Origin: a virus
Lineage: Duplodnaviria; Caudoviricetes
Direction: 5' to 3' (one strand)
Virus record (IMG/VR): IMGVR_UViG_3300010218_000017
Location: 1-43,525 of that record
DNA length: 43,525 nt
Within the stretch, counting starts at the first letter, position 1; each line of letters starts with the position of its first letter. Below, in pieces: positions 1 through 43,525 of this stretch. Under the pieces are notes generated by a model. It made no database searches. It was not told the origin of the DNA and saw only the letters and a list, made by a program, of their open reading frames with translations. Made by a program: the position numbers and the translations under genes.

Positions 1-206
1 CTCCTGAGGTTCGCGCCACTGAGGTCCGCGCTCCTGAGGTCCGCGCTCCTGAGGTCCGCGCCACCGAGGTTCGCGCCGTTGGCTATCGCCTTCTTGACCG
101 CCAAGCCTAGCTTGACGCTGTAACCTTCGGTCGCCGCACAGTCCAACGCTGCGGTGAAGATGATCTCGCCACTGGAGCGTGACAGGATGTCGAACATGAT
201 GGTCAT
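1..206 (-). CDS. Pentapeptide-repeat protein, N-terminal part (runs off the window start and continues at 43525)
   Basis: ATG at 206 reads [68 protein letters not shown]... with A(D/N)LXX repeats; AAGGAG upstream; motif copy at 241-256. Confidence 0.85.
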   Translation of the reverse strand, partial: MTIMFDILSRSSGEIIFTAALDCAATEGYSVKLGLAVKKAIANGANLGGADLRSADLRSADLSGANLR

Positions 207-240
207 GATATCTGATGGCCCTCCTTAATGGCCGCCTTGA

Positions 241-256
241 TGTGGAATGTTAGAGG
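241..256 (-). promoter_or_regulatory. Conserved motif CCTCTAACATTCCACA (phage RNAP promoter or operator)
   Basis: Same 16-mer at 13031-13046 and 34905-34920; lies upstream of the pentapeptide gene. Confidence 0.75.
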
Positions 257-273
257 GTCGTGACGTGACGTGA

Positions 274-768
274 CTACGCCTCGATTAACTCTTGGTAGAT
301 GTCCTGGATCACAGCGTCCTGCGCTATGCCCTGGCCCGTGGTTGTCCTCGCCCAGACCGTGAGGCCGGCGAAATCCTTATCGACCTTCTCGCCGTGCTCT
401 GCGAGTTTGTCCGCGAGCCAATCGGAGACGATCCAGTGCTCGTAGACTTCACGTTCGTAGGGCTCGATGTGATCAAACTCACACGCCTCCTTCAGTGTAC
501 AGATCGGGTCTCCATCATCATTGTCGATGTCATTCTCGCTTGGCTCCCTGGTCCACATTCCAGGCTCGCCTGGGCCGCATTCGTGCCACCCCGCTTCCCT
601 CGCGGCACTCTCCCAGTCCTCGATAGGTGCCGCGAGTTCCCGCGCCTGCTCCACCAGGTCATTGAGGTCACCCTTGCCGAAGGGCGTACCGTTGGCCAGC
701 GTAGACACCAAGCTTGACACGCAGTAGCAGACTTCGCGTTGGACCATTTGTTCGATGGTGATGGTCAT
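274..768 (-). CDS. Acidic early hypothetical protein
   Basis: 164 aa ORF with GAGG RBS, on the coding strand, tightly packed with its neighbours. Confidence 0.8.
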   Translation of the reverse strand: MTITIEQMVQREVCYCVSSLVSTLANGTPFGKGDLNDLVEQARELAAPIEDWESAAREAGWHECGPGEPGMWTREPSENDIDNDDGDPICTLKEACEFDHIEPYEREVYEHWIVSDWLADKLAEHGEKVDKDFAGLTVWARTTTGQGIAQDAVIQDIYQELIEA

Positions 769-771
769 TGG

Positions 772-1023
772 TCAGTCCTCCCCTTGGCCTTGAGCCGTCC
801 CTAGTGCTGCCCGCATGAACCGCTCAGCGTTGAAGTTGCTATTGGTGTGCTTGAGGTGCCGCGCGAAGTGGAACGCGATGTCTACCCTGTGGTCGCTGTC
901 GCCTGTAAGCTCCTCAATGGGAAGCTCGCGGATGATCTGCGCAATGTAGGCGAAGTGCCTGTGCTGCATGTCTGGCGTGGTGGGCGCTTTGTCTTTGCGC
1001 AATGCTGCCTCTGTGGTGAGCAT
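772..1023 (-). CDS. Early hypothetical protein
   Basis: 83 aa, GAGG RBS, preceded by motif copy 1047-1063; C-terminal NSNFNAERF pattern typical of small phage early proteins. Confidence 0.75.
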   Translation of the reverse strand: MLTTEAALRKDKAPTTPDMQHRHFAYIAQIIRELPIEELTGDSDHRVDIAFHFARHLKHTNSNFNAERFMRAALGTAQGQGED

Positions 1024-1046
1024 GATGGTCTAGCCTCGTGATCTTA

Positions 1047-1063
1047 GTGTGGAATGTTGGAGG
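1047..1063 (-). promoter_or_regulatory. Conserved motif copy (CCTCCAACATTCCACAC)
   Basis: Intergenic; exact ACATTCCACAC core. Confidence 0.7.
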
Positions 1064-1075
1064 GTGGAGGCGGAG

Positions 1076-1669
1076 CTATATCCCTGCGCCGCAGTTGTTC
1101 TCCGCGTATGTAAGTGCTACCTGTCTCTCCCCGGCCTGTCGCACGTAATACTCTGCGCTTGCCTTGGCCTCGTCCTGGACGAGATCGAACCCTATGAAGC
1201 CGCTGCACGAGTCCAGAACGTTGCCGTCCTCATCTTCGATGACGTACTCGTAGGTATCGCCGTTCATCCACATACCGTATTCCTCAGCGATATCCTTGCA
1301 GTACTGGAGGCGTGTTGAGTTTCGCTCACCCTTGCCCTTGCCGAACTCGCTCTTCTTGATAGCCACTATGCCTACCTGGCCGCTGTCCCACGGATCGCCG
1401 AATGGGTTGGCCTCCCCGGCTCGCAGCACCACGCCACTGTGCTCGTACATGAAGAGGTTCGTGACGTACCATTCCTTTCGGTTGGCCTTGATCCACCCCA
1501 ATACTTCATCAGGCGTGCCCCCGACGTCGCTTGCAGGGTTGCCATAGCGGCGATGCAGGATCACCACCTTGACCGCCTCATCATCTATGACTGGAGACTC
1601 GCAGTCCTCGTCATGGTAGAACTTGCAGGTAATGCCGTTGGCATAGCTGATAGTCTCAATAGCTGACAT
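1076..1669 (-). CDS. Early hypothetical protein (YEHSG...WDSGQVG...DSCSGF motif family)
   Basis: 197 aa, GGAG RBS; the motif pattern recurs in phage and mobile-element proteins, function not established. Confidence 0.75.
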   Translation of the reverse strand: MSAIETISYANGITCKFYHDEDCESPVIDDEAVKVVILHRRYGNPASDVGGTPDEVLGWIKANRKEWYVTNLFMYEHSGVVLRAGEANPFGDPWDSGQVGIVAIKKSEFGKGKGERNSTRLQYCKDIAEEYGMWMNGDTYEYVIEDEDGNVLDSCSGFIGFDLVQDEAKASAEYYVRQAGERQVALTYAENNCGAGI

Positions 1670-1754
1670 TGCCGTGTCTCCATCTGGTCTTGCGTTTGGT
1701 TTACCTATGGACAGGCAGCCGGTTGAGACCGCGTGTCCATGCCGTAAGCCAAGC

Positions 1755-1967
1755 TCATTCGCCTAGTGTTCTGACTGACAGTCCCTCCTGCCCTGCCTTG
1801 CGCAGTACCGTGTCAAACTCTACACTCTCGAACCTATTGGGCAGACCTCGAAGCCGCGCAATGCACCAGTCCTCACGCCTATCCGTCGTGTAGTCTTCGC
1901 GGTGCTGTCTAAAGCGATACGTGATGGTGTCCGCCCTCGCGGCTGCGTCGTTCTCATGTTGGAACAT
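1755..1967 (-). CDS. Early hypothetical protein
   Basis: 70 aa, AAGGAGG RBS, degenerate motif copy at 1991-2005. Confidence 0.7.
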   Translation of the reverse strand: MFQHENDAAARADTITYRFRQHREDYTTDRREDWCIARLRGLPNRFESVEFDTVLRKAGQEGLSVRTLGE

Positions 1968-2000
1968 GGGTCTGCCTCCTTGTCCTGACCGTGTGTAATC

Positions 2001-2252
2001 TTAGACTGTCGCGCCAAGCACCAACTCATTGGCGACCGCGACCACGCATTGAGTGTCCGTGTCCTCGACGTCTTCCCACGTAAAGCTCCACCCGCTGACC
2101 CGCAGCCACTCGCACTCATCCGCGTCGTATGCCTTGAACTCGCCATCGAGATCGACATCAGGCTTGACAAAGAGGTGGAGCGTGTAGTCCATCCCACTGT
2201 CGCCAAGGATTTCGCGTGTGTAGCCTGCAAGGATTGCCGTGTTGTCGGACAT
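2001..2252 (-). CDS. Acidic early hypothetical protein (start revised to MSDNTAIL)
   Basis: GGAG RBS before ATG at 2252; motif copy 2275-2297 lies just upstream. Confidence 0.7.
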   Translation of the reverse strand: MSDNTAILAGYTREILGDSGMDYTLHLFVKPDVDLDGEFKAYDADECEWLRVSGWSFTWEDVEDTDTQCVVAVANELVLGATV

Positions 2253-2274
2253 GATGTGTCTCCGCGTGGTGATG

Positions 2275-2297
2275 GTGTGGAATGTGATAGGGTTAGG
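2275..2297 (-). promoter_or_regulatory. Conserved motif copy; 23-bp exact direct repeat with 2603-2625
   Basis: GTGTGGAATGTGATAGGGTTAGG (+ strand) at both positions. Confidence 0.75.
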
Positions 2298-2580
2298 GCA
2301 GTAGGTGCTTAAAGGCGTCCATTGGGCAGAACACAAGCACACCATCCTCGCCTGTCACATAGCCTCTCACAGTCTTGCCTTTGACCTGGCAGGCTGCGGG
2401 CTGGCTGAAGTAGGTATCGGGTTCGCCCGTAGTGTAGACCGTGCGGCGCAACTCACTGCCTTCAATCCTACAGTTCTCTATCTTGGAGAGTGACGGTCCG
2501 CCTATCCACCTAGTGGACCACTGAATCGAACCATCCGATTGTGGCTCGGATATATCTGCGCGGTACTTTTGGAGGCCCAT
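2293..2580 (-). CDS. First early hypothetical protein
   Basis: 95 aa, GAGG RBS, flanked by the two 23-bp repeats. Confidence 0.75.
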   Translation of the reverse strand: MGLQKYRADISEPQSDGSIQWSTRWIGGPSLSKIENCRIEGSELRRTVYTTGEPDTYFSQPAACQVKGKTVRGYVTGEDGVLVFCPMDAFKHLLP

Positions 2581-2602
2581 GATGTCTTTCCTCTTGGTAT
2601 CA

Positions 2603-2625
2603 GTGTGGAATGTGATAGGGTTAGG
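2603..2625 (-). promoter_or_regulatory. Conserved motif copy; 23-bp exact direct repeat with 2275-2297
   Basis: Directly visible. Confidence 0.75.
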
Positions 2626-2804
2626 CCAAAGCCTTTTATCGACATGCTCAGGTCGTCACAGCCACGAGTTAGTGCTCAATGTGAGGGATACCTAGTTCGC
2701 AAGCTGTCCATCGAAGGCGCTCTTGCACGTCCCGTCCCTACTGCTAGCGAAACAATCACTTTGTGTCTGAGTTTCTGTGTTCGTTTCGATGATTTGAAGC
2801 TCTC

Positions 2805-2815
2805 ACATTCCACAC
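2805..2815 (+). promoter_or_regulatory. Inverted copy of the ACATTCCACAC motif
   Basis: Exact 11-mer on the + strand, immediately downstream of a - strand TTGCCA (-35-like, 2820-2825). Confidence 0.6.
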
Positions 2816-2829
2816 AGTTTGGCAAGTAG

Positions 2830-3781
2830 GAATTTTCATCTAGCTCAAACTATTTTATAACTAGATGTATTTATTAGGATATTTCTGCATGTCTGACCGC
2901 CAGTCTGGCGCAATGGTGGCACGAAAAACGCATTGATAGCCCACACTATCATCCTCATTGCTACCTCATGTCCGCACCCCACGCTCACCCCACGCCAGGC
3001 ATGAGGCACGCCCAAACACGCGCCTATCCGCACGTACGCACGTGAGGCAGGGAGCGTAGAGCGAGACGCCAGGTCAGCGTTAGGGTGGACATGAGGTTGT
3101 AGCGCTGCGCTGCGAGACACCATTCATCAGTGCGCAAAGTGACTGCCTAGGGCTATTGATACGATATGTCGTGAACACATAGCTCTAACCGCAAGCCCCA
3201 CCAAATGTGCATACCAAAAGCCACCGATAGCGCCCCGCGACACGCTACCAGACTATACATCTAGTACAATCATGAGGTAAATCAATGCCTTAACCAGCAT
3301 GGTGACACACTTCACGCCCCTCCACCACGTCAAACCGTTTGGAAAACCCGCCGCCACCCCAAGGGGGGAATTGCCCCTGCGTTGCCACGTCGATCTATGT
3401 CTCGCGTGAGCTACCCCTTGAGGCGTTTCGGCAAGCGGATCACAACGTGCATGATCAGAGAGGCTAGCAACGAGCGGATGTACGTCAGGTTGAGCACTAA
3501 AGGTTGTCCTTATGATGGGAGGATCACCTCACCATCCCCTCTGACACTGCAAGGAGGAGCTTCAGGGAGACGGTGAGGAGCGTGGGGTTAGACCTTGGGG
3601 AGGTACTTTAGGCAGACACTTTAAGCACTAATGCGAGGAACAAACTTTAAGTATCAATGAGGATGGTGATGATGTCTATCTCACCATGAGTAGGCTACCT
3701 ATAGGTATACCTAAAGGCTCCCCTGGTCTAAAGGACGCCCATTGTTTGGACATAATTCATTCACAATGTTGCCACACGGCC
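2830..3781. other. Largest non-coding region; probable genome termini / direct terminal repeat region
   Basis: Lies between TerL and the first early gene, as in T7-like concatemer junctions; C(C/T)TAAAG-like short repeats at 3606-3612, 3619-3625, 3645-3651 and 3710-3716 resemble T7 CCTAAAG end repeats. Confidence 0.6.
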
Positions 3782-5644
3782 CTACGCCCGATCCCGACCA
3801 CTGCGAAGCTTCCCACGGAGCCATCTACCGGCCGCCTTTACCCCGCCCTGTATCCAGTCGTGTTCATCCTCCAGTTTCTTCAGGTACTCCTCCATGCGGC
3901 GCTCCTCGGCGTCCTGGGCGGCCTTGGCAGGGTGTAGGCCCAGCAAGTCCAACATCATGCCCATGAGCCCCGCAAGGCCCTCCACGCGGTCGTCATGCGT
4001 CAGGCAACCCTTCTCGCGGGTGAGGCGGGTGATCTGGTACATGAGGCTGTAGCGGTCCCTGAGGTCCGTCCCATCGCGCTTCTTGACCTGAAGCAGGTCC
4101 TCTTCGAACACCTCCTGGCTAACCACCAGCCTGTGGGCCTGGAAGATGGGCTCCAAGACCTCCAGGATGCGAAGCTCCTTCTGGACCTTGGCGCTTCTCT
4201 CGGACTCGATCTCCGTGGCCCCCTGCTCGCTCCTGGCGCGGTCCTTGTTGAACTTGTCCCACTCGGCCTTGACTACCGGCTCCAGCAGCTTGGCGAACAT
4301 GCCCTGCCCGAAGTCTTCCTCAATGCGGCACTTCTGGACCCTGAACCTGACGAGGAGCTGGGCGATGGCCTTGAGGGTCTCCTCACCATAGCCGTCCTGC
4401 CAGCCGCCTTGCTTCAGGAGGAACGGCGTGGAGTGCAGCACACCGCCGATCGTCAGGCTGGTTTCGTCCGCACCCTTGCCAGAAGGATCGATGAACGCGA
4501 AGATCGCCTGGTACTTGGAGTAGCTCTCAGAGACGCTCCCAGGCTCGTACAGCTTGTCACCGTCGAGCGCGATCGGCGAGATGGACCGCAGTGCCCGATT
4601 GTCGGCGTTGCTCCAGGAGACCAAATCTGGGGCCGTGCGGGGGTCCAGCGGCAGCACCATCAGGTCTCTCAGGCGGAGCGGGTACTTATCGACGTCCGCG
4701 AGGCTCGTGTCCAGCATGTATTGGAGCGCAAAGCTCGCCCTGCCGTGGGACAGTTCGCGGCCCGCCAAGTCCTCGTCAGAGAAGCGGGTAGGCTCCGTCG
4801 AGTTCCCCATGAGGCTAGGCTGCTTCTGGAGCTTCCACCGCACCCACGGGGCCAGCCTGTCGCCGTACGAGCGCATCTGCTTGCCAGTCGGGAACCTCGC
4901 CGGCCAGATGCAAATCGTGAAGCCTCGCCCAGGCAGTCGGTTATAGATCGAACCTTCGGTCTGGGGCGTCCCGAGGAAGATGATCTGCCCGCCAGGCTTG
5001 ATGATGGAGTCGAACTCCTTGACCGCCTCGGCCAGCTTCTCCCGCATGTCTGGCGTCATGGAGTTCGTGTTGGTCTCCACGTCGTCGCCCACGATGATGT
5101 CCGCTCGGTAGCCGACGATCTGAGACGTGATGCCGGCCGCCCAGATGGAAGGCGTCTGGTCAGGCAGCGCAGGGCCCACATCGAAGGCCGTCGAGGATTG
5201 CCTTTGGTTGCCCCCAGGACGTAGCTCCACGAGCAGGTCCCAGGTGTCGATCAGAGTGAGGCAGAACGTCACGAAGTTAACTGAGCGTTTCCCTGAGCCC
5301 GACACGACGCCGATCTTGAGCTGGGGGTTCCTCTTGGTGTTCCACAGGACGTAGGCGGCCGTGATCCACGACTTGGCGGCCCCTCGGAAGGCCTCGATAA
5401 CCTGGCGGTCGATCTCCCCGTTCCACCCGTGGTGTTGCAGGTAGTAGGCGATGTCGAGCTGAAGTTCCGTGGGGTCCTCAAGGCCGAGCTGCCTCCACAT
5501 AAGCGTAAGGAAGACCCTGAAGTCATCCAAGACGGGGTCGTCAAAGCGGGCGTCCTTCCAGTGGGTGGCCTTGTAGCCGGGGACTATGGTGGCTGGAGCT
5601 GGGAGTTGGGACTTCAGGGGATCGATGACGGAGGGCTGGGACAT
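3782..5644 (-). CDS. terL: Terminase large subunit (T7 gp19-like)
   Basis: AFRGAAKSWIT Walker A region, GYRADIIVGDDVE Walker B, LGTPQ, nuclease DPSGKGADET and HDDRVE; start revised to MSQP behind a GAGG RBS. Confidence 0.97.
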   Translation of the reverse strand: MSQPSVIDPLKSQLPAPATIVPGYKATHWKDARFDDPVLDDFRVFLTLMWRQLGLEDPTELQLDIAYYLQHHGWNGEIDRQVIEAFRGAAKSWITAAYVLWNTKRNPQLKIGVVSGSGKRSVNFVTFCLTLIDTWDLLVELRPGGNQRQSSTAFDVGPALPDQTPSIWAAGITSQIVGYRADIIVGDDVETNTNSMTPDMREKLAEAVKEFDSIIKPGGQIIFLGTPQTEGSIYNRLPGRGFTICIWPARFPTGKQMRSYGDRLAPWVRWKLQKQPSLMGNSTEPTRFSDEDLAGRELSHGRASFALQYMLDTSLADVDKYPLRLRDLMVLPLDPRTAPDLVSWSNADNRALRSISPIALDGDKLYEPGSVSESYSKYQAIFAFIDPSGKGADETSLTIGGVLHSTPFLLKQGGWQDGYGEETLKAIAQLLVRFRVQKCRIEEDFGQGMFAKLLEPVVKAEWDKFNKDRARSEQGATEIESERSAKVQKELRILEVLEPIFQAHRLVVSQEVFEEDLLQVKKRDGTDLRDRYSLMYQITRLTREKGCLTHDDRVEGLAGLMGMMLDLLGLHPAKAAQDAEERRMEEYLKKLEDEHDWIQGGVKAAGRWLRGKLRSGRDRA

Positions 5645-5664
5645 CCTCATCCTCTCTTGGAAAC

Positions 5665-5695
5665 AAAAAAGGAGCCAGCCCAAAGGCCAGCTCCT
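5665..5695 (-). terminator. Intrinsic terminator directly upstream of terL
   Basis: - strand GGAGCTGGCC-TTTG-GGCTGGCTCC hairpin followed by a T6 tract. Confidence 0.75.
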
Positions 5696-5729
5696 CACGT
5701 TCATTCTCTAAGTTTTGGTCGGCAGTAGT

Positions 5730-6107
5730 TTAGGCGCGGTTGCCCGTCTTGACTTCAACGAAGCCGCTGATAGCACCGGCCGTGTTAAAGGCGGCTGCGG
5801 GGACAACCTGGATGCGATCACCCTTGGTGACATCCTGCGTGGCGCTGCCCGAAGTCGGCTGCGTGTCCGAGTAGCGGGTCCCCTTAACTGCGCCGTCCGC
5901 GACGGTTACCGTGAGGCCGGCCACGTCGGTCGTACCCACCTTGACGGTCACAGCGCCACCCGTGGTGACATCCTTCTGGACAGTGACGTAGAGGCCCGTA
6001 ACGTAGCCCGTCTCGGGTGCAACGAGTTCGGCCGAGGTGCCTGCGAGGGTGTCCGTCTCGTTGATGAAGAACGGCACACGGAGAGTCTGACCCTGAATGA
6101 GGGACAT
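5730..6107 (-). CDS. Probable minor virion/decoration protein (T/V/G/A-rich)
   Basis: 125 aa, AAGGA RBS, late-region position, composition suggests beta-rich fold. Confidence 0.55.
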   Translation of the reverse strand: MSLIQGQTLRVPFFINETDTLAGTSAELVAPETGYVTGLYVTVQKDVTTGGAVTVKVGTTDVAGLTVTVADGAVKGTRYSDTQPTSGSATQDVTKGDRIQVVPAAAFNTAGAISGFVEVKTGNRA

Positions 6108-6169
6108 GCGGTATTCCTTTCGATATGGTTGAAGAAGTGGCCTGTGGTCTACTCAGCACTAGCGAGGAG

Positions 6170-6391
6170 CTAGCCGTCCAGGGCCGTGAAGATCGCCTCA
6201 AGGTCCGTCCTCGCGGCAATCAGGTCGTCAATGGTCGCATAAGAGACCACGTTTCGCTCTTCATCGAGAAGCGCCTCGAAGAGCTGCTCTGCGGCGTACT
6301 TGGCTTCGGCCGCAAGGGCTTCCGCTTCCGTCTCCCAGATCGTTGCATCGGGTGTATCGTCCTGCCAGGCAGAACCGATGTTAGTTGGCAT
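6170..6391 (-). CDS. Hypothetical acidic protein
   Basis: 73 aa, AGGAG RBS. Confidence 0.65.
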   Translation of the reverse strand: MPTNIGSAWQDDTPDATIWETEAEALAAEAKYAAEQLFEALLDEERNVVSYATIDDLIAARTDLEAIFTALDG

Positions 6392-6698
6392 AGAGGTTGA
6401 CTCCTAGTTTGGCTCCGAGCCAGATCGTCAGGGAGGTGAGGAGGATGGAGCCGACTAGCTGGAAGGCCCAGGTGCGCCACTGGCTGCGGGTGTCCTTCCC
6501 CTCATCCCGCCACTGGGTCAGCTCGGTTGAGGATGCCTCCAGAGCAGCTATACGCGGCCCGTAGGAGCCCAAGGACTCGATGGACCGCTCCATGATGCCC
6601 AGACGCCTGTTGATCTCGGATTGCTTCTCCTGGAGCACCTTGAGGCCAGCATAAAGCTCCAGCTCCAGCTCCCTGGGGGTGTCAGGCGTCTGGTCCAT
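6381..6698 (-). CDS. Coiled-coil protein with C-terminal transmembrane helix (holin/XhlA-like lysis candidate)
   Basis: Heptad-like N-terminus then WAFQLVGSILLTSLTIWLGAKLGV; located between terS and terL. Confidence 0.6.
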   Translation of the reverse strand: MDQTPDTPRELELELYAGLKVLQEKQSEINRRLGIMERSIESLGSYGPRIAALEASSTELTQWRDEGKDTRSQWRTWAFQLVGSILLTSLTIWLGAKLGVNLYAN

Positions 6699-6879
6699 CT
6701 TCACCCTCCTCGCTCTGGCTCTCCTCGATTAGCTCATCCAGGACCTTCTGGCAGTTCTCCAGGCGTCTGATCGTGATGGCCTGCCGTCGCGAGACGCCCT
6801 CGATGAACTTAGCTATCGTATTCAGGCTTGGGGAAGCTGGGGAGCGGTCTGGGCTCCTGGGACTTCTTTTGGCCGCCAT
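6682..6879 (-). CDS. Possible small hypothetical protein filling the gap after terS (start uncertain)
   Basis: Open frame fills 6700-6810 but its ATG overlaps terS. Confidence 0.3.
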   Translation of the reverse strand: MAAKRSPRSPDRSPASPSLNTIAKFIEGVSRRQAITIRRLENCQKVLDELIEESQSEEGEDGPDA

Positions 6880-7156
6880 CGCCGGCTCCTTCTGTTGGGT
6901 CCCCCATGACCATGCCGTTGTCCTTGAGGAGCTGCCTGAGGTTGTTGAGGTCGGCGGGGGTCGCCATGCCAGACACCATGAGGCCGTAGAGGCGCTTGAG
7001 GAGGGCCTTGCGGCTCTCCTTGAGCATGTCCTCGAAGTTCATGCCTTCAAGGGCGTCCTCTTCATCCAGGCCCGAGTTGTGGCCCATGCGGGGGGACTCT
7101 TCGTCGGACAGGTTGCCAGACTTGTAGAAGTCGGCGGGATCGTCTTCGTCTACCAT
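6809..7156 (-). CDS. terS: Terminase small subunit (T7 gp18-like)
   Basis: ATPADLNNLRQLLKDNG motif typical of autographivirus TerS; GGAGG RBS before ATG 7156; position after the tail fibre. Confidence 0.8.
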   Translation of the reverse strand: MVDEDDPADFYKSGNLSDEESPRMGHNSGLDEEDALEGMNFEDMLKESRKALLKRLYGLMVSGMATPADLNNLRQLLKDNGMVMGDPTEGAGDGGQKKSQEPRPLPSFPKPEYDS

Positions 7157-7167
7157 GGGGGGCCTCC

Positions 7168-9288
7168 TTATGCGTCGTCCGTCTCGAATACACCCCAGCA
7201 CTGGACCACCTGGCCATCGGCCGTAATGGGGTACGTGGCGTCCGCCCTGCGGATGTTTAGAACATTGCTCCCAGCGGACCAGTTGCAGAAGACGCCCCAG
7301 CCCGACGAGATGTTCGCCCCGCTTCCAACCATGCCGTAGCCAGTCTTGGGAGTGAACGGCAGGGAGGTCTTCAAGTAGCTTGCACCTGTCCCGTTAGTGG
7401 TCACTGTGATGTTGACCATGAACCAGACCGTCTTGCCGATCCTGAAGTATCTTCCAGTCACCGAGGCGGTGGTGATGGTGCCTGAGTTGGCCGTGACTGC
7501 TGCGGGGGTATAGGAGGTGAACCCCTGCTCCATCTGATAGCTGCCCATCTTGATGCCGCCAGTGACCTGGAGGCCGCCCGTGAGCTTCTGTAGGCTAGCC
7601 GATGCACGCTCCCAGTAGACATCCGTGTACTGAACCTTGCCGTTGTCATTGTAGACAGTTAGCGTGGCCCCTGTGCCGATGACAGGGTCCGGGGCGGCAT
7701 TGTCGCGGTTATAGTTGTGGATGGTATTGCTGAAGGAGGCTGTCGCCGCGACCTCTGTCCCCTCCGCGTACACGCCGCCATCTCCCGGATAGAACGAGTG
7801 GAAGATGTTGGCACGGCTGCAACGTCGGGTATCCGCGCCAGCGGACAAGCGGACACCATAGGCGGTTCCCGAGGGGTGTCGATAGCCTCGGACGTTGTGG
7901 AAGGTGTTACTGTCAGCACCACCGACAACAATACCGGCCTTGTTGATGTGCGCGTACTGGACGTCCTCGAATACGTTCTCCGAGACGTTGGCCCAAAAGT
8001 TGCCTCCCATGACAAGGCCATAGCCTTCCTTCGTGCCCCACTGCTGATTGATGTAGAAGCGAAACTTACACATCTGCATGTCAGAAGGGTCGTAGTACGT
8101 CCGGTAGGAGGTCCCGACAGGAGAGCCCGTAGGAGGGTGTGACCAGTCGTCCACGACACTGAGGTAGACAGCCTTGTCCTGACCACCATCCACGAAGACG
8201 TCGAAATTCCCGGCGAACACCGAGCGGACCTCAAGAGTGATCCCGACGACATTCCCTGCGTCTCCTCTGCGACCGATCAGACCAAGGGAGGTCACCTGAT
8301 TGCCGAACAGAAGCTTGTCCGAAGCATCATCGGGCTTGATGACCAGCAGCCGGGACCCAATACTGTCCACCCCGGACCACCAAATGGCAGTAGCCGAGGC
8401 GATGTTGCCGAGACGGGTAAACAGGTCGCAACTCGAAGACCCGCCCTTGCCGTGGCCCATGAGCCAGATGTTGGAGGAGTTGATGAGGAGCGTCCGGTTA
8501 CAGGCGAACCAGCCTGCCCCCATGTCGATCTTCGCGCCGCCCATGGCCCGTGCCGCCGCAATAGCAGACTCCAGGGCGCACTGGTCGATCTCATCGGTTA
8601 GCGCCTGGGCTGATGGGTAGACCGCTTGAGCCGCCGCGAGACTGGCGAAGCGCTCAGACAGGTGGTGGCTAGTACCGTCGCCGATGGGGTTGAATGCCCA
8701 AAGGTCCACCCAGCGCTGCTTCCACTTGACGACGTGGTTATCATCGTTCTTACCCACGAAGTAGGAGATCGCAGAAGAGGACTGCAAGGCGTTCGTCACG
8801 TCGCTCGTCAGGGCAGCAGCTTCGGCCCGCTCGGCGTATTCCTCGGCGTCTGCGATCTGGTCGGCGTCTGGTCCTTCCTCGAAGCGGCCGGAAACGCCCA
8901 TAACGACAGACTTGCCGGCCGCAATGGTGACCTCAGGCCCGTGCTTGAGCGAGTCCGCAACCTTGTCTCGAAGCTCCTGTAGGGACTTGAAGATAATGTT
9001 GAAGTTGGTGTTGACCCCCTCGAAGTCGTAGACCGTGGAGCCGTCCTGGGTCACCTTCTCATCATCGTCTACGGGGGTCTCTCGCTCCACCCTCGTCACT
9101 GTATTGGCGGGGAAGTCTTCGAGGAGGGTGAGCTGGGCATCGGCGGACCACTCGTAGTAATCGTCGGTTACCTCAACGCCATCCGCGTAGACGTGGACAT
9201 TGGCACGCTCCTCCTCAGTCGGAGTGAACGGCAAGTTGATCGTGGTGCCCTCCGTTGCCGAAGAGACCTCCACAAAGGTATCAGCCAT
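7168..9288 (-). CDS. Tail fibre/tailspike: gp17-like N-terminal adaptor, probable beta-helix depolymerase, C-terminal beta domain
   Basis: N-terminal PF..VHVY.DG..VERETP gp17 pattern; VDLWAFNPIGDG...D..ALESAI start typical of pectate-lyase-like beta helices; G/N/S-rich core. Confidence 0.85.
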   Translation of the reverse strand: MADTFVEVSSATEGTTINLPFTPTEEERANVHVYADGVEVTDDYYEWSADAQLTLLEDFPANTVTRVERETPVDDDEKVTQDGSTVYDFEGVNTNFNIIFKSLQELRDKVADSLKHGPEVTIAAGKSVVMGVSGRFEEGPDADQIADAEEYAERAEAAALTSDVTNALQSSSAISYFVGKNDDNHVVKWKQRWVDLWAFNPIGDGTSHHLSERFASLAAAQAVYPSAQALTDEIDQCALESAIAAARAMGGAKIDMGAGWFACNRTLLINSSNIWLMGHGKGGSSSCDLFTRLGNIASATAIWWSGVDSIGSRLLVIKPDDASDKLLFGNQVTSLGLIGRRGDAGNVVGITLEVRSVFAGNFDVFVDGGQDKAVYLSVVDDWSHPPTGSPVGTSYRTYYDPSDMQMCKFRFYINQQWGTKEGYGLVMGGNFWANVSENVFEDVQYAHINKAGIVVGGADSNTFHNVRGYRHPSGTAYGVRLSAGADTRRCSRANIFHSFYPGDGGVYAEGTEVAATASFSNTIHNYNRDNAAPDPVIGTGATLTVYNDNGKVQYTDVYWERASASLQKLTGGLQVTGGIKMGSYQMEQGFTSYTPAAVTANSGTITTASVTGRYFRIGKTVWFMVNITVTTNGTGASYLKTSLPFTPKTGYGMVGSGANISSGWGVFCNWSAGSNVLNIRRADATYPITADGQVVQCWGVFETDDA

Positions 9289-9301
9289 TTCGTGATGTCT
9301 C

Positions 9302-12300
9302 CTAGTAGCCCAGGGCCTTCAGGAGGTTTGCTCCTGCGTCTGGGTTGCCAGTGGTGTTGTTGAGGAAGGACGCCGCCGCCTGCGCTTGCTGTTTGCGCAT
9401 GAGCTTGCCGATTTCGGGGTGCTCTATGAGGAGGTCCCCGAGCGCCATCTGGCGGTACTTCTGGACGATCCCCGCGAAGGCATTGAGCTTGGTGCCTTTC
9501 ACGCCGATCTCGCCATCAGGTAGCTCCTGGTACTCTTTGGAGAGGATGAGCGTGGTGAGGGCGTTGCGCATGGAGATGCCGTTCTTTACGGGCCGCTGGG
9601 CCAACTCTTGGAAGCGGTCGTAGGCGGTCTGCCCGTTCGGGAACTTGATGTCCCTGAGGTCCACGCCGTTTCGTACTGGACTGGGCAGGGAGAGCCCCTC
9701 GCCGGTCTCCAGGATCATCCGATTGTGCTCCCGCTCCACGGCATTCGGCTCGTAGTCGGACGTCAATCCTATTCGCTTCATCACCGGCTCGCCGAAGATG
9801 TCTCGCTTGGGTGCGATTGTCTCGGAGTAGCCGGGGATGTCCTTCAGGACACGCTGCACTAGGCCATTAGCATCCCTCAGGTATGGGTCCTGATTGATAT
9901 AGGTGCGGATGGCCGAGGAGGCTGGGATCAAGCTGTTGCCGAGGTTCCCGAGGAACTTCTCCATCTTGTTCTCGGGGTCGGACAGGGCGTCTATCGTCTG
10001 GTTCAGGTTCATCAGGAAGGTGCGCTCCCTGATATTGGCCGCAATGGCAATCGCCGAGGCAGTCGCCAGGTCGGTCAGTGACTTGTGGTCTGGATTGACG
10101 GCCCATATGTTGTGGATGTCAGCCGCAATGCCTAAGGTGAAGCCAACCGGGTCTAGGCGACTGTACGGCGTGAAGTGGATGCTGCCGTCCTTATTCTGGT
10201 GTTTGATCGCATAAGGCTTCCAGCCCTGCTGTGTCATCTGCTGGGCCAGATTCGGGTCGGACGGCGGGGCACCAGTGATCACGCCGCTGTGGGAGAGGTA
10301 CGCAGCCGCCATCATATAGAGAGAGCCCAGCGTCATTTGGCCCATGGCTTGCGCCTGCGCCTCTGGTCCCATCTTGCCGAGGAGCATCTGACGATACTCC
10401 GTCTGCATCAGGACGTTGATGCCTGGCGTGTACTTGATGCCATACCGCAGCGCATTCGCTGGCGTCTTCACGAAGAGGAACACCAGGCCAGAAGGCTCCC
10501 AGTTGGAGCGGAAGTTCCTGATGGCCGCCCCGAGCGTTCCTGGTAGGAGCTGCTGGTTGAACGTAGACGTCTGGGCCTCATGGATGGCCTCGCGGTCCAA
10601 GGCCGCTCCGTTGTCGTCAAACGCCTGGGCGAGGTGCTCGGCGATATAATCCGCCCTCTCCCTCCCAGTCAGACCCAAGGTATCAGCAGTGACGGCCGCC
10701 CTAGCCTGGATGACTGCCCGATAGCGGATTGTTTTGAAGAAGGCGTCAGATGCTCCGAGCGCCCTGGTGGGTAGACCTGTACCATTCCTGTAGAGGTAGT
10801 TGGCTGCCGTGAGGGCATTATGCGCAACGTCTTCCACCGTCTCCATGGCACGGAACGGGGCGTAGTCCAGAGGTCTGAGCATCGTGTGGTCGGATGGAGG
10901 CTGGTCCAGCCAATCAGAGACATGCGGGTCCAGCTTACTATCGGCCCTTATGAAAGACTCTGCGGCCGATTTCAGTCCATCCGTAACAGAAGCAGCCGTG
11001 TAGTAGTATTCCTTAGCCGCCTGCGAAACTAGGCTTTTGGCGTTAGGACGCATCAAGGCCATCCGCTCCACACCGCCGATGAGCTTCTCGGCTGGGCGGG
11101 CAATCTGCATGTAGGTGTTACCAGTGAAGTTGACCAAATGCGGCACCCAACTCCACAGCACCCCATTCCGCAGGACGAACTTGGCCTCATCCATCACCCA
11201 CTTGAGGACGGACGGCTTGGCGATCTCCTTGATCTTCGCCGGGTCTCCGCCAGTGCTGTCCATGAGCTGGATGAACTTGTCGTCATCGAGCCCATTGAGT
11301 TTCTTCAAGTTCTCCTCGGTGATCCCGAACTCGGACCTCATCCTCCGCATCGTGCGGCCAACGTTGGACCGTATGGACTGGGCCGCCGAGTAGACCTGGA
11401 AGGCGACATTGAGCCTCCTCCGCGCCTCGCTCACGGCCGCCGCAGCGTCTCCGCCGAAGTCCTGGAGGTTGCCCCAGCGCACCTTGTTGACGACGTCCCA
11501 CGAGTCCATGAACATGCGGGTGGACACCAGGTACCCAGTCTCCATGTTCCGCACCATGCCCGCTGCCGCCTCGCCGGCCTTGGCGATCTGCCCGATGACG
11601 GCTGTGGGGTCCTCGTTGAAGAATTTCGAGGCGTTCCGAACCATGCGGTCCACGGTGGCATCCTTGAGGACATCACCGCCCTTGGCAGCGTTCAGCTCGG
11701 GTCGAAGCACGGCGGAGGTGTTGGAGATCAGCGTCGAGACGTCTTCGGGTGTCTGGAGCTTCTGCCACGGTATGGAACCCCCTTCGGCAAACTTGTAGCC
11801 TTGGAGGACCGCCTCTTGCCGGCTGCCCGCCTGGGCGATGGCTTCGAGGTCGAAGTTGGTACCCTTGATGATCGACTGGACGTCCTCGGGCGTGATGGAG
11901 TCCTTGAGGGTCGTGACCTTCTCGGGGTTGGGGAGCGGGAGCGGGTTCTGCGATATGACCGGCTCAAGTCCGCTCTGTACGGGCTCTGAGATGGATGCCC
12001 CAGGCTCAATCCCTGTAGCCTCGGCCTGATCGGCAGGTAGCGACTGCGAGGCGGCCTTGACGCGGACACGGGGCTTAACATTGGATGTGGCACCGCCCAG
12101 CACGGTACCCGGCTGCTCCACCATCGTAAGTGCATCGTCGCTTGGGCTGGCCACCTGTGAGACTGCGGGTACTCGGACCCTAGGCTTCTCACCTTGGGTT
12201 ACCGCCTCGACGGTCTTGGGGTCTGCCATCTCTTGGATGACTTCCTTGGCGGCCTCGTTATCTCCCGCCTTCGCCAGCTTCAGGGCCTTGAGCCCCAGCA

Positions 12301-13015
12301 TGAAGGCACCGCCAAGCGCGACATCGAGCCCCGCGCCTTCGAGCGCATTCTTCAAGCGCCCTTCAGCATTGCTGTCGCTGGGGTTGGCCGCCAGGTACTC
12401 GGACACAGGGTTCTCCAGCGCGGGGAACTCCTGGATCAGGTTCGAAAGTCGCTCCTGATGTGGGTCCATGACGACGCCGGCAGCGAGTGCACCTTTGACG
12501 GTCTCGTAGGTGGTCGGCAGCGCCTTCACCGCACGGATGGCCTTGAGCGGGGCCATAAGTTTCCCCGCCCCGATCAGGCCTGTGACGAACTGAGCGACTG
12601 GCCCAGTGATCGCCGCAGTAGTGTTCATCGAGGCGGCCCTGTCGGACTCGTGCTCGATGATTTTCCTGAGGCCTGACTTCTGGTCCTCGGTGACAGGCTG
12701 ACCGGCCATCTCCCTGATGAAGTCGTTCGTCTCTATTACGGACTTAGCGGCTCCAGTCGTGGCGGCCATCCCGATGGGGTCGGCCTTGGTGATGTCTAGC
12801 GGCTCACCATTGAGGGCTTGACGAGCAAGATTGAACGTCGGGCCGATCCACCCAGTGACCGGGTTGAAGCGCTGAGCTGCCTCCCCGATCTGATCCAAGA
12901 CACCTGGCTGTTCGCTGGTGGTCTGAGAAGTTTGGTCCTCTTGGGCCGGCTGCGAGGCCTGAGCCTGACGTTCCTGTACGATCTGATCGACAAGCGTCTT
13001 CAGTTGGTCGTCCAT
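9302..13015 (-). CDS. Internal virion (ejectosome) protein, gp16-like
   Basis: 1237 aa, last of three internal virion genes before the tail fibre; motif copy immediately upstream. Confidence 0.8.
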   Translation of the reverse strand: MDDQLKTLVDQIVQERQAQASQPAQEDQTSQTTSEQPGVLDQIGEAAQRFNPVTGWIGPTFNLARQALNGEPLDITKADPIGMAATTGAAKSVIETNDFIREMAGQPVTEDQKSGLRKIIEHESDRAASMNTTAAITGPVAQFVTGLIGAGKLMAPLKAIRAVKALPTTYETVKGALAAGVVMDPHQERLSNLIQEFPALENPVSEYLAANPSDSNAEGRLKNALEGAGLDVALGGAFMLGLKALKLAKAGDNEAAKEVIQEMADPKTVEAVTQGEKPRVRVPAVSQVASPSDDALTMVEQPGTVLGGATSNVKPRVRVKAASQSLPADQAEATGIEPGASISEPVQSGLEPVISQNPLPLPNPEKVTTLKDSITPEDVQSIIKGTNFDLEAIAQAGSRQEAVLQGYKFAEGGSIPWQKLQTPEDVSTLISNTSAVLRPELNAAKGGDVLKDATVDRMVRNASKFFNEDPTAVIGQIAKAGEAAAGMVRNMETGYLVSTRMFMDSWDVVNKVRWGNLQDFGGDAAAAVSEARRRLNVAFQVYSAAQSIRSNVGRTMRRMRSEFGITEENLKKLNGLDDDKFIQLMDSTGGDPAKIKEIAKPSVLKWVMDEAKFVLRNGVLWSWVPHLVNFTGNTYMQIARPAEKLIGGVERMALMRPNAKSLVSQAAKEYYYTAASVTDGLKSAAESFIRADSKLDPHVSDWLDQPPSDHTMLRPLDYAPFRAMETVEDVAHNALTAANYLYRNGTGLPTRALGASDAFFKTIRYRAVIQARAAVTADTLGLTGRERADYIAEHLAQAFDDNGAALDREAIHEAQTSTFNQQLLPGTLGAAIRNFRSNWEPSGLVFLFVKTPANALRYGIKYTPGINVLMQTEYRQMLLGKMGPEAQAQAMGQMTLGSLYMMAAAYLSHSGVITGAPPSDPNLAQQMTQQGWKPYAIKHQNKDGSIHFTPYSRLDPVGFTLGIAADIHNIWAVNPDHKSLTDLATASAIAIAANIRERTFLMNLNQTIDALSDPENKMEKFLGNLGNSLIPASSAIRTYINQDPYLRDANGLVQRVLKDIPGYSETIAPKRDIFGEPVMKRIGLTSDYEPNAVEREHNRMILETGEGLSLPSPVRNGVDLRDIKFPNGQTAYDRFQELAQRPVKNGISMRNALTTLILSKEYQELPDGEIGVKGTKLNAFAGIVQKYRQMALGDLLIEHPEIGKLMRKQQAQAAASFLNNTTGNPDAGANLLKALGY

Positions 13016-13029
13016 CTGGACCCCTTATT

Positions 13030-13046
13030 GTGTGGAATGTTAGAGG
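13030..13046 (-). promoter_or_regulatory. Conserved motif CCTCTAACATTCCACAC upstream of the gp16-like gene
   Basis: Identical 17-mer to 34904-34920; fills the intergenic gap. Confidence 0.8.
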
Positions 13047-13047
13047 A

Positions 13048-16000
13048 TTACTTCAGCGCGAAGTGCGGCCGATCCACGAAGGACTTAAAGTCACCACCCC
13101 ACTCGATGTTCACCCCAAGCTCCTTGGCGGCTGCCTTCATGGCCTTGGCGATTTCGGCTTGCTTGGAGTGGTCGTTGAAGTCCACCGCACCATCATCCCC
13201 GAGAACCCAGAGGTCGGCCGCCTTGCCATCCAGATGGTCGGACTTCATGGTCTTGGACCAGCCCCACTCCACAGCCTTCTTCTGCTGCTCGGTGGTGCGC
13301 TTGCCGGCCCCGACGACGAACTTGATGCCCGTCTTCTTGCGTGCGAGGTCGATAACCTGGGCGAGTTTCGGATCGACGGACTTGCGGTTCTTCTCATCGT
13401 TGGCCACCGGGTCGCTGTTCCAGTAGAGGAACTGCGGGAGTTCGGCCTGAGGTATCTTGGCGTAGGCAGCAGGCACCGCGTCGGCCTTCTGGCTTGGGTC
13501 CTTGCCGGTCAGGATGGAGTCGAAGGGCGAAGCGCCACTCTTCATCACCTGGAGGGCCGAAAGGACGCTGTCACGAGACACCGAGGCGTGCTGCCCCTTG
13601 TAGGCGCTGGTGCCCCTGTCGGTCGGCAGCGAGGCCCATTCCTTGGCGAGGTTGTTGGCGAAGGTCTTGTCGCTCATCTCGCCGGCAATCCACTTGTCGT
13701 AGCCCCTGAACTTCAGGCGGTCGATCGCAAAGCGGTCCTGCATGGCCTGATCGAACACGGCGTCATCGGGGATGTTGTGCTCCTTGCGCCACGCCCTGAG
13801 CGTCGTCCTGGTGGCCTGGTACCTTCCGACCGCCGACGAGTTCAGCTTGTTGTTCGGGTTCCGCAACATCTTCGTCTGGAGGTCGTCAACCTGCTTCATG
13901 GTCATCTTGGTGAGGTCCACGGGGCCGCCCGTATAGGCTCCGTAGTTCAGCGTCTCATCGTAGCCGCGCCCACGATCGGTCGCCTCGGAGTGGCCCAGAA
14001 GGTTCAGGAACGAAGCGGCCTGCTTGTTGTCGGAGAGTGTCGTGCTCATGCCTTGGTTCTTCACTACGTTGTCGATCATGGTTCCGATCGCGTCAGACAC
14101 CGACTGGGGCGGATGCGAGATCAGCTTGTTGAGGTCTTCCACGGTCGAGGGGATGATGGCGGTCTGGTGATCGGCCGTGTCTGCCTGAGGGTGATCCCCG
14201 AGGTAGAAGGCGTCCTGGGCCTGATGCAGCTTCTCAGCAAAGGCGTTGGCGTTCTCAGGCGTGTCGAACTTCCCGAGGAACTGGCCCGTCTTGTGGTACA
14301 GGTCGATCGCCTCCTGGTCGGTCAAGAGTTTGCCATCAGGGCTGACTGTCGGGACCAGAATTTCCTTGCCATCCTCCTCGAACGACATGGACCGCACGGT
14401 GGCGATGGAGCCGTCTTCGAGTTTGACTTGGGGCCGGTGCTTCAGGTCGATATTGCCTTGCTCCAGGAGCCCCGGCTGTTCGCCTGTGGGGCCTGCTGGC
14501 GTCTCGGCGCTATGGACCACCGTCTTGGCACGCTTCCAGATTTCCGCATTCAGCTCGTCTGGCGTCATCCCAAGCTTCTTGGCGGCGTCCTCGATATACT
14601 TCTGACTATCGTCTGGCAGCGTGTCGATCATCGGCGGGTTGTCGCTCTGGAAGAACTTCTCCACCTCGTTGTTTCCTTGGTGTGTCAGGTCCTCGGGGAG
14701 CGGAGTATTGGCCGTCTGCTCCCGGAACTTCTCCCTAGCGATATCCGCCTCGCCCTTGTACTTGTTGGCGTCCGTACTGGTGAGCTGCGGGTCGATCCTC
14801 TGAAGGATCATATTGCCCGTCTCGTTGATGAACTTCTCGCGATCGATGATCGAAGCGTCAGGGTTCTTGTCGTCCCATTCCATGAGGGCGGACTCAAAGT
14901 CCTGGATCGCCTGGAGAGACTCATCGTTCATCGCCACGTTGCCGAAGATGTCCGTAAATATCTTCTCTTCGGGGCCGTGCATCCGCTCGGCGATGGCCTT
15001 GGTGAAGCGCTTGGCGGTCTGAGACGTGAGGATGCCTGTACCCTCGCGGCGGGCCTTGTCGAACTTCTCCACTCGGTCGAGGAGGGAGGAGAGCGTATTC
15101 GGGTCCCTGATCTTGCCATCGGCGGCGAGCTTCAGGATGTCAGCACGGGTCATCGACCGCTCGGCGATATCACGCTGTATCTGCATGATCTCCTTGGGGT
15201 CTTCGAACTCGCGCTCATCAGCCAGGCTCTTCCTCATCTCGGCGATGTGCTGGCGGGCCTTGGGGTCGTACTTTTCGAGTTCCTGTAGGACGTCCTCAGG
15301 CACCTGCTGATTGGGGTCGGAGGCGATGAGGCGGGAGACGCCAGTCCAGATGACCTCCTCCTTGGCCTTGTCTTCCTTGGCCTGCTTCTTGTCGAGGTCG
15401 TTCTCTTGCTGCCGTGCGATCGTCTCCAGCTTGTCCATGGCGTCTTGCTTGGCGTCTCTGAACAGTGGGTAGTCCTTCAGCGAGACATCATCACCCTCGG
15501 CCTTCTTGTCCAGGAGGTCCAGGAGCTTGGGGTCACGCAGCTCGACGGCCTTGGCGGTGATCGCCGCGACCATCTGCTTGTCGTAGTCCTCCTTGCGCAT
15601 ACCACTGGCGAGCGCCTGCTTGCGCTGCTCCTGGATGTCCGTCCAGAGGGCCTCGTAGTTCGTGCCTTCCTTGGTGTCCAAGCCCTGCTGGTTGGCCGCG
15701 TCTACTGTCCGCCCGGCGATGGCCCCTGCGGTATCTACGGCCCCCTTGTAGACCGAATTGGCGCTGTCCTTACCGAAGACATCATGTCCGTCCTGCCAGA
15801 GCTGCCGGATGTGCGGATTGAGCCCACGGAGGACGTCTGGGTCCTGGGTGTCAACGTTGTTCTTGATGAAGTCGCCGAGGAAGGTGTTGAAGGCGTTCGG
15901 GTCGTTGGAGTTCTTCCCGTCCCACTTCATGTACTCCGCATTGAACTTCTCACGAAGCTGGATACCGGCGAGGTTGCCCTGGGCCGCCTTATAGCTCCGC

Positions 16001-16296
16001 ATGAAGACAGGCGAGGCGTTGGCCGGAACCTTCCCCTGGCGGACTGCCTCAGCCCAACCAAGCGAGTTATTCTCGTTGAAGGCTGCCTCGGCCCTGATCT
16101 TGTCCGCCTCATCGAACTTGGCCTGCCGCTTCTCCATGAAGCTGGAGAGCCCCTCGTCAAACGCTGCGAGGCCCTGGGCGAGATCGTGGAGGGGGCTCGG
16201 TGCCGGCTCTGCGGGTCGGACATAGGTGTTGACGGGCTGGGCGATTGGCTGGATGGCGACTGGAGCGCTGATGCCCTGGAAGGGTGTCCTGGCCAT
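13048..16296 (-). CDS. Internal virion protein, gp15-like, with a lambda-type lysozyme/transglycosylase domain and a C-terminal M15 peptidase domain
   Basis: N-terminal APSPLHDLAQGL gp15 pattern; HSE..RGY...SSAVGRYQ...FDQAMQD...LAKEWASLP; SDHLDGKAADL...WGGDFKSFVDRPHF. Confidence 0.85.
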   Translation of the reverse strand: MARTPFQGISAPVAIQPIAQPVNTYVRPAEPAPSPLHDLAQGLAAFDEGLSSFMEKRQAKFDEADKIRAEAAFNENNSLGWAEAVRQGKVPANASPVFMRSYKAAQGNLAGIQLREKFNAEYMKWDGKNSNDPNAFNTFLGDFIKNNVDTQDPDVLRGLNPHIRQLWQDGHDVFGKDSANSVYKGAVDTAGAIAGRTVDAANQQGLDTKEGTNYEALWTDIQEQRKQALASGMRKEDYDKQMVAAITAKAVELRDPKLLDLLDKKAEGDDVSLKDYPLFRDAKQDAMDKLETIARQQENDLDKKQAKEDKAKEEVIWTGVSRLIASDPNQQVPEDVLQELEKYDPKARQHIAEMRKSLADEREFEDPKEIMQIQRDIAERSMTRADILKLAADGKIRDPNTLSSLLDRVEKFDKARREGTGILTSQTAKRFTKAIAERMHGPEEKIFTDIFGNVAMNDESLQAIQDFESALMEWDDKNPDASIIDREKFINETGNMILQRIDPQLTSTDANKYKGEADIAREKFREQTANTPLPEDLTHQGNNEVEKFFQSDNPPMIDTLPDDSQKYIEDAAKKLGMTPDELNAEIWKRAKTVVHSAETPAGPTGEQPGLLEQGNIDLKHRPQVKLEDGSIATVRSMSFEEDGKEILVPTVSPDGKLLTDQEAIDLYHKTGQFLGKFDTPENANAFAEKLHQAQDAFYLGDHPQADTADHQTAIIPSTVEDLNKLISHPPQSVSDAIGTMIDNVVKNQGMSTTLSDNKQAASFLNLLGHSEATDRGRGYDETLNYGAYTGGPVDLTKMTMKQVDDLQTKMLRNPNNKLNSSAVGRYQATRTTLRAWRKEHNIPDDAVFDQAMQDRFAIDRLKFRGYDKWIAGEMSDKTFANNLAKEWASLPTDRGTSAYKGQHASVSRDSVLSALQVMKSGASPFDSILTGKDPSQKADAVPAAYAKIPQAELPQFLYWNSDPVANDEKNRKSVDPKLAQVIDLARKKTGIKFVVGAGKRTTEQQKKAVEWGWSKTMKSDHLDGKAADLWVLGDDGAVDFNDHSKQAEIAKAMKAAAKELGVNIEWGGDFKSFVDRPHFALK

Positions 16297-16299
16297 GAG

Positions 16300-16446
16300 T
16301 TAGTCCTTTCTGCCGTTCCAAAGGCGCAAGAGGAGAACCACGAGGATCGACAACAAGACGAACTCTACGAACATCGCCACGCCCTTAGGTATCTGGACGT
16401 CACCATGAAGCTGGTGCTTATGGGTCGTAGGGGCTACAGCAACCAT
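16300..16446 (-). CDS. Small single-TM membrane protein (48 aa, absent from the ORF track)
   Basis: TAATG coupling with the gp14-like stop; MVAVAPTTHKHQLHGDVQIPKGVAMFVEFVLLSILVVLLLRLWNGRKD; ends 3 nt before the gp15-like ATG. Confidence 0.6.
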   Translation of the reverse strand: MVAVAPTTHKHQLHGDVQIPKGVAMFVEFVLLSILVVLLLRLWNGRKD

Positions 16447-16958
16447 TATGCCGTCTGATCCTGTGGGATTTCTTTGAGCGCCCCACCGATGCCTTGCAGC
16501 ACATACCCGAGCGGGTTGGGGGCCACCGGCCGTTGGACGGAGTTGATCTGGTTCTGGATGGTGGTCTCGGTGCCCTGGAGTTCGGCATTGAGCTGGAGCA
16601 CGGTGTTCTTATAGTTCGTGTTCAGGGACTCTTGGTTCCGCAGCACATCCCGCTGGAGGCCGTTGATGATGTTGTCCACGGAGAGACCAGTGATGCCACC
16701 TTCAGCGGCAGACACCTCGGCCTTGGCTTTCGCCTCCGCACCCTCAACTTCCTGGAGGTGCTGCTTCTGGGCAAACGCATCGCCTTCCTGGGTGGCCCGC
16801 AGTTGGAGCTTCTTCTGGTCCTCGACGCCGGCCGCCATGGCATTCGTGAAGTTCTGCTTCCACTGCTGGGCCCTGTCGTTGTAGTCCGCCTGGGCCGCCG
16901 CGAAGGAGACCGCCGACTGGGCGAGACCGACGATGGCCCCGAGTGCTGCTACGCACAT
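16446..16958 (-). CDS. Internal virion protein gp14-like
   Basis: MC start, hydrophobic Ala-rich N-terminus, AEGGITGLSVD motif, synteny. Confidence 0.85.
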   Translation of the reverse strand: MCVAALGAIVGLAQSAVSFAAAQADYNDRAQQWKQNFTNAMAAGVEDQKKLQLRATQEGDAFAQKQHLQEVEGAEAKAKAEVSAAEGGITGLSVDNIINGLQRDVLRNQESLNTNYKNTVLQLNAELQGTETTIQNQINSVQRPVAPNPLGYVLQGIGGALKEIPQDQTA

Positions 16959-16961
16959 AGG

Positions 16962-17402
16962 CTAGGTCCTTTTGATGAAATGCTTGAAGGGGAGCCCGAG
17001 GACTCCATAGAACTCCTCGGTGACATACTCGAAGCCGAGCCAATGGAGCCACTCGTGGTGTTTGACGTTGCGGCTGTCCGCCCAGCATTCGATCGTCGGG
17101 TGGCGCTCCAGAATGACGGAGAGTTCGGACTTCAGGTGCCTGTGGATGGCCCTGGCGCGGGGAACGGCAGAGTCGGTGGCAACCAGCCACACATGGGCAG
17201 GATCACCACGGGAGCCCCAGAGGCACATGACGTTGCCGCCTTCGTCCAGGGCCACGCGGTCGCCAGCCTGCGGAGGGTGGACCTCGAAGTGCTCGATGAC
17301 ATCCACGCCGCCCGCTGCAAGCCATTCCATACGGTCTTCCATGCGGATATCTTCATGGGCTGACTTTACGTGCTGGAGGGTGAGGTCTTCTACTCGGATC
17401 AT
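16962..17402 (-). CDS. gp13-like protein (acetyltransferase-like fold)
   Basis: IRMEDRMEW...VWLV...N..HHEWLHWLGF pattern; position after tail tube B. Confidence 0.8.
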   Translation of the reverse strand: MIRVEDLTLQHVKSAHEDIRMEDRMEWLAAGGVDVIEHFEVHPPQAGDRVALDEGGNVMCLWGSRGDPAHVWLVATDSAVPRARAIHRHLKSELSVILERHPTIECWADSRNVKHHEWLHWLGFEYVTEEFYGVLGLPFKHFIKRT

Positions 17403-17405
17403 GGA

Positions 17406-19841
17406 TCACCTCTGTGTTGCTGCGTACTCGAAAGCCGCCTGGACCCACCGCGATGGGTACACTGTGTCGTTGATTAGAGTGATATCCACTTCGTCGGCTC
17501 TGCGGTCGATCTCGAAGCCGAACTGGCCGTGCGCCTTGGGCAGCCTCTTGTTAAGGTCAGGGCCAAGTGCCCGCCTGCCGTAGAACGTGTGGTTATAGAC
17601 CACCTGGCCGAACTTGTCGGTGACCAGGCAGCGGTACTCCGAGGTTTCCGAGTGGCTGACTATCAGTCGGTGCAGGAGGGTCTTCATGGGCAGGAGCGTA
17701 CCTGTCCGTGTCGGGATGTAGACCTCATTGAACTTCCGCTTGGCTACGGCCTTGGACCCGAAGAAGAACTTGTGGTGGTTTCCGGTGCAGTGGACCTTGA
17801 TGGTGTTTCCATCCACCCACTCGACAACTAGAGGTCTCCCACGGTACTGGCTGCTGATATCCTCTTCGTTCTCCACGGCCACGTAGTCCCCGCGTAGGTC
17901 GGCGGGCACGGTGTAGGGTAGGTCCAGGGTAGCTACATCGTTGGCATTGTAAGTAGCTCCCGTCTGGTCAACTCGGTGATCTAGCCGGATGTCCCGCAGC
18001 TCCTTGCTGACGGGGTTCATTAAGAACTTCTCCAGGACCAGCTTGGAGCCGATCTGGAAGGTGAGGAAGATTTCCCCTCCCCTAACCGCTGCGGAGACCA
18101 CTCGGTCTGCACCGTCGAACGTCCAGGTGTTCCATGCGGTCTGCACTCGGTTTTCCGCTTGGTTGAGCCACTGGTAGATATACGCGGAAGTCGCCTTGGA
18201 GGTCAGAGCCACCATGACACCGGCCACGCTGCCCACGGCGATTTGCCGCAAGTCTCCCCCAATGAAGGTCGGGCAATGATCATTGAGGGGCACTTCACCC
18301 ACCGCAGCTCCCGCCCGGTAGAGGACCTCCTTGAACTTGATCCCTTCTCCGCACTCCACGCCGAACATCACGGAGCCGGCTCCAAGGGCAACCGGGCGAT
18401 ATCTGCCGTCGTACTCGTAGTTCGTGCTCGGCAACACGTCGGCTGACTCCTCAGTCAACGCTGAGTCTCCGCTATCGAGGACGAGCTGATTGCCGTCTCC
18501 CCAGAAGAGCAGCTTACGGCTGGTGGCCACCGTGTTCTTGATGACCGTGACCGTGCCCGACTGTATCTCAAAGCTGATGGGGTCGGTGTCTAGCCGGGCT
18601 TGGGCTGTGTCGGGGAAGAATGTGTAGGCGTTCCTGGAGCGTGACAGCGTGACCGTGCCTTCAGTGGTGAGCACCATGCGGCCCGAGATGAAGTTCACGG
18701 AGCGGATGCGCCTGTTGACGAACATAGGTGTCTTGGAGGTCTTCACCCCGTCGCCGCTCAGCCTCTTGCCCCACTTGGGCTGGACCACCGAGAAGGCGTT
18801 CTTGGCGATGTTCTTGAGGGTGAGCGGCATGGTGCTAGCGTCAAGGCTTATCTTAACCTCTGGCTTGACCACCTCTTCCCAGCCACTCGTCGTGCCCTTA
18901 CCGTCGAACTTTAGCCAGTAGTCGTCCGTCCGGTCTGACTGGGAGCCCTGTATCCTGACGATGTAGCCGTTGGGTGCGCGGACTGGGAGGTCGGCGAACT
19001 TCTTGATCGTATCCGTGAAGGCGATGAGCTGGGTGTCTCCTTGACCGTCAGAGGAGTCCAGGTCGAAGACCGTGCCGGCCGGCCCCGTGATCACAATCGA
19101 GGAGCCCTGCCTGGACACCTGATATTCGTCGCCGTTGGACGGGGTGCCATCTGGATTGATCGTTGTGCTGCCTCCGATCGTATTCGCAGTGAAGCCGCTC
19201 AAGGCCGGCTCGGTAGCAAATAGGGCGGCAAGTTTATCTCTGAACGCCTTCGCCAGGACGTTCGTCTGGATGTAAGGCGTATTGTCCGCAGACGTATTGT
19301 CAGGCGTGGTGTAGGTCGCGGAGTAGGTCACGCCGCCCTTAATGATGCTGGCAATGTAGGTCGTGCTGTAGGAGGCGGACCTGAAGTAGAAGATGCCCTT
19401 GTTCGGCCGCGCTGGGCTCTTATCATCCGTCATCTTCGCCGTTCGCTGGCGGTTCACAATGAAGGTGGTGTCATCAACAGTGACCGCATCGAAGGCCGTG
19501 CGGGCTGGCCCTGTGTGCTTGAAGTACTTCTTGAAGTCATCGAACTTGCGCTTGGAGCACGAACTCCCATCAATCAGGTTGATGATCAGCATGTCCCCAT
19601 TCTCGATGAGGATTTGGTAGTGCTCGGTCGAGGAGCGGCGTATCTCGTGGATGAACGGGTCGGTGAAGGACTTGGCGTAGGTCCCAACGACTATTCCTCC
19701 CGGCCGCGCTATGCAGCCATTGAGGGGGTCATTGAGACAGTTCTCCTGATCGTCTGCGGTGGACGATGGGCGATCCTGAGGGGACTGTTCCGAAATGCCC
19801 CCGATGAGCGAGGGGATGGCGAGGATGTCCGTTGCGGCCAT
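17406..19841 (-). CDS. Tail tubular protein B / nozzle (gp12-like)
   Basis: IPSLIGGISEQ start, TVDDTTFIVN, WEEVVKP, VQTAWNTW; 811 aa. Confidence 0.92.
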   Translation of the reverse strand: MAATDILAIPSLIGGISEQSPQDRPSSTADDQENCLNDPLNGCIARPGGIVVGTYAKSFTDPFIHEIRRSSTEHYQILIENGDMLIINLIDGSSCSKRKFDDFKKYFKHTGPARTAFDAVTVDDTTFIVNRQRTAKMTDDKSPARPNKGIFYFRSASYSTTYIASIIKGGVTYSATYTTPDNTSADNTPYIQTNVLAKAFRDKLAALFATEPALSGFTANTIGGSTTINPDGTPSNGDEYQVSRQGSSIVITGPAGTVFDLDSSDGQGDTQLIAFTDTIKKFADLPVRAPNGYIVRIQGSQSDRTDDYWLKFDGKGTTSGWEEVVKPEVKISLDASTMPLTLKNIAKNAFSVVQPKWGKRLSGDGVKTSKTPMFVNRRIRSVNFISGRMVLTTEGTVTLSRSRNAYTFFPDTAQARLDTDPISFEIQSGTVTVIKNTVATSRKLLFWGDGNQLVLDSGDSALTEESADVLPSTNYEYDGRYRPVALGAGSVMFGVECGEGIKFKEVLYRAGAAVGEVPLNDHCPTFIGGDLRQIAVGSVAGVMVALTSKATSAYIYQWLNQAENRVQTAWNTWTFDGADRVVSAAVRGGEIFLTFQIGSKLVLEKFLMNPVSKELRDIRLDHRVDQTGATYNANDVATLDLPYTVPADLRGDYVAVENEEDISSQYRGRPLVVEWVDGNTIKVHCTGNHHKFFFGSKAVAKRKFNEVYIPTRTGTLLPMKTLLHRLIVSHSETSEYRCLVTDKFGQVVYNHTFYGRRALGPDLNKRLPKAHGQFGFEIDRRADEVDITLINDTVYPSRWVQAAFEYAATQR

Positions 19842-19844
19842 GTG

Positions 19845-20447
19845 CTAAACACTCCGTCTGCGGCGCGATCTCATGCGGTTAAAGTGCGGGCTCTTGTCCA
19901 CAAGGGTCCCAGGGCGTTGCCTGTAGTCGGCCTGCTCCAGGGAGATGAGGGCGTTCTGTGTGGCCCGCTCGACATTGCGAATGGACGGGTCATCGGGTTT
20001 CTCAGCGTTAAGGAACGCGAGTGCGGCTCGATGTGCCACGTAGTAGGCGGCCTGTTGAGTAAGGTCTTCGAAACCAAGCAAGCGTGTGACGTCGGCTTGG
20101 ACGCTGTGATCCCATAGGAACGTCTGATCATCCCGGTTAAACAGAAGGCCGTTCTTTATCGCGACTCTGACATTGCGGTCCTGACCAAGCGGAATGATCT
20201 CAATGATGTCATCAGAGATGACGATCTTATTGTTCGTACCCTTGGTGAGCGTCACCATCTTTGTCAGGTGGGAGTCCCAGTCCCGCTCAGCGGCCACCTG
20301 GGTCAACGTGCGCTCCAGATGGTTGGTCGCCTTGATGGCGTTCGCCGTCTGGTCGGTTCGCGTTACGTTCGCCTCTCCGTACGCGTTGAGGATGATATTG
20401 ACGGCACCCAGGCCGGTCAGTCGTGAAGCGTTTACTGGGTCAACCAT
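19845..20447 (-). CDS. Tail tubular protein A / adaptor (gp11-like)
   Basis: LGAVNIILNAYGEA start, FEDL..QAAYYV; position after the capsid gene. Confidence 0.9.
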   Translation of the reverse strand: MVDPVNASRLTGLGAVNIILNAYGEANVTRTDQTANAIKATNHLERTLTQVAAERDWDSHLTKMVTLTKGTNNKIVISDDIIEIIPLGQDRNVRVAIKNGLLFNRDDQTFLWDHSVQADVTRLLGFEDLTQQAAYYVAHRAALAFLNAEKPDDPSIRNVERATQNALISLEQADYRQRPGTLVDKSPHFNRMRSRRRRSV

Positions 20448-20464
20448 TGGGTCCTCAAGGAATG

Positions 20465-20493
20465 AAAAGAGAGGGGATCGCGAGGACCCCCTC
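20465..20493 (-). terminator. T-phi-like terminator after the major capsid gene
   Basis: - strand GAGGGGGTC-CTCGC-GATCCCCTC hairpin followed by TCTTTT. Confidence 0.75.
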
Positions 20494-20520
20494 CAAGTTG
20501 CTGCTGGAGGCAGTCAGGGA

Positions 20521-21468
20521 TTACGGACGGACATCCGAACGGACCTCGAAGGCGCACTCGGGACGGAGCTTGCCGTAGCCTTCGAGCTGCGAGGCGATGA
20601 TGATGGTGCCGAGGCGATCATCCTGCTCCTTGATCACCACCTTCTTGGCGCGGCGCTGGAGCTTGCCAACGGCCATGGGGTTCGCGATCATACCGTAGGT
20701 CGTGGAGAAGTCGCCCTGGTACTTCGTCGGGCCGGTCGTGACGTTGGTGGTCGGGACCGAGTTGGTGCCCTCAACGCTCATGCCGGCGACCGGACCCACG
20801 GTAGCGTTCGCACGGTTGCCCGAGCCGGTGGTGACCTCGGCGTCGATGCCCGTGTAGCGGACCAGAAGCAGGTGCTGCGGGTGGCGGAGCCAGTACTTCG
20901 GCTTGCCGCCGCCGATGTCGTAGGTCCTGATCCACTCGACTGCTTTGTAGGCGGCCTCTTCGAGCTTGGCGGCATTGTTGGCGATGGCGGCGTCATAGTA
21001 GTAGCTCGGCAGCGGGCCGCCGACATACGGCGCATTCGTTTCGCGGGACGCCAGGACCATCATCTGGCCGATGCGGGCGTTGGAGACACCGGCAAGGCTT
21101 TCGCCCAACTGGCGGGAGTATGGTGCGGACAGCTCGTAGTGGGCCATCAGCTCATCGATTTCGGGGATGAACACCGAGTCCACCGTCATCTTGTCGAGGG
21201 TGATCTCGATTTCATTGTGCTCGACGGTGCCGCCGAGGATCAGTTCGCCGGGATTGTGGTCCTGGGCGTCACGCTTGCGGCCGATGATCGGGAAGACGTC
21301 GGACTTGCCCGAGGCGATGTTACGGACGGTCACCATGCCTTCGAAGTCATAGGTCTGTTCCCAGGCTTCGAGGACGTCATCGGAGAAGTTGCGGGCGAAG
21401 AGTTCGCGGTCGTCACTGCCGGCGATCTTCTTACCGGCGCGGCTTGCTGCATCAGTATATGCGGACAT
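20521..21468 (-). CDS. Major capsid protein (T7 gp10-like)
   Basis: LF...FS..VL, VRNIASGKS..FPIIG, IDELMAHYE...YSRQLGESLA, G.GKLRPECA motifs. Confidence 0.96.
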   Translation of the reverse strand: MSAYTDAASRAGKKIAGSDDRELFARNFSDDVLEAWEQTYDFEGMVTVRNIASGKSDVFPIIGRKRDAQDHNPGELILGGTVEHNEIEITLDKMTVDSVFIPEIDELMAHYELSAPYSRQLGESLAGVSNARIGQMMVLASRETNAPYVGGPLPSYYYDAAIANNAAKLEEAAYKAVEWIRTYDIGGGKPKYWLRHPQHLLLVRYTGIDAEVTTGSGNRANATVGPVAGMSVEGTNSVPTTNVTTGPTKYQGDFSTTYGMIANPMAVGKLQRRAKKVVIKEQDDRLGTIIIASQLEGYGKLRPECAFEVRSDVRP

Positions 21469-21481
21469 CTATGTTCCTTGT

Positions 21482-21504
21482 CCTTTAGTGTGGGAGGTTA
21501 GAGG
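21482..21504 (-). promoter_or_regulatory. Capsid-gene promoter candidate CCTCTAACCTCCCACACTAAAGG
   Basis: Variant of the genome-wide motif; the 3' end CACTAAAGG matches the initiation region of T3 promoters; phi10-equivalent position. Confidence 0.75.
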
Positions 21505-21537
21505 GTCAGGACGGAGTCCGCCCCTTGAGTTCGATCT

Positions 21538-21717
21538 TCAGGCGGCCGGGGAGCCGTTCTCGGGGAAGATCACATGGATGAGACCGGCAGCGGCAACACC
21601 GGCCGCCATGATGGCCTCGGCGAGCTGCGGGGAGAGGGAGATGCCGACGCCGGTAGCCAGAGCAACGATGCCCTGCCAGGTGGAGCGCTCGGTGAGACGG
21701 TTCAGGATGTAGTCCAT
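21538..21717 (-). CDS. Holin-like small membrane protein (59 aa, absent from the ORF track)
   Basis: MDYILNRLTERSTWQGIVALATGVGISLSPQLAEAIMAAGVAAAGLIHVIFPENGSPAA; two hydrophobic segments, RL.E.STW.G motif, AAGGA RBS. Confidence 0.7.
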   Translation of the reverse strand: MDYILNRLTERSTWQGIVALATGVGISLSPQLAEAIMAAGVAAAGLIHVIFPENGSPAA

Positions 21718-21756
21718 TCAGGTTGGTCCTTTGTGCTGTGAGGAAGATCGATGGGG

Positions 21757-22680
21757 TTAGAAGTTACTGACCTTGCGCCGCGCATCGATCTCACGGAGCT
21801 TGGTGATGTCGCCCTTGGCCTCCTTGCGGGCCTGTCTCCACTCGGCGACGTTGGCGTAGGGCTTGAGGGTCGGATTGGGCCGGCCCTGGGACTTGGTGGC
21901 GTCCCGCTGAGGCTGCTTCGGCTTGGCATTCTGGTGGCGCTTCGCCTCGGCGGCCTTGAAGGCGTCGGTCTTCTGATAGCGAACCATGAGCAACTCGACG
22001 GCTTCCTTCTTGGCGTCCAGGTCCGTGGAGGTCATGGTCTTGTTGAAGGCTGCCTGGCGCTGCTCGTTGTAAGCACCGCTCTCCTTGGCCCACATGAGGG
22101 CCTCGTTGAGGAGGTCCTGACTGCCGGCCAGGTCGAACAGCTCGTCGTCGTGCTTCGCCATCGAGTCCTTTTGGAAAGCGGCGTCGTTGAGGCCCATGGC
22201 TTCGAAGCGCTTGACGTCGGCCTTCGAGATGCCTTTGGACTTCAGGAACTCGTAGGTCGCGTCATTGAACCCCGGCTTTCCATCGTCCACGCTCTTCCAG
22301 AATACCTTCGAGAGCTGCTCCAGGTTCAGCGAGCCGTCTTTGACGTATTCCTTTTCCCAGGCGGCTACGTTCTCGGCGTCGGCGGGGTCGAACTTCTCGA
22401 TGACGTTAGGCTCGGCGGACTCATCAGTACTTTCGCCCCCATCATCAGAAGTCTCCTCCTGGTGATCCTCGCCCGTATCCTCGCTGCCGCCGTCTCCAGC
22501 TTCGTGGTCGGCAGCTTCAAGGTCGTCGTTGGTGTCTTCGGCTTCCTGCGCATCCTTCGGCCTCCGCTCCACATCCATGGTGTAGCCCTTGGTGGTGCCT
22601 GTGGAGACGCCCACACCATCCGAGGACATGCTGGCTTCCGTGCGTTCGTCGCCGCCGAAGCTGAACTCAATTGCGCCCAT
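21757..22680 (-). CDS. Capsid scaffolding protein (gp9-like)
   Basis: Acidic; lies between portal and capsid; AG..D....LMWAKE..Y......FN pattern. Confidence 0.85.
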   Translation of the reverse strand: MGAIEFSFGGDERTEASMSSDGVGVSTGTTKGYTMDVERRPKDAQEAEDTNDDLEAADHEAGDGGSEDTGEDHQEETSDDGGESTDESAEPNVIEKFDPADAENVAAWEKEYVKDGSLNLEQLSKVFWKSVDDGKPGFNDATYEFLKSKGISKADVKRFEAMGLNDAAFQKDSMAKHDDELFDLAGSQDLLNEALMWAKESGAYNEQRQAAFNKTMTSTDLDAKKEAVELLMVRYQKTDAFKAAEAKRHQNAKPKQPQRDATKSQGRPNPTLKPYANVAEWRQARKEAKGDITKLREIDARRKVSNF

Positions 22681-24325
22681 TAGGCTGCTCTCCTTGCTGT
22701 TGTCTTTGCGCCATCATCTGGCTGAGTGCGTCGGCTCCCGCCTGTACGGCCGGCCCGGTGCCCTTCTCCAGAAGCATTTGCTGTTGTTGCTGCTGGGCGG
22801 CGGCTTGCTGTTCCGCCTGGGTCTGCTCGGGGGTCTTCACGAGGCCCTCCGCCTTGATGGCTCTTCCTGCCGCCAGACGTCTGAGGAAGTCGTCGGCGTT
22901 GACCTTGGCCCCGAACACTTGGGGCGTCAGTACATTCGATGCGTCCGTGGCCCAGCCCATGAGGTTCTCGTATTCGGACGACCTTCCGATGCCGTCGAGC
23001 CCGGTCACCACGGAGATGGAGATGAGGCCCTCAGGCAGGGGCTTGACGGTCTTGTCTTCCTGCTCGTGAAGGTGGATGAAGCGGAGGACGAACCAGCGCT
23101 GAGGCCCTGTGGCAATCACCGAGTACAGACCGCCCATGGCCTTCTCCAGGGCCATAGACATCCGCACCCACTCCTCCTTGGTCACCCGCTCGCCCGACCT
23201 CTGGATGGAAGCCTCGGAGGCGAACGCGATGCCCAGCCGGCGTGCCACTTTCTCGGCCTCGTTGGAGACTACGGAAAGGTCCGCCGCACGGGCCGGCTGG
23301 TAGGAGGTGACGTCAGCGGCATCGCCGGGGAGGACGTCCAGATTGTCCGCCTTCTCGACATCCCGGATGTTCGTGCTGCCGGTGGGCTTCACGAAGGTCA
23401 AGAACCACGAGAGCAGCGCCGCGCCGTCCTGGATGGACGACTGAAGCTCCTCCATGGTCTTGAGGTCGCCCTCGTAGTCGGAGCAGTAGCCCAACGCCCA
23501 GTCGCTTCCTGCTTCCATAATGAGGCCGGCCGGATACATTGGCGGGACGTCGAACGGGGAGTAGAACTCGGTGCCGGGGATGACGTAGCCGCCCTCGGTT
23601 TCCTGCCAGTACAGCCACTCGCCCTTCTCGCCTTCTTCCTTGCAGAAGCGCTGGACGTGGTAGATGTCGGCCGTGTCCTGCCATTTTGGCTTGTTGGCTG
23701 ACATATTGTTGGACGCCCGGTGGTTCTTGACGGCCTCCACCACATCATCGTCGGCCACTGCGAGAGACACACAGTCCTTCAGCACGGTGACGATCGGGAA
23801 ACCCTTGGCGTCCCGCTTCACCACGTAGCTGTGCATGTTGTAGACGATGGGGTGGTTGATGTCGGTCCAGAGCACGAGGCAGTTACCGGGGACCTGAAGT
23901 TGCTTCATGGTCATCTGATAGGCGACACGCGCCGTCGTGGCTTCGAGTCTCTCCCTGTGGATTTCCTCGCGTCGGGACAGAGCGTATTGCGTCTGGGACC
24001 ACAGCTCCGGGTCCTGCCTGATGCTTTCCTGAAGTTTGCTCTCGACGGGCGTGAACTTGCACATCGGCAGGGAGGGGGGGAAGGCTGACAGGGTCAGGCC
24101 GTTGGACAGGGAGTTCACCAGGAAGGCGTTGACCGACTGGTTGGTGATCGCGAGGCTGTCGAACGAGTTGTCGTAGTTCTCGGGAGGGAACACCGAGGGT
24201 ATCGTGAGGTCGGCAAGACGCCGGCCTATCTGCTCTACCCCCGTGCGGCCCCTGATCTGCTCGGTGTAGAAGTCCTCAGCGGTCATGCCGAGGTCCGTCT
24301 CCGAGGGTTCAATGGCCTCGCTCAT
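22667..24325 (-). CDS. Portal / head-tail connector (gp8-like)
   Basis: LTIPS, YVVKRD..G, QRSGERVT.EE..LEKAMGGLYS, VTGLDGIGR, Q-rich C-terminus. Confidence 0.95.
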   Translation of the reverse strand: MSEAIEPSETDLGMTAEDFYTEQIRGRTGVEQIGRRLADLTIPSVFPPENYDNSFDSLAITNQSVNAFLVNSLSNGLTLSAFPPSLPMCKFTPVESKLQESIRQDPELWSQTQYALSRREEIHRERLEATTARVAYQMTMKQLQVPGNCLVLWTDINHPIVYNMHSYVVKRDAKGFPIVTVLKDCVSLAVADDDVVEAVKNHRASNNMSANKPKWQDTADIYHVQRFCKEEGEKGEWLYWQETEGGYVIPGTEFYSPFDVPPMYPAGLIMEAGSDWALGYCSDYEGDLKTMEELQSSIQDGAALLSWFLTFVKPTGSTNIRDVEKADNLDVLPGDAADVTSYQPARAADLSVVSNEAEKVARRLGIAFASEASIQRSGERVTKEEWVRMSMALEKAMGGLYSVIATGPQRWFVLRFIHLHEQEDKTVKPLPEGLISISVVTGLDGIGRSSEYENLMGWATDASNVLTPQVFGAKVNADDFLRRLAAGRAIKAEGLVKTPEQTQAEQQAAAQQQQQQMLLEKGTGPAVQAGADALSQMMAQRQQQGEQPNGRN

Positions 24326-24326
24326 C

Positions 24327-24503
24327 CTACATCCTCACGCCGCCACGGTCCCGCACGCCGAGCGACGGGGTATCCTGGCCGTAGTTCTTCTGGTTCTCCT
24401 GGATGCGGCTCTCGCCGATCTTGGGCTCATCTGCGGGAGGGAGGGGGGGAGGTGGAGCGTCCGCAGGCTTGTAGGTCTTCTGGCTTCCGCCGCCGAAACA
24501 CAT
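24327..24503 (-). CDS. Small MCF-start virion protein (gp6.7/gp7.3-like), 58 aa, absent from the ORF track
   Basis: MCFGGGSQKTYKPADAPPPPLPPADEPKIGESRIQENQKNYGQDTPSLGVRDRGGVRM; AAGGAG RBS; directly before the portal gene. Confidence 0.75.
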   Translation of the reverse strand: MCFGGGSQKTYKPADAPPPPLPPADEPKIGESRIQENQKNYGQDTPSLGVRDRGGVRM

Positions 24504-24515
24504 GGGCTGGTCTCC

Positions 24516-24716
24516 TTATCGCATCCGAATGCCGCCCGTCTGGGCTAGCACCGGGCCTTCCTTGGCCGCCTGTCCGCCAGTCTTGGGGTCGGGCTGGTTG
24601 ATGTCGGTGGTCTTGCCGTTCTTGTCGGTCTCGGTGAGCTTGATGTTCTTGTCGATATCGTCCACCGGATAGGCGGGCTTGTTGATGTCTGGCTCGGGCT
24701 GCTTGGCGAAGCACAT
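24516..24716 (-). CDS. Small MCF-start virion protein (gp6.7/gp7.3-like)
   Basis: MCFAKQP...GGIRMR; TGATG coupling with the upstream gene. Confidence 0.75.
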   Translation of the reverse strand: MCFAKQPEPDINKPAYPVDDIDKNIKLTETDKNGKTTDINQPDPKTGGQAAKEGPVLAQTGGIRMR

Positions 24717-24877
24717 CAGATGTCGTCCTCTTCGTCTCCGAACTCGCGGCGTATCTTCTCGGCGAGAGCCTGTTGCCCCGCGTAGAACATCGCCTTGTCT
24801 CGGTCCTCACCGGGCTGGATGCAGCGCGGCGGGAAGTGTTTCTTCAGGTAGTCAAGGAGCTTGGCCATCTGGTTCAT
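24716..24877 (-). CDS. Small protein (53 aa) at the gp6.5-like position, absent from the ORF track
   Basis: MNQMAKLLDYLKKHFPPRCIQPGEDRDKAMFYAGQQALAEKIRREFGDEEDDI; GGAG RBS; coupled to both neighbours. Confidence 0.7.
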   Translation of the reverse strand: MNQMAKLLDYLKKHFPPRCIQPGEDRDKAMFYAGQQALAEKIRREFGDEEDDI

Positions 24878-25341
24878 TTGCTCCACCCCTCATCCCCGTG
24901 TATCCACCCCAAGTACATCACCAAGTTCCTCCGTGCCTTCTGGAGGTCCTCGATGCCGTTCTTGAAGGGATACCGGCAGATGTACTTGTTGGCGTTCCCA
25001 CGCAGCCAATCGATACCGTTCTCCTGGTTGAAGAAGGTTGGCTCGATGGGGAAGCGCTTGTAGTGGTCTGGCTGGTTGACCATATCGCCGTCTGCACGTT
25101 TTGGCTTGAAGCCTGCCAATGTCAGAGCGTGTACATGGGCGTTCAGAGCTGCTATGGCCCGCTGGATGTCGGCGTCGTCATGGTCAGGCTTGAGGAAGAC
25201 CGGCAGGACCTTGCGCTGGAAATCCGTGAAGTCGTTGACGTGGAGGTAGAGCGCCAGGGGGATTTTCTGGCCGTCAGACTTGAAGCCTGGCACGGGGATT
25301 GGGCGTTTGGGAGGGTCGCGGAAGTCCGAGAGGGGCTCCAT
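24874..25341 (-). CDS. DUF3310-type (T7 gp1.7-like, putative nucleotide kinase) domain protein
   Basis: C-terminal DMVNQPDHY...GNANKYICRY..KNGIEDLQKA motif; start revised to MEPLS after AAGGAG. Confidence 0.75.
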   Translation of the reverse strand: MEPLSDFRDPPKRPIPVPGFKSDGQKIPLALYLHVNDFTDFQRKVLPVFLKPDHDDADIQRAIAALNAHVHALTLAGFKPKRADGDMVNQPDHYKRFPIEPTFFNQENGIDWLRGNANKYICRYPFKNGIEDLQKARRNLVMYLGWIHGDEGWSK

Positions 25342-25345
25342 GTCG

Positions 25346-25567
25346 CTACTCCTTGTTTGTCGGGATGAGGCCAGTGGAGAGGAGGCCGTATGCCTCGGTG
25401 AGCTTCTTGATGGCCGCCGAGACCTGCTTCTGGTGTGCGTCGAGGAACTTGGTGTCACCCTTGAGGCACTTCATGATGCGAGCTTGGAGGGTGTCCAGGT
25501 CGGCGAGGATGGAGAGCTTCTGGGTGGTCGCGACGTGGTGGTGGGGATTGACGATGACGAGTGTCAC
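25346..25567 (-). CDS. Hypothetical protein (GTG start coupled to the upstream stop)
   Basis: GTGA overlap at 25564-25567; 73 aa, helical character. Confidence 0.6.
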   Translation of the reverse strand: MTLVIVNPHHHVATTQKLSILADLDTLQARIMKCLKGDTKFLDAHQKQVSAAIKKLTEAYGLLSTGLIPTNKE

Positions 25568-25677
25568 GAGAAGAACCACCTTCTGATGAGGTAAGCGATC
25601 CCACACAGGGCCATGAGGCCGAGCAAGATGCATCCCATGATGACCTTGACGGCGAAGTAGAGGGTGACGAAGAACAT
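25564..25677 (-). CDS. Small hydrophobic membrane peptide (37 aa)
   Basis: MFFVTLYFAVKVIMGCILLGLMALCGIAYLIRRWFFS; AAGGAGG RBS; TGATG coupling. Confidence 0.65.
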   Translation of the reverse strand: MFFVTLYFAVKVIMGCILLGLMALCGIAYLIRRWFFS

Positions 25678-25847
25678 CAGAAGCGGTCCTCCTTCACCCA
25701 GCCCTTGTCGTAGCCCTTCCAGGAGTATCCCCGGAGGAGCGGCCTAATCTCCGTCTTAAAGAAGAAATAGGCCAGCATGGTAAGCATGGAGCCCGCGAAC
25801 AGGAGGAAAATCACTCCCAACACAGCAAAGAAGAACTCGGCGGTCAT
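25677..25847 (-). CDS. Small membrane protein (56 aa)
   Basis: MTAEFFFAVLGVIFLLFAGSMLTMLAYFFFKTEIRPLLRGYSWKGYDKGWVKEDRF; starts 1 nt after the exonuclease stop. Confidence 0.65.
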   Translation of the reverse strand: MTAEFFFAVLGVIFLLFAGSMLTMLAYFFFKTEIRPLLRGYSWKGYDKGWVKEDRF

Positions 25848-25848
25848 A

Positions 25849-26709
25849 TTATTCCCTTCCTGGGACCCAGAGTGTGATCTCCTTGGTCTCCATGTTGTAA
25901 TCTTGATGGTGAAGTATTTTTGCGAGGCGGCCGGTCCTTAGGGCGTCCTTCTCGGATAGGCCTTCCTTCTCGTAGCGGCAGACGATCGCCTCCCAGATCG
26001 AACAGGGGCCTTCGGAGTGCCACTTGACGACCTTCTCCCCTTTGTTCTTGCCTCGGGTGACGACACCCTCTCTGGGCACCAGGCGGTCAGGGGCCTCAAC
26101 AATCTCGCGGGCGCGCTTCATGCCGATCCCTGGGCAGCCTGCATAGCCATCAACCGCGTCCCCAGCTAGGGTCTGGATATAGTGGGACTTGACGGCCTCC
26201 AGCGGAGTTACCTCCCTGACAATCGGAGCGCCCTTCGCATCATCATCGGTGAGCTGGTAGTGCCACCCTGGGATGGTCGCAAAGTCCTTGTCGCGGCCGA
26301 CGATGATCTTCTCGCCAGGGATTAGGTCTGGGGAAGTCGCGAAGATGCCGATCGCGTCGTCCGCTTCGAGATACGCGAGGTGCTGTGCGGCCCACTTCAA
26401 GCGGAGATACCCTTTGAGGTGGCCGAGGAGGAGCGGACGGACGGAGTTCTTGCGGTTGGACTTGTAGGTGGGGTCCACCTGGAGTCGCCAGTTGTCGTCA
26501 GCGGGGCACGAGAGGAAGAGCTTCTGGTCGGTGAACTGGAGGCGTTCCTTGAGCCTGAACAGCATGTTGTCCACACAGGCCTCGCCTTCGGCCTTCCTCG
26601 CGAACGGCTCGACGTATCCCGTAGGCCACTCGATCTGGTGCTGGCAGGCGGAGGCCGCGCGGAATGCCAAGGTGTCTCCGTCGATGAGGGCGGTGAGTTG
26701 CTCACTCAT
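25849..26709 (-). CDS. 5'-3' exonuclease (T7 gp6-like)
   Basis: LIDGD, YKSNRK, LEADDAIG, DKDF.TIPG, GDAVDGY.GCPGIG. Confidence 0.95.
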   Translation of the reverse strand: MSEQLTALIDGDTLAFRAASACQHQIEWPTGYVEPFARKAEGEACVDNMLFRLKERLQFTDQKLFLSCPADDNWRLQVDPTYKSNRKNSVRPLLLGHLKGYLRLKWAAQHLAYLEADDAIGIFATSPDLIPGEKIIVGRDKDFATIPGWHYQLTDDDAKGAPIVREVTPLEAVKSHYIQTLAGDAVDGYAGCPGIGMKRAREIVEAPDRLVPREGVVTRGKNKGEKVVKWHSEGPCSIWEAIVCRYEKEGLSEKDALRTGRLAKILHHQDYNMETKEITLWVPGRE

Positions 26710-26956
26710 AGTCAGCCTTCCAAGTCTCGTGCATCAGGTCGGCGATGATGGACAGCAGGCCCTTCACCTCCCACCAGAGGCGGCTCCAGGTGTCGTCCCC
26801 CATCAGCACAAGGAGGAGGCCGATGAGTAGGAGGGGTGGAGCGGCGAGGAGGAGGATCACGAGGGCCAGGGCCGGATGGTTGGGCCGGCGATCGGCCAGC
26901 ATGACGTGTCCGAACGCCATGACCGAGAGGACCGCCAGGAGTAGAATGGTGATCAT
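26702..26956 (-). CDS. Two-TM membrane protein (start revised to MITILLL)
   Basis: AAGGAG RBS, ATGA coupling, two long hydrophobic stretches. Confidence 0.7.
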   Translation of the reverse strand: MITILLLAVLSVMAFGHVMLADRRPNHPALALVILLLAAPPLLLIGLLLVLMGDDTWSRLWWEVKGLLSIIADLMHETWKADYE

Positions 26957-27234
26957 TTGGATAGCTTCTCCTTGGACTGGAGCACGGCGGCCCCTGCGAG
27001 GGTGAGGTGGTACTTGCGGGACAGCTCCAGGCCGTCTGGCCGGATGTTGCTGATCCAGCCGAGGCTCGCTGCGGTGGCGACCGCGAGGGCGTTCTCTCGG
27101 GCGAAGTTGGAGGAGACGCTGAAGGGGTGCTCCCAGGCGCGGAAGAGGACAGGCCAAATGGTGTCTGGGGGGTTGCCCTTGATGCCGCTGCCAGCGATGG
27201 GGCGGTTAGTGGCAAGAGTACCAGTTGGTCCCAT
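26953..27234 (-). CDS. Hypothetical protein
   Basis: 93 aa, GGAGG RBS, follows the DNA polymerase. Confidence 0.7.
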   Translation of the reverse strand: MGPTGTLATNRPIAGSGIKGNPPDTIWPVLFRAWEHPFSVSSNFARENALAVATAASLGWISNIRPDGLELSRKYHLTLAGAAVLQSKEKLSK

Positions 27235-29554
27235 GCTTGGCCTCCGCTCCTAGAGGGCACTTGAAGTCCAACATCTCGGCTACGTTCTCCATGGCCTGCT
27301 GAGCGACCTCAGCGATGACGGGTTGCAGACCGTCCCCATGCTCGTATTGGTACTCATCGTGAATCCACCCCAGGACGCCATAGTCGCGGTCCCGATGGAG
27401 GCCATGAACCTCACGGAGGAGGCGGTCTGTCTCCAGGCCCCATTCCTTGCAAATGATAGCCTCGGCCCCTTGAAGCGCCTGATTGAGGGCGGCGTGGGGT
27501 TTTCTGATGTGGAGCTTCCGGCCGTCCAAACCGAGGATGAAGCCGTACTGCTCCGCCTCCTTCTTGATGTCGTCCTTCAAGTCCTTGAGGCCGACGATCG
27601 CGTCCACGAACTTCTTGGCAACCTCTGAGCCTCGCCCCACGTAAGCGAGGGAGAGCTGGTCCAGGGGGGTATAGTTCGCACCTTGAACCTTGCGGAGGAA
27701 CCTGTCGTAGGACTTGGCGGACGAACTGTTGGCATATAACTCCACGAGTTCCGGAGCCACACCGAGCGCAATCCCGAGCTTCAATGCCCCCGCGCCAAAC
27801 AGCCAGGCATAAATCCAGGTCTTGGCTTCATCACGGGACAGGTCGGCGATCTTGGCGTTTTCACGATGCACATCAACGCCGGGGGTAGACACCCGCTTGG
27901 CGAACTCACCGTTGTCGTACTTGAAGAGGTAGTGCGCCAGACAGCGGAGCTGGAGACCTGAGGCGTCCACCCCAGTCTGACACTTGAAGCCCGGTTTGCC
28001 GAGGGCTGTACGGATGCCGGGCATGAAAAGGGAGCGACACTCGACGCCGAATCCCCCACGCCAGCCCAGGATGGGTGTCTTGGTGACGACCTCGCCGGCT
28101 TCGTTCTTGACCTCATCCACCTCCACCGCCGTGACGTTCCCGAGGTTGGGGTCACTGTGGGCTCCGCGATTGGAGACCGTCCCGAGAGGATCAATACGGC
28201 CATGGAGGCGCTGGTCCTGAGCTACCAGATGGTTCCACGCCTTCTTACCGTCCGCCAGAGCCCCGAGGGTCTTCTTGACGACCATGAACTCCAGGAGCTG
28301 CTCCTTGAGGGCGGTGGGGAGGATGGAGTCTTGCAACTCCTTCAGCACGGTTTCGTCAAGCTTCGCCTGCGTACCCTTCCCGTTCTCATCCTTCAGGCCG
28401 CACCAGTCGGTAGGTTGCCACCCGAAGACGGCCATGAGCCTGTCCCCAAGCTGCTTTGGTGAGCCGGGGTTGAGCTGGAGGCGTTCGATCTTCACGAACG
28501 GGGCGTCCACAGAGTAGTGGGCTTTTGGTGGACCCACATATGGGGCCAGCTCCTTGCCGTTCTTACCGTAACGCGGAATGGTGACATCAGGCAGAGGCTC
28601 GCCGTCAACTAGGTGGACCACGGAGCGGTTTACACCGGGGAGTTCCCCAGTCTCGGCATCGCTCAACGGCTGCCACCAGGAGCCGAAGCCTCCCCTGATG
28701 TCCCGCTCAAGTTCCGTCTTCCGGTCCTTGAGCTTGGCTGCTAACTTGACGCCACCCTTCAGGTCGTAGCCGAAGCCACGCGCCTTGATGTCGTCACAGA
28801 ACTCCCACATGCGGTGCTCTAGGTAGACGCTGCGAGGCGTCCACGCTACACCCTGGGAGGGTTTGGAGGTACCCGTGAGGTGACCTTCCAGAAGGCGGAA
28901 GAACTCCACGGTCACGCGGACGTCTTGGGAGCAATAGTCCAACATTGGCTGGTTTAGGGACAGCCACGGGTCTAGCTTGTTGTCATCGGTGCGGAGGCAA
29001 TGAAAGTCTCGTGGAACCTCCGCCACGGTTATTTCCCCTGAGGAGAGGCGCTTGCTCCAACCCTTCACCGTATCAGAGTAGTCCCCCTTCATCTGCCCGA
29101 GGCGCATTCCCCAGGCTTCCAGCTTATGAGCGCCAATGAGATTGCCCGGCAGCACTCCCTTACGCCATCTCGGGTAGTCCAACTCCTTCAGTTTGTCGGT
29201 CGGAAAGACCATTTTGGAGAGGACCAGGGTATCTCTAATGACGGCTGCCGTATCCCACCCCGGTATTAAATGTTTGAGGACGGGATAGTCGTAAGAAAGA
29301 CCGTTATGCGCCACCAACATGGACGCCTCGGAGAGAAGCTTGAGGCCATCTGCTATAGATGTGTCCGCATAGGGGGCGTCAGCGCAAGCCCAGTTCTCCT
29401 GCGTATCGAGGTCGTGGATGCAGATGCAATGGAGCTTGTTAACGTCTGGGAGAAGCCCGTTGGTCTCCAAATCATACACCAGACGGCGACCCGACTTTGG
29501 GGCGTGCGGAAATGTCCAATCGAAACCGTCAAGCGGCTGGACTGTAATCGTCAC
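27206..29554 (-). CDS. Family A DNA polymerase with 3'-5' exonuclease (T7 gp5-like)
   Basis: ExoI DLETNG, ExoII HNGLSYD, ExoIII YCSQDV; motif A DASGLQLR, motif B R..AKTWIYAWLFG, motif C IHDE. Confidence 0.96.
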   Translation of the reverse strand: MTITVQPLDGFDWTFPHAPKSGRRLVYDLETNGLLPDVNKLHCICIHDLDTQENWACADAPYADTSIADGLKLLSEASMLVAHNGLSYDYPVLKHLIPGWDTAAVIRDTLVLSKMVFPTDKLKELDYPRWRKGVLPGNLIGAHKLEAWGMRLGQMKGDYSDTVKGWSKRLSSGEITVAEVPRDFHCLRTDDNKLDPWLSLNQPMLDYCSQDVRVTVEFFRLLEGHLTGTSKPSQGVAWTPRSVYLEHRMWEFCDDIKARGFGYDLKGGVKLAAKLKDRKTELERDIRGGFGSWWQPLSDAETGELPGVNRSVVHLVDGEPLPDVTIPRYGKNGKELAPYVGPPKAHYSVDAPFVKIERLQLNPGSPKQLGDRLMAVFGWQPTDWCGLKDENGKGTQAKLDETVLKELQDSILPTALKEQLLEFMVVKKTLGALADGKKAWNHLVAQDQRLHGRIDPLGTVSNRGAHSDPNLGNVTAVEVDEVKNEAGEVVTKTPILGWRGGFGVECRSLFMPGIRTALGKPGFKCQTGVDASGLQLRCLAHYLFKYDNGEFAKRVSTPGVDVHRENAKIADLSRDEAKTWIYAWLFGAGALKLGIALGVAPELVELYANSSSAKSYDRFLRKVQGANYTPLDQLSLAYVGRGSEVAKKFVDAIVGLKDLKDDIKKEAEQYGFILGLDGRKLHIRKPHAALNQALQGAEAIICKEWGLETDRLLREVHGLHRDRDYGVLGWIHDEYQYEHGDGLQPVIAEVAQQAMENVAEMLDFKCPLGAEAKHGTNWYSCH

Positions 29555-29633
29555 CGTAAATCTCCTGGAGTTTCGCCTCGAAGCTCAAAAGTGGACTGGA
29601 TTAGTTCCACCTGTTCTTCGTTTGTCACTGAGT

Positions 29634-29894
29634 TCAGCCTTTCCAGAGCTTCATGAGTCGCTTCCACGCACCGATCTCCGCGTTCTCCCGGCTGCGGTCG
29701 CCAAGAGTCGGCTCCAGGCTCTCGTCCTTGAGGTACGGCCGGTGGATGATGGGGAGCGCGGGGATGTCGCGGCGGGACAGTAGCGTCCCTTGGAGGTGCA
29801 GCGGCTCGGACAGGTCGTAGTCCTCAGGTAGTTGCCACAGCTCCTTGACCAGGAGTGTCTTCTCCACGATGAGGCGGATCATACTCACCACCAA
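29634..29894 (-). CDS. Hypothetical protein
   Basis: Coding-strand ORF between helicase and polymerase; start uncertain. Confidence 0.5.
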   Translation of the reverse strand: MVVSMIRLIVEKTLLVKELWQLPEDYDLSEPLHLQGTLLSRRDIPALPIIHRPYLKDESLEPTLGDRSRENAEIGAWKRLMKLWKG

Positions 29895-29930
29895 TCGAAG
29901 GCATCGTCAGGGAGCGGCTGTGGTGCGGCC

Positions 29931-30266
29931 TTAGGTCTCGTCGGGATTCTCAAAGTCGAGACCTCCCCGATGCACCTTGAGCTGCTTCCTGCGGACTGCC
30001 GCCTCGATCCCGCCCTCCATCCTCTGCATCCACGCGATGATCACGTTACGGGCCTGGGAGATCGGGAGCTTGTGGGCCTCATGCGGGAAGTTCTTGGTGT
30101 ATTCCTTCAGGCCCTTGAAGTTCACCCCGAAGTGCAGGAGCGCGTCGTAGGCCTTCTGGTAGAGCCGCACCCAGGCCTCGGCGAGGACCAGCCGGATGCC
30201 TTGCTGGTGGACCTCTTCTCGGAGCGACTTCAGCTCCTTCTGTAGGTATTCGTGCCGGTCTTCCAT
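29931..30266 (-). CDS. Hypothetical helical protein
   Basis: 111 aa, AGGA RBS, follows the helicase. Confidence 0.65.
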   Translation of the reverse strand: MEDRHEYLQKELKSLREEVHQQGIRLVLAEAWVRLYQKAYDALLHFGVNFKGLKEYTKNFPHEAHKLPISQARNVIIAWMQRMEGGIEAAVRRKQLKVHRGGLDFENPDET

Positions 30267-30275
30267 TCACGTATC

Positions 30276-31946
30276 CTAATACTCAGTGTCTACGGGGCCG
30301 AACCCGCTGCTCGCCTTGCCTCCTCCGTCATCGGGGTAGGCCTCGTTGGTCACGACCTGGCGTCCGGCCACATCGTCCCACTTCAAGATATCCGCCACGC
30401 CCGTCCATCCGGTCCATCGGTTCTTGAGGATGCGGATGCGGGTCAGGTCTGGGCGCTCGCCTTGCTGGTTGCGCTCGTAGCCGAAGATGGACATGGAGAA
30501 GTTTGCGATGCCGCCAGAGCCGCGTATCTCGTTGATGGAGACCTCGCCGCCTTCCTCATGGGCCTTCCCTTCGGAGCGCCGCAGATGGTGGGCGATCTGG
30601 AGGTTCGCGCCGTAGTGCTTGACGAACTGGGCGAACTCGTAGCTTACCCTATCGAGGGCTTTGCGTTCGTCCCTTTCGGTGTGGCCTGCCACGATGAAGG
30701 AGAGCGGGTCTATGAAGACGACCTTGCACCCCAGAGCCATGACCATATAGCGGAGATAACCGAGGATGGACTCGAAGTCCCACTGGGCTTTCTCGGGGTC
30801 AAAGAGTTCAACGAGTCCTCCACCGAACACCCCAGCATGAAGGGACACCATTTCTTCCCGTGACAGGGGTTCCAAATGCAGCCGTCTACCCGCACGAATG
30901 GACATAAGGTCAAGCTGGGCTTTGCGTCTGGTGTCTTCAAACCGCATGACTCCGAACTTGATGCCGGCATTGAGCAGCTCTTGTTGTATCTCCACCAGTT
31001 GGGACGTCTTGCCTATGCCCGTACCAGCAACATGGTAGCAGACCTCTCCCTCTCGGATACCAAGAGTTCGAGCTTGTACGATCGGCCAGGGATATGCGCA
31101 GATAGTCGCGCCTTCAGGTTCCGCCATGTCATCAGCGCAGAGGGCAGCGTTAATGATACCTTCTGATGTGTAGGCCTGAGCTGACCATGGGGCTGCGTAG
31201 ACGTCGCCTGCCCGGTCAGCCTGAAGAAGTTCGGAAGCGTCCTTTACGCCCTCAATCTTGATGGTCTTGGCCTTGGCGGGGAACATCTGGCACAGCTCGG
31301 GGACGACCCTCTGCCCAGGCTCATCGTTGTCCATCCAGAAGATGACTTCCTCGAAGCGGTCGAGCCAGCGGTAGTTCGCCTTGACGGACTGAATGGCTGA
31401 CCCGACGCCTGCGGGGATAGACACCACGGCCATCTTGAAGTTCGTGGCCTGGGCGACCGACATGGCGTCGATCTCGCCTTCCGTCACGATGACCTTCTTG
31501 TCGAACTTGTCGCCCCAGACTTGCTGGCCGAAGAGCTGAATGTCCTTGGTCTTGGGGGCCGACTCCACGACTGGCGTGAAGTAGAACTTCTTGTCTGGCG
31601 TGCGATACTTCTGGTAGGCGAGCTGGCCGTCCTGACCGTAGTACGGGGCGATGTGGAGGGACCTGCCGCCGTCCTTGTGGACAAAGTACCCGAAGCGCTG
31701 TAGGGTCTCCAACTCGATGCGGCGGACCTTTAGACCTTCCTTCATGAACTGCGTGGTGAAGGCCACCTGGTCGCCTTTAGGCTTGGGTGCGGGGGAGTGA
31801 TCCTCCATCCCTGCTCCTCTCTCCTTCAGGCCGCAGCCTGGGGTGTAGCAAAACGAATGACCATCGCGGTAGGTCACGAGGTTGTCCTTCGAGCCACAGT
31901 CCTGACAGGGGCCACGGCTAAGGATGTCTCCAGCGGCGGAGGACAT
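30276..31946 (-). CDS. Primase-helicase (T7 gp4-like)
   Basis: Zn finger CQDCGSKD...CYTPGC, TOPRIM TEGEIDA / DND..G, Walker A AGTGIGKTS, RGSGGI, KNRWTG. Confidence 0.97.
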   Translation of the reverse strand: MSSAAGDILSRGPCQDCGSKDNLVTYRDGHSFCYTPGCGLKERGAGMEDHSPAPKPKGDQVAFTTQFMKEGLKVRRIELETLQRFGYFVHKDGGRSLHIAPYYGQDGQLAYQKYRTPDKKFYFTPVVESAPKTKDIQLFGQQVWGDKFDKKVIVTEGEIDAMSVAQATNFKMAVVSIPAGVGSAIQSVKANYRWLDRFEEVIFWMDNDEPGQRVVPELCQMFPAKAKTIKIEGVKDASELLQADRAGDVYAAPWSAQAYTSEGIINAALCADDMAEPEGATICAYPWPIVQARTLGIREGEVCYHVAGTGIGKTSQLVEIQQELLNAGIKFGVMRFEDTRRKAQLDLMSIRAGRRLHLEPLSREEMVSLHAGVFGGGLVELFDPEKAQWDFESILGYLRYMVMALGCKVVFIDPLSFIVAGHTERDERKALDRVSYEFAQFVKHYGANLQIAHHLRRSEGKAHEEGGEVSINEIRGSGGIANFSMSIFGYERNQQGERPDLTRIRILKNRWTGWTGVADILKWDDVAGRQVVTNEAYPDDGGGKASSGFGPVDTEY

Positions 31947-31951
31947 AGGGC

Positions 31952-32239
31952 TCAGGCTCCGAGCTGCTCCTCAGGATGCTGGATGTTCGGCAGGACGATC
32001 GCGCAGAACTCTTCAGGCCTCGCGGTCTGGCCTCGCTTTCTGCTTCCCTCCGCCTTGGTGGCGGTGACAAGGCAATATGTGTGTGGCTCCAGGACTTGCT
32101 TCCGGGCGTTGTTCTTGACGGTATCAACCACCTTGATGTTCGTCACGAAGCCATGGCCGAGGCCGTGTCCCATCTGCCACACCACATGGTCACCCACGGC
32201 CAACTCGCGGCCGAGTAGATCGAGGGGCTTGTCCATCAT
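31952..32239 (-). CDS. Hypothetical protein (DLLGREL.VGD N-terminus), start revised to MMDKP
   Basis: AAGGAG RBS, ATGA coupling with the upstream gene. Confidence 0.7.
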   Translation of the reverse strand: MMDKPLDLLGRELAVGDHVVWQMGHGLGHGFVTNIKVVDTVKNNARKQVLEPHTYCLVTATKAEGSRKRGQTARPEEFCAIVLPNIQHPEEQLGA

Positions 32240-32499
32240 GCCACTGTCTCCTTCTTGACATCCACAAGTCCGTACTTCCTGTACCGCTTGTTGAGGTGAT
32301 CTTCGGACCATACCGCGCTGATCTCCTTGCCCTGGGCCTGGAGCCATTCCTTGACGCCATCGTTGCGTCTGATCTCGGATATGCGGGTGGTGACGGATGA
32401 GACTCCGTAGGCGTTGAAGGCGACCATGGGGGTCAGCTCCTTGCCAGAGCGGAGGTAGTCCCAGATGAACTGGGCCTGGGGTGAGAGAGGTCGTGACAT
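32236..32499 (-). CDS. Small winged helix-turn-helix protein
   Basis: IWDYLRSGKELTPMVAFNAYGVSSVTTRISEIRR pattern of phage wHTH proteins. Confidence 0.75.
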   Translation of the reverse strand: MSRPLSPQAQFIWDYLRSGKELTPMVAFNAYGVSSVTTRISEIRRNDGVKEWLQAQGKEISAVWSEDHLNKRYRKYGLVDVKKETVA

Positions 32500-32789
32500 C
32501 AGCCCACCTCCACCGCTGTGAAGGCCTTGCCTGAAGACGTGCAGATAATCGAGATGGCCCGGTTCGTGCGGACCTCATAGAAGCTACCTGCGGCGACCTT
32601 GAAGCTCCCGGCCGTGGATGCCGTTGCGGTGCCTGTCTCACTCAGCCATATGTCGGTGTCGGAGATATTCTGGAAGAGGAGCGCCGAGCGGGCGGAGTTC
32701 TGAGCTGCGAGGGTCTGGGCCGCCCCTGCCGAAGCGATAGTACCAGACTTGTCCACGCCGCCTGGAAGCAGGGCGAGAGGTGATCTCAT
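32499..32789 (-). CDS. Hypothetical A/S/T/G-rich protein
   Basis: 96 aa, coupled to the amidase stop; R.ALLFQN.S.TDIWL pattern. Confidence 0.65.
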   Translation of the reverse strand: MRSPLALLPGGVDKSGTIASAGAAQTLAAQNSARSALLFQNISDTDIWLSETGTATASTAGSFKVAAGSFYEVRTNRAISIICTSSGKAFTAVEVG

Positions 32790-33328
32790 AGTTCAATTCC
32801 TTGTTCATAGAGCACGAGGTCTTCCCGCAGCAGAGCCATGTCCAACTGAGGGCACGGCGGGAGGGAGGCATCGCGGTACTTCTGGATTTCCGAGTGGCCG
32901 ATGATCCTGAGTGGCTTCCCATAGTCCGCCCTCAGGTTATTCAGCAGCCGCAGGAGGGACTTGTACTGCTTGGGTGTGATGTTCTCTTCAGGTCCGCCCT
33001 CATGATCCCGGCCGCCGACCCAGCAGATGCCGATGGAGTCCATATTGAAACCGGGCGTATGACTGCCTATCTTCTCTCGATGTCGGCCGCAGACGATCTT
33101 GCCGTCCCGCTCGATGATGTAGTGGTAGCCGATGGAGAGGAGGCCCATGTAGACCGCATTGTCCGCAGCTTCGAGTGCCCACGAGGAGACCTCATGCGCC
33201 TGGCCGACTTCGGGTGGCGTGTGGCTGTCGTGGATGATGATGCGGTTTGTCTCGGTGCGGCTCTTGTAGCGGAGCATCGGGTTGCTATGGCCGATGATGT
33301 CTTGGAGTTCGTCACTTGGCTGAAGCAT
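32786..33328 (-). CDS. N-acetylmuramoyl-L-alanine amidase (T7 gp3.5 lysozyme-like endolysin)
   Basis: IIIHDS, IGYHYII.RDG, GSH..GFN..SIGICWVGG, GHSE...CP zinc-ligand motifs. Confidence 0.93.
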   Translation of the reverse strand: MLQPSDELQDIIGHSNPMLRYKSRTETNRIIIHDSHTPPEVGQAHEVSSWALEAADNAVYMGLLSIGYHYIIERDGKIVCGRHREKIGSHTPGFNMDSIGICWVGGRDHEGGPEENITPKQYKSLLRLLNNLRADYGKPLRIIGHSEIQKYRDASLPPCPQLDMALLREDLVLYEQGIEL

Positions 33329-33875
33329 CTGCGGCCTCCATATAGCTCGTCGGCTCGACGCCGCCTTCGGAGTTGAACTTGAAGCCCTTCACCAGGGCCC
33401 CGTTGGGCTTGATTGCCGGACCCTCTTCCCGCACCCAAGCTTCAGGTATCAGCCGCGTGGCCCACTTGAAGCCGTTCTTCTCACACCACTTGGCGTAGGT
33501 CGTCGGGCTGCCCTTGTTGATGCGATCGTGGGGGCGCTGGAAGACGAAGCGGATGTCCAGGTCGGGGTTCTGGTGCTTGACGAAGAGGTGCTTGGCGCGG
33601 TCCTTCGGCTCCAGCTTGCCCTTCAACTCTACAAGGATACCGTTGGGAAGGGTAAAATCAGGAGTGTAGGTGTGTTTGGTCTCAGGTACGAGGTACTTGA
33701 CCTTGGTTACCTCAAAGTTTACTTCGACGCCCATTGCTTGAAGGTGCTTGGCGTTAATTTCTTCGAGCCCTGACCGGAAGCCGTGCTTGAGGCCGATCTC
33801 TAGGTTCAGCTTGCTGCGATCAGGGAAGGTACGGCTTCGGGGCGTCCCCCGACCGTTGTTGCGGGAGACACCCAT
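33312..33875 (-). CDS. Endonuclease I / Holliday junction resolvase (T7 gp3-like)
   Basis: FRSGLEE, YTPDFTLPNGI.VE.KG, PDLDIRFVF, TTYAKWCEKNGF. Confidence 0.96.
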   Translation of the reverse strand: MGVSRNNGRGTPRSRTFPDRSKLNLEIGLKHGFRSGLEEINAKHLQAMGVEVNFEVTKVKYLVPETKHTYTPDFTLPNGILVELKGKLEPKDRAKHLFVKHQNPDLDIRFVFQRPHDRINKGSPTTYAKWCEKNGFKWATRLIPEAWVREEGPAIKPNGALVKGFKFNSEGGVEPTSYMEAADASAK

Positions 33876-33889
33876 CGGTCAGGTCCTTC

Positions 33890-34483
33890 TCAGTAGTCGC
33901 CGCCGTTGTCGTCCTCAGGTTCCGAGCCGCCCGCATCTTCCTGGACGTAGCCGCCGTCCACAGCCCCGAAGCCGCCGCCAGAGCCCTTGACGAGCTTGGT
34001 GATCTGGACCTTGGAGAAGTCGAGCCGTGCACCGACCTGCTTGCTCGATGACATCTCGATCGCCCGCGTGGTGAACATGATGCGGCCCTCGGAGCCGGAG
34101 AACACCTGGGCCTCGATTACGTTGTCCTTGGCGTCCCTGATCTCGATGGAGATGGTCTTGATGTCGCCGTCGCGGGTCTTGATCTTATGGTTCTGCTTGA
34201 AGCTGAACTTGATCTCGCCCGTAGCGTTGCCATCATCATCCTCGACCTCCTCGTAGGGGCGATAGATGGACCACTTCTTCTTCTCGGCCGGCGTCATCTT
34301 GTCGGTGCGCTCGGCGAAGGCTTCCTCGGAGGCCTGATCGCAGAGGGTCTTGAAATCCTGAGCCGCCTTGCCCGAGAGCACGAGGTCGGTCTGGAAGACA
34401 CCATCGGCGTTGAACTTGGTGTCTGGCCTGTTGAACCAGGGATGGAGGAAGGTGCCGATCGGGGAGACGCGGTATTTGGCCAT
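33890..34483 (-). CDS. Single-stranded DNA-binding protein (T7 gp2.5-like)
   Basis: SP.G...PW..RPDTKF..DG, GSEG, VQI..LV, acidic tail ending in an aromatic residue (EDDNGGDY). Confidence 0.93.
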   Translation of the reverse strand: MAKYRVSPIGTFLHPWFNRPDTKFNADGVFQTDLVLSGKAAQDFKTLCDQASEEAFAERTDKMTPAEKKKWSIYRPYEEVEDDDGNATGEIKFSFKQNHKIKTRDGDIKTISIEIRDAKDNVIEAQVFSGSEGRIMFTTRAIEMSSSKQVGARLDFSKVQITKLVKGSGGGFGAVDGGYVQEDAGGSEPEDDNGGDY

Positions 34484-34549
34484 TGTTGAGAAGGTCCTTG
34501 TCGATTGTGTGATGGGAGCTAACCCAAGGGCTAGCGGCAGAGCGTCGTG

Positions 34550-34867
34550 TCAGAACTTCGGGTCGTTCCTGACCTTCAGCTTGGCGTAGTCTTGCAGGGC
34601 GTCCACCAGTGCGTTCCCGTTACGGTGATGGGGGCGGGGAGCGGTCAAGACCTTGAGCCCGAAGGCGTGCAGCTCGGCGGCGTCCATCTGGGACCGCTCG
34701 GCCACGGCAGCAAACGCCACGGCCACCGCCGCGAGTTGCTCTTCAGGTTTCATCTGGAGGATAGGATCAAGGAGTGTGAACGCGGCGGCTGCGGCGGTGT
34801 CCCTGTTCATCATCATCAGCTTGTCGCGATCGATGCGGGAAGAAAGCTGTGTGGCGTTGATCTTCAT
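34550..34867 (-). CDS. Hypothetical helical protein, first gene after RNAP
   Basis: 105 aa, downstream of motif copy 34904-34920. Confidence 0.75.
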   Translation of the reverse strand: MKINATQLSSRIDRDKLMMMNRDTAAAAAFTLLDPILQMKPEEQLAAVAVAFAAVAERSQMDAAELHAFGLKVLTAPRPHHRNGNALVDALQDYAKLKVRNDPKF

Positions 34868-34903
34868 GGTGGGAACTTTCTGTTATTCTAAAGGACGCGA
34901 ATT

Positions 34904-34920
34904 GTGTGGAATGTTAGAGG
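34904..34920 (-). promoter_or_regulatory. Conserved motif CCTCTAACATTCCACAC immediately after the RNAP stop (phi1.1-equivalent position)
   Basis: Identical to 13030-13046. Confidence 0.8.
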
Positions 34921-34921
34921 A

Positions 34922-37435
34922 TCATGCGAAAAAGTAAGTACTATCAGTCACTTCCTCCAGGTCCAGGCTGCCCTCTGGTAGCGCTCTGGGCCACGCTAGG
35001 CCCTGCTTCGGGTTGACATAGCGGCACCACTCCTGGAACTGCTCCAGCATCGGCTCACTGTGGTTCTCCACGAAGGCCTCTCTGATGCAGGCGTAGAGCG
35101 TCCACATATCGGCCGCCACCGTGCCGTAGCTGTCGTGGATGGTGGTGATGGAGTTGATGCCGGCTCCCCAGGCCTTGTTCACGGCGGTGGTCAGGCAGGA
35201 GGCATCCATGGAGTGGACGAAGTTGGGGGCGATTGCTCGGCCCTGAGCCTTGGGGTCCAGAACGTTGGTTGTCTCCCACATAACCAGGTCCACCCGCTGG
35301 CCGTCGATCTCCGTGTGGATTTGCTTCTTGGCCCGTTCTCCGTAGAACTGCCGCACGATGAAGCCTGATGGTGTCTTCCAGAACAGCGGCTTGCCGTCCG
35401 CGCAGGCCAGGTTGCAGTTGTCCTGGAGCCACTTCATCACGTCTCTCGCCCGGTCCACCTTCGCGCCCACGGCTTCCCAGAGTTTCTTCACCATGTAGCC
35501 GACGTACTCGAAGGCCTCGTGCTCCTGAATGGCGATGTGCTTAGGGTCGTTCTCGATGAGCCAGTCCATGGTGTACTCAAAGTAACTGTGCCGCGTGCCG
35601 CCGTAGGGCAGGATCATCACGGGCCGCTTGGTCAGACTTCTGGGGCACCTTCCGTTCACCGCCGCCAGCCAGACATGGGCCTTGGGCTCGTTGGCCAGGG
35701 CATCGAGTTCCAACAGCTTGGTCAGCTCGTCGGCCACCTCCTGGTAGATGTCTCGTGGCTTGTCGGCGGGGATGAGATTGACCGACGCTCCACCCACCTC
35801 ATCTCGGATCATCGCCGAGAGGTGCTGGATGCCGTTGCAAGTGCCGTCCACCCTGATGGGCAGGGTGGAGACGAAGTTCTCTGGGTCGGCCAGATAGCCG
35901 GTCCACTCGAAGATCGCCGCGAGGGCCTGCCATGCGCTATCCCCCTTGTCGGCCTCGCACCACTCCCTGTTCACGATCGGCTCGTTGGCGATGCGGAACC
36001 ATAAGTCCTGCCTGTCCTCCACCCACTTCACCCGCTCGTCCATTGACACCTTGTCCACCCCGAAGCAGTTGGCCACCTGAAGCGCCAGCCACCAGGCATC
36101 TTCGGGTCCGACCTTCTTGCCCTCGGAGAATGTCAGCAGCCCTCTGTGGAGATCGTCACCCTGCGGCGAGAGGTCTGAGGGGATGGGATACATGCGGCCA
36201 CGGAAGTCCAACATCTGGGGGAAGTAGAAGCACGGCTCGCGGTTCATTCTCTCGGCGGTCATCAGGCAGCGACGGGCGGCTAGGTACTTAGAGACCCGCT
36301 TGGCGTTCCGCGTGTTGACGGCCCCCGCCTCCTTGGCCCAGGTCTTGTGTACCTCTGGGTCGTGGTCGGCCTCGGGTGGCCTCGCTGGCTTGGTCTCGGG
36401 CTCCCGACGTGGCAGGCCGCACAGTCCAAGGTCTAGCTCCCAGAACTGCTGGGCGACCTCCAGCACCTTCGCGTTGATCTTCCAGGCCGTCTCCTGGACC
36501 GCATTGAGGGCGTCATAGACCTGGGGCATGTCGAGGGCCTCGTAGTCGTCAATAGCCCGCTGCTTCTGGTTCTCGTGGTTGGCCCGGAAGCGGATGAGGA
36601 AGGGTGTCTTCACGAAAGGCGTCCAGTAGCCGCCGTCGCGTGGCCCCACCCAGGGCTTGGGCGGGATGAGGGTTGGTAGGAACGTGGCCGAGTGGACCAG
36701 CTCATCATCGGTAGCTGCGTCGAGCCAGGACAACAGGTCGTCATCCGCCTGGAGGACCATCATACGGTTCTTCGGTTTGCCCTTCCTGTGGTTGGTGATC
36801 TTGTAGTTTGGGTCGGGGACGATCCTGAAGCGGCGGGTTGCCTGGATCACACAGTTGATCAGCTCAAGGCCGACCCGGCGTCTCTGCTCATCGGTCCAGT
36901 TCACCCAGCCGATCTTCTCGGACACGAACTTGTTGAAGATGGCGATGCGGGAGCGCTTTTGATGGGCGGCGTTGGAGCCACGCTTCAGGTAGTGCCTGGT
37001 CAGGGCGTCCCATTGCTCCGCATCCGCAGCCTTCCATGCTCTCGCCCGTGCCTCATGTTCGATCCATGTGCCCAGCTCGTAGCCGATCGCGATGAGGCCT
37101 GGTGTCTCGTGCCCGAGCTGCCGCGTGACGACACGCAGAGCGCAGACCGCCGAGACTTCTGCGGGGAGCAACTTCAGTAGCGGCAGTGCGATGGACTTCA
37201 CGCCCCTCTTGGCGGACCCTGCGGCTATCCACTTCTCGATATGCTCGGCGAGCGGCAAGACCCACTCGTGGATCAGGGAGCGTTGGGGGCGGAGTGTGGA
37301 CATATCCCTCGCGGCCTTCGCCCGGTTGATCTTATCTAGGGCCTTCTGCTTGCCCAGTGCGAGCATCTCCTCTTCGAGCGCAACTTCATCGTCCCACCTG
37401 TCGTGCAGGTAGGGTGCGGACTGCATGTTCATCAT
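34922..37435 (-). CDS. Single-subunit DNA-directed RNA polymerase (T7 gp1-like)
   Basis: PPKPW...GGY, DFRGRMYP, DGTCNGIQH (motif A), RSLTKRPVMILPYG (motif B), APNFVHSMD, IHDSYGT (motif C), C-terminal YFFA. Confidence 0.98.
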   Translation of the reverse strand: MMNMQSAPYLHDRWDDEVALEEEMLALGKQKALDKINRAKAARDMSTLRPQRSLIHEWVLPLAEHIEKWIAAGSAKRGVKSIALPLLKLLPAEVSAVCALRVVTRQLGHETPGLIAIGYELGTWIEHEARARAWKAADAEQWDALTRHYLKRGSNAAHQKRSRIAIFNKFVSEKIGWVNWTDEQRRRVGLELINCVIQATRRFRIVPDPNYKITNHRKGKPKNRMMVLQADDDLLSWLDAATDDELVHSATFLPTLIPPKPWVGPRDGGYWTPFVKTPFLIRFRANHENQKQRAIDDYEALDMPQVYDALNAVQETAWKINAKVLEVAQQFWELDLGLCGLPRREPETKPARPPEADHDPEVHKTWAKEAGAVNTRNAKRVSKYLAARRCLMTAERMNREPCFYFPQMLDFRGRMYPIPSDLSPQGDDLHRGLLTFSEGKKVGPEDAWWLALQVANCFGVDKVSMDERVKWVEDRQDLWFRIANEPIVNREWCEADKGDSAWQALAAIFEWTGYLADPENFVSTLPIRVDGTCNGIQHLSAMIRDEVGGASVNLIPADKPRDIYQEVADELTKLLELDALANEPKAHVWLAAVNGRCPRSLTKRPVMILPYGGTRHSYFEYTMDWLIENDPKHIAIQEHEAFEYVGYMVKKLWEAVGAKVDRARDVMKWLQDNCNLACADGKPLFWKTPSGFIVRQFYGERAKKQIHTEIDGQRVDLVMWETTNVLDPKAQGRAIAPNFVHSMDASCLTTAVNKAWGAGINSITTIHDSYGTVAADMWTLYACIREAFVENHSEPMLEQFQEWCRYVNPKQGLAWPRALPEGSLDLEEVTDSTYFFA

Positions 37436-37457
37436 AGGGACTTCCGCCTGATAATAA

Positions 37458-37484
37458 TGTGGAATGTTGTAACGTTAGATGCAA
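37458..37484 (-). promoter_or_regulatory. Motif copy upstream of the RNAP gene, embedded in a TTGCAT-N16-CCACAT host-promoter-like element
   Basis: - strand TTGCATctaacgttacaacattCCACATtattat. Confidence 0.6.
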
Positions 37485-37547
37485 CGCAAGAATTTCGACC
37501 CACCGCGCCCCTTCACGAGAACGATGGGTTGGGACTTGGAGTACGAC

Positions 37548-37670
37548 TTAGCGACTTCGCCTCCTGTAGAAGATACTGCCTCTGTAAAGCCTGAGGATGA
37601 TCAGAGGTCCGAAGGTGATAGCCATAGCAGTGGCCATGCCGATGAGAATGCCAGCCAGATAAGGGTTCAT
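37548..37670 (-). CDS. Small single-TM protein (40 aa), absent from the ORF track
   Basis: MNPYLAGILIGMATAMAITFGPLIILRLYRGSIFYRRRSR; ATGA coupling, GAGG RBS. Confidence 0.65.
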   Translation of the reverse strand: MNPYLAGILIGMATAMAITFGPLIILRLYRGSIFYRRRSR

Positions 37671-37864
37671 CCCCTCACCTCCTCTGCATCCTTGGTGGTG
37701 AACCAGATGCTCGTACCATCAGGCCCGACTTCAAGTTTGTCGAACACCTTGCGGTATGGGAGATACGGAGCGCTGAAGTGCGCCTGAGAGAACCCTCGTC
37801 TCTCTAGGTCCCTGACGTGGCGTCGGAACTTCAAGGCGCGTATCACGAAAGCAGTGACCTTCAT
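37667..37864 (-). CDS. Hypothetical protein
   Basis: 65 aa, ATGA-coupled on both sides. Confidence 0.65.
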   Translation of the reverse strand: MKVTAFVIRALKFRRHVRDLERRGFSQAHFSAPYLPYRKVFDKLEVGPDGTSIWFTTKDAEEVRG

Positions 37865-38232
37865 CCCTTGAACTCCTGTCTGTAGTCTGCCCCCAAGTAC
37901 AGCGGATAGTCGCTGTCCAGCGGGTCAACCTTCGAGCCTATCCACTGGAACCGCGTCTCGTACTGCACATTGACTAGGCCCCGCTGGGTCTCCCTGATGG
38001 GGAAATCCGCGTACTGGCATAATTCCTCCGCAATAGCCCTCGCCAAGTTCTTTTTGACGATACGCTCTGCGGGGATGTGGGAGGCGAGGAGCGTGTCCTT
38101 CGAGATAACCTCCCGTGCCCCGATTGTCCTTATGAACCCCCGCTCGATGACCGCGAAACCACGATCCTTGAGCTTCTTGATCATGTCCATCGTCTCGTCG
38201 TCTCGCGGGACGGACTTATAGTAGTCGCTCAT
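37861..38232 (-). CDS. Hypothetical protein
   Basis: 123 aa, GGAG RBS, ATGA coupling. Confidence 0.7.
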   Translation of the reverse strand: MSDYYKSVPRDDETMDMIKKLKDRGFAVIERGFIRTIGAREVISKDTLLASHIPAERIVKKNLARAIAEELCQYADFPIRETQRGLVNVQYETRFQWIGSKVDPLDSDYPLYLGADYRQEFKG

Positions 38233-38474
38233 CCCACGATCTCCCTCACCACCTGGACCTTCAAGCCACTCAGCGGGCAGGACTTGCGCTCCACCACGAA
38301 GAGCCTCCCCTCCTCATCCCAGAAGACGCCGCGCTGCTTGACCGGCATCAGGTCCCACTGCTCCTTGGTTGTCTTGCCGAGGTGCGCATAGGCCTGTGAC
38401 ATATCGTTGCCGAAAAGCTCGACATCCAATGTCTTGATGAGGGATGTGATAATGTTGGGTATAGGCCAACTCAT
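38229..38474 (-). CDS. Hypothetical protein (start revised to MSWPIP)
   Basis: GGAG RBS before ATG 38474; motif copy at 38502-38511 then falls upstream of the gene. Confidence 0.6.
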   Translation of the reverse strand: MSWPIPNIITSLIKTLDVELFGNDMSQAYAHLGKTTKEQWDLMPVKQRGVFWDEEGRLFVVERKSCPLSGLKVQVVREIVG

Positions 38475-38604
38475 TGTCTCTGCTCCATGTTTTCGGAGAC
38501 AGTGTGGAATGCGAGCGATTATGGACAAGCACCTAAATCTAAAGCATTTCTGGATTGTGCTTTTGGATCAGGGACTTAAAGCTACCACACTCCACACTAA
38601 TGTC

Positions 38605-38730
38605 TCAGTTCGTGTCACCAGGAGCCCTGTTCTTGCGGTGTTTCCACCAAACGTAAGCCCCGATTGCAACCAGAAGGACTGCCAAATAGGCTTTATCGGC
38701 AATCCAGAGGTACCAGTATGTTGTCCACAT
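38605..38730 (-). CDS. Small single-TM protein (41 aa), absent from the ORF track
   Basis: MWTTYWYLWIADKAYLAVLLVAIGAYVWWKHRKNRAPGDTN; GGAG RBS; basic residues after the TM segment. Confidence 0.6.
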   Translation of the reverse strand: MWTTYWYLWIADKAYLAVLLVAIGAYVWWKHRKNRAPGDTN

Positions 38731-38765
38731 GCGCAGCGTCTCCATGGAGCTGCGAATGGTAGTCT

Positions 38766-38975
38766 TCAGGTAGCCGGATGTCCATCGTCATCAGGGATTG
38801 TAACAGTAAGGTACGGTCCCTGCCAGTAGAAGGACCAAGTTGGCTCGTAAAGTCCGATCTCAGTCTCAAACTCGTGACCGCTTACTTCTAGGACCATGCC
38901 GTGTCGCTTTGATACTTCATCCAGGTCCTTCAAAAAGGCCTGCACCTTAGGATGATCTGCTTTGACCCTGGCCAT
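38766..38975 (-). CDS. Hypothetical protein
   Basis: 69 aa; FLKDLDEVSKRHG pattern common in small phage proteins. Confidence 0.65.
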   Translation of the reverse strand: MARVKADHPKVQAFLKDLDEVSKRHGMVLEVSGHEFETEIGLYEPTWSFYWQGPYLTVTIPDDDGHPAT

Positions 38976-39354
38976 GACGCCTACTCTCCGCCCTCTCCCG
39001 CCTCAGCTCCACCAGCTTCTCCAAGTCATAGTGAGGATCGAACACGCTCTCCCCCTTGTACTTGAACTGCTCGCGGACCTCATGTTCCACCGCAGTCATC
39101 ACCGCCTTGAACACCGTCTGGACGATCTCGCTGTCCGTCATGTGCGGCGAGAGGAGCCACTTGCGGCCGTACCACGTCATGTCCTCGCCTGTCACGTTGT
39201 CCTTGGAGTCCGCCTCGAAGACCTGGGCGTAGAAGTAGCCTCGGGTGTCGTACATGAACTGGACCTGGAGTTGGCCTGGAAGCCTCAGCACGTGGTATAT
39301 GTCCCATAGGCGGACCATGAAGTTGGTCGTAGGGATGTCCACGAAACAGTCCAT
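38947..39354 (-). CDS. Conserved phage hypothetical protein (GRKW.LSPHMT.SEIVQT.FKA...EHE.RE.F.Y motif); start revised
   Basis: The 302-aa track ORF runs across the tRNA; the protein-like part begins at MDCF (39354) or MVRL (39318), downstream of motif copy 39405-39422. Confidence 0.75.
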   Translation of the reverse strand: MDCFVDIPTTNFMVRLWDIYHVLRLPGQLQVQFMYDTRGYFYAQVFEADSKDNVTGEDMTWYGRKWLLSPHMTDSEIVQTVFKAVMTAVEHEVREQFKYKGESVFDPHYDLEKLVELRRERAESRRHGQGQSRSS

Positions 39355-39404
39355 GATGTCCCGTCCCCTAAGCGTCGTGTTGACGCAGATTTGGCGCGGC
39401 GACT

Positions 39405-39422
39405 GTGTGGAATGTTGTAGGG
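39405..39422 (-). promoter_or_regulatory. Conserved motif copy CCCTACAACATTCCACAC
   Basis: Exact core; first copy on the RNAP side of the tRNA/attP. Confidence 0.7.
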
Positions 39423-39622
39423 TTGGTGCCAAAGGAAGCACCAACGGCTTGCCACCGGATACCTCCAGTTCACACTCAAGGTCCACCTCATCGAGAGGGG
39501 GAGGAGTGGCTCCGCTCGGCATCTGGTTGTGAGACAATGCGTCTTCCTTCAAGGCCCTCTCGATTGCCTCCTCCCAGGACTTGCGTGGGTAGACCAGCCC
39601 GTGGTAGAGGCGCTGCTCGGAT

Positions 39623-39707
39623 GCCCCGTTGGCGGAACTGGTAGACGCAGTGGATTTAGGTTCCACCGCCGAGAGGCGTGCAGGTTCGACTCCTGTGCGG
39701 GGCACCA
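39623..39707 (+). tRNA. trnL: tRNA-Leu(TAG), complete 85 nt with encoded CCA; probable attP-containing site
   Basis: Acceptor GCCCCGT/GCGGGGC-A-CCA, D arm GGCGGAACTGGTAGACGC, anticodon arm GTGGA-TTTAGGT-TCCAC, long variable arm CGCCGAGAGGCG, T arm GCAGG-TTCGACT-CCTGT; ~290 nt downstream of the integrase. Confidence 0.95.
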
Positions 39708-39794
39708 CTCCGATTGCATGGGCGAGCCACATAGGTATTTCCAACTGCACCGGTCCCAAGATCGAATGCACGAATGGCATAGTGTGGTATGTTG

Positions 39795-40001
39795 TCATGC
39801 TTTGAATACTCCTTCCTGTATTAAGCCATAAGGCTTTGTCATGATGCGCCTCCAAATCTTGCCGTAAATTTCATCCTGTATGTCCTTGCCTACTCCCAGC
39901 TCTACCGCCCGTTTTATTGTGGCCTCAAGGTAAATCTCAAATGCCTTCTCATGGAGGGCGAGGTGCACCTCTTCCATTATATCCGCTTCGCTCATGTTCA
40001 C
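39795..40001 (-). CDS. Small hypothetical protein downstream of the integrase
   Basis: 68 aa, GTGA coupling with the integrase stop, AAGGAG RBS. Confidence 0.55.
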   Translation of the reverse strand: MNMSEADIMEEVHLALHEKAFEIYLEATIKRAVELGVGKDIQDEIYGKIWRRIMTKPYGLIQEGVFKA

Positions 40002-41200
40002 TTCATAAGCTCCTTCGCAAAGGCGGCCACCTCCTGGGGGCTCGCTCCGGTTTCCTTGTAGGCGATGATGATGTCTTTAAGTTCGGCCGAGATGCTAGCC
40101 ACCTGGGGTTTGACCTCGGGCATTTTCATGTATTTCCTCGCGTCTTCCACCCTCCCGTTCCCTATCAGGTCCAGATAGCCCTCGGTGGTCGTTATGCTCT
40201 CGTGCCGGTAAACCTCCTGGAGCGTCTTGGTTGGCATCCCTCGGGCCGTCGCGTAGGCCCCGAAAGTCCGCCTCAAGGCCCGCAGCGTCGAGCTGGACAC
40301 ATCGTCCACCCCCAGGTGCCGCCGGCAGTCGTTCCACAAGTCCCGCGCCTGTCTGGAGGAGAACGGGAAGAGCTGCTTCCAGTCGTGCTTCCGGGCCCGC
40401 TCGACGCAGCGCTTGAAGATCGGGACCGCCATGTCAAACACAGGGATCGTATTGCCCGACTTCTTGGTCTTGGTGCCTGCCACCTGTATCCTGGGTTCCT
40501 CGCCCTCTAGGTCTATGAGTAGGCGCTCCTGGAGACGCAAGGCCTCCGCTGGACGGAACCCCTGGAAGCAGATGATGGTGATGTAATCCGAGAATAGTTC
40601 CTCGCCATTGAGTGTCAGCCATTTGGTCAACTCATCGAGCTGTTCCGGTCTCAGCCACCACTTCTCCACCCGCTTCACTGGGAGGTGCTTGAAGCCGATC
40701 TTATGCTTAGCCAGAGGTGGCTTCCGTTCCAGCGCCATGTCGTTCAGCACGGAGAGCATCGAGTAATACTTGTTGATCGTCGCGTTGGAGTTTCCTAGTG
40801 CCCTGCGCCAGTCCGTGAACTTCTCGACGTGCTCCGTGTTGATGTCATCGAGGTCTGCACAGCCTCGAAGTTCGAACCAATCGACCACCGGATAGATGGA
40901 CTTCTCCACGATCTTGCCCCAGTCCGTTCCCTTCCAGCGGTATTGGAGTGCGATCTCGGTGATAAACCTCAAGGTCCCGCTCTTGCCCTTCTTATTGCTT
41001 GGGGTCTTCGAGGGGAGAGGCTGATCGCTGTCCTTCACCGGCCACTTGCCGTAGACTTCGAGGGCCTGGGTGATCTCGGTATGGAGCTGCTCGGCGAGTT
41101 CCTCGGTGTCTACGCTGCGTCTGATCCGCTTGTAGCCTGGGAGTGCCGTGGCGACTGCTACGTCTACCTCAAATCTTTTCCCTCTGGGTCGTATTGACAT
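39998..41200 (-). CDS. int: Tyrosine integrase/recombinase
   Basis: SAM-like domain (SNATINKYYSMLS), catalytic GFRPAEA (R), TKTKK (K), RALRRT (HxxR box), RHESITTTEGY (H, Y); adjacent tRNA. Confidence 0.92.
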   Translation of the reverse strand: MSIRPRGKRFEVDVAVATALPGYKRIRRSVDTEELAEQLHTEITQALEVYGKWPVKDSDQPLPSKTPSNKKGKSGTLRFITEIALQYRWKGTDWGKIVEKSIYPVVDWFELRGCADLDDINTEHVEKFTDWRRALGNSNATINKYYSMLSVLNDMALERKPPLAKHKIGFKHLPVKRVEKWWLRPEQLDELTKWLTLNGEELFSDYITIICFQGFRPAEALRLQERLLIDLEGEEPRIQVAGTKTKKSGNTIPVFDMAVPIFKRCVERARKHDWKQLFPFSSRQARDLWNDCRRHLGVDDVSSSTLRALRRTFGAYATARGMPTKTLQEVYRHESITTTEGYLDLIGNGRVEDARKYMKMPEVKPQVASISAELKDIIIAYKETGASPQEVAAFAKELMK

Positions 41201-41594
41201 CGTGGTTTCCGTTCGGTCCTTGCATTAGGTACATGAGCTGGCTGGCTAGAGCCTTGCCTTTGGGTGTCAGAGACACTACCTTCTGCCGCCGGTTGAGGAC
41301 GTATTGGGCAGTCTTGACAAGGCCAAGCCCTGGGACCCCGATCCTCTCGAAGTCCCCAAGGTACCGCAGATGATACGAGGTCGTCGCCATCGGCAGTCCT
41401 ATCTTCTCCGAGAGTTCGGTGATGGTCAGCGGGGTATCCTTGGGGTTGTTGAAGCCCCATATAGCTACCCCGAGGAACGTCTTCATTATGGTCACTGGTA
41501 GTCCGTCACGGACGTTGATCATAACGCCGCACGCCTCAAAGAAGGAGCGGAGCCCCAGGTCTTGCTGCATCGGTAATGCCCCTTCGTTATTCAT
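41169..41594 (-). CDS. MarR-like winged helix-turn-helix regulator (candidate repressor or excision factor)
   Basis: LTITELSEKIGLPMATTSYHLRYL helix-turn-helix plus GLV.......NRRQKVVSLTPKGKAL wing; overlaps the integrase start. Confidence 0.85.
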   Translation of the reverse strand: MNNEGALPMQQDLGLRSFFEACGVMINVRDGLPVTIMKTFLGVAIWGFNNPKDTPLTITELSEKIGLPMATTSYHLRYLGDFERIGVPGLGLVKTAQYVLNRRQKVVSLTPKGKALASQLMYLMQGPNGNHDVNTTQREKI

Positions 41595-41823
41595 GTGGAG
41601 ATTGTCTCTCTCTTGCTCTCATTTACCGCACTGTTCGCGATATGTAAATTATGAAAGGACCGGTATCGGCAATCCACTCGACCCATCTTCCTTCCTTGTG
41701 CTGCGTCTTTGTAACACCCCAGGCCCACTCCTTGACTGACGCCAAGTCCACAGCCCGAGTTACAAAGCATTCCCATCTTCCAAAACGCACACGCATTGTA
41801 GGCACCCCTCGGTTTGTCCTTTA

Positions 41824-41873
41824 CCTCCCCTCCCTTGGAGACCGCCCGAAAGCAGTCCCCTAGGCTTGGGAGG
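41824..41873 (-). other. Long imperfect RNA hairpin capped by UUCG (candidate RNase III site or terminator)
   Basis: - strand CCTCCC-aag-CCT-a-GGGGACTGCT-TTCG-GGCGGTCTCC-a-AGG-gag-GGGAGG; no U tract. Confidence 0.55.
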
Positions 41874-41884
41874 CCCTTGAAGTG

Positions 41885-42373
41885 TCAACCCTGCGCAGTC
41901 TTGCCTTCCTCCTCGTGCTCGACATCCGAAAAGGACTTGCCCTCGACCTCGGCCAGTGACTTCTCGTCGGCCGGCTGGGAGGCCATGGTGCTGGCGACCT
42001 CGACGTCGGCATTCAGCTCATCGAAGGGCTCCAGGCCTAGGACGTCCGCGAGGTTCTCGCTGCGCCAGGTGTGGTCCGCCTCGATCGCCACGAGGTCTCC
42101 CTCCTGGTCCGCCGCCGTCCACGAGAGGTCAGCGTAGTTGAGGGTGTCCTTGGTCATGGCGGCGTAGCCTTCCTCGCCGATCCGCTTGATGTAGAACTCG
42201 CGGTGTTCCTTGAGGTCTGCCACGGCGAGGCCTTCGGCCCACTCGGGGATGGACGCCGGGTCCTCCACGCGGGCCGTGTCGCCGTTTCCTTGGGGGACGA
42301 TGTAGAAGCCGCCTTCGTGTTCATCCTTGGTGATGAGGATGCGGGACGGTAGGGATGTGGTAGTCATATTCAT
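41885..42373 (-). CDS. Highly acidic hypothetical protein
   Basis: 162 aa, D/E-rich, AAGGA RBS, downstream of a TTGACA promoter-like element. Confidence 0.8.
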   Translation of the reverse strand: MNMTTTSLPSRILITKDEHEGGFYIVPQGNGDTARVEDPASIPEWAEGLAVADLKEHREFYIKRIGEEGYAAMTKDTLNYADLSWTAADQEGDLVAIEADHTWRSENLADVLGLEPFDELNADVEVASTMASQPADEKSLAEVEGKSFSDVEHEEEGKTAQG

Positions 42374-42410
42374 GCACTCGTTCCTTCATGTCGGTGAGGG
42401 TTAATGTTTC

Positions 42411-42455
42411 TACCACATATCTAACAATGTGGTATATTGTAGAGTAGTTTGTCAA
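42411..42455 (-). promoter_or_regulatory. Host sigma70-type promoter candidate TTGACA-N17-CCACAT overlapped by a perfect inverted repeat TACCACAT-N8-ATGTGGTA (operator candidate)
   Basis: TTGACA at 42455-42450 (- strand); inverted repeat arms at 42411-42418 and 42427-42434. Confidence 0.65.
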
Positions 42456-42483
42456 GGCCTAGCTGTAATTGATCTGCATCAAA

Positions 42484-42792
42484 TTACTTGCCCTGGGTAT
42501 CGAGCAAGCCGTGCTCGGTCTCAAAGAGGTGCGTGATGGCCCACACGACTGGACGCCTTTTGGACCTTATGAGCGGCGCTATCTTGGTTTCCGGTAGCTT
42601 ACCGCGTTGGATTTCCGCCAGAGTCACTGGCCTTTCGAAGTAGAGGCCGCGAAAGGAGCCCTTGCCCGTCCTGTCGATCCTGCCGATGAACGTATCGGGT
42701 TCCTTAGGGTGCGGGATGAATTGACTTATGTTAATGTTATTGTTCACCAAATCATCCTTTACCGTCTTCTTCTTGTCAACTTCCTTTCGCAT
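42484..42792 (-). CDS. Hypothetical basic protein
   Basis: 102 aa, GAGG RBS, on the coding strand. Confidence 0.6.
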   Translation of the reverse strand: MRKEVDKKKTVKDDLVNNNINISQFIPHPKEPDTFIGRIDRTGKGSFRGLYFERPVTLAEIQRGKLPETKIAPLIRSKRRPVVWAITHLFETEHGLLDTQGK

Positions 42793-42924
42793 TCTGAACT
42801 TAACCTCTTCTTAAAGAACACATTGGCATTACCCCTCGGGTGTGTCAATGTGAACTAGGAATGTTTTCCTTTATGTGGGATGTCGTAGCATAGTGCTGGG
42901 CGTTAGTTCTCCTTTCTTATTGTC

Positions 42925-43080
42925 TTAAAGCTGGCCTTGAGCCAACCACAAGCATAGGCCCCAGAAGGTCAGGCAGCTCATCACCATCCCAGCCCAGACG
43001 AGATGTCTGAACGTTGCGTCTTCCTGGAGATGGTGCTTGTCGGCCCACTCGTGGTCGTGCGGTAGGACGTTACGGCTCAT
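42925..43080 (-). CDS. Small protein with C-terminal TM helix (start revised to MSRNVLPH)
   Basis: GAGG RBS; [21 protein letters not shown] hydrophobic segment. Confidence 0.6.
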
Positions 43081-43525
43081 GCCGCGACCTCGGCCGTGTG
43101 ACTTCTGGTGCTCTCGCCGGGTTGACCTCGATGAGCCTGAGGACAAGCCCCAGGTTCCGCTCTGCCCAGGCCAACGCTTGGCCGTCCATTGCAGCAATCC
43201 ACCTACGGCCTGCAGGTGTATCCCACTTCTGCCAATTCTCGATGGCGTGCCTTTGGCAACCTATCTGCAAGGTGTCATGTGTGTAACCAATAGGCCACGT
43301 GTCGATCTGCATGGTCTTGATGTCGGACATATTGCCATATGCCCGTAGGTCCGCGCCACTGAGGTTCGCGCCCGCGAGGTTCGCGCTCCTGAGGTCCGCG
43401 CTCCAGAGGTCCGCGCTCCTGAGGTCCGCGCTCCTGAGGTCCGCGCTCCAGAGGTCCGCGCTCCTGAGGTTCGCGCCACTGAGGTACGCGCTCCTGAGGT
43501 CCGCGCCACTGAGGTCCGCGCCACT
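43070..43525 (-). CDS. Pentapeptide-repeat protein, C-terminal part (repeats plus a [16 protein letters not shown] domain)
   Basis: ORF 43070-43330 stays open in frame to 43525, reading [32 protein letters not shown]...; same repeat as positions 1-75. Confidence 0.85.
43346..43525. repeat. 15-nt tandem repeat (GAGGTCCGCGCTCCT-like) encoding pentapeptide repeats; also at 1-75
   Basis: Imperfect 15-nt units directly visible at both window ends. Confidence 0.95.

What the first reader, a model, noticed from the sequence alone, without database searches (positions are those of the whole stretch)
241..42888. Genome-wide oriented ACATTCCACAC motif (~16 copies): candidate control system of a temperate T7-like phage
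Seen: the core ACATTCCACA is exact on the - strand at 241, 1047, 2275, 2603, 13030, 34904, 37458 and 39405, and inverted at 2805. Degenerate copies lie at 1991, 21488, 38502, 39782, 42428 and 42874, with one inverted at 38587. Once starts are corrected, all are intergenic or at gene boundaries. Known: T7/T3 promoters sit after gene 1 and before the capsid gene, as the 34904 and 21488 copies do, and the capsid copy ends CACTAAAGG like T3 promoters. Unlike T7, the motif also precedes most early genes and the RNAP gene itself, flanks the tRNA/attP on both sides, occurs twice in reverse orientation, and three times overlaps host -35-like elements (2820, 37479, 42450). Inference, three models: (a) phage RNAP promoters forming a positive-feedback loop on the RNAP gene that the lysogen must silence; (b) asymmetric operator/stoperator sites for the MarR-like protein, analogous to mycobacteriophage L5 stoperators; (c) both, with the repressor occluding the phage RNAP promoters. 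To my knowledge the silencing of a self-amplifying single-subunit RNAP in integrated autographiviruses is poorly understood.
Basis: partly seen in the sequence, partly recalled or inferred. Interest (0 to 1): 0.85.

Follow-up and report, generated by a model that had tools for sequence, protein, structure and literature searches.

The report
Repressor sites guarding single phage promoter
A 19-base DNA motif repeated about 17 times in this T7-like phage is likely the binding site of the phage's own MarR-type repressor rather than its RNA polymerase promoter, and one copy overlaps the edge of a separate predicted promoter that would drive almost all replication and virion genes, which suggests how such a phage could stay silent inside its host.

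Summary
The motif is real: 9 exact 10-mers against 0.14 expected, and 17 copies of a 19-bp bipartite site (14 along the genes, 3 reversed). It is probably not the phage RNAP promoter. A different 17-bp T7-type element occurs twice, after the RNAP gene (34889-34905, overlapping a motif copy by 2 bp) and after the terminase. In 13 related elements its bases fit literature polymerase-loop rules at 23 of 25 testable positions; the motif fits them in no register. The motif instead tracks the MarR protein (rho 0.64), overlaps the host-type -35 region ahead of the MarR-integrase genes in 7 of 8 genomes, and occupies positions like those of a second repeat in phage LUZ100 that lies inside its mapped host promoters. 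Best reading: genome-wide MarR operators; a roadblock role is unproven. Against: one close relative without detectable MarR keeps the motif, other genes also track it, and the site is asymmetric. No binding data exist. No self-amplifying promoter was found before the RNAP gene. MarR repression was already proposed in print, and this scan noted similar networks on other DNA.

The parts
34904..34922 (-). motif copy right after the RNAP stop codon; overlaps positions -17/-16 of the predicted phage promoter
   Evidence: a motif copy or variant abuts or overlaps the promoter in 9 relatives
34889..34905 (-). predicted phage RNAP promoter 1 (-17..-1; +1 G at 34888), upstream of the replication and virion genes
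   Evidence: AT-rich -17..-12, T-rich -4..-1, GA start, fits loop rules
3729..3745 (-). predicted phage RNAP promoter 2, after the large terminase gene (+1 G at 3728); no motif copy beside it
   Evidence: 17 of 19 bases match promoter 1; same position in 5 relatives
42427..42445 (-). motif copy in the spacer/-10 region behind a TTGACA ahead of the g162-small gene-MarR-integrase genes; a weak inverted copy follows after a 1-bp gap
42873..42891 (-). motif copy, early region
   Evidence: 18.4 bits
39405..39423 (-). motif copy between the tRNA gene and the RNAP gene
   Evidence: 29.4 bits
38579..38597 (+). reversed motif copy
   Evidence: 23.8 bits
38502..38520 (-). motif copy
   Evidence: 16.8 bits
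   Evidence: 17.7 bits
37457..37475 (-). motif copy 21 bases before the RNAP start codon; no T7-type promoter found here
21488..21506 (-). motif copy before the capsid gene, inside the predicted phage-RNAP transcription unit
   Evidence: 21.2 bits
13030..13048 (-). motif copy before the gp16-like gene, inside the predicted phage-RNAP transcription unit
   Evidence: 25.8 bits
   Evidence: 13.6 bits
2797..2815 (+). reversed motif copy at the head of the early region
   Evidence: 24.5 bits; reversed copies at the like place in G004 and G001
2603..2621 (-). motif copy before an early gene
2275..2293 (-). motif copy before an early gene
1991..2009 (-). degenerate motif copy before an early gene
   Evidence: 16.8 bits
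1047..1065 (-). motif copy before an early gene
240..258 (-). motif copy before an early gene
   Evidence: 1 mismatch to the 11-mer; below 11 bits
41169..41594 (-). MarR-fold winged-helix protein, the proposed binder
   Evidence: PHROG 9665; model pLDDT 85.7; Foldseek top hits are MarR-family regulators; homodimer model 0.70 against best control 0.00
39998..41200 (-). tyrosine integrase
39623..39707 (+). tRNA-Leu(TAG); attP likely in this region (inferred, not mapped)
   Evidence: prophage relatives are cut between integrase and RNAP
34922..37435 (-). T7-type single-subunit RNA polymerase; loop residues equivalent to T7 746/748/756/758 are Q, H, R, D

Best explanation
The 19-bp motif is likely a genome-wide set of operators for the phage's MarR-fold repressor, and a separate two-copy 17-bp element is the predicted promoter of the phage RNA polymerase. 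Shown: the motif, its positions, the second element, the 2-bp overlap between them after the RNAP gene, and the covariation of each element with a different protein. Inferred: a MarR dimer covers each 19-bp site. In a lysogen it would block the one promoter found upstream of about 31 kb of replication and virion genes, damp host-RNAP transcription of the early region and the RNAP gene, and limit its own operon through the copy at the -35 region ahead of MarR-integrase. Integration between integrase and RNAP also parts the RNAP gene from the early region, as seen in prophage relatives. Least certain (about 0.3): that copies at gene junctions stop elongating polymerase as mycobacteriophage stoperators do.
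For: (1) The promoter candidate fits a four-position code (746 and 748 rules from PMC11880802; 756 and 758 taken from the T7 pair itself) at 23 of 25 testable positions in 13 elements, permutation mean 14.9, p=2e-5; 7 of 7 in four more distant elements, p=0.02. (2) The motif fits that code in none of 20 registers: best 8.9 of 15, all p at least 0.13. (3) Across 7 genomes motif similarity follows MarR (rho 0.64, p=0.001; recognition helix 0.66, p=0.007) and not the four loop residues (-0.02); the promoter follows the loop (0.53, p=0.014) and not MarR (-0.22). (4) A motif copy lies on or just behind the TTGACA ahead of the MarR-integrase genes in 7 of 8 genomes (one at 11.2 bits); 1.5-3.5% of random 90-base segments reach 12 bits. 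A weaker inverted copy follows after the same 1-bp gap in 4 of them, and G005 has a pair with that gap after RNAP. (5) 14 of 17 window copies lie outside the main predicted phage-RNAP unit; G007 has none from 3.4 to 33 kb, and G003, G006, G007, G008 and G001 have none before the capsid gene. (6) LUZ100 has a second pseudo-palindromic repeat at 13 loci, apart from its mapped phage promoters; 2 lie between -35 and -10 of host promoters P1 and P2, others after integrase, after RNAP, before SSB, before the DNA polymerase and after the capsid gene. Pasto has a palindrome at like places. (7) MarR is present in 9 of 10 motif-bearing and 0 of 6 other relatives; in G410 and G411 the promoter follows the RNAP stop within 18 bases with no family motif. 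(8) In 118 distant RNAP loci the stretch after the RNAP stop recurs 3 or more times upstream in 21 of 38 with MarR (control 7) and 20 of 80 without (control 23), Fisher p=0.002. (9) MarR fold and homodimer model: 0.70, best control 0.00, runs agree in at least 87% of contacts, pLDDT at least 81; the mark was reached by 20 of 30 solved pairs and 1 of 23 single chains, and the pass may come from likeness to solved MarR dimers.
Against: G414 (RNAP 54% identical) has no MarR between g162 and integrase and none in its 67%-complete record, yet keeps 10 matches to its own motif variant, 8 outside the large genes. Only 6-8 genomes enter the covariation and they are related: the gene after RNAP (rho 0.52-0.54) and the exonuclease (0.60-0.62) track the motif nearly as well as MarR (0.61-0.69); without G005 the helix test drops to p=0.064 and the promoter-loop test to p=0.10. 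The window's site is not palindromic, which is odd for a symmetric dimer. In the 118-locus test MarR-positive against integrase-positive MarR-negative loci is not significant (21 of 38 against 7 of 18, p=0.39). With an extended code one of 20 motif registers reached p=0.01. Promoter offsets were picked with an AT-rich/GA filter and, for G005, G009 and G010, by eye with the code in mind; the window itself tests only 1 strict position (3 of 3 extended). G412 fitted at 1 of 3 and was left out, as were G415 and G416 (no candidate). Pooled over 78 sites, -35 pentamers near the motif are only 8 against 3.2 expected. No binding or transcript data exist.
Confidence: 0.65

Rival explanations
1. The motif is an operator-like site, but its binder is another phage protein (for example the 105-aa product of 34550-34867, first gene behind the promoter) or a host factor, with MarR doing something else.
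For: G414 keeps the motif without detectable MarR. The 105-aa protein is present in all 10 motif-bearing genomes and tracks the motif (rho 0.52-0.54). The site is asymmetric.
Against: The 105-aa protein is also in all 6 relatives without the motif and has no Pfam family or named structural look-alike. The 87-aa winged-helix-like protein (32236-32499) is in nearly all genomes and does not track the motif (rho -0.02 to 0.16). Repressor-less D29 keeps the L5 stoperators (PMC5712189, passages; loss of its repressor is recalled), so G414 may be a deletion derivative; its copy beside the promoter fell below its own matrix threshold.
Confidence: 0.2
2. MarR binds the motif but acts at many copies as an activator or positioning factor for early-gene transcription by host RNAP, repressing only where it overlaps a promoter.
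For: Most copies are oriented and end 14-37 bases before a start codon; in several relatives the site spans the -35 hexamer, as class II activator sites do (mechanism from general knowledge).
Against: No conserved -10 or -35 at a fixed distance in 78 pooled sites; most copies are too close to the start codon for a downstream host promoter; the LUZ100 analogue has no mapped start at 11 of 13 loci within 60 bases.
Confidence: 0.07
3. The motif is the phage RNAP promoter, with a feedback copy before the RNAP gene.
For: Oriented copies after RNAP and before the capsid gene; CCACAC core shared with the mapped LUZ100 phage promoters; weak AT bias just downstream; kept in G414 without MarR; no other many-copy motif found after masking.
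Against: No fit to loop rules in any register while a neighbouring element fits; G001 and G002 share nearly the same motif with different loop residues, G002 and G004 share three loop residues and promoter bases -10..-7 with different motifs; no conserved start region; absent before the capsid gene in 5 relatives.
Confidence: 0.05
4. The motif works as RNA (processing or translation signal) or as a recombination cassette boundary for early genes.
For: Many copies lie between a stop codon and a ribosome-binding site; in G003 and G009 the variant includes the Shine-Dalgarno sequence.
Against: Reversed copies, inverted pairs with fixed spacing, and overlap with -35 elements and with the promoter's upstream edge, which would not be transcribed from that promoter. 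RNA folding was not tested.
Confidence: 0.03

Closest known systems
MarR-integrase module of temperate Autographiviridae (LUZ100, PMC10134795; Pasto, Boeckman et al. 2022, not seen; HTVC019P-type pelagiphages, bioRxiv 10.1101/410191)
   Same: MarR-like gene and tyrosine integrase upstream of RNAP, tRNA-Leu nearby, integration between integrase and RNAP; MarR proposed to repress RNAP expression through binding sites near the RNAP gene.
   Different: In print the sites are hypothesised near the RNAP gene; here they are spread over the genome. LUZ100 has 8 phage promoters including one before RNAP; here 2 were found and none before RNAP. LUZ100 and Pasto repeats are palindromic; this one is asymmetric. 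RNAP identity to these phages is only 34-36%.
Operator/stoperator system of cluster A mycobacteriophages (L5 gp71; PMC5712189 passages, PMC9283540 abstract)
   Same: Many asymmetric, mostly intergenic sites oriented with transcription, some overlapping promoters; sites kept in a relative that lacks the regulator.
   Different: That repressor is a two-domain monomer on a 13-bp site; here a MarR-fold protein predicted to dimerise, a 19-bp bipartite site, and a phage-encoded single-subunit RNAP. Blocking of elongation is shown there and untested here.
T7/T3-family RNAP promoters (PMC10138996 and PMC11880802 passages)
   Same: The two-copy element has the 17-bp layout (AT-rich -17..-13, specificity -11..-7, unwinding -4..-1, purine start) and follows the loop code.
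   Different: The many-copy motif does not; only two promoter copies were found.

Membership tests
T7-family RNAP promoter (the many-copy motif) | bases -11..-7 match specificity-loop residues 746/748/756/758 | tested here: not met
   no register fits, best 8.9 of 15, p at least 0.13
T7-family RNAP promoter (the many-copy motif) | conserved unwinding region and start bases | tested here: not met
   only a weak A/T bias 2-3 bases past the motif (60%, 54%)
T7-family RNAP promoter (two-copy element 34889-34905, 3729-3745) | 17-bp layout and loop code | tested here: met
   23 of 25 positions in 13 elements; offsets partly chosen by eye
T7-family RNAP promoter (two-copy element) | transcript starts at +1 with the phage RNAP | not testable with these tools
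   needs run-off or 5'-end data
MarR-family regulator (41169-41594) | winged-helix fold with N- and C-terminal dimer helices | tested here: met
   (predicted models; Pfam MarR itself not hit)
MarR-family operator | palindromic site | tested here: not met
   window site asymmetric; G005, LUZ100 and Pasto sites are (pseudo)palindromic
MarR-family operator | site covaries and co-occurs with the regulator | tested here: inconclusive
   for; G414 and other covarying genes against
MarR-family operator | direct binding and repression | not testable with these tools
   needs EMSA, footprint or reporter
Cluster A stoperator system | many asymmetric intergenic sites oriented with transcription, some over promoters | tested here: met
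   14 of 17 oriented
Cluster A stoperator system | L5-type monomeric two-domain repressor | tested here: not met
   MarR fold, predicted dimer
Cluster A stoperator system | bound repressor halts elongation in one orientation | not testable with these tools
   needs transcription assay
Temperate Autographiviridae with MarR-integrase module | T7 gene order plus MarR, integrase, and integration between integrase and RNAP | tested here: met
   integration seen in relatives G001, G003, G009, not in the window's own host

The most novel reading that the evidence does not exclude
A single MarR-fold protein silences an integrated T7-like phage by shutting its one master RNAP promoter and acting as an orientation-dependent roadblock at gene junctions across the genome, a stoperator system evolved independently of mycobacteriophages and aimed at both host and T7-type polymerases, with the site switching between palindromic and asymmetric forms as the recognition helix drifts to give new immunity groups.
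Probability: 0.22. Interest if true: 0.78.

Novelty: new variant of a known kind. Interest (0 to 1): 0.55.

Why it matters
How T7-like prophages keep a highly active polymerase silent is hypothesised but, in the papers my searches returned, not shown. This analysis separates promoter from candidate operator by sequence evidence and gives exact coordinates for both. It also points to a candidate operator in LUZ100, a phage already in culture with mapped promoters, so the idea can be tested at once. A dozen natural RNAP-promoter pairs that fit the T7 code, each with an abutting candidate operator, could serve as repressible orthogonal expression parts.

Tried and rejected
Single-protein searches for close loci found nothing; alignment searches did. 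A sample of 401 genomes of the order gave no new clade member. The first de novo motif script timed out with mostly noise; the second missed the window's motif because the 15-bp repeat gene dominated. A many-copy second motif was sought after masking and not found; the promoter was found only by comparing post-RNAP sequences. Sigma-70 and terminator scans were at chance level. Sequencing runs: none was listed. Boeckman et al. was not held under the id tried. A likeness to DnaA boxes was considered and dropped without a test (2 mismatches to the recalled consensus, phage-specific variants). Three promoter registers for the motif looked plausible by eye and failed the permutation test. The 87-aa winged-helix-like protein was rejected as binder. 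The att core of the window was not mapped. Look-alike search by place in earlier findings was empty. G006 lacks the RNAP and MarR region and was left out of all covariation counts.
Full report
Observation. The conserved unit is 19 bp: an 11-bp block, 3 bases, then CACAC or CACAT. A matrix from this phage and relative G004 gives 17 sites at 11 bits or more, 14 along the genes and 3 reversed.

Setting. The window is a circularly permuted T7-like phage with a MarR-like gene (41169-41594), integrase (39998-41200), tRNA-Leu (39623-39707), RNAP (34922-37435) and T7-order replication and virion genes. Isolated phages are at most 36% identical in RNAP. Closer relatives (50-67%) include prophages of Rhizobiales-type bacteria. 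I fetched 16 related elements plus LUZ100 and Pasto. In prophages G001, G003 and G009 the RNAP gene is at one end and MarR-integrase at the other; G003 has a 50-bp direct repeat at a tRNA bounding the element. This matches attP between integrase and RNAP in pelagiphages (passages).

The motif is a family. G004, G008, G007, G001 and G002 carry 10-20 copies of variants of the same 19-bp frame, with a freely varying 3-base spacer; G005 has a pseudo-palindromic variant. A leave-one-out matrix finds 2-22 hits in these and the window against shuffle means of 0.2-0.9, and 0-1 in the six distant relatives without MarR. G003 and G009 have their own repeats. G007 has no copy from 3.4 to 33 kb, and five relatives have none before the capsid gene, unlike a T7 promoter set.

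A separate promoter. Directly behind the post-RNAP copy lies a 17-bp element with an AT-rich head, T-rich tail and GA start. In the window it spans 34905-34889 and recurs once, after the terminase (3745-3729, 17 of 19 bases); five relatives repeat theirs at that same place. No copy was found before the RNAP gene in the gene direction at 14 of 19 matches; weaker promoters could be missed. I scored loop residues against promoter bases with 746R-C(-7) and 748D-C, K/N-G(-11) from PMC11880802 (sections 15 and 16 read) and the T7 pairs 756R-C(-9), 758Q-T(-8). The fit is 23 of 25 in 13 elements (permutation mean 14.9, p=2e-5) and 7 of 7 in the four more distant ones. An automatic pick in 9 elements with my extended code gave 26 of 32, p=0.0002. 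Offsets for G005, G009 and G010 were chosen by eye; G412 (1 of 3), G415 and G416 (no candidate) were left out. The many-copy motif fits the strict code in none of 20 registers; with the extended code one register reached p=0.01.

Who reads the motif. Among 7 genomes it tracks MarR (rho 0.64, p=0.001) and not the loop residues (-0.02), while the promoter does the reverse. G001 and G002 have identical recognition helices and nearly the same motif but different loops. A copy sits on or behind the TTGACA ahead of MarR-integrase in 7 of 8 genomes, with a weaker inverted copy after a 1-bp gap in 4. MarR is the only protein with a DNA-binding annotation that is present in 9 of 10 motif-bearing and 0 of 6 other relatives; a few virion and unannotated families show a similar split. 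It models as a MarR fold and as a homodimer (0.70, best control 0.00; mark reached by 20 of 30 solved pairs and 1 of 23 single chains; runs agree in at least 87% of contacts; pLDDT at least 81; likeness to solved MarR dimers may explain the pass).

Outside calibration. LUZ100 has mapped phage promoters and, apart from them, a pseudo-palindromic repeat at 13 loci: two between -35 and -10 of host promoters P1 and P2, the rest at junctions like those used by the window's family, none at a fixed distance from a phage start (I took the ends of the annotated 50-base windows as starts). The main text has no hit for 'operator' or 'palindrom'. I read parts 2-4 of 8; Table 1 is not held as text and the 10 supplements were listed, not read, so the repeat may be noted there. 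Pasto has a palindrome at like places; Boeckman et al. 2022, which I could not see, may describe it. In 118 of 240 distant RNAP loci with enough flank, the post-RNAP stretch recurs upstream in 21 of 38 with MarR and 20 of 80 without (controls 7 and 23; p=0.002), but not significantly against the 18 integrase-only loci (p=0.39).

Against. G414 has RNAP 54% identical, no MarR or its small upstream gene between g162 and integrase, and still 10 matches to its own variant. It may be a deletion derivative like D29, which keeps L5's stoperators, but its record is 67% complete and another binder is possible. The gene after RNAP and the exonuclease track the motif almost as well as MarR, so shared descent is not excluded. 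The asymmetric site is unexpected for a dimer. Nothing here shows binding, repression or a roadblock.

Mechanism. Likely, MarR made from the host-type promoter ahead of its operon binds the 19-bp sites, shuts the one promoter found upstream of about 31 kb of lytic genes, damps early and RNAP-gene transcription and limits its own synthesis. A roadblock role at junction copies is possible; T7 RNAP is recalled to pass many bound proteins, so it may apply mainly to host RNAP (a search listing on this was not read further).

Known and new. MarR repression with RNAP feedback is hypothesised for LUZ100 and Pasto; dispersed oriented sites are known from cluster A mycobacteriophages (abstract). Five searches returned no paper mapping genome-wide MarR sites in T7-like phages; subscription journals are mostly not covered. 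After I had reached this reading, the scan's notes showed five follow-up reports with the same idea on other DNA and one that assigned a repeat to a different protein; they are unchecked and not counted as support. Verdict: real, a new variant of a known kind, interest 0.55.

Noticed in passing
L271 (LUZ100) 373, 574, 3848, 3936, 3992, 6686, 6962, 11566, 13192, 14656, 22147, 34508, 34997: Second, pseudo-palindromic repeat distinct from the mapped phage promoters; candidate operator of gp10, not mentioned in the main-text passages searched.
   Followed up: partly
L272 (Pasto) 392, 551, 697, 1300, 3532, 5034, 8686, 8767, 8867, 11855, 12369: Palindromic repeat in the early region, around the tRNA and after RNAP.
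   Followed up: partly
window 41623-41796 (-): Small ORF just before MarR; similar small ORFs were seen by eye in G001, G003, G004 and G005 and are missing together with MarR in G414. No family at a useful E-value.
   Followed up: partly
window 41885-42373 (-): Acidic 162-aa protein conserved ahead of the integrase in 15 of 16 clade elements compared, with or without MarR; function unknown.
   Followed up: partly
window 34550-34867 (-): 105-aa protein, first gene behind the predicted promoter, conserved across the clade; only unnamed viral look-alikes.
   Followed up: partly
window 32236-32499 (-): 87-aa winged-helix-like protein (weak HTH_39 hit) before the primase, present in nearly all relatives and LUZ100.
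   Followed up: partly
window 1-100 and 43340-43525: 15-bp-period repeat gene (pentapeptide-repeat-like) split by the record's ends; the repeat number may be mis-assembled.
   Followed up: no
G003 (L268-L270) and G009 (L291-L293): Their repeated sites include the Shine-Dalgarno sequence, so the candidate operator and the ribosome-binding site overlap.
   Followed up: partly
G010 (L295, about 34900-36650 in the contig) and G412 (L301, 600-8500): Relatives without MarR have their own early-region repeats (about 5 and 7 copies), unexplained and only slightly above shuffles.
   Followed up: no
window RNAP residues 200-234: The region matching the T7 intercalating hairpin is longer and rich in K/R in this clade.
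   Followed up: no
window 13048-16296 (-): The gp15-position virion protein carries endolysin-like and M15 peptidase domains at its C-terminus.
   Followed up: no
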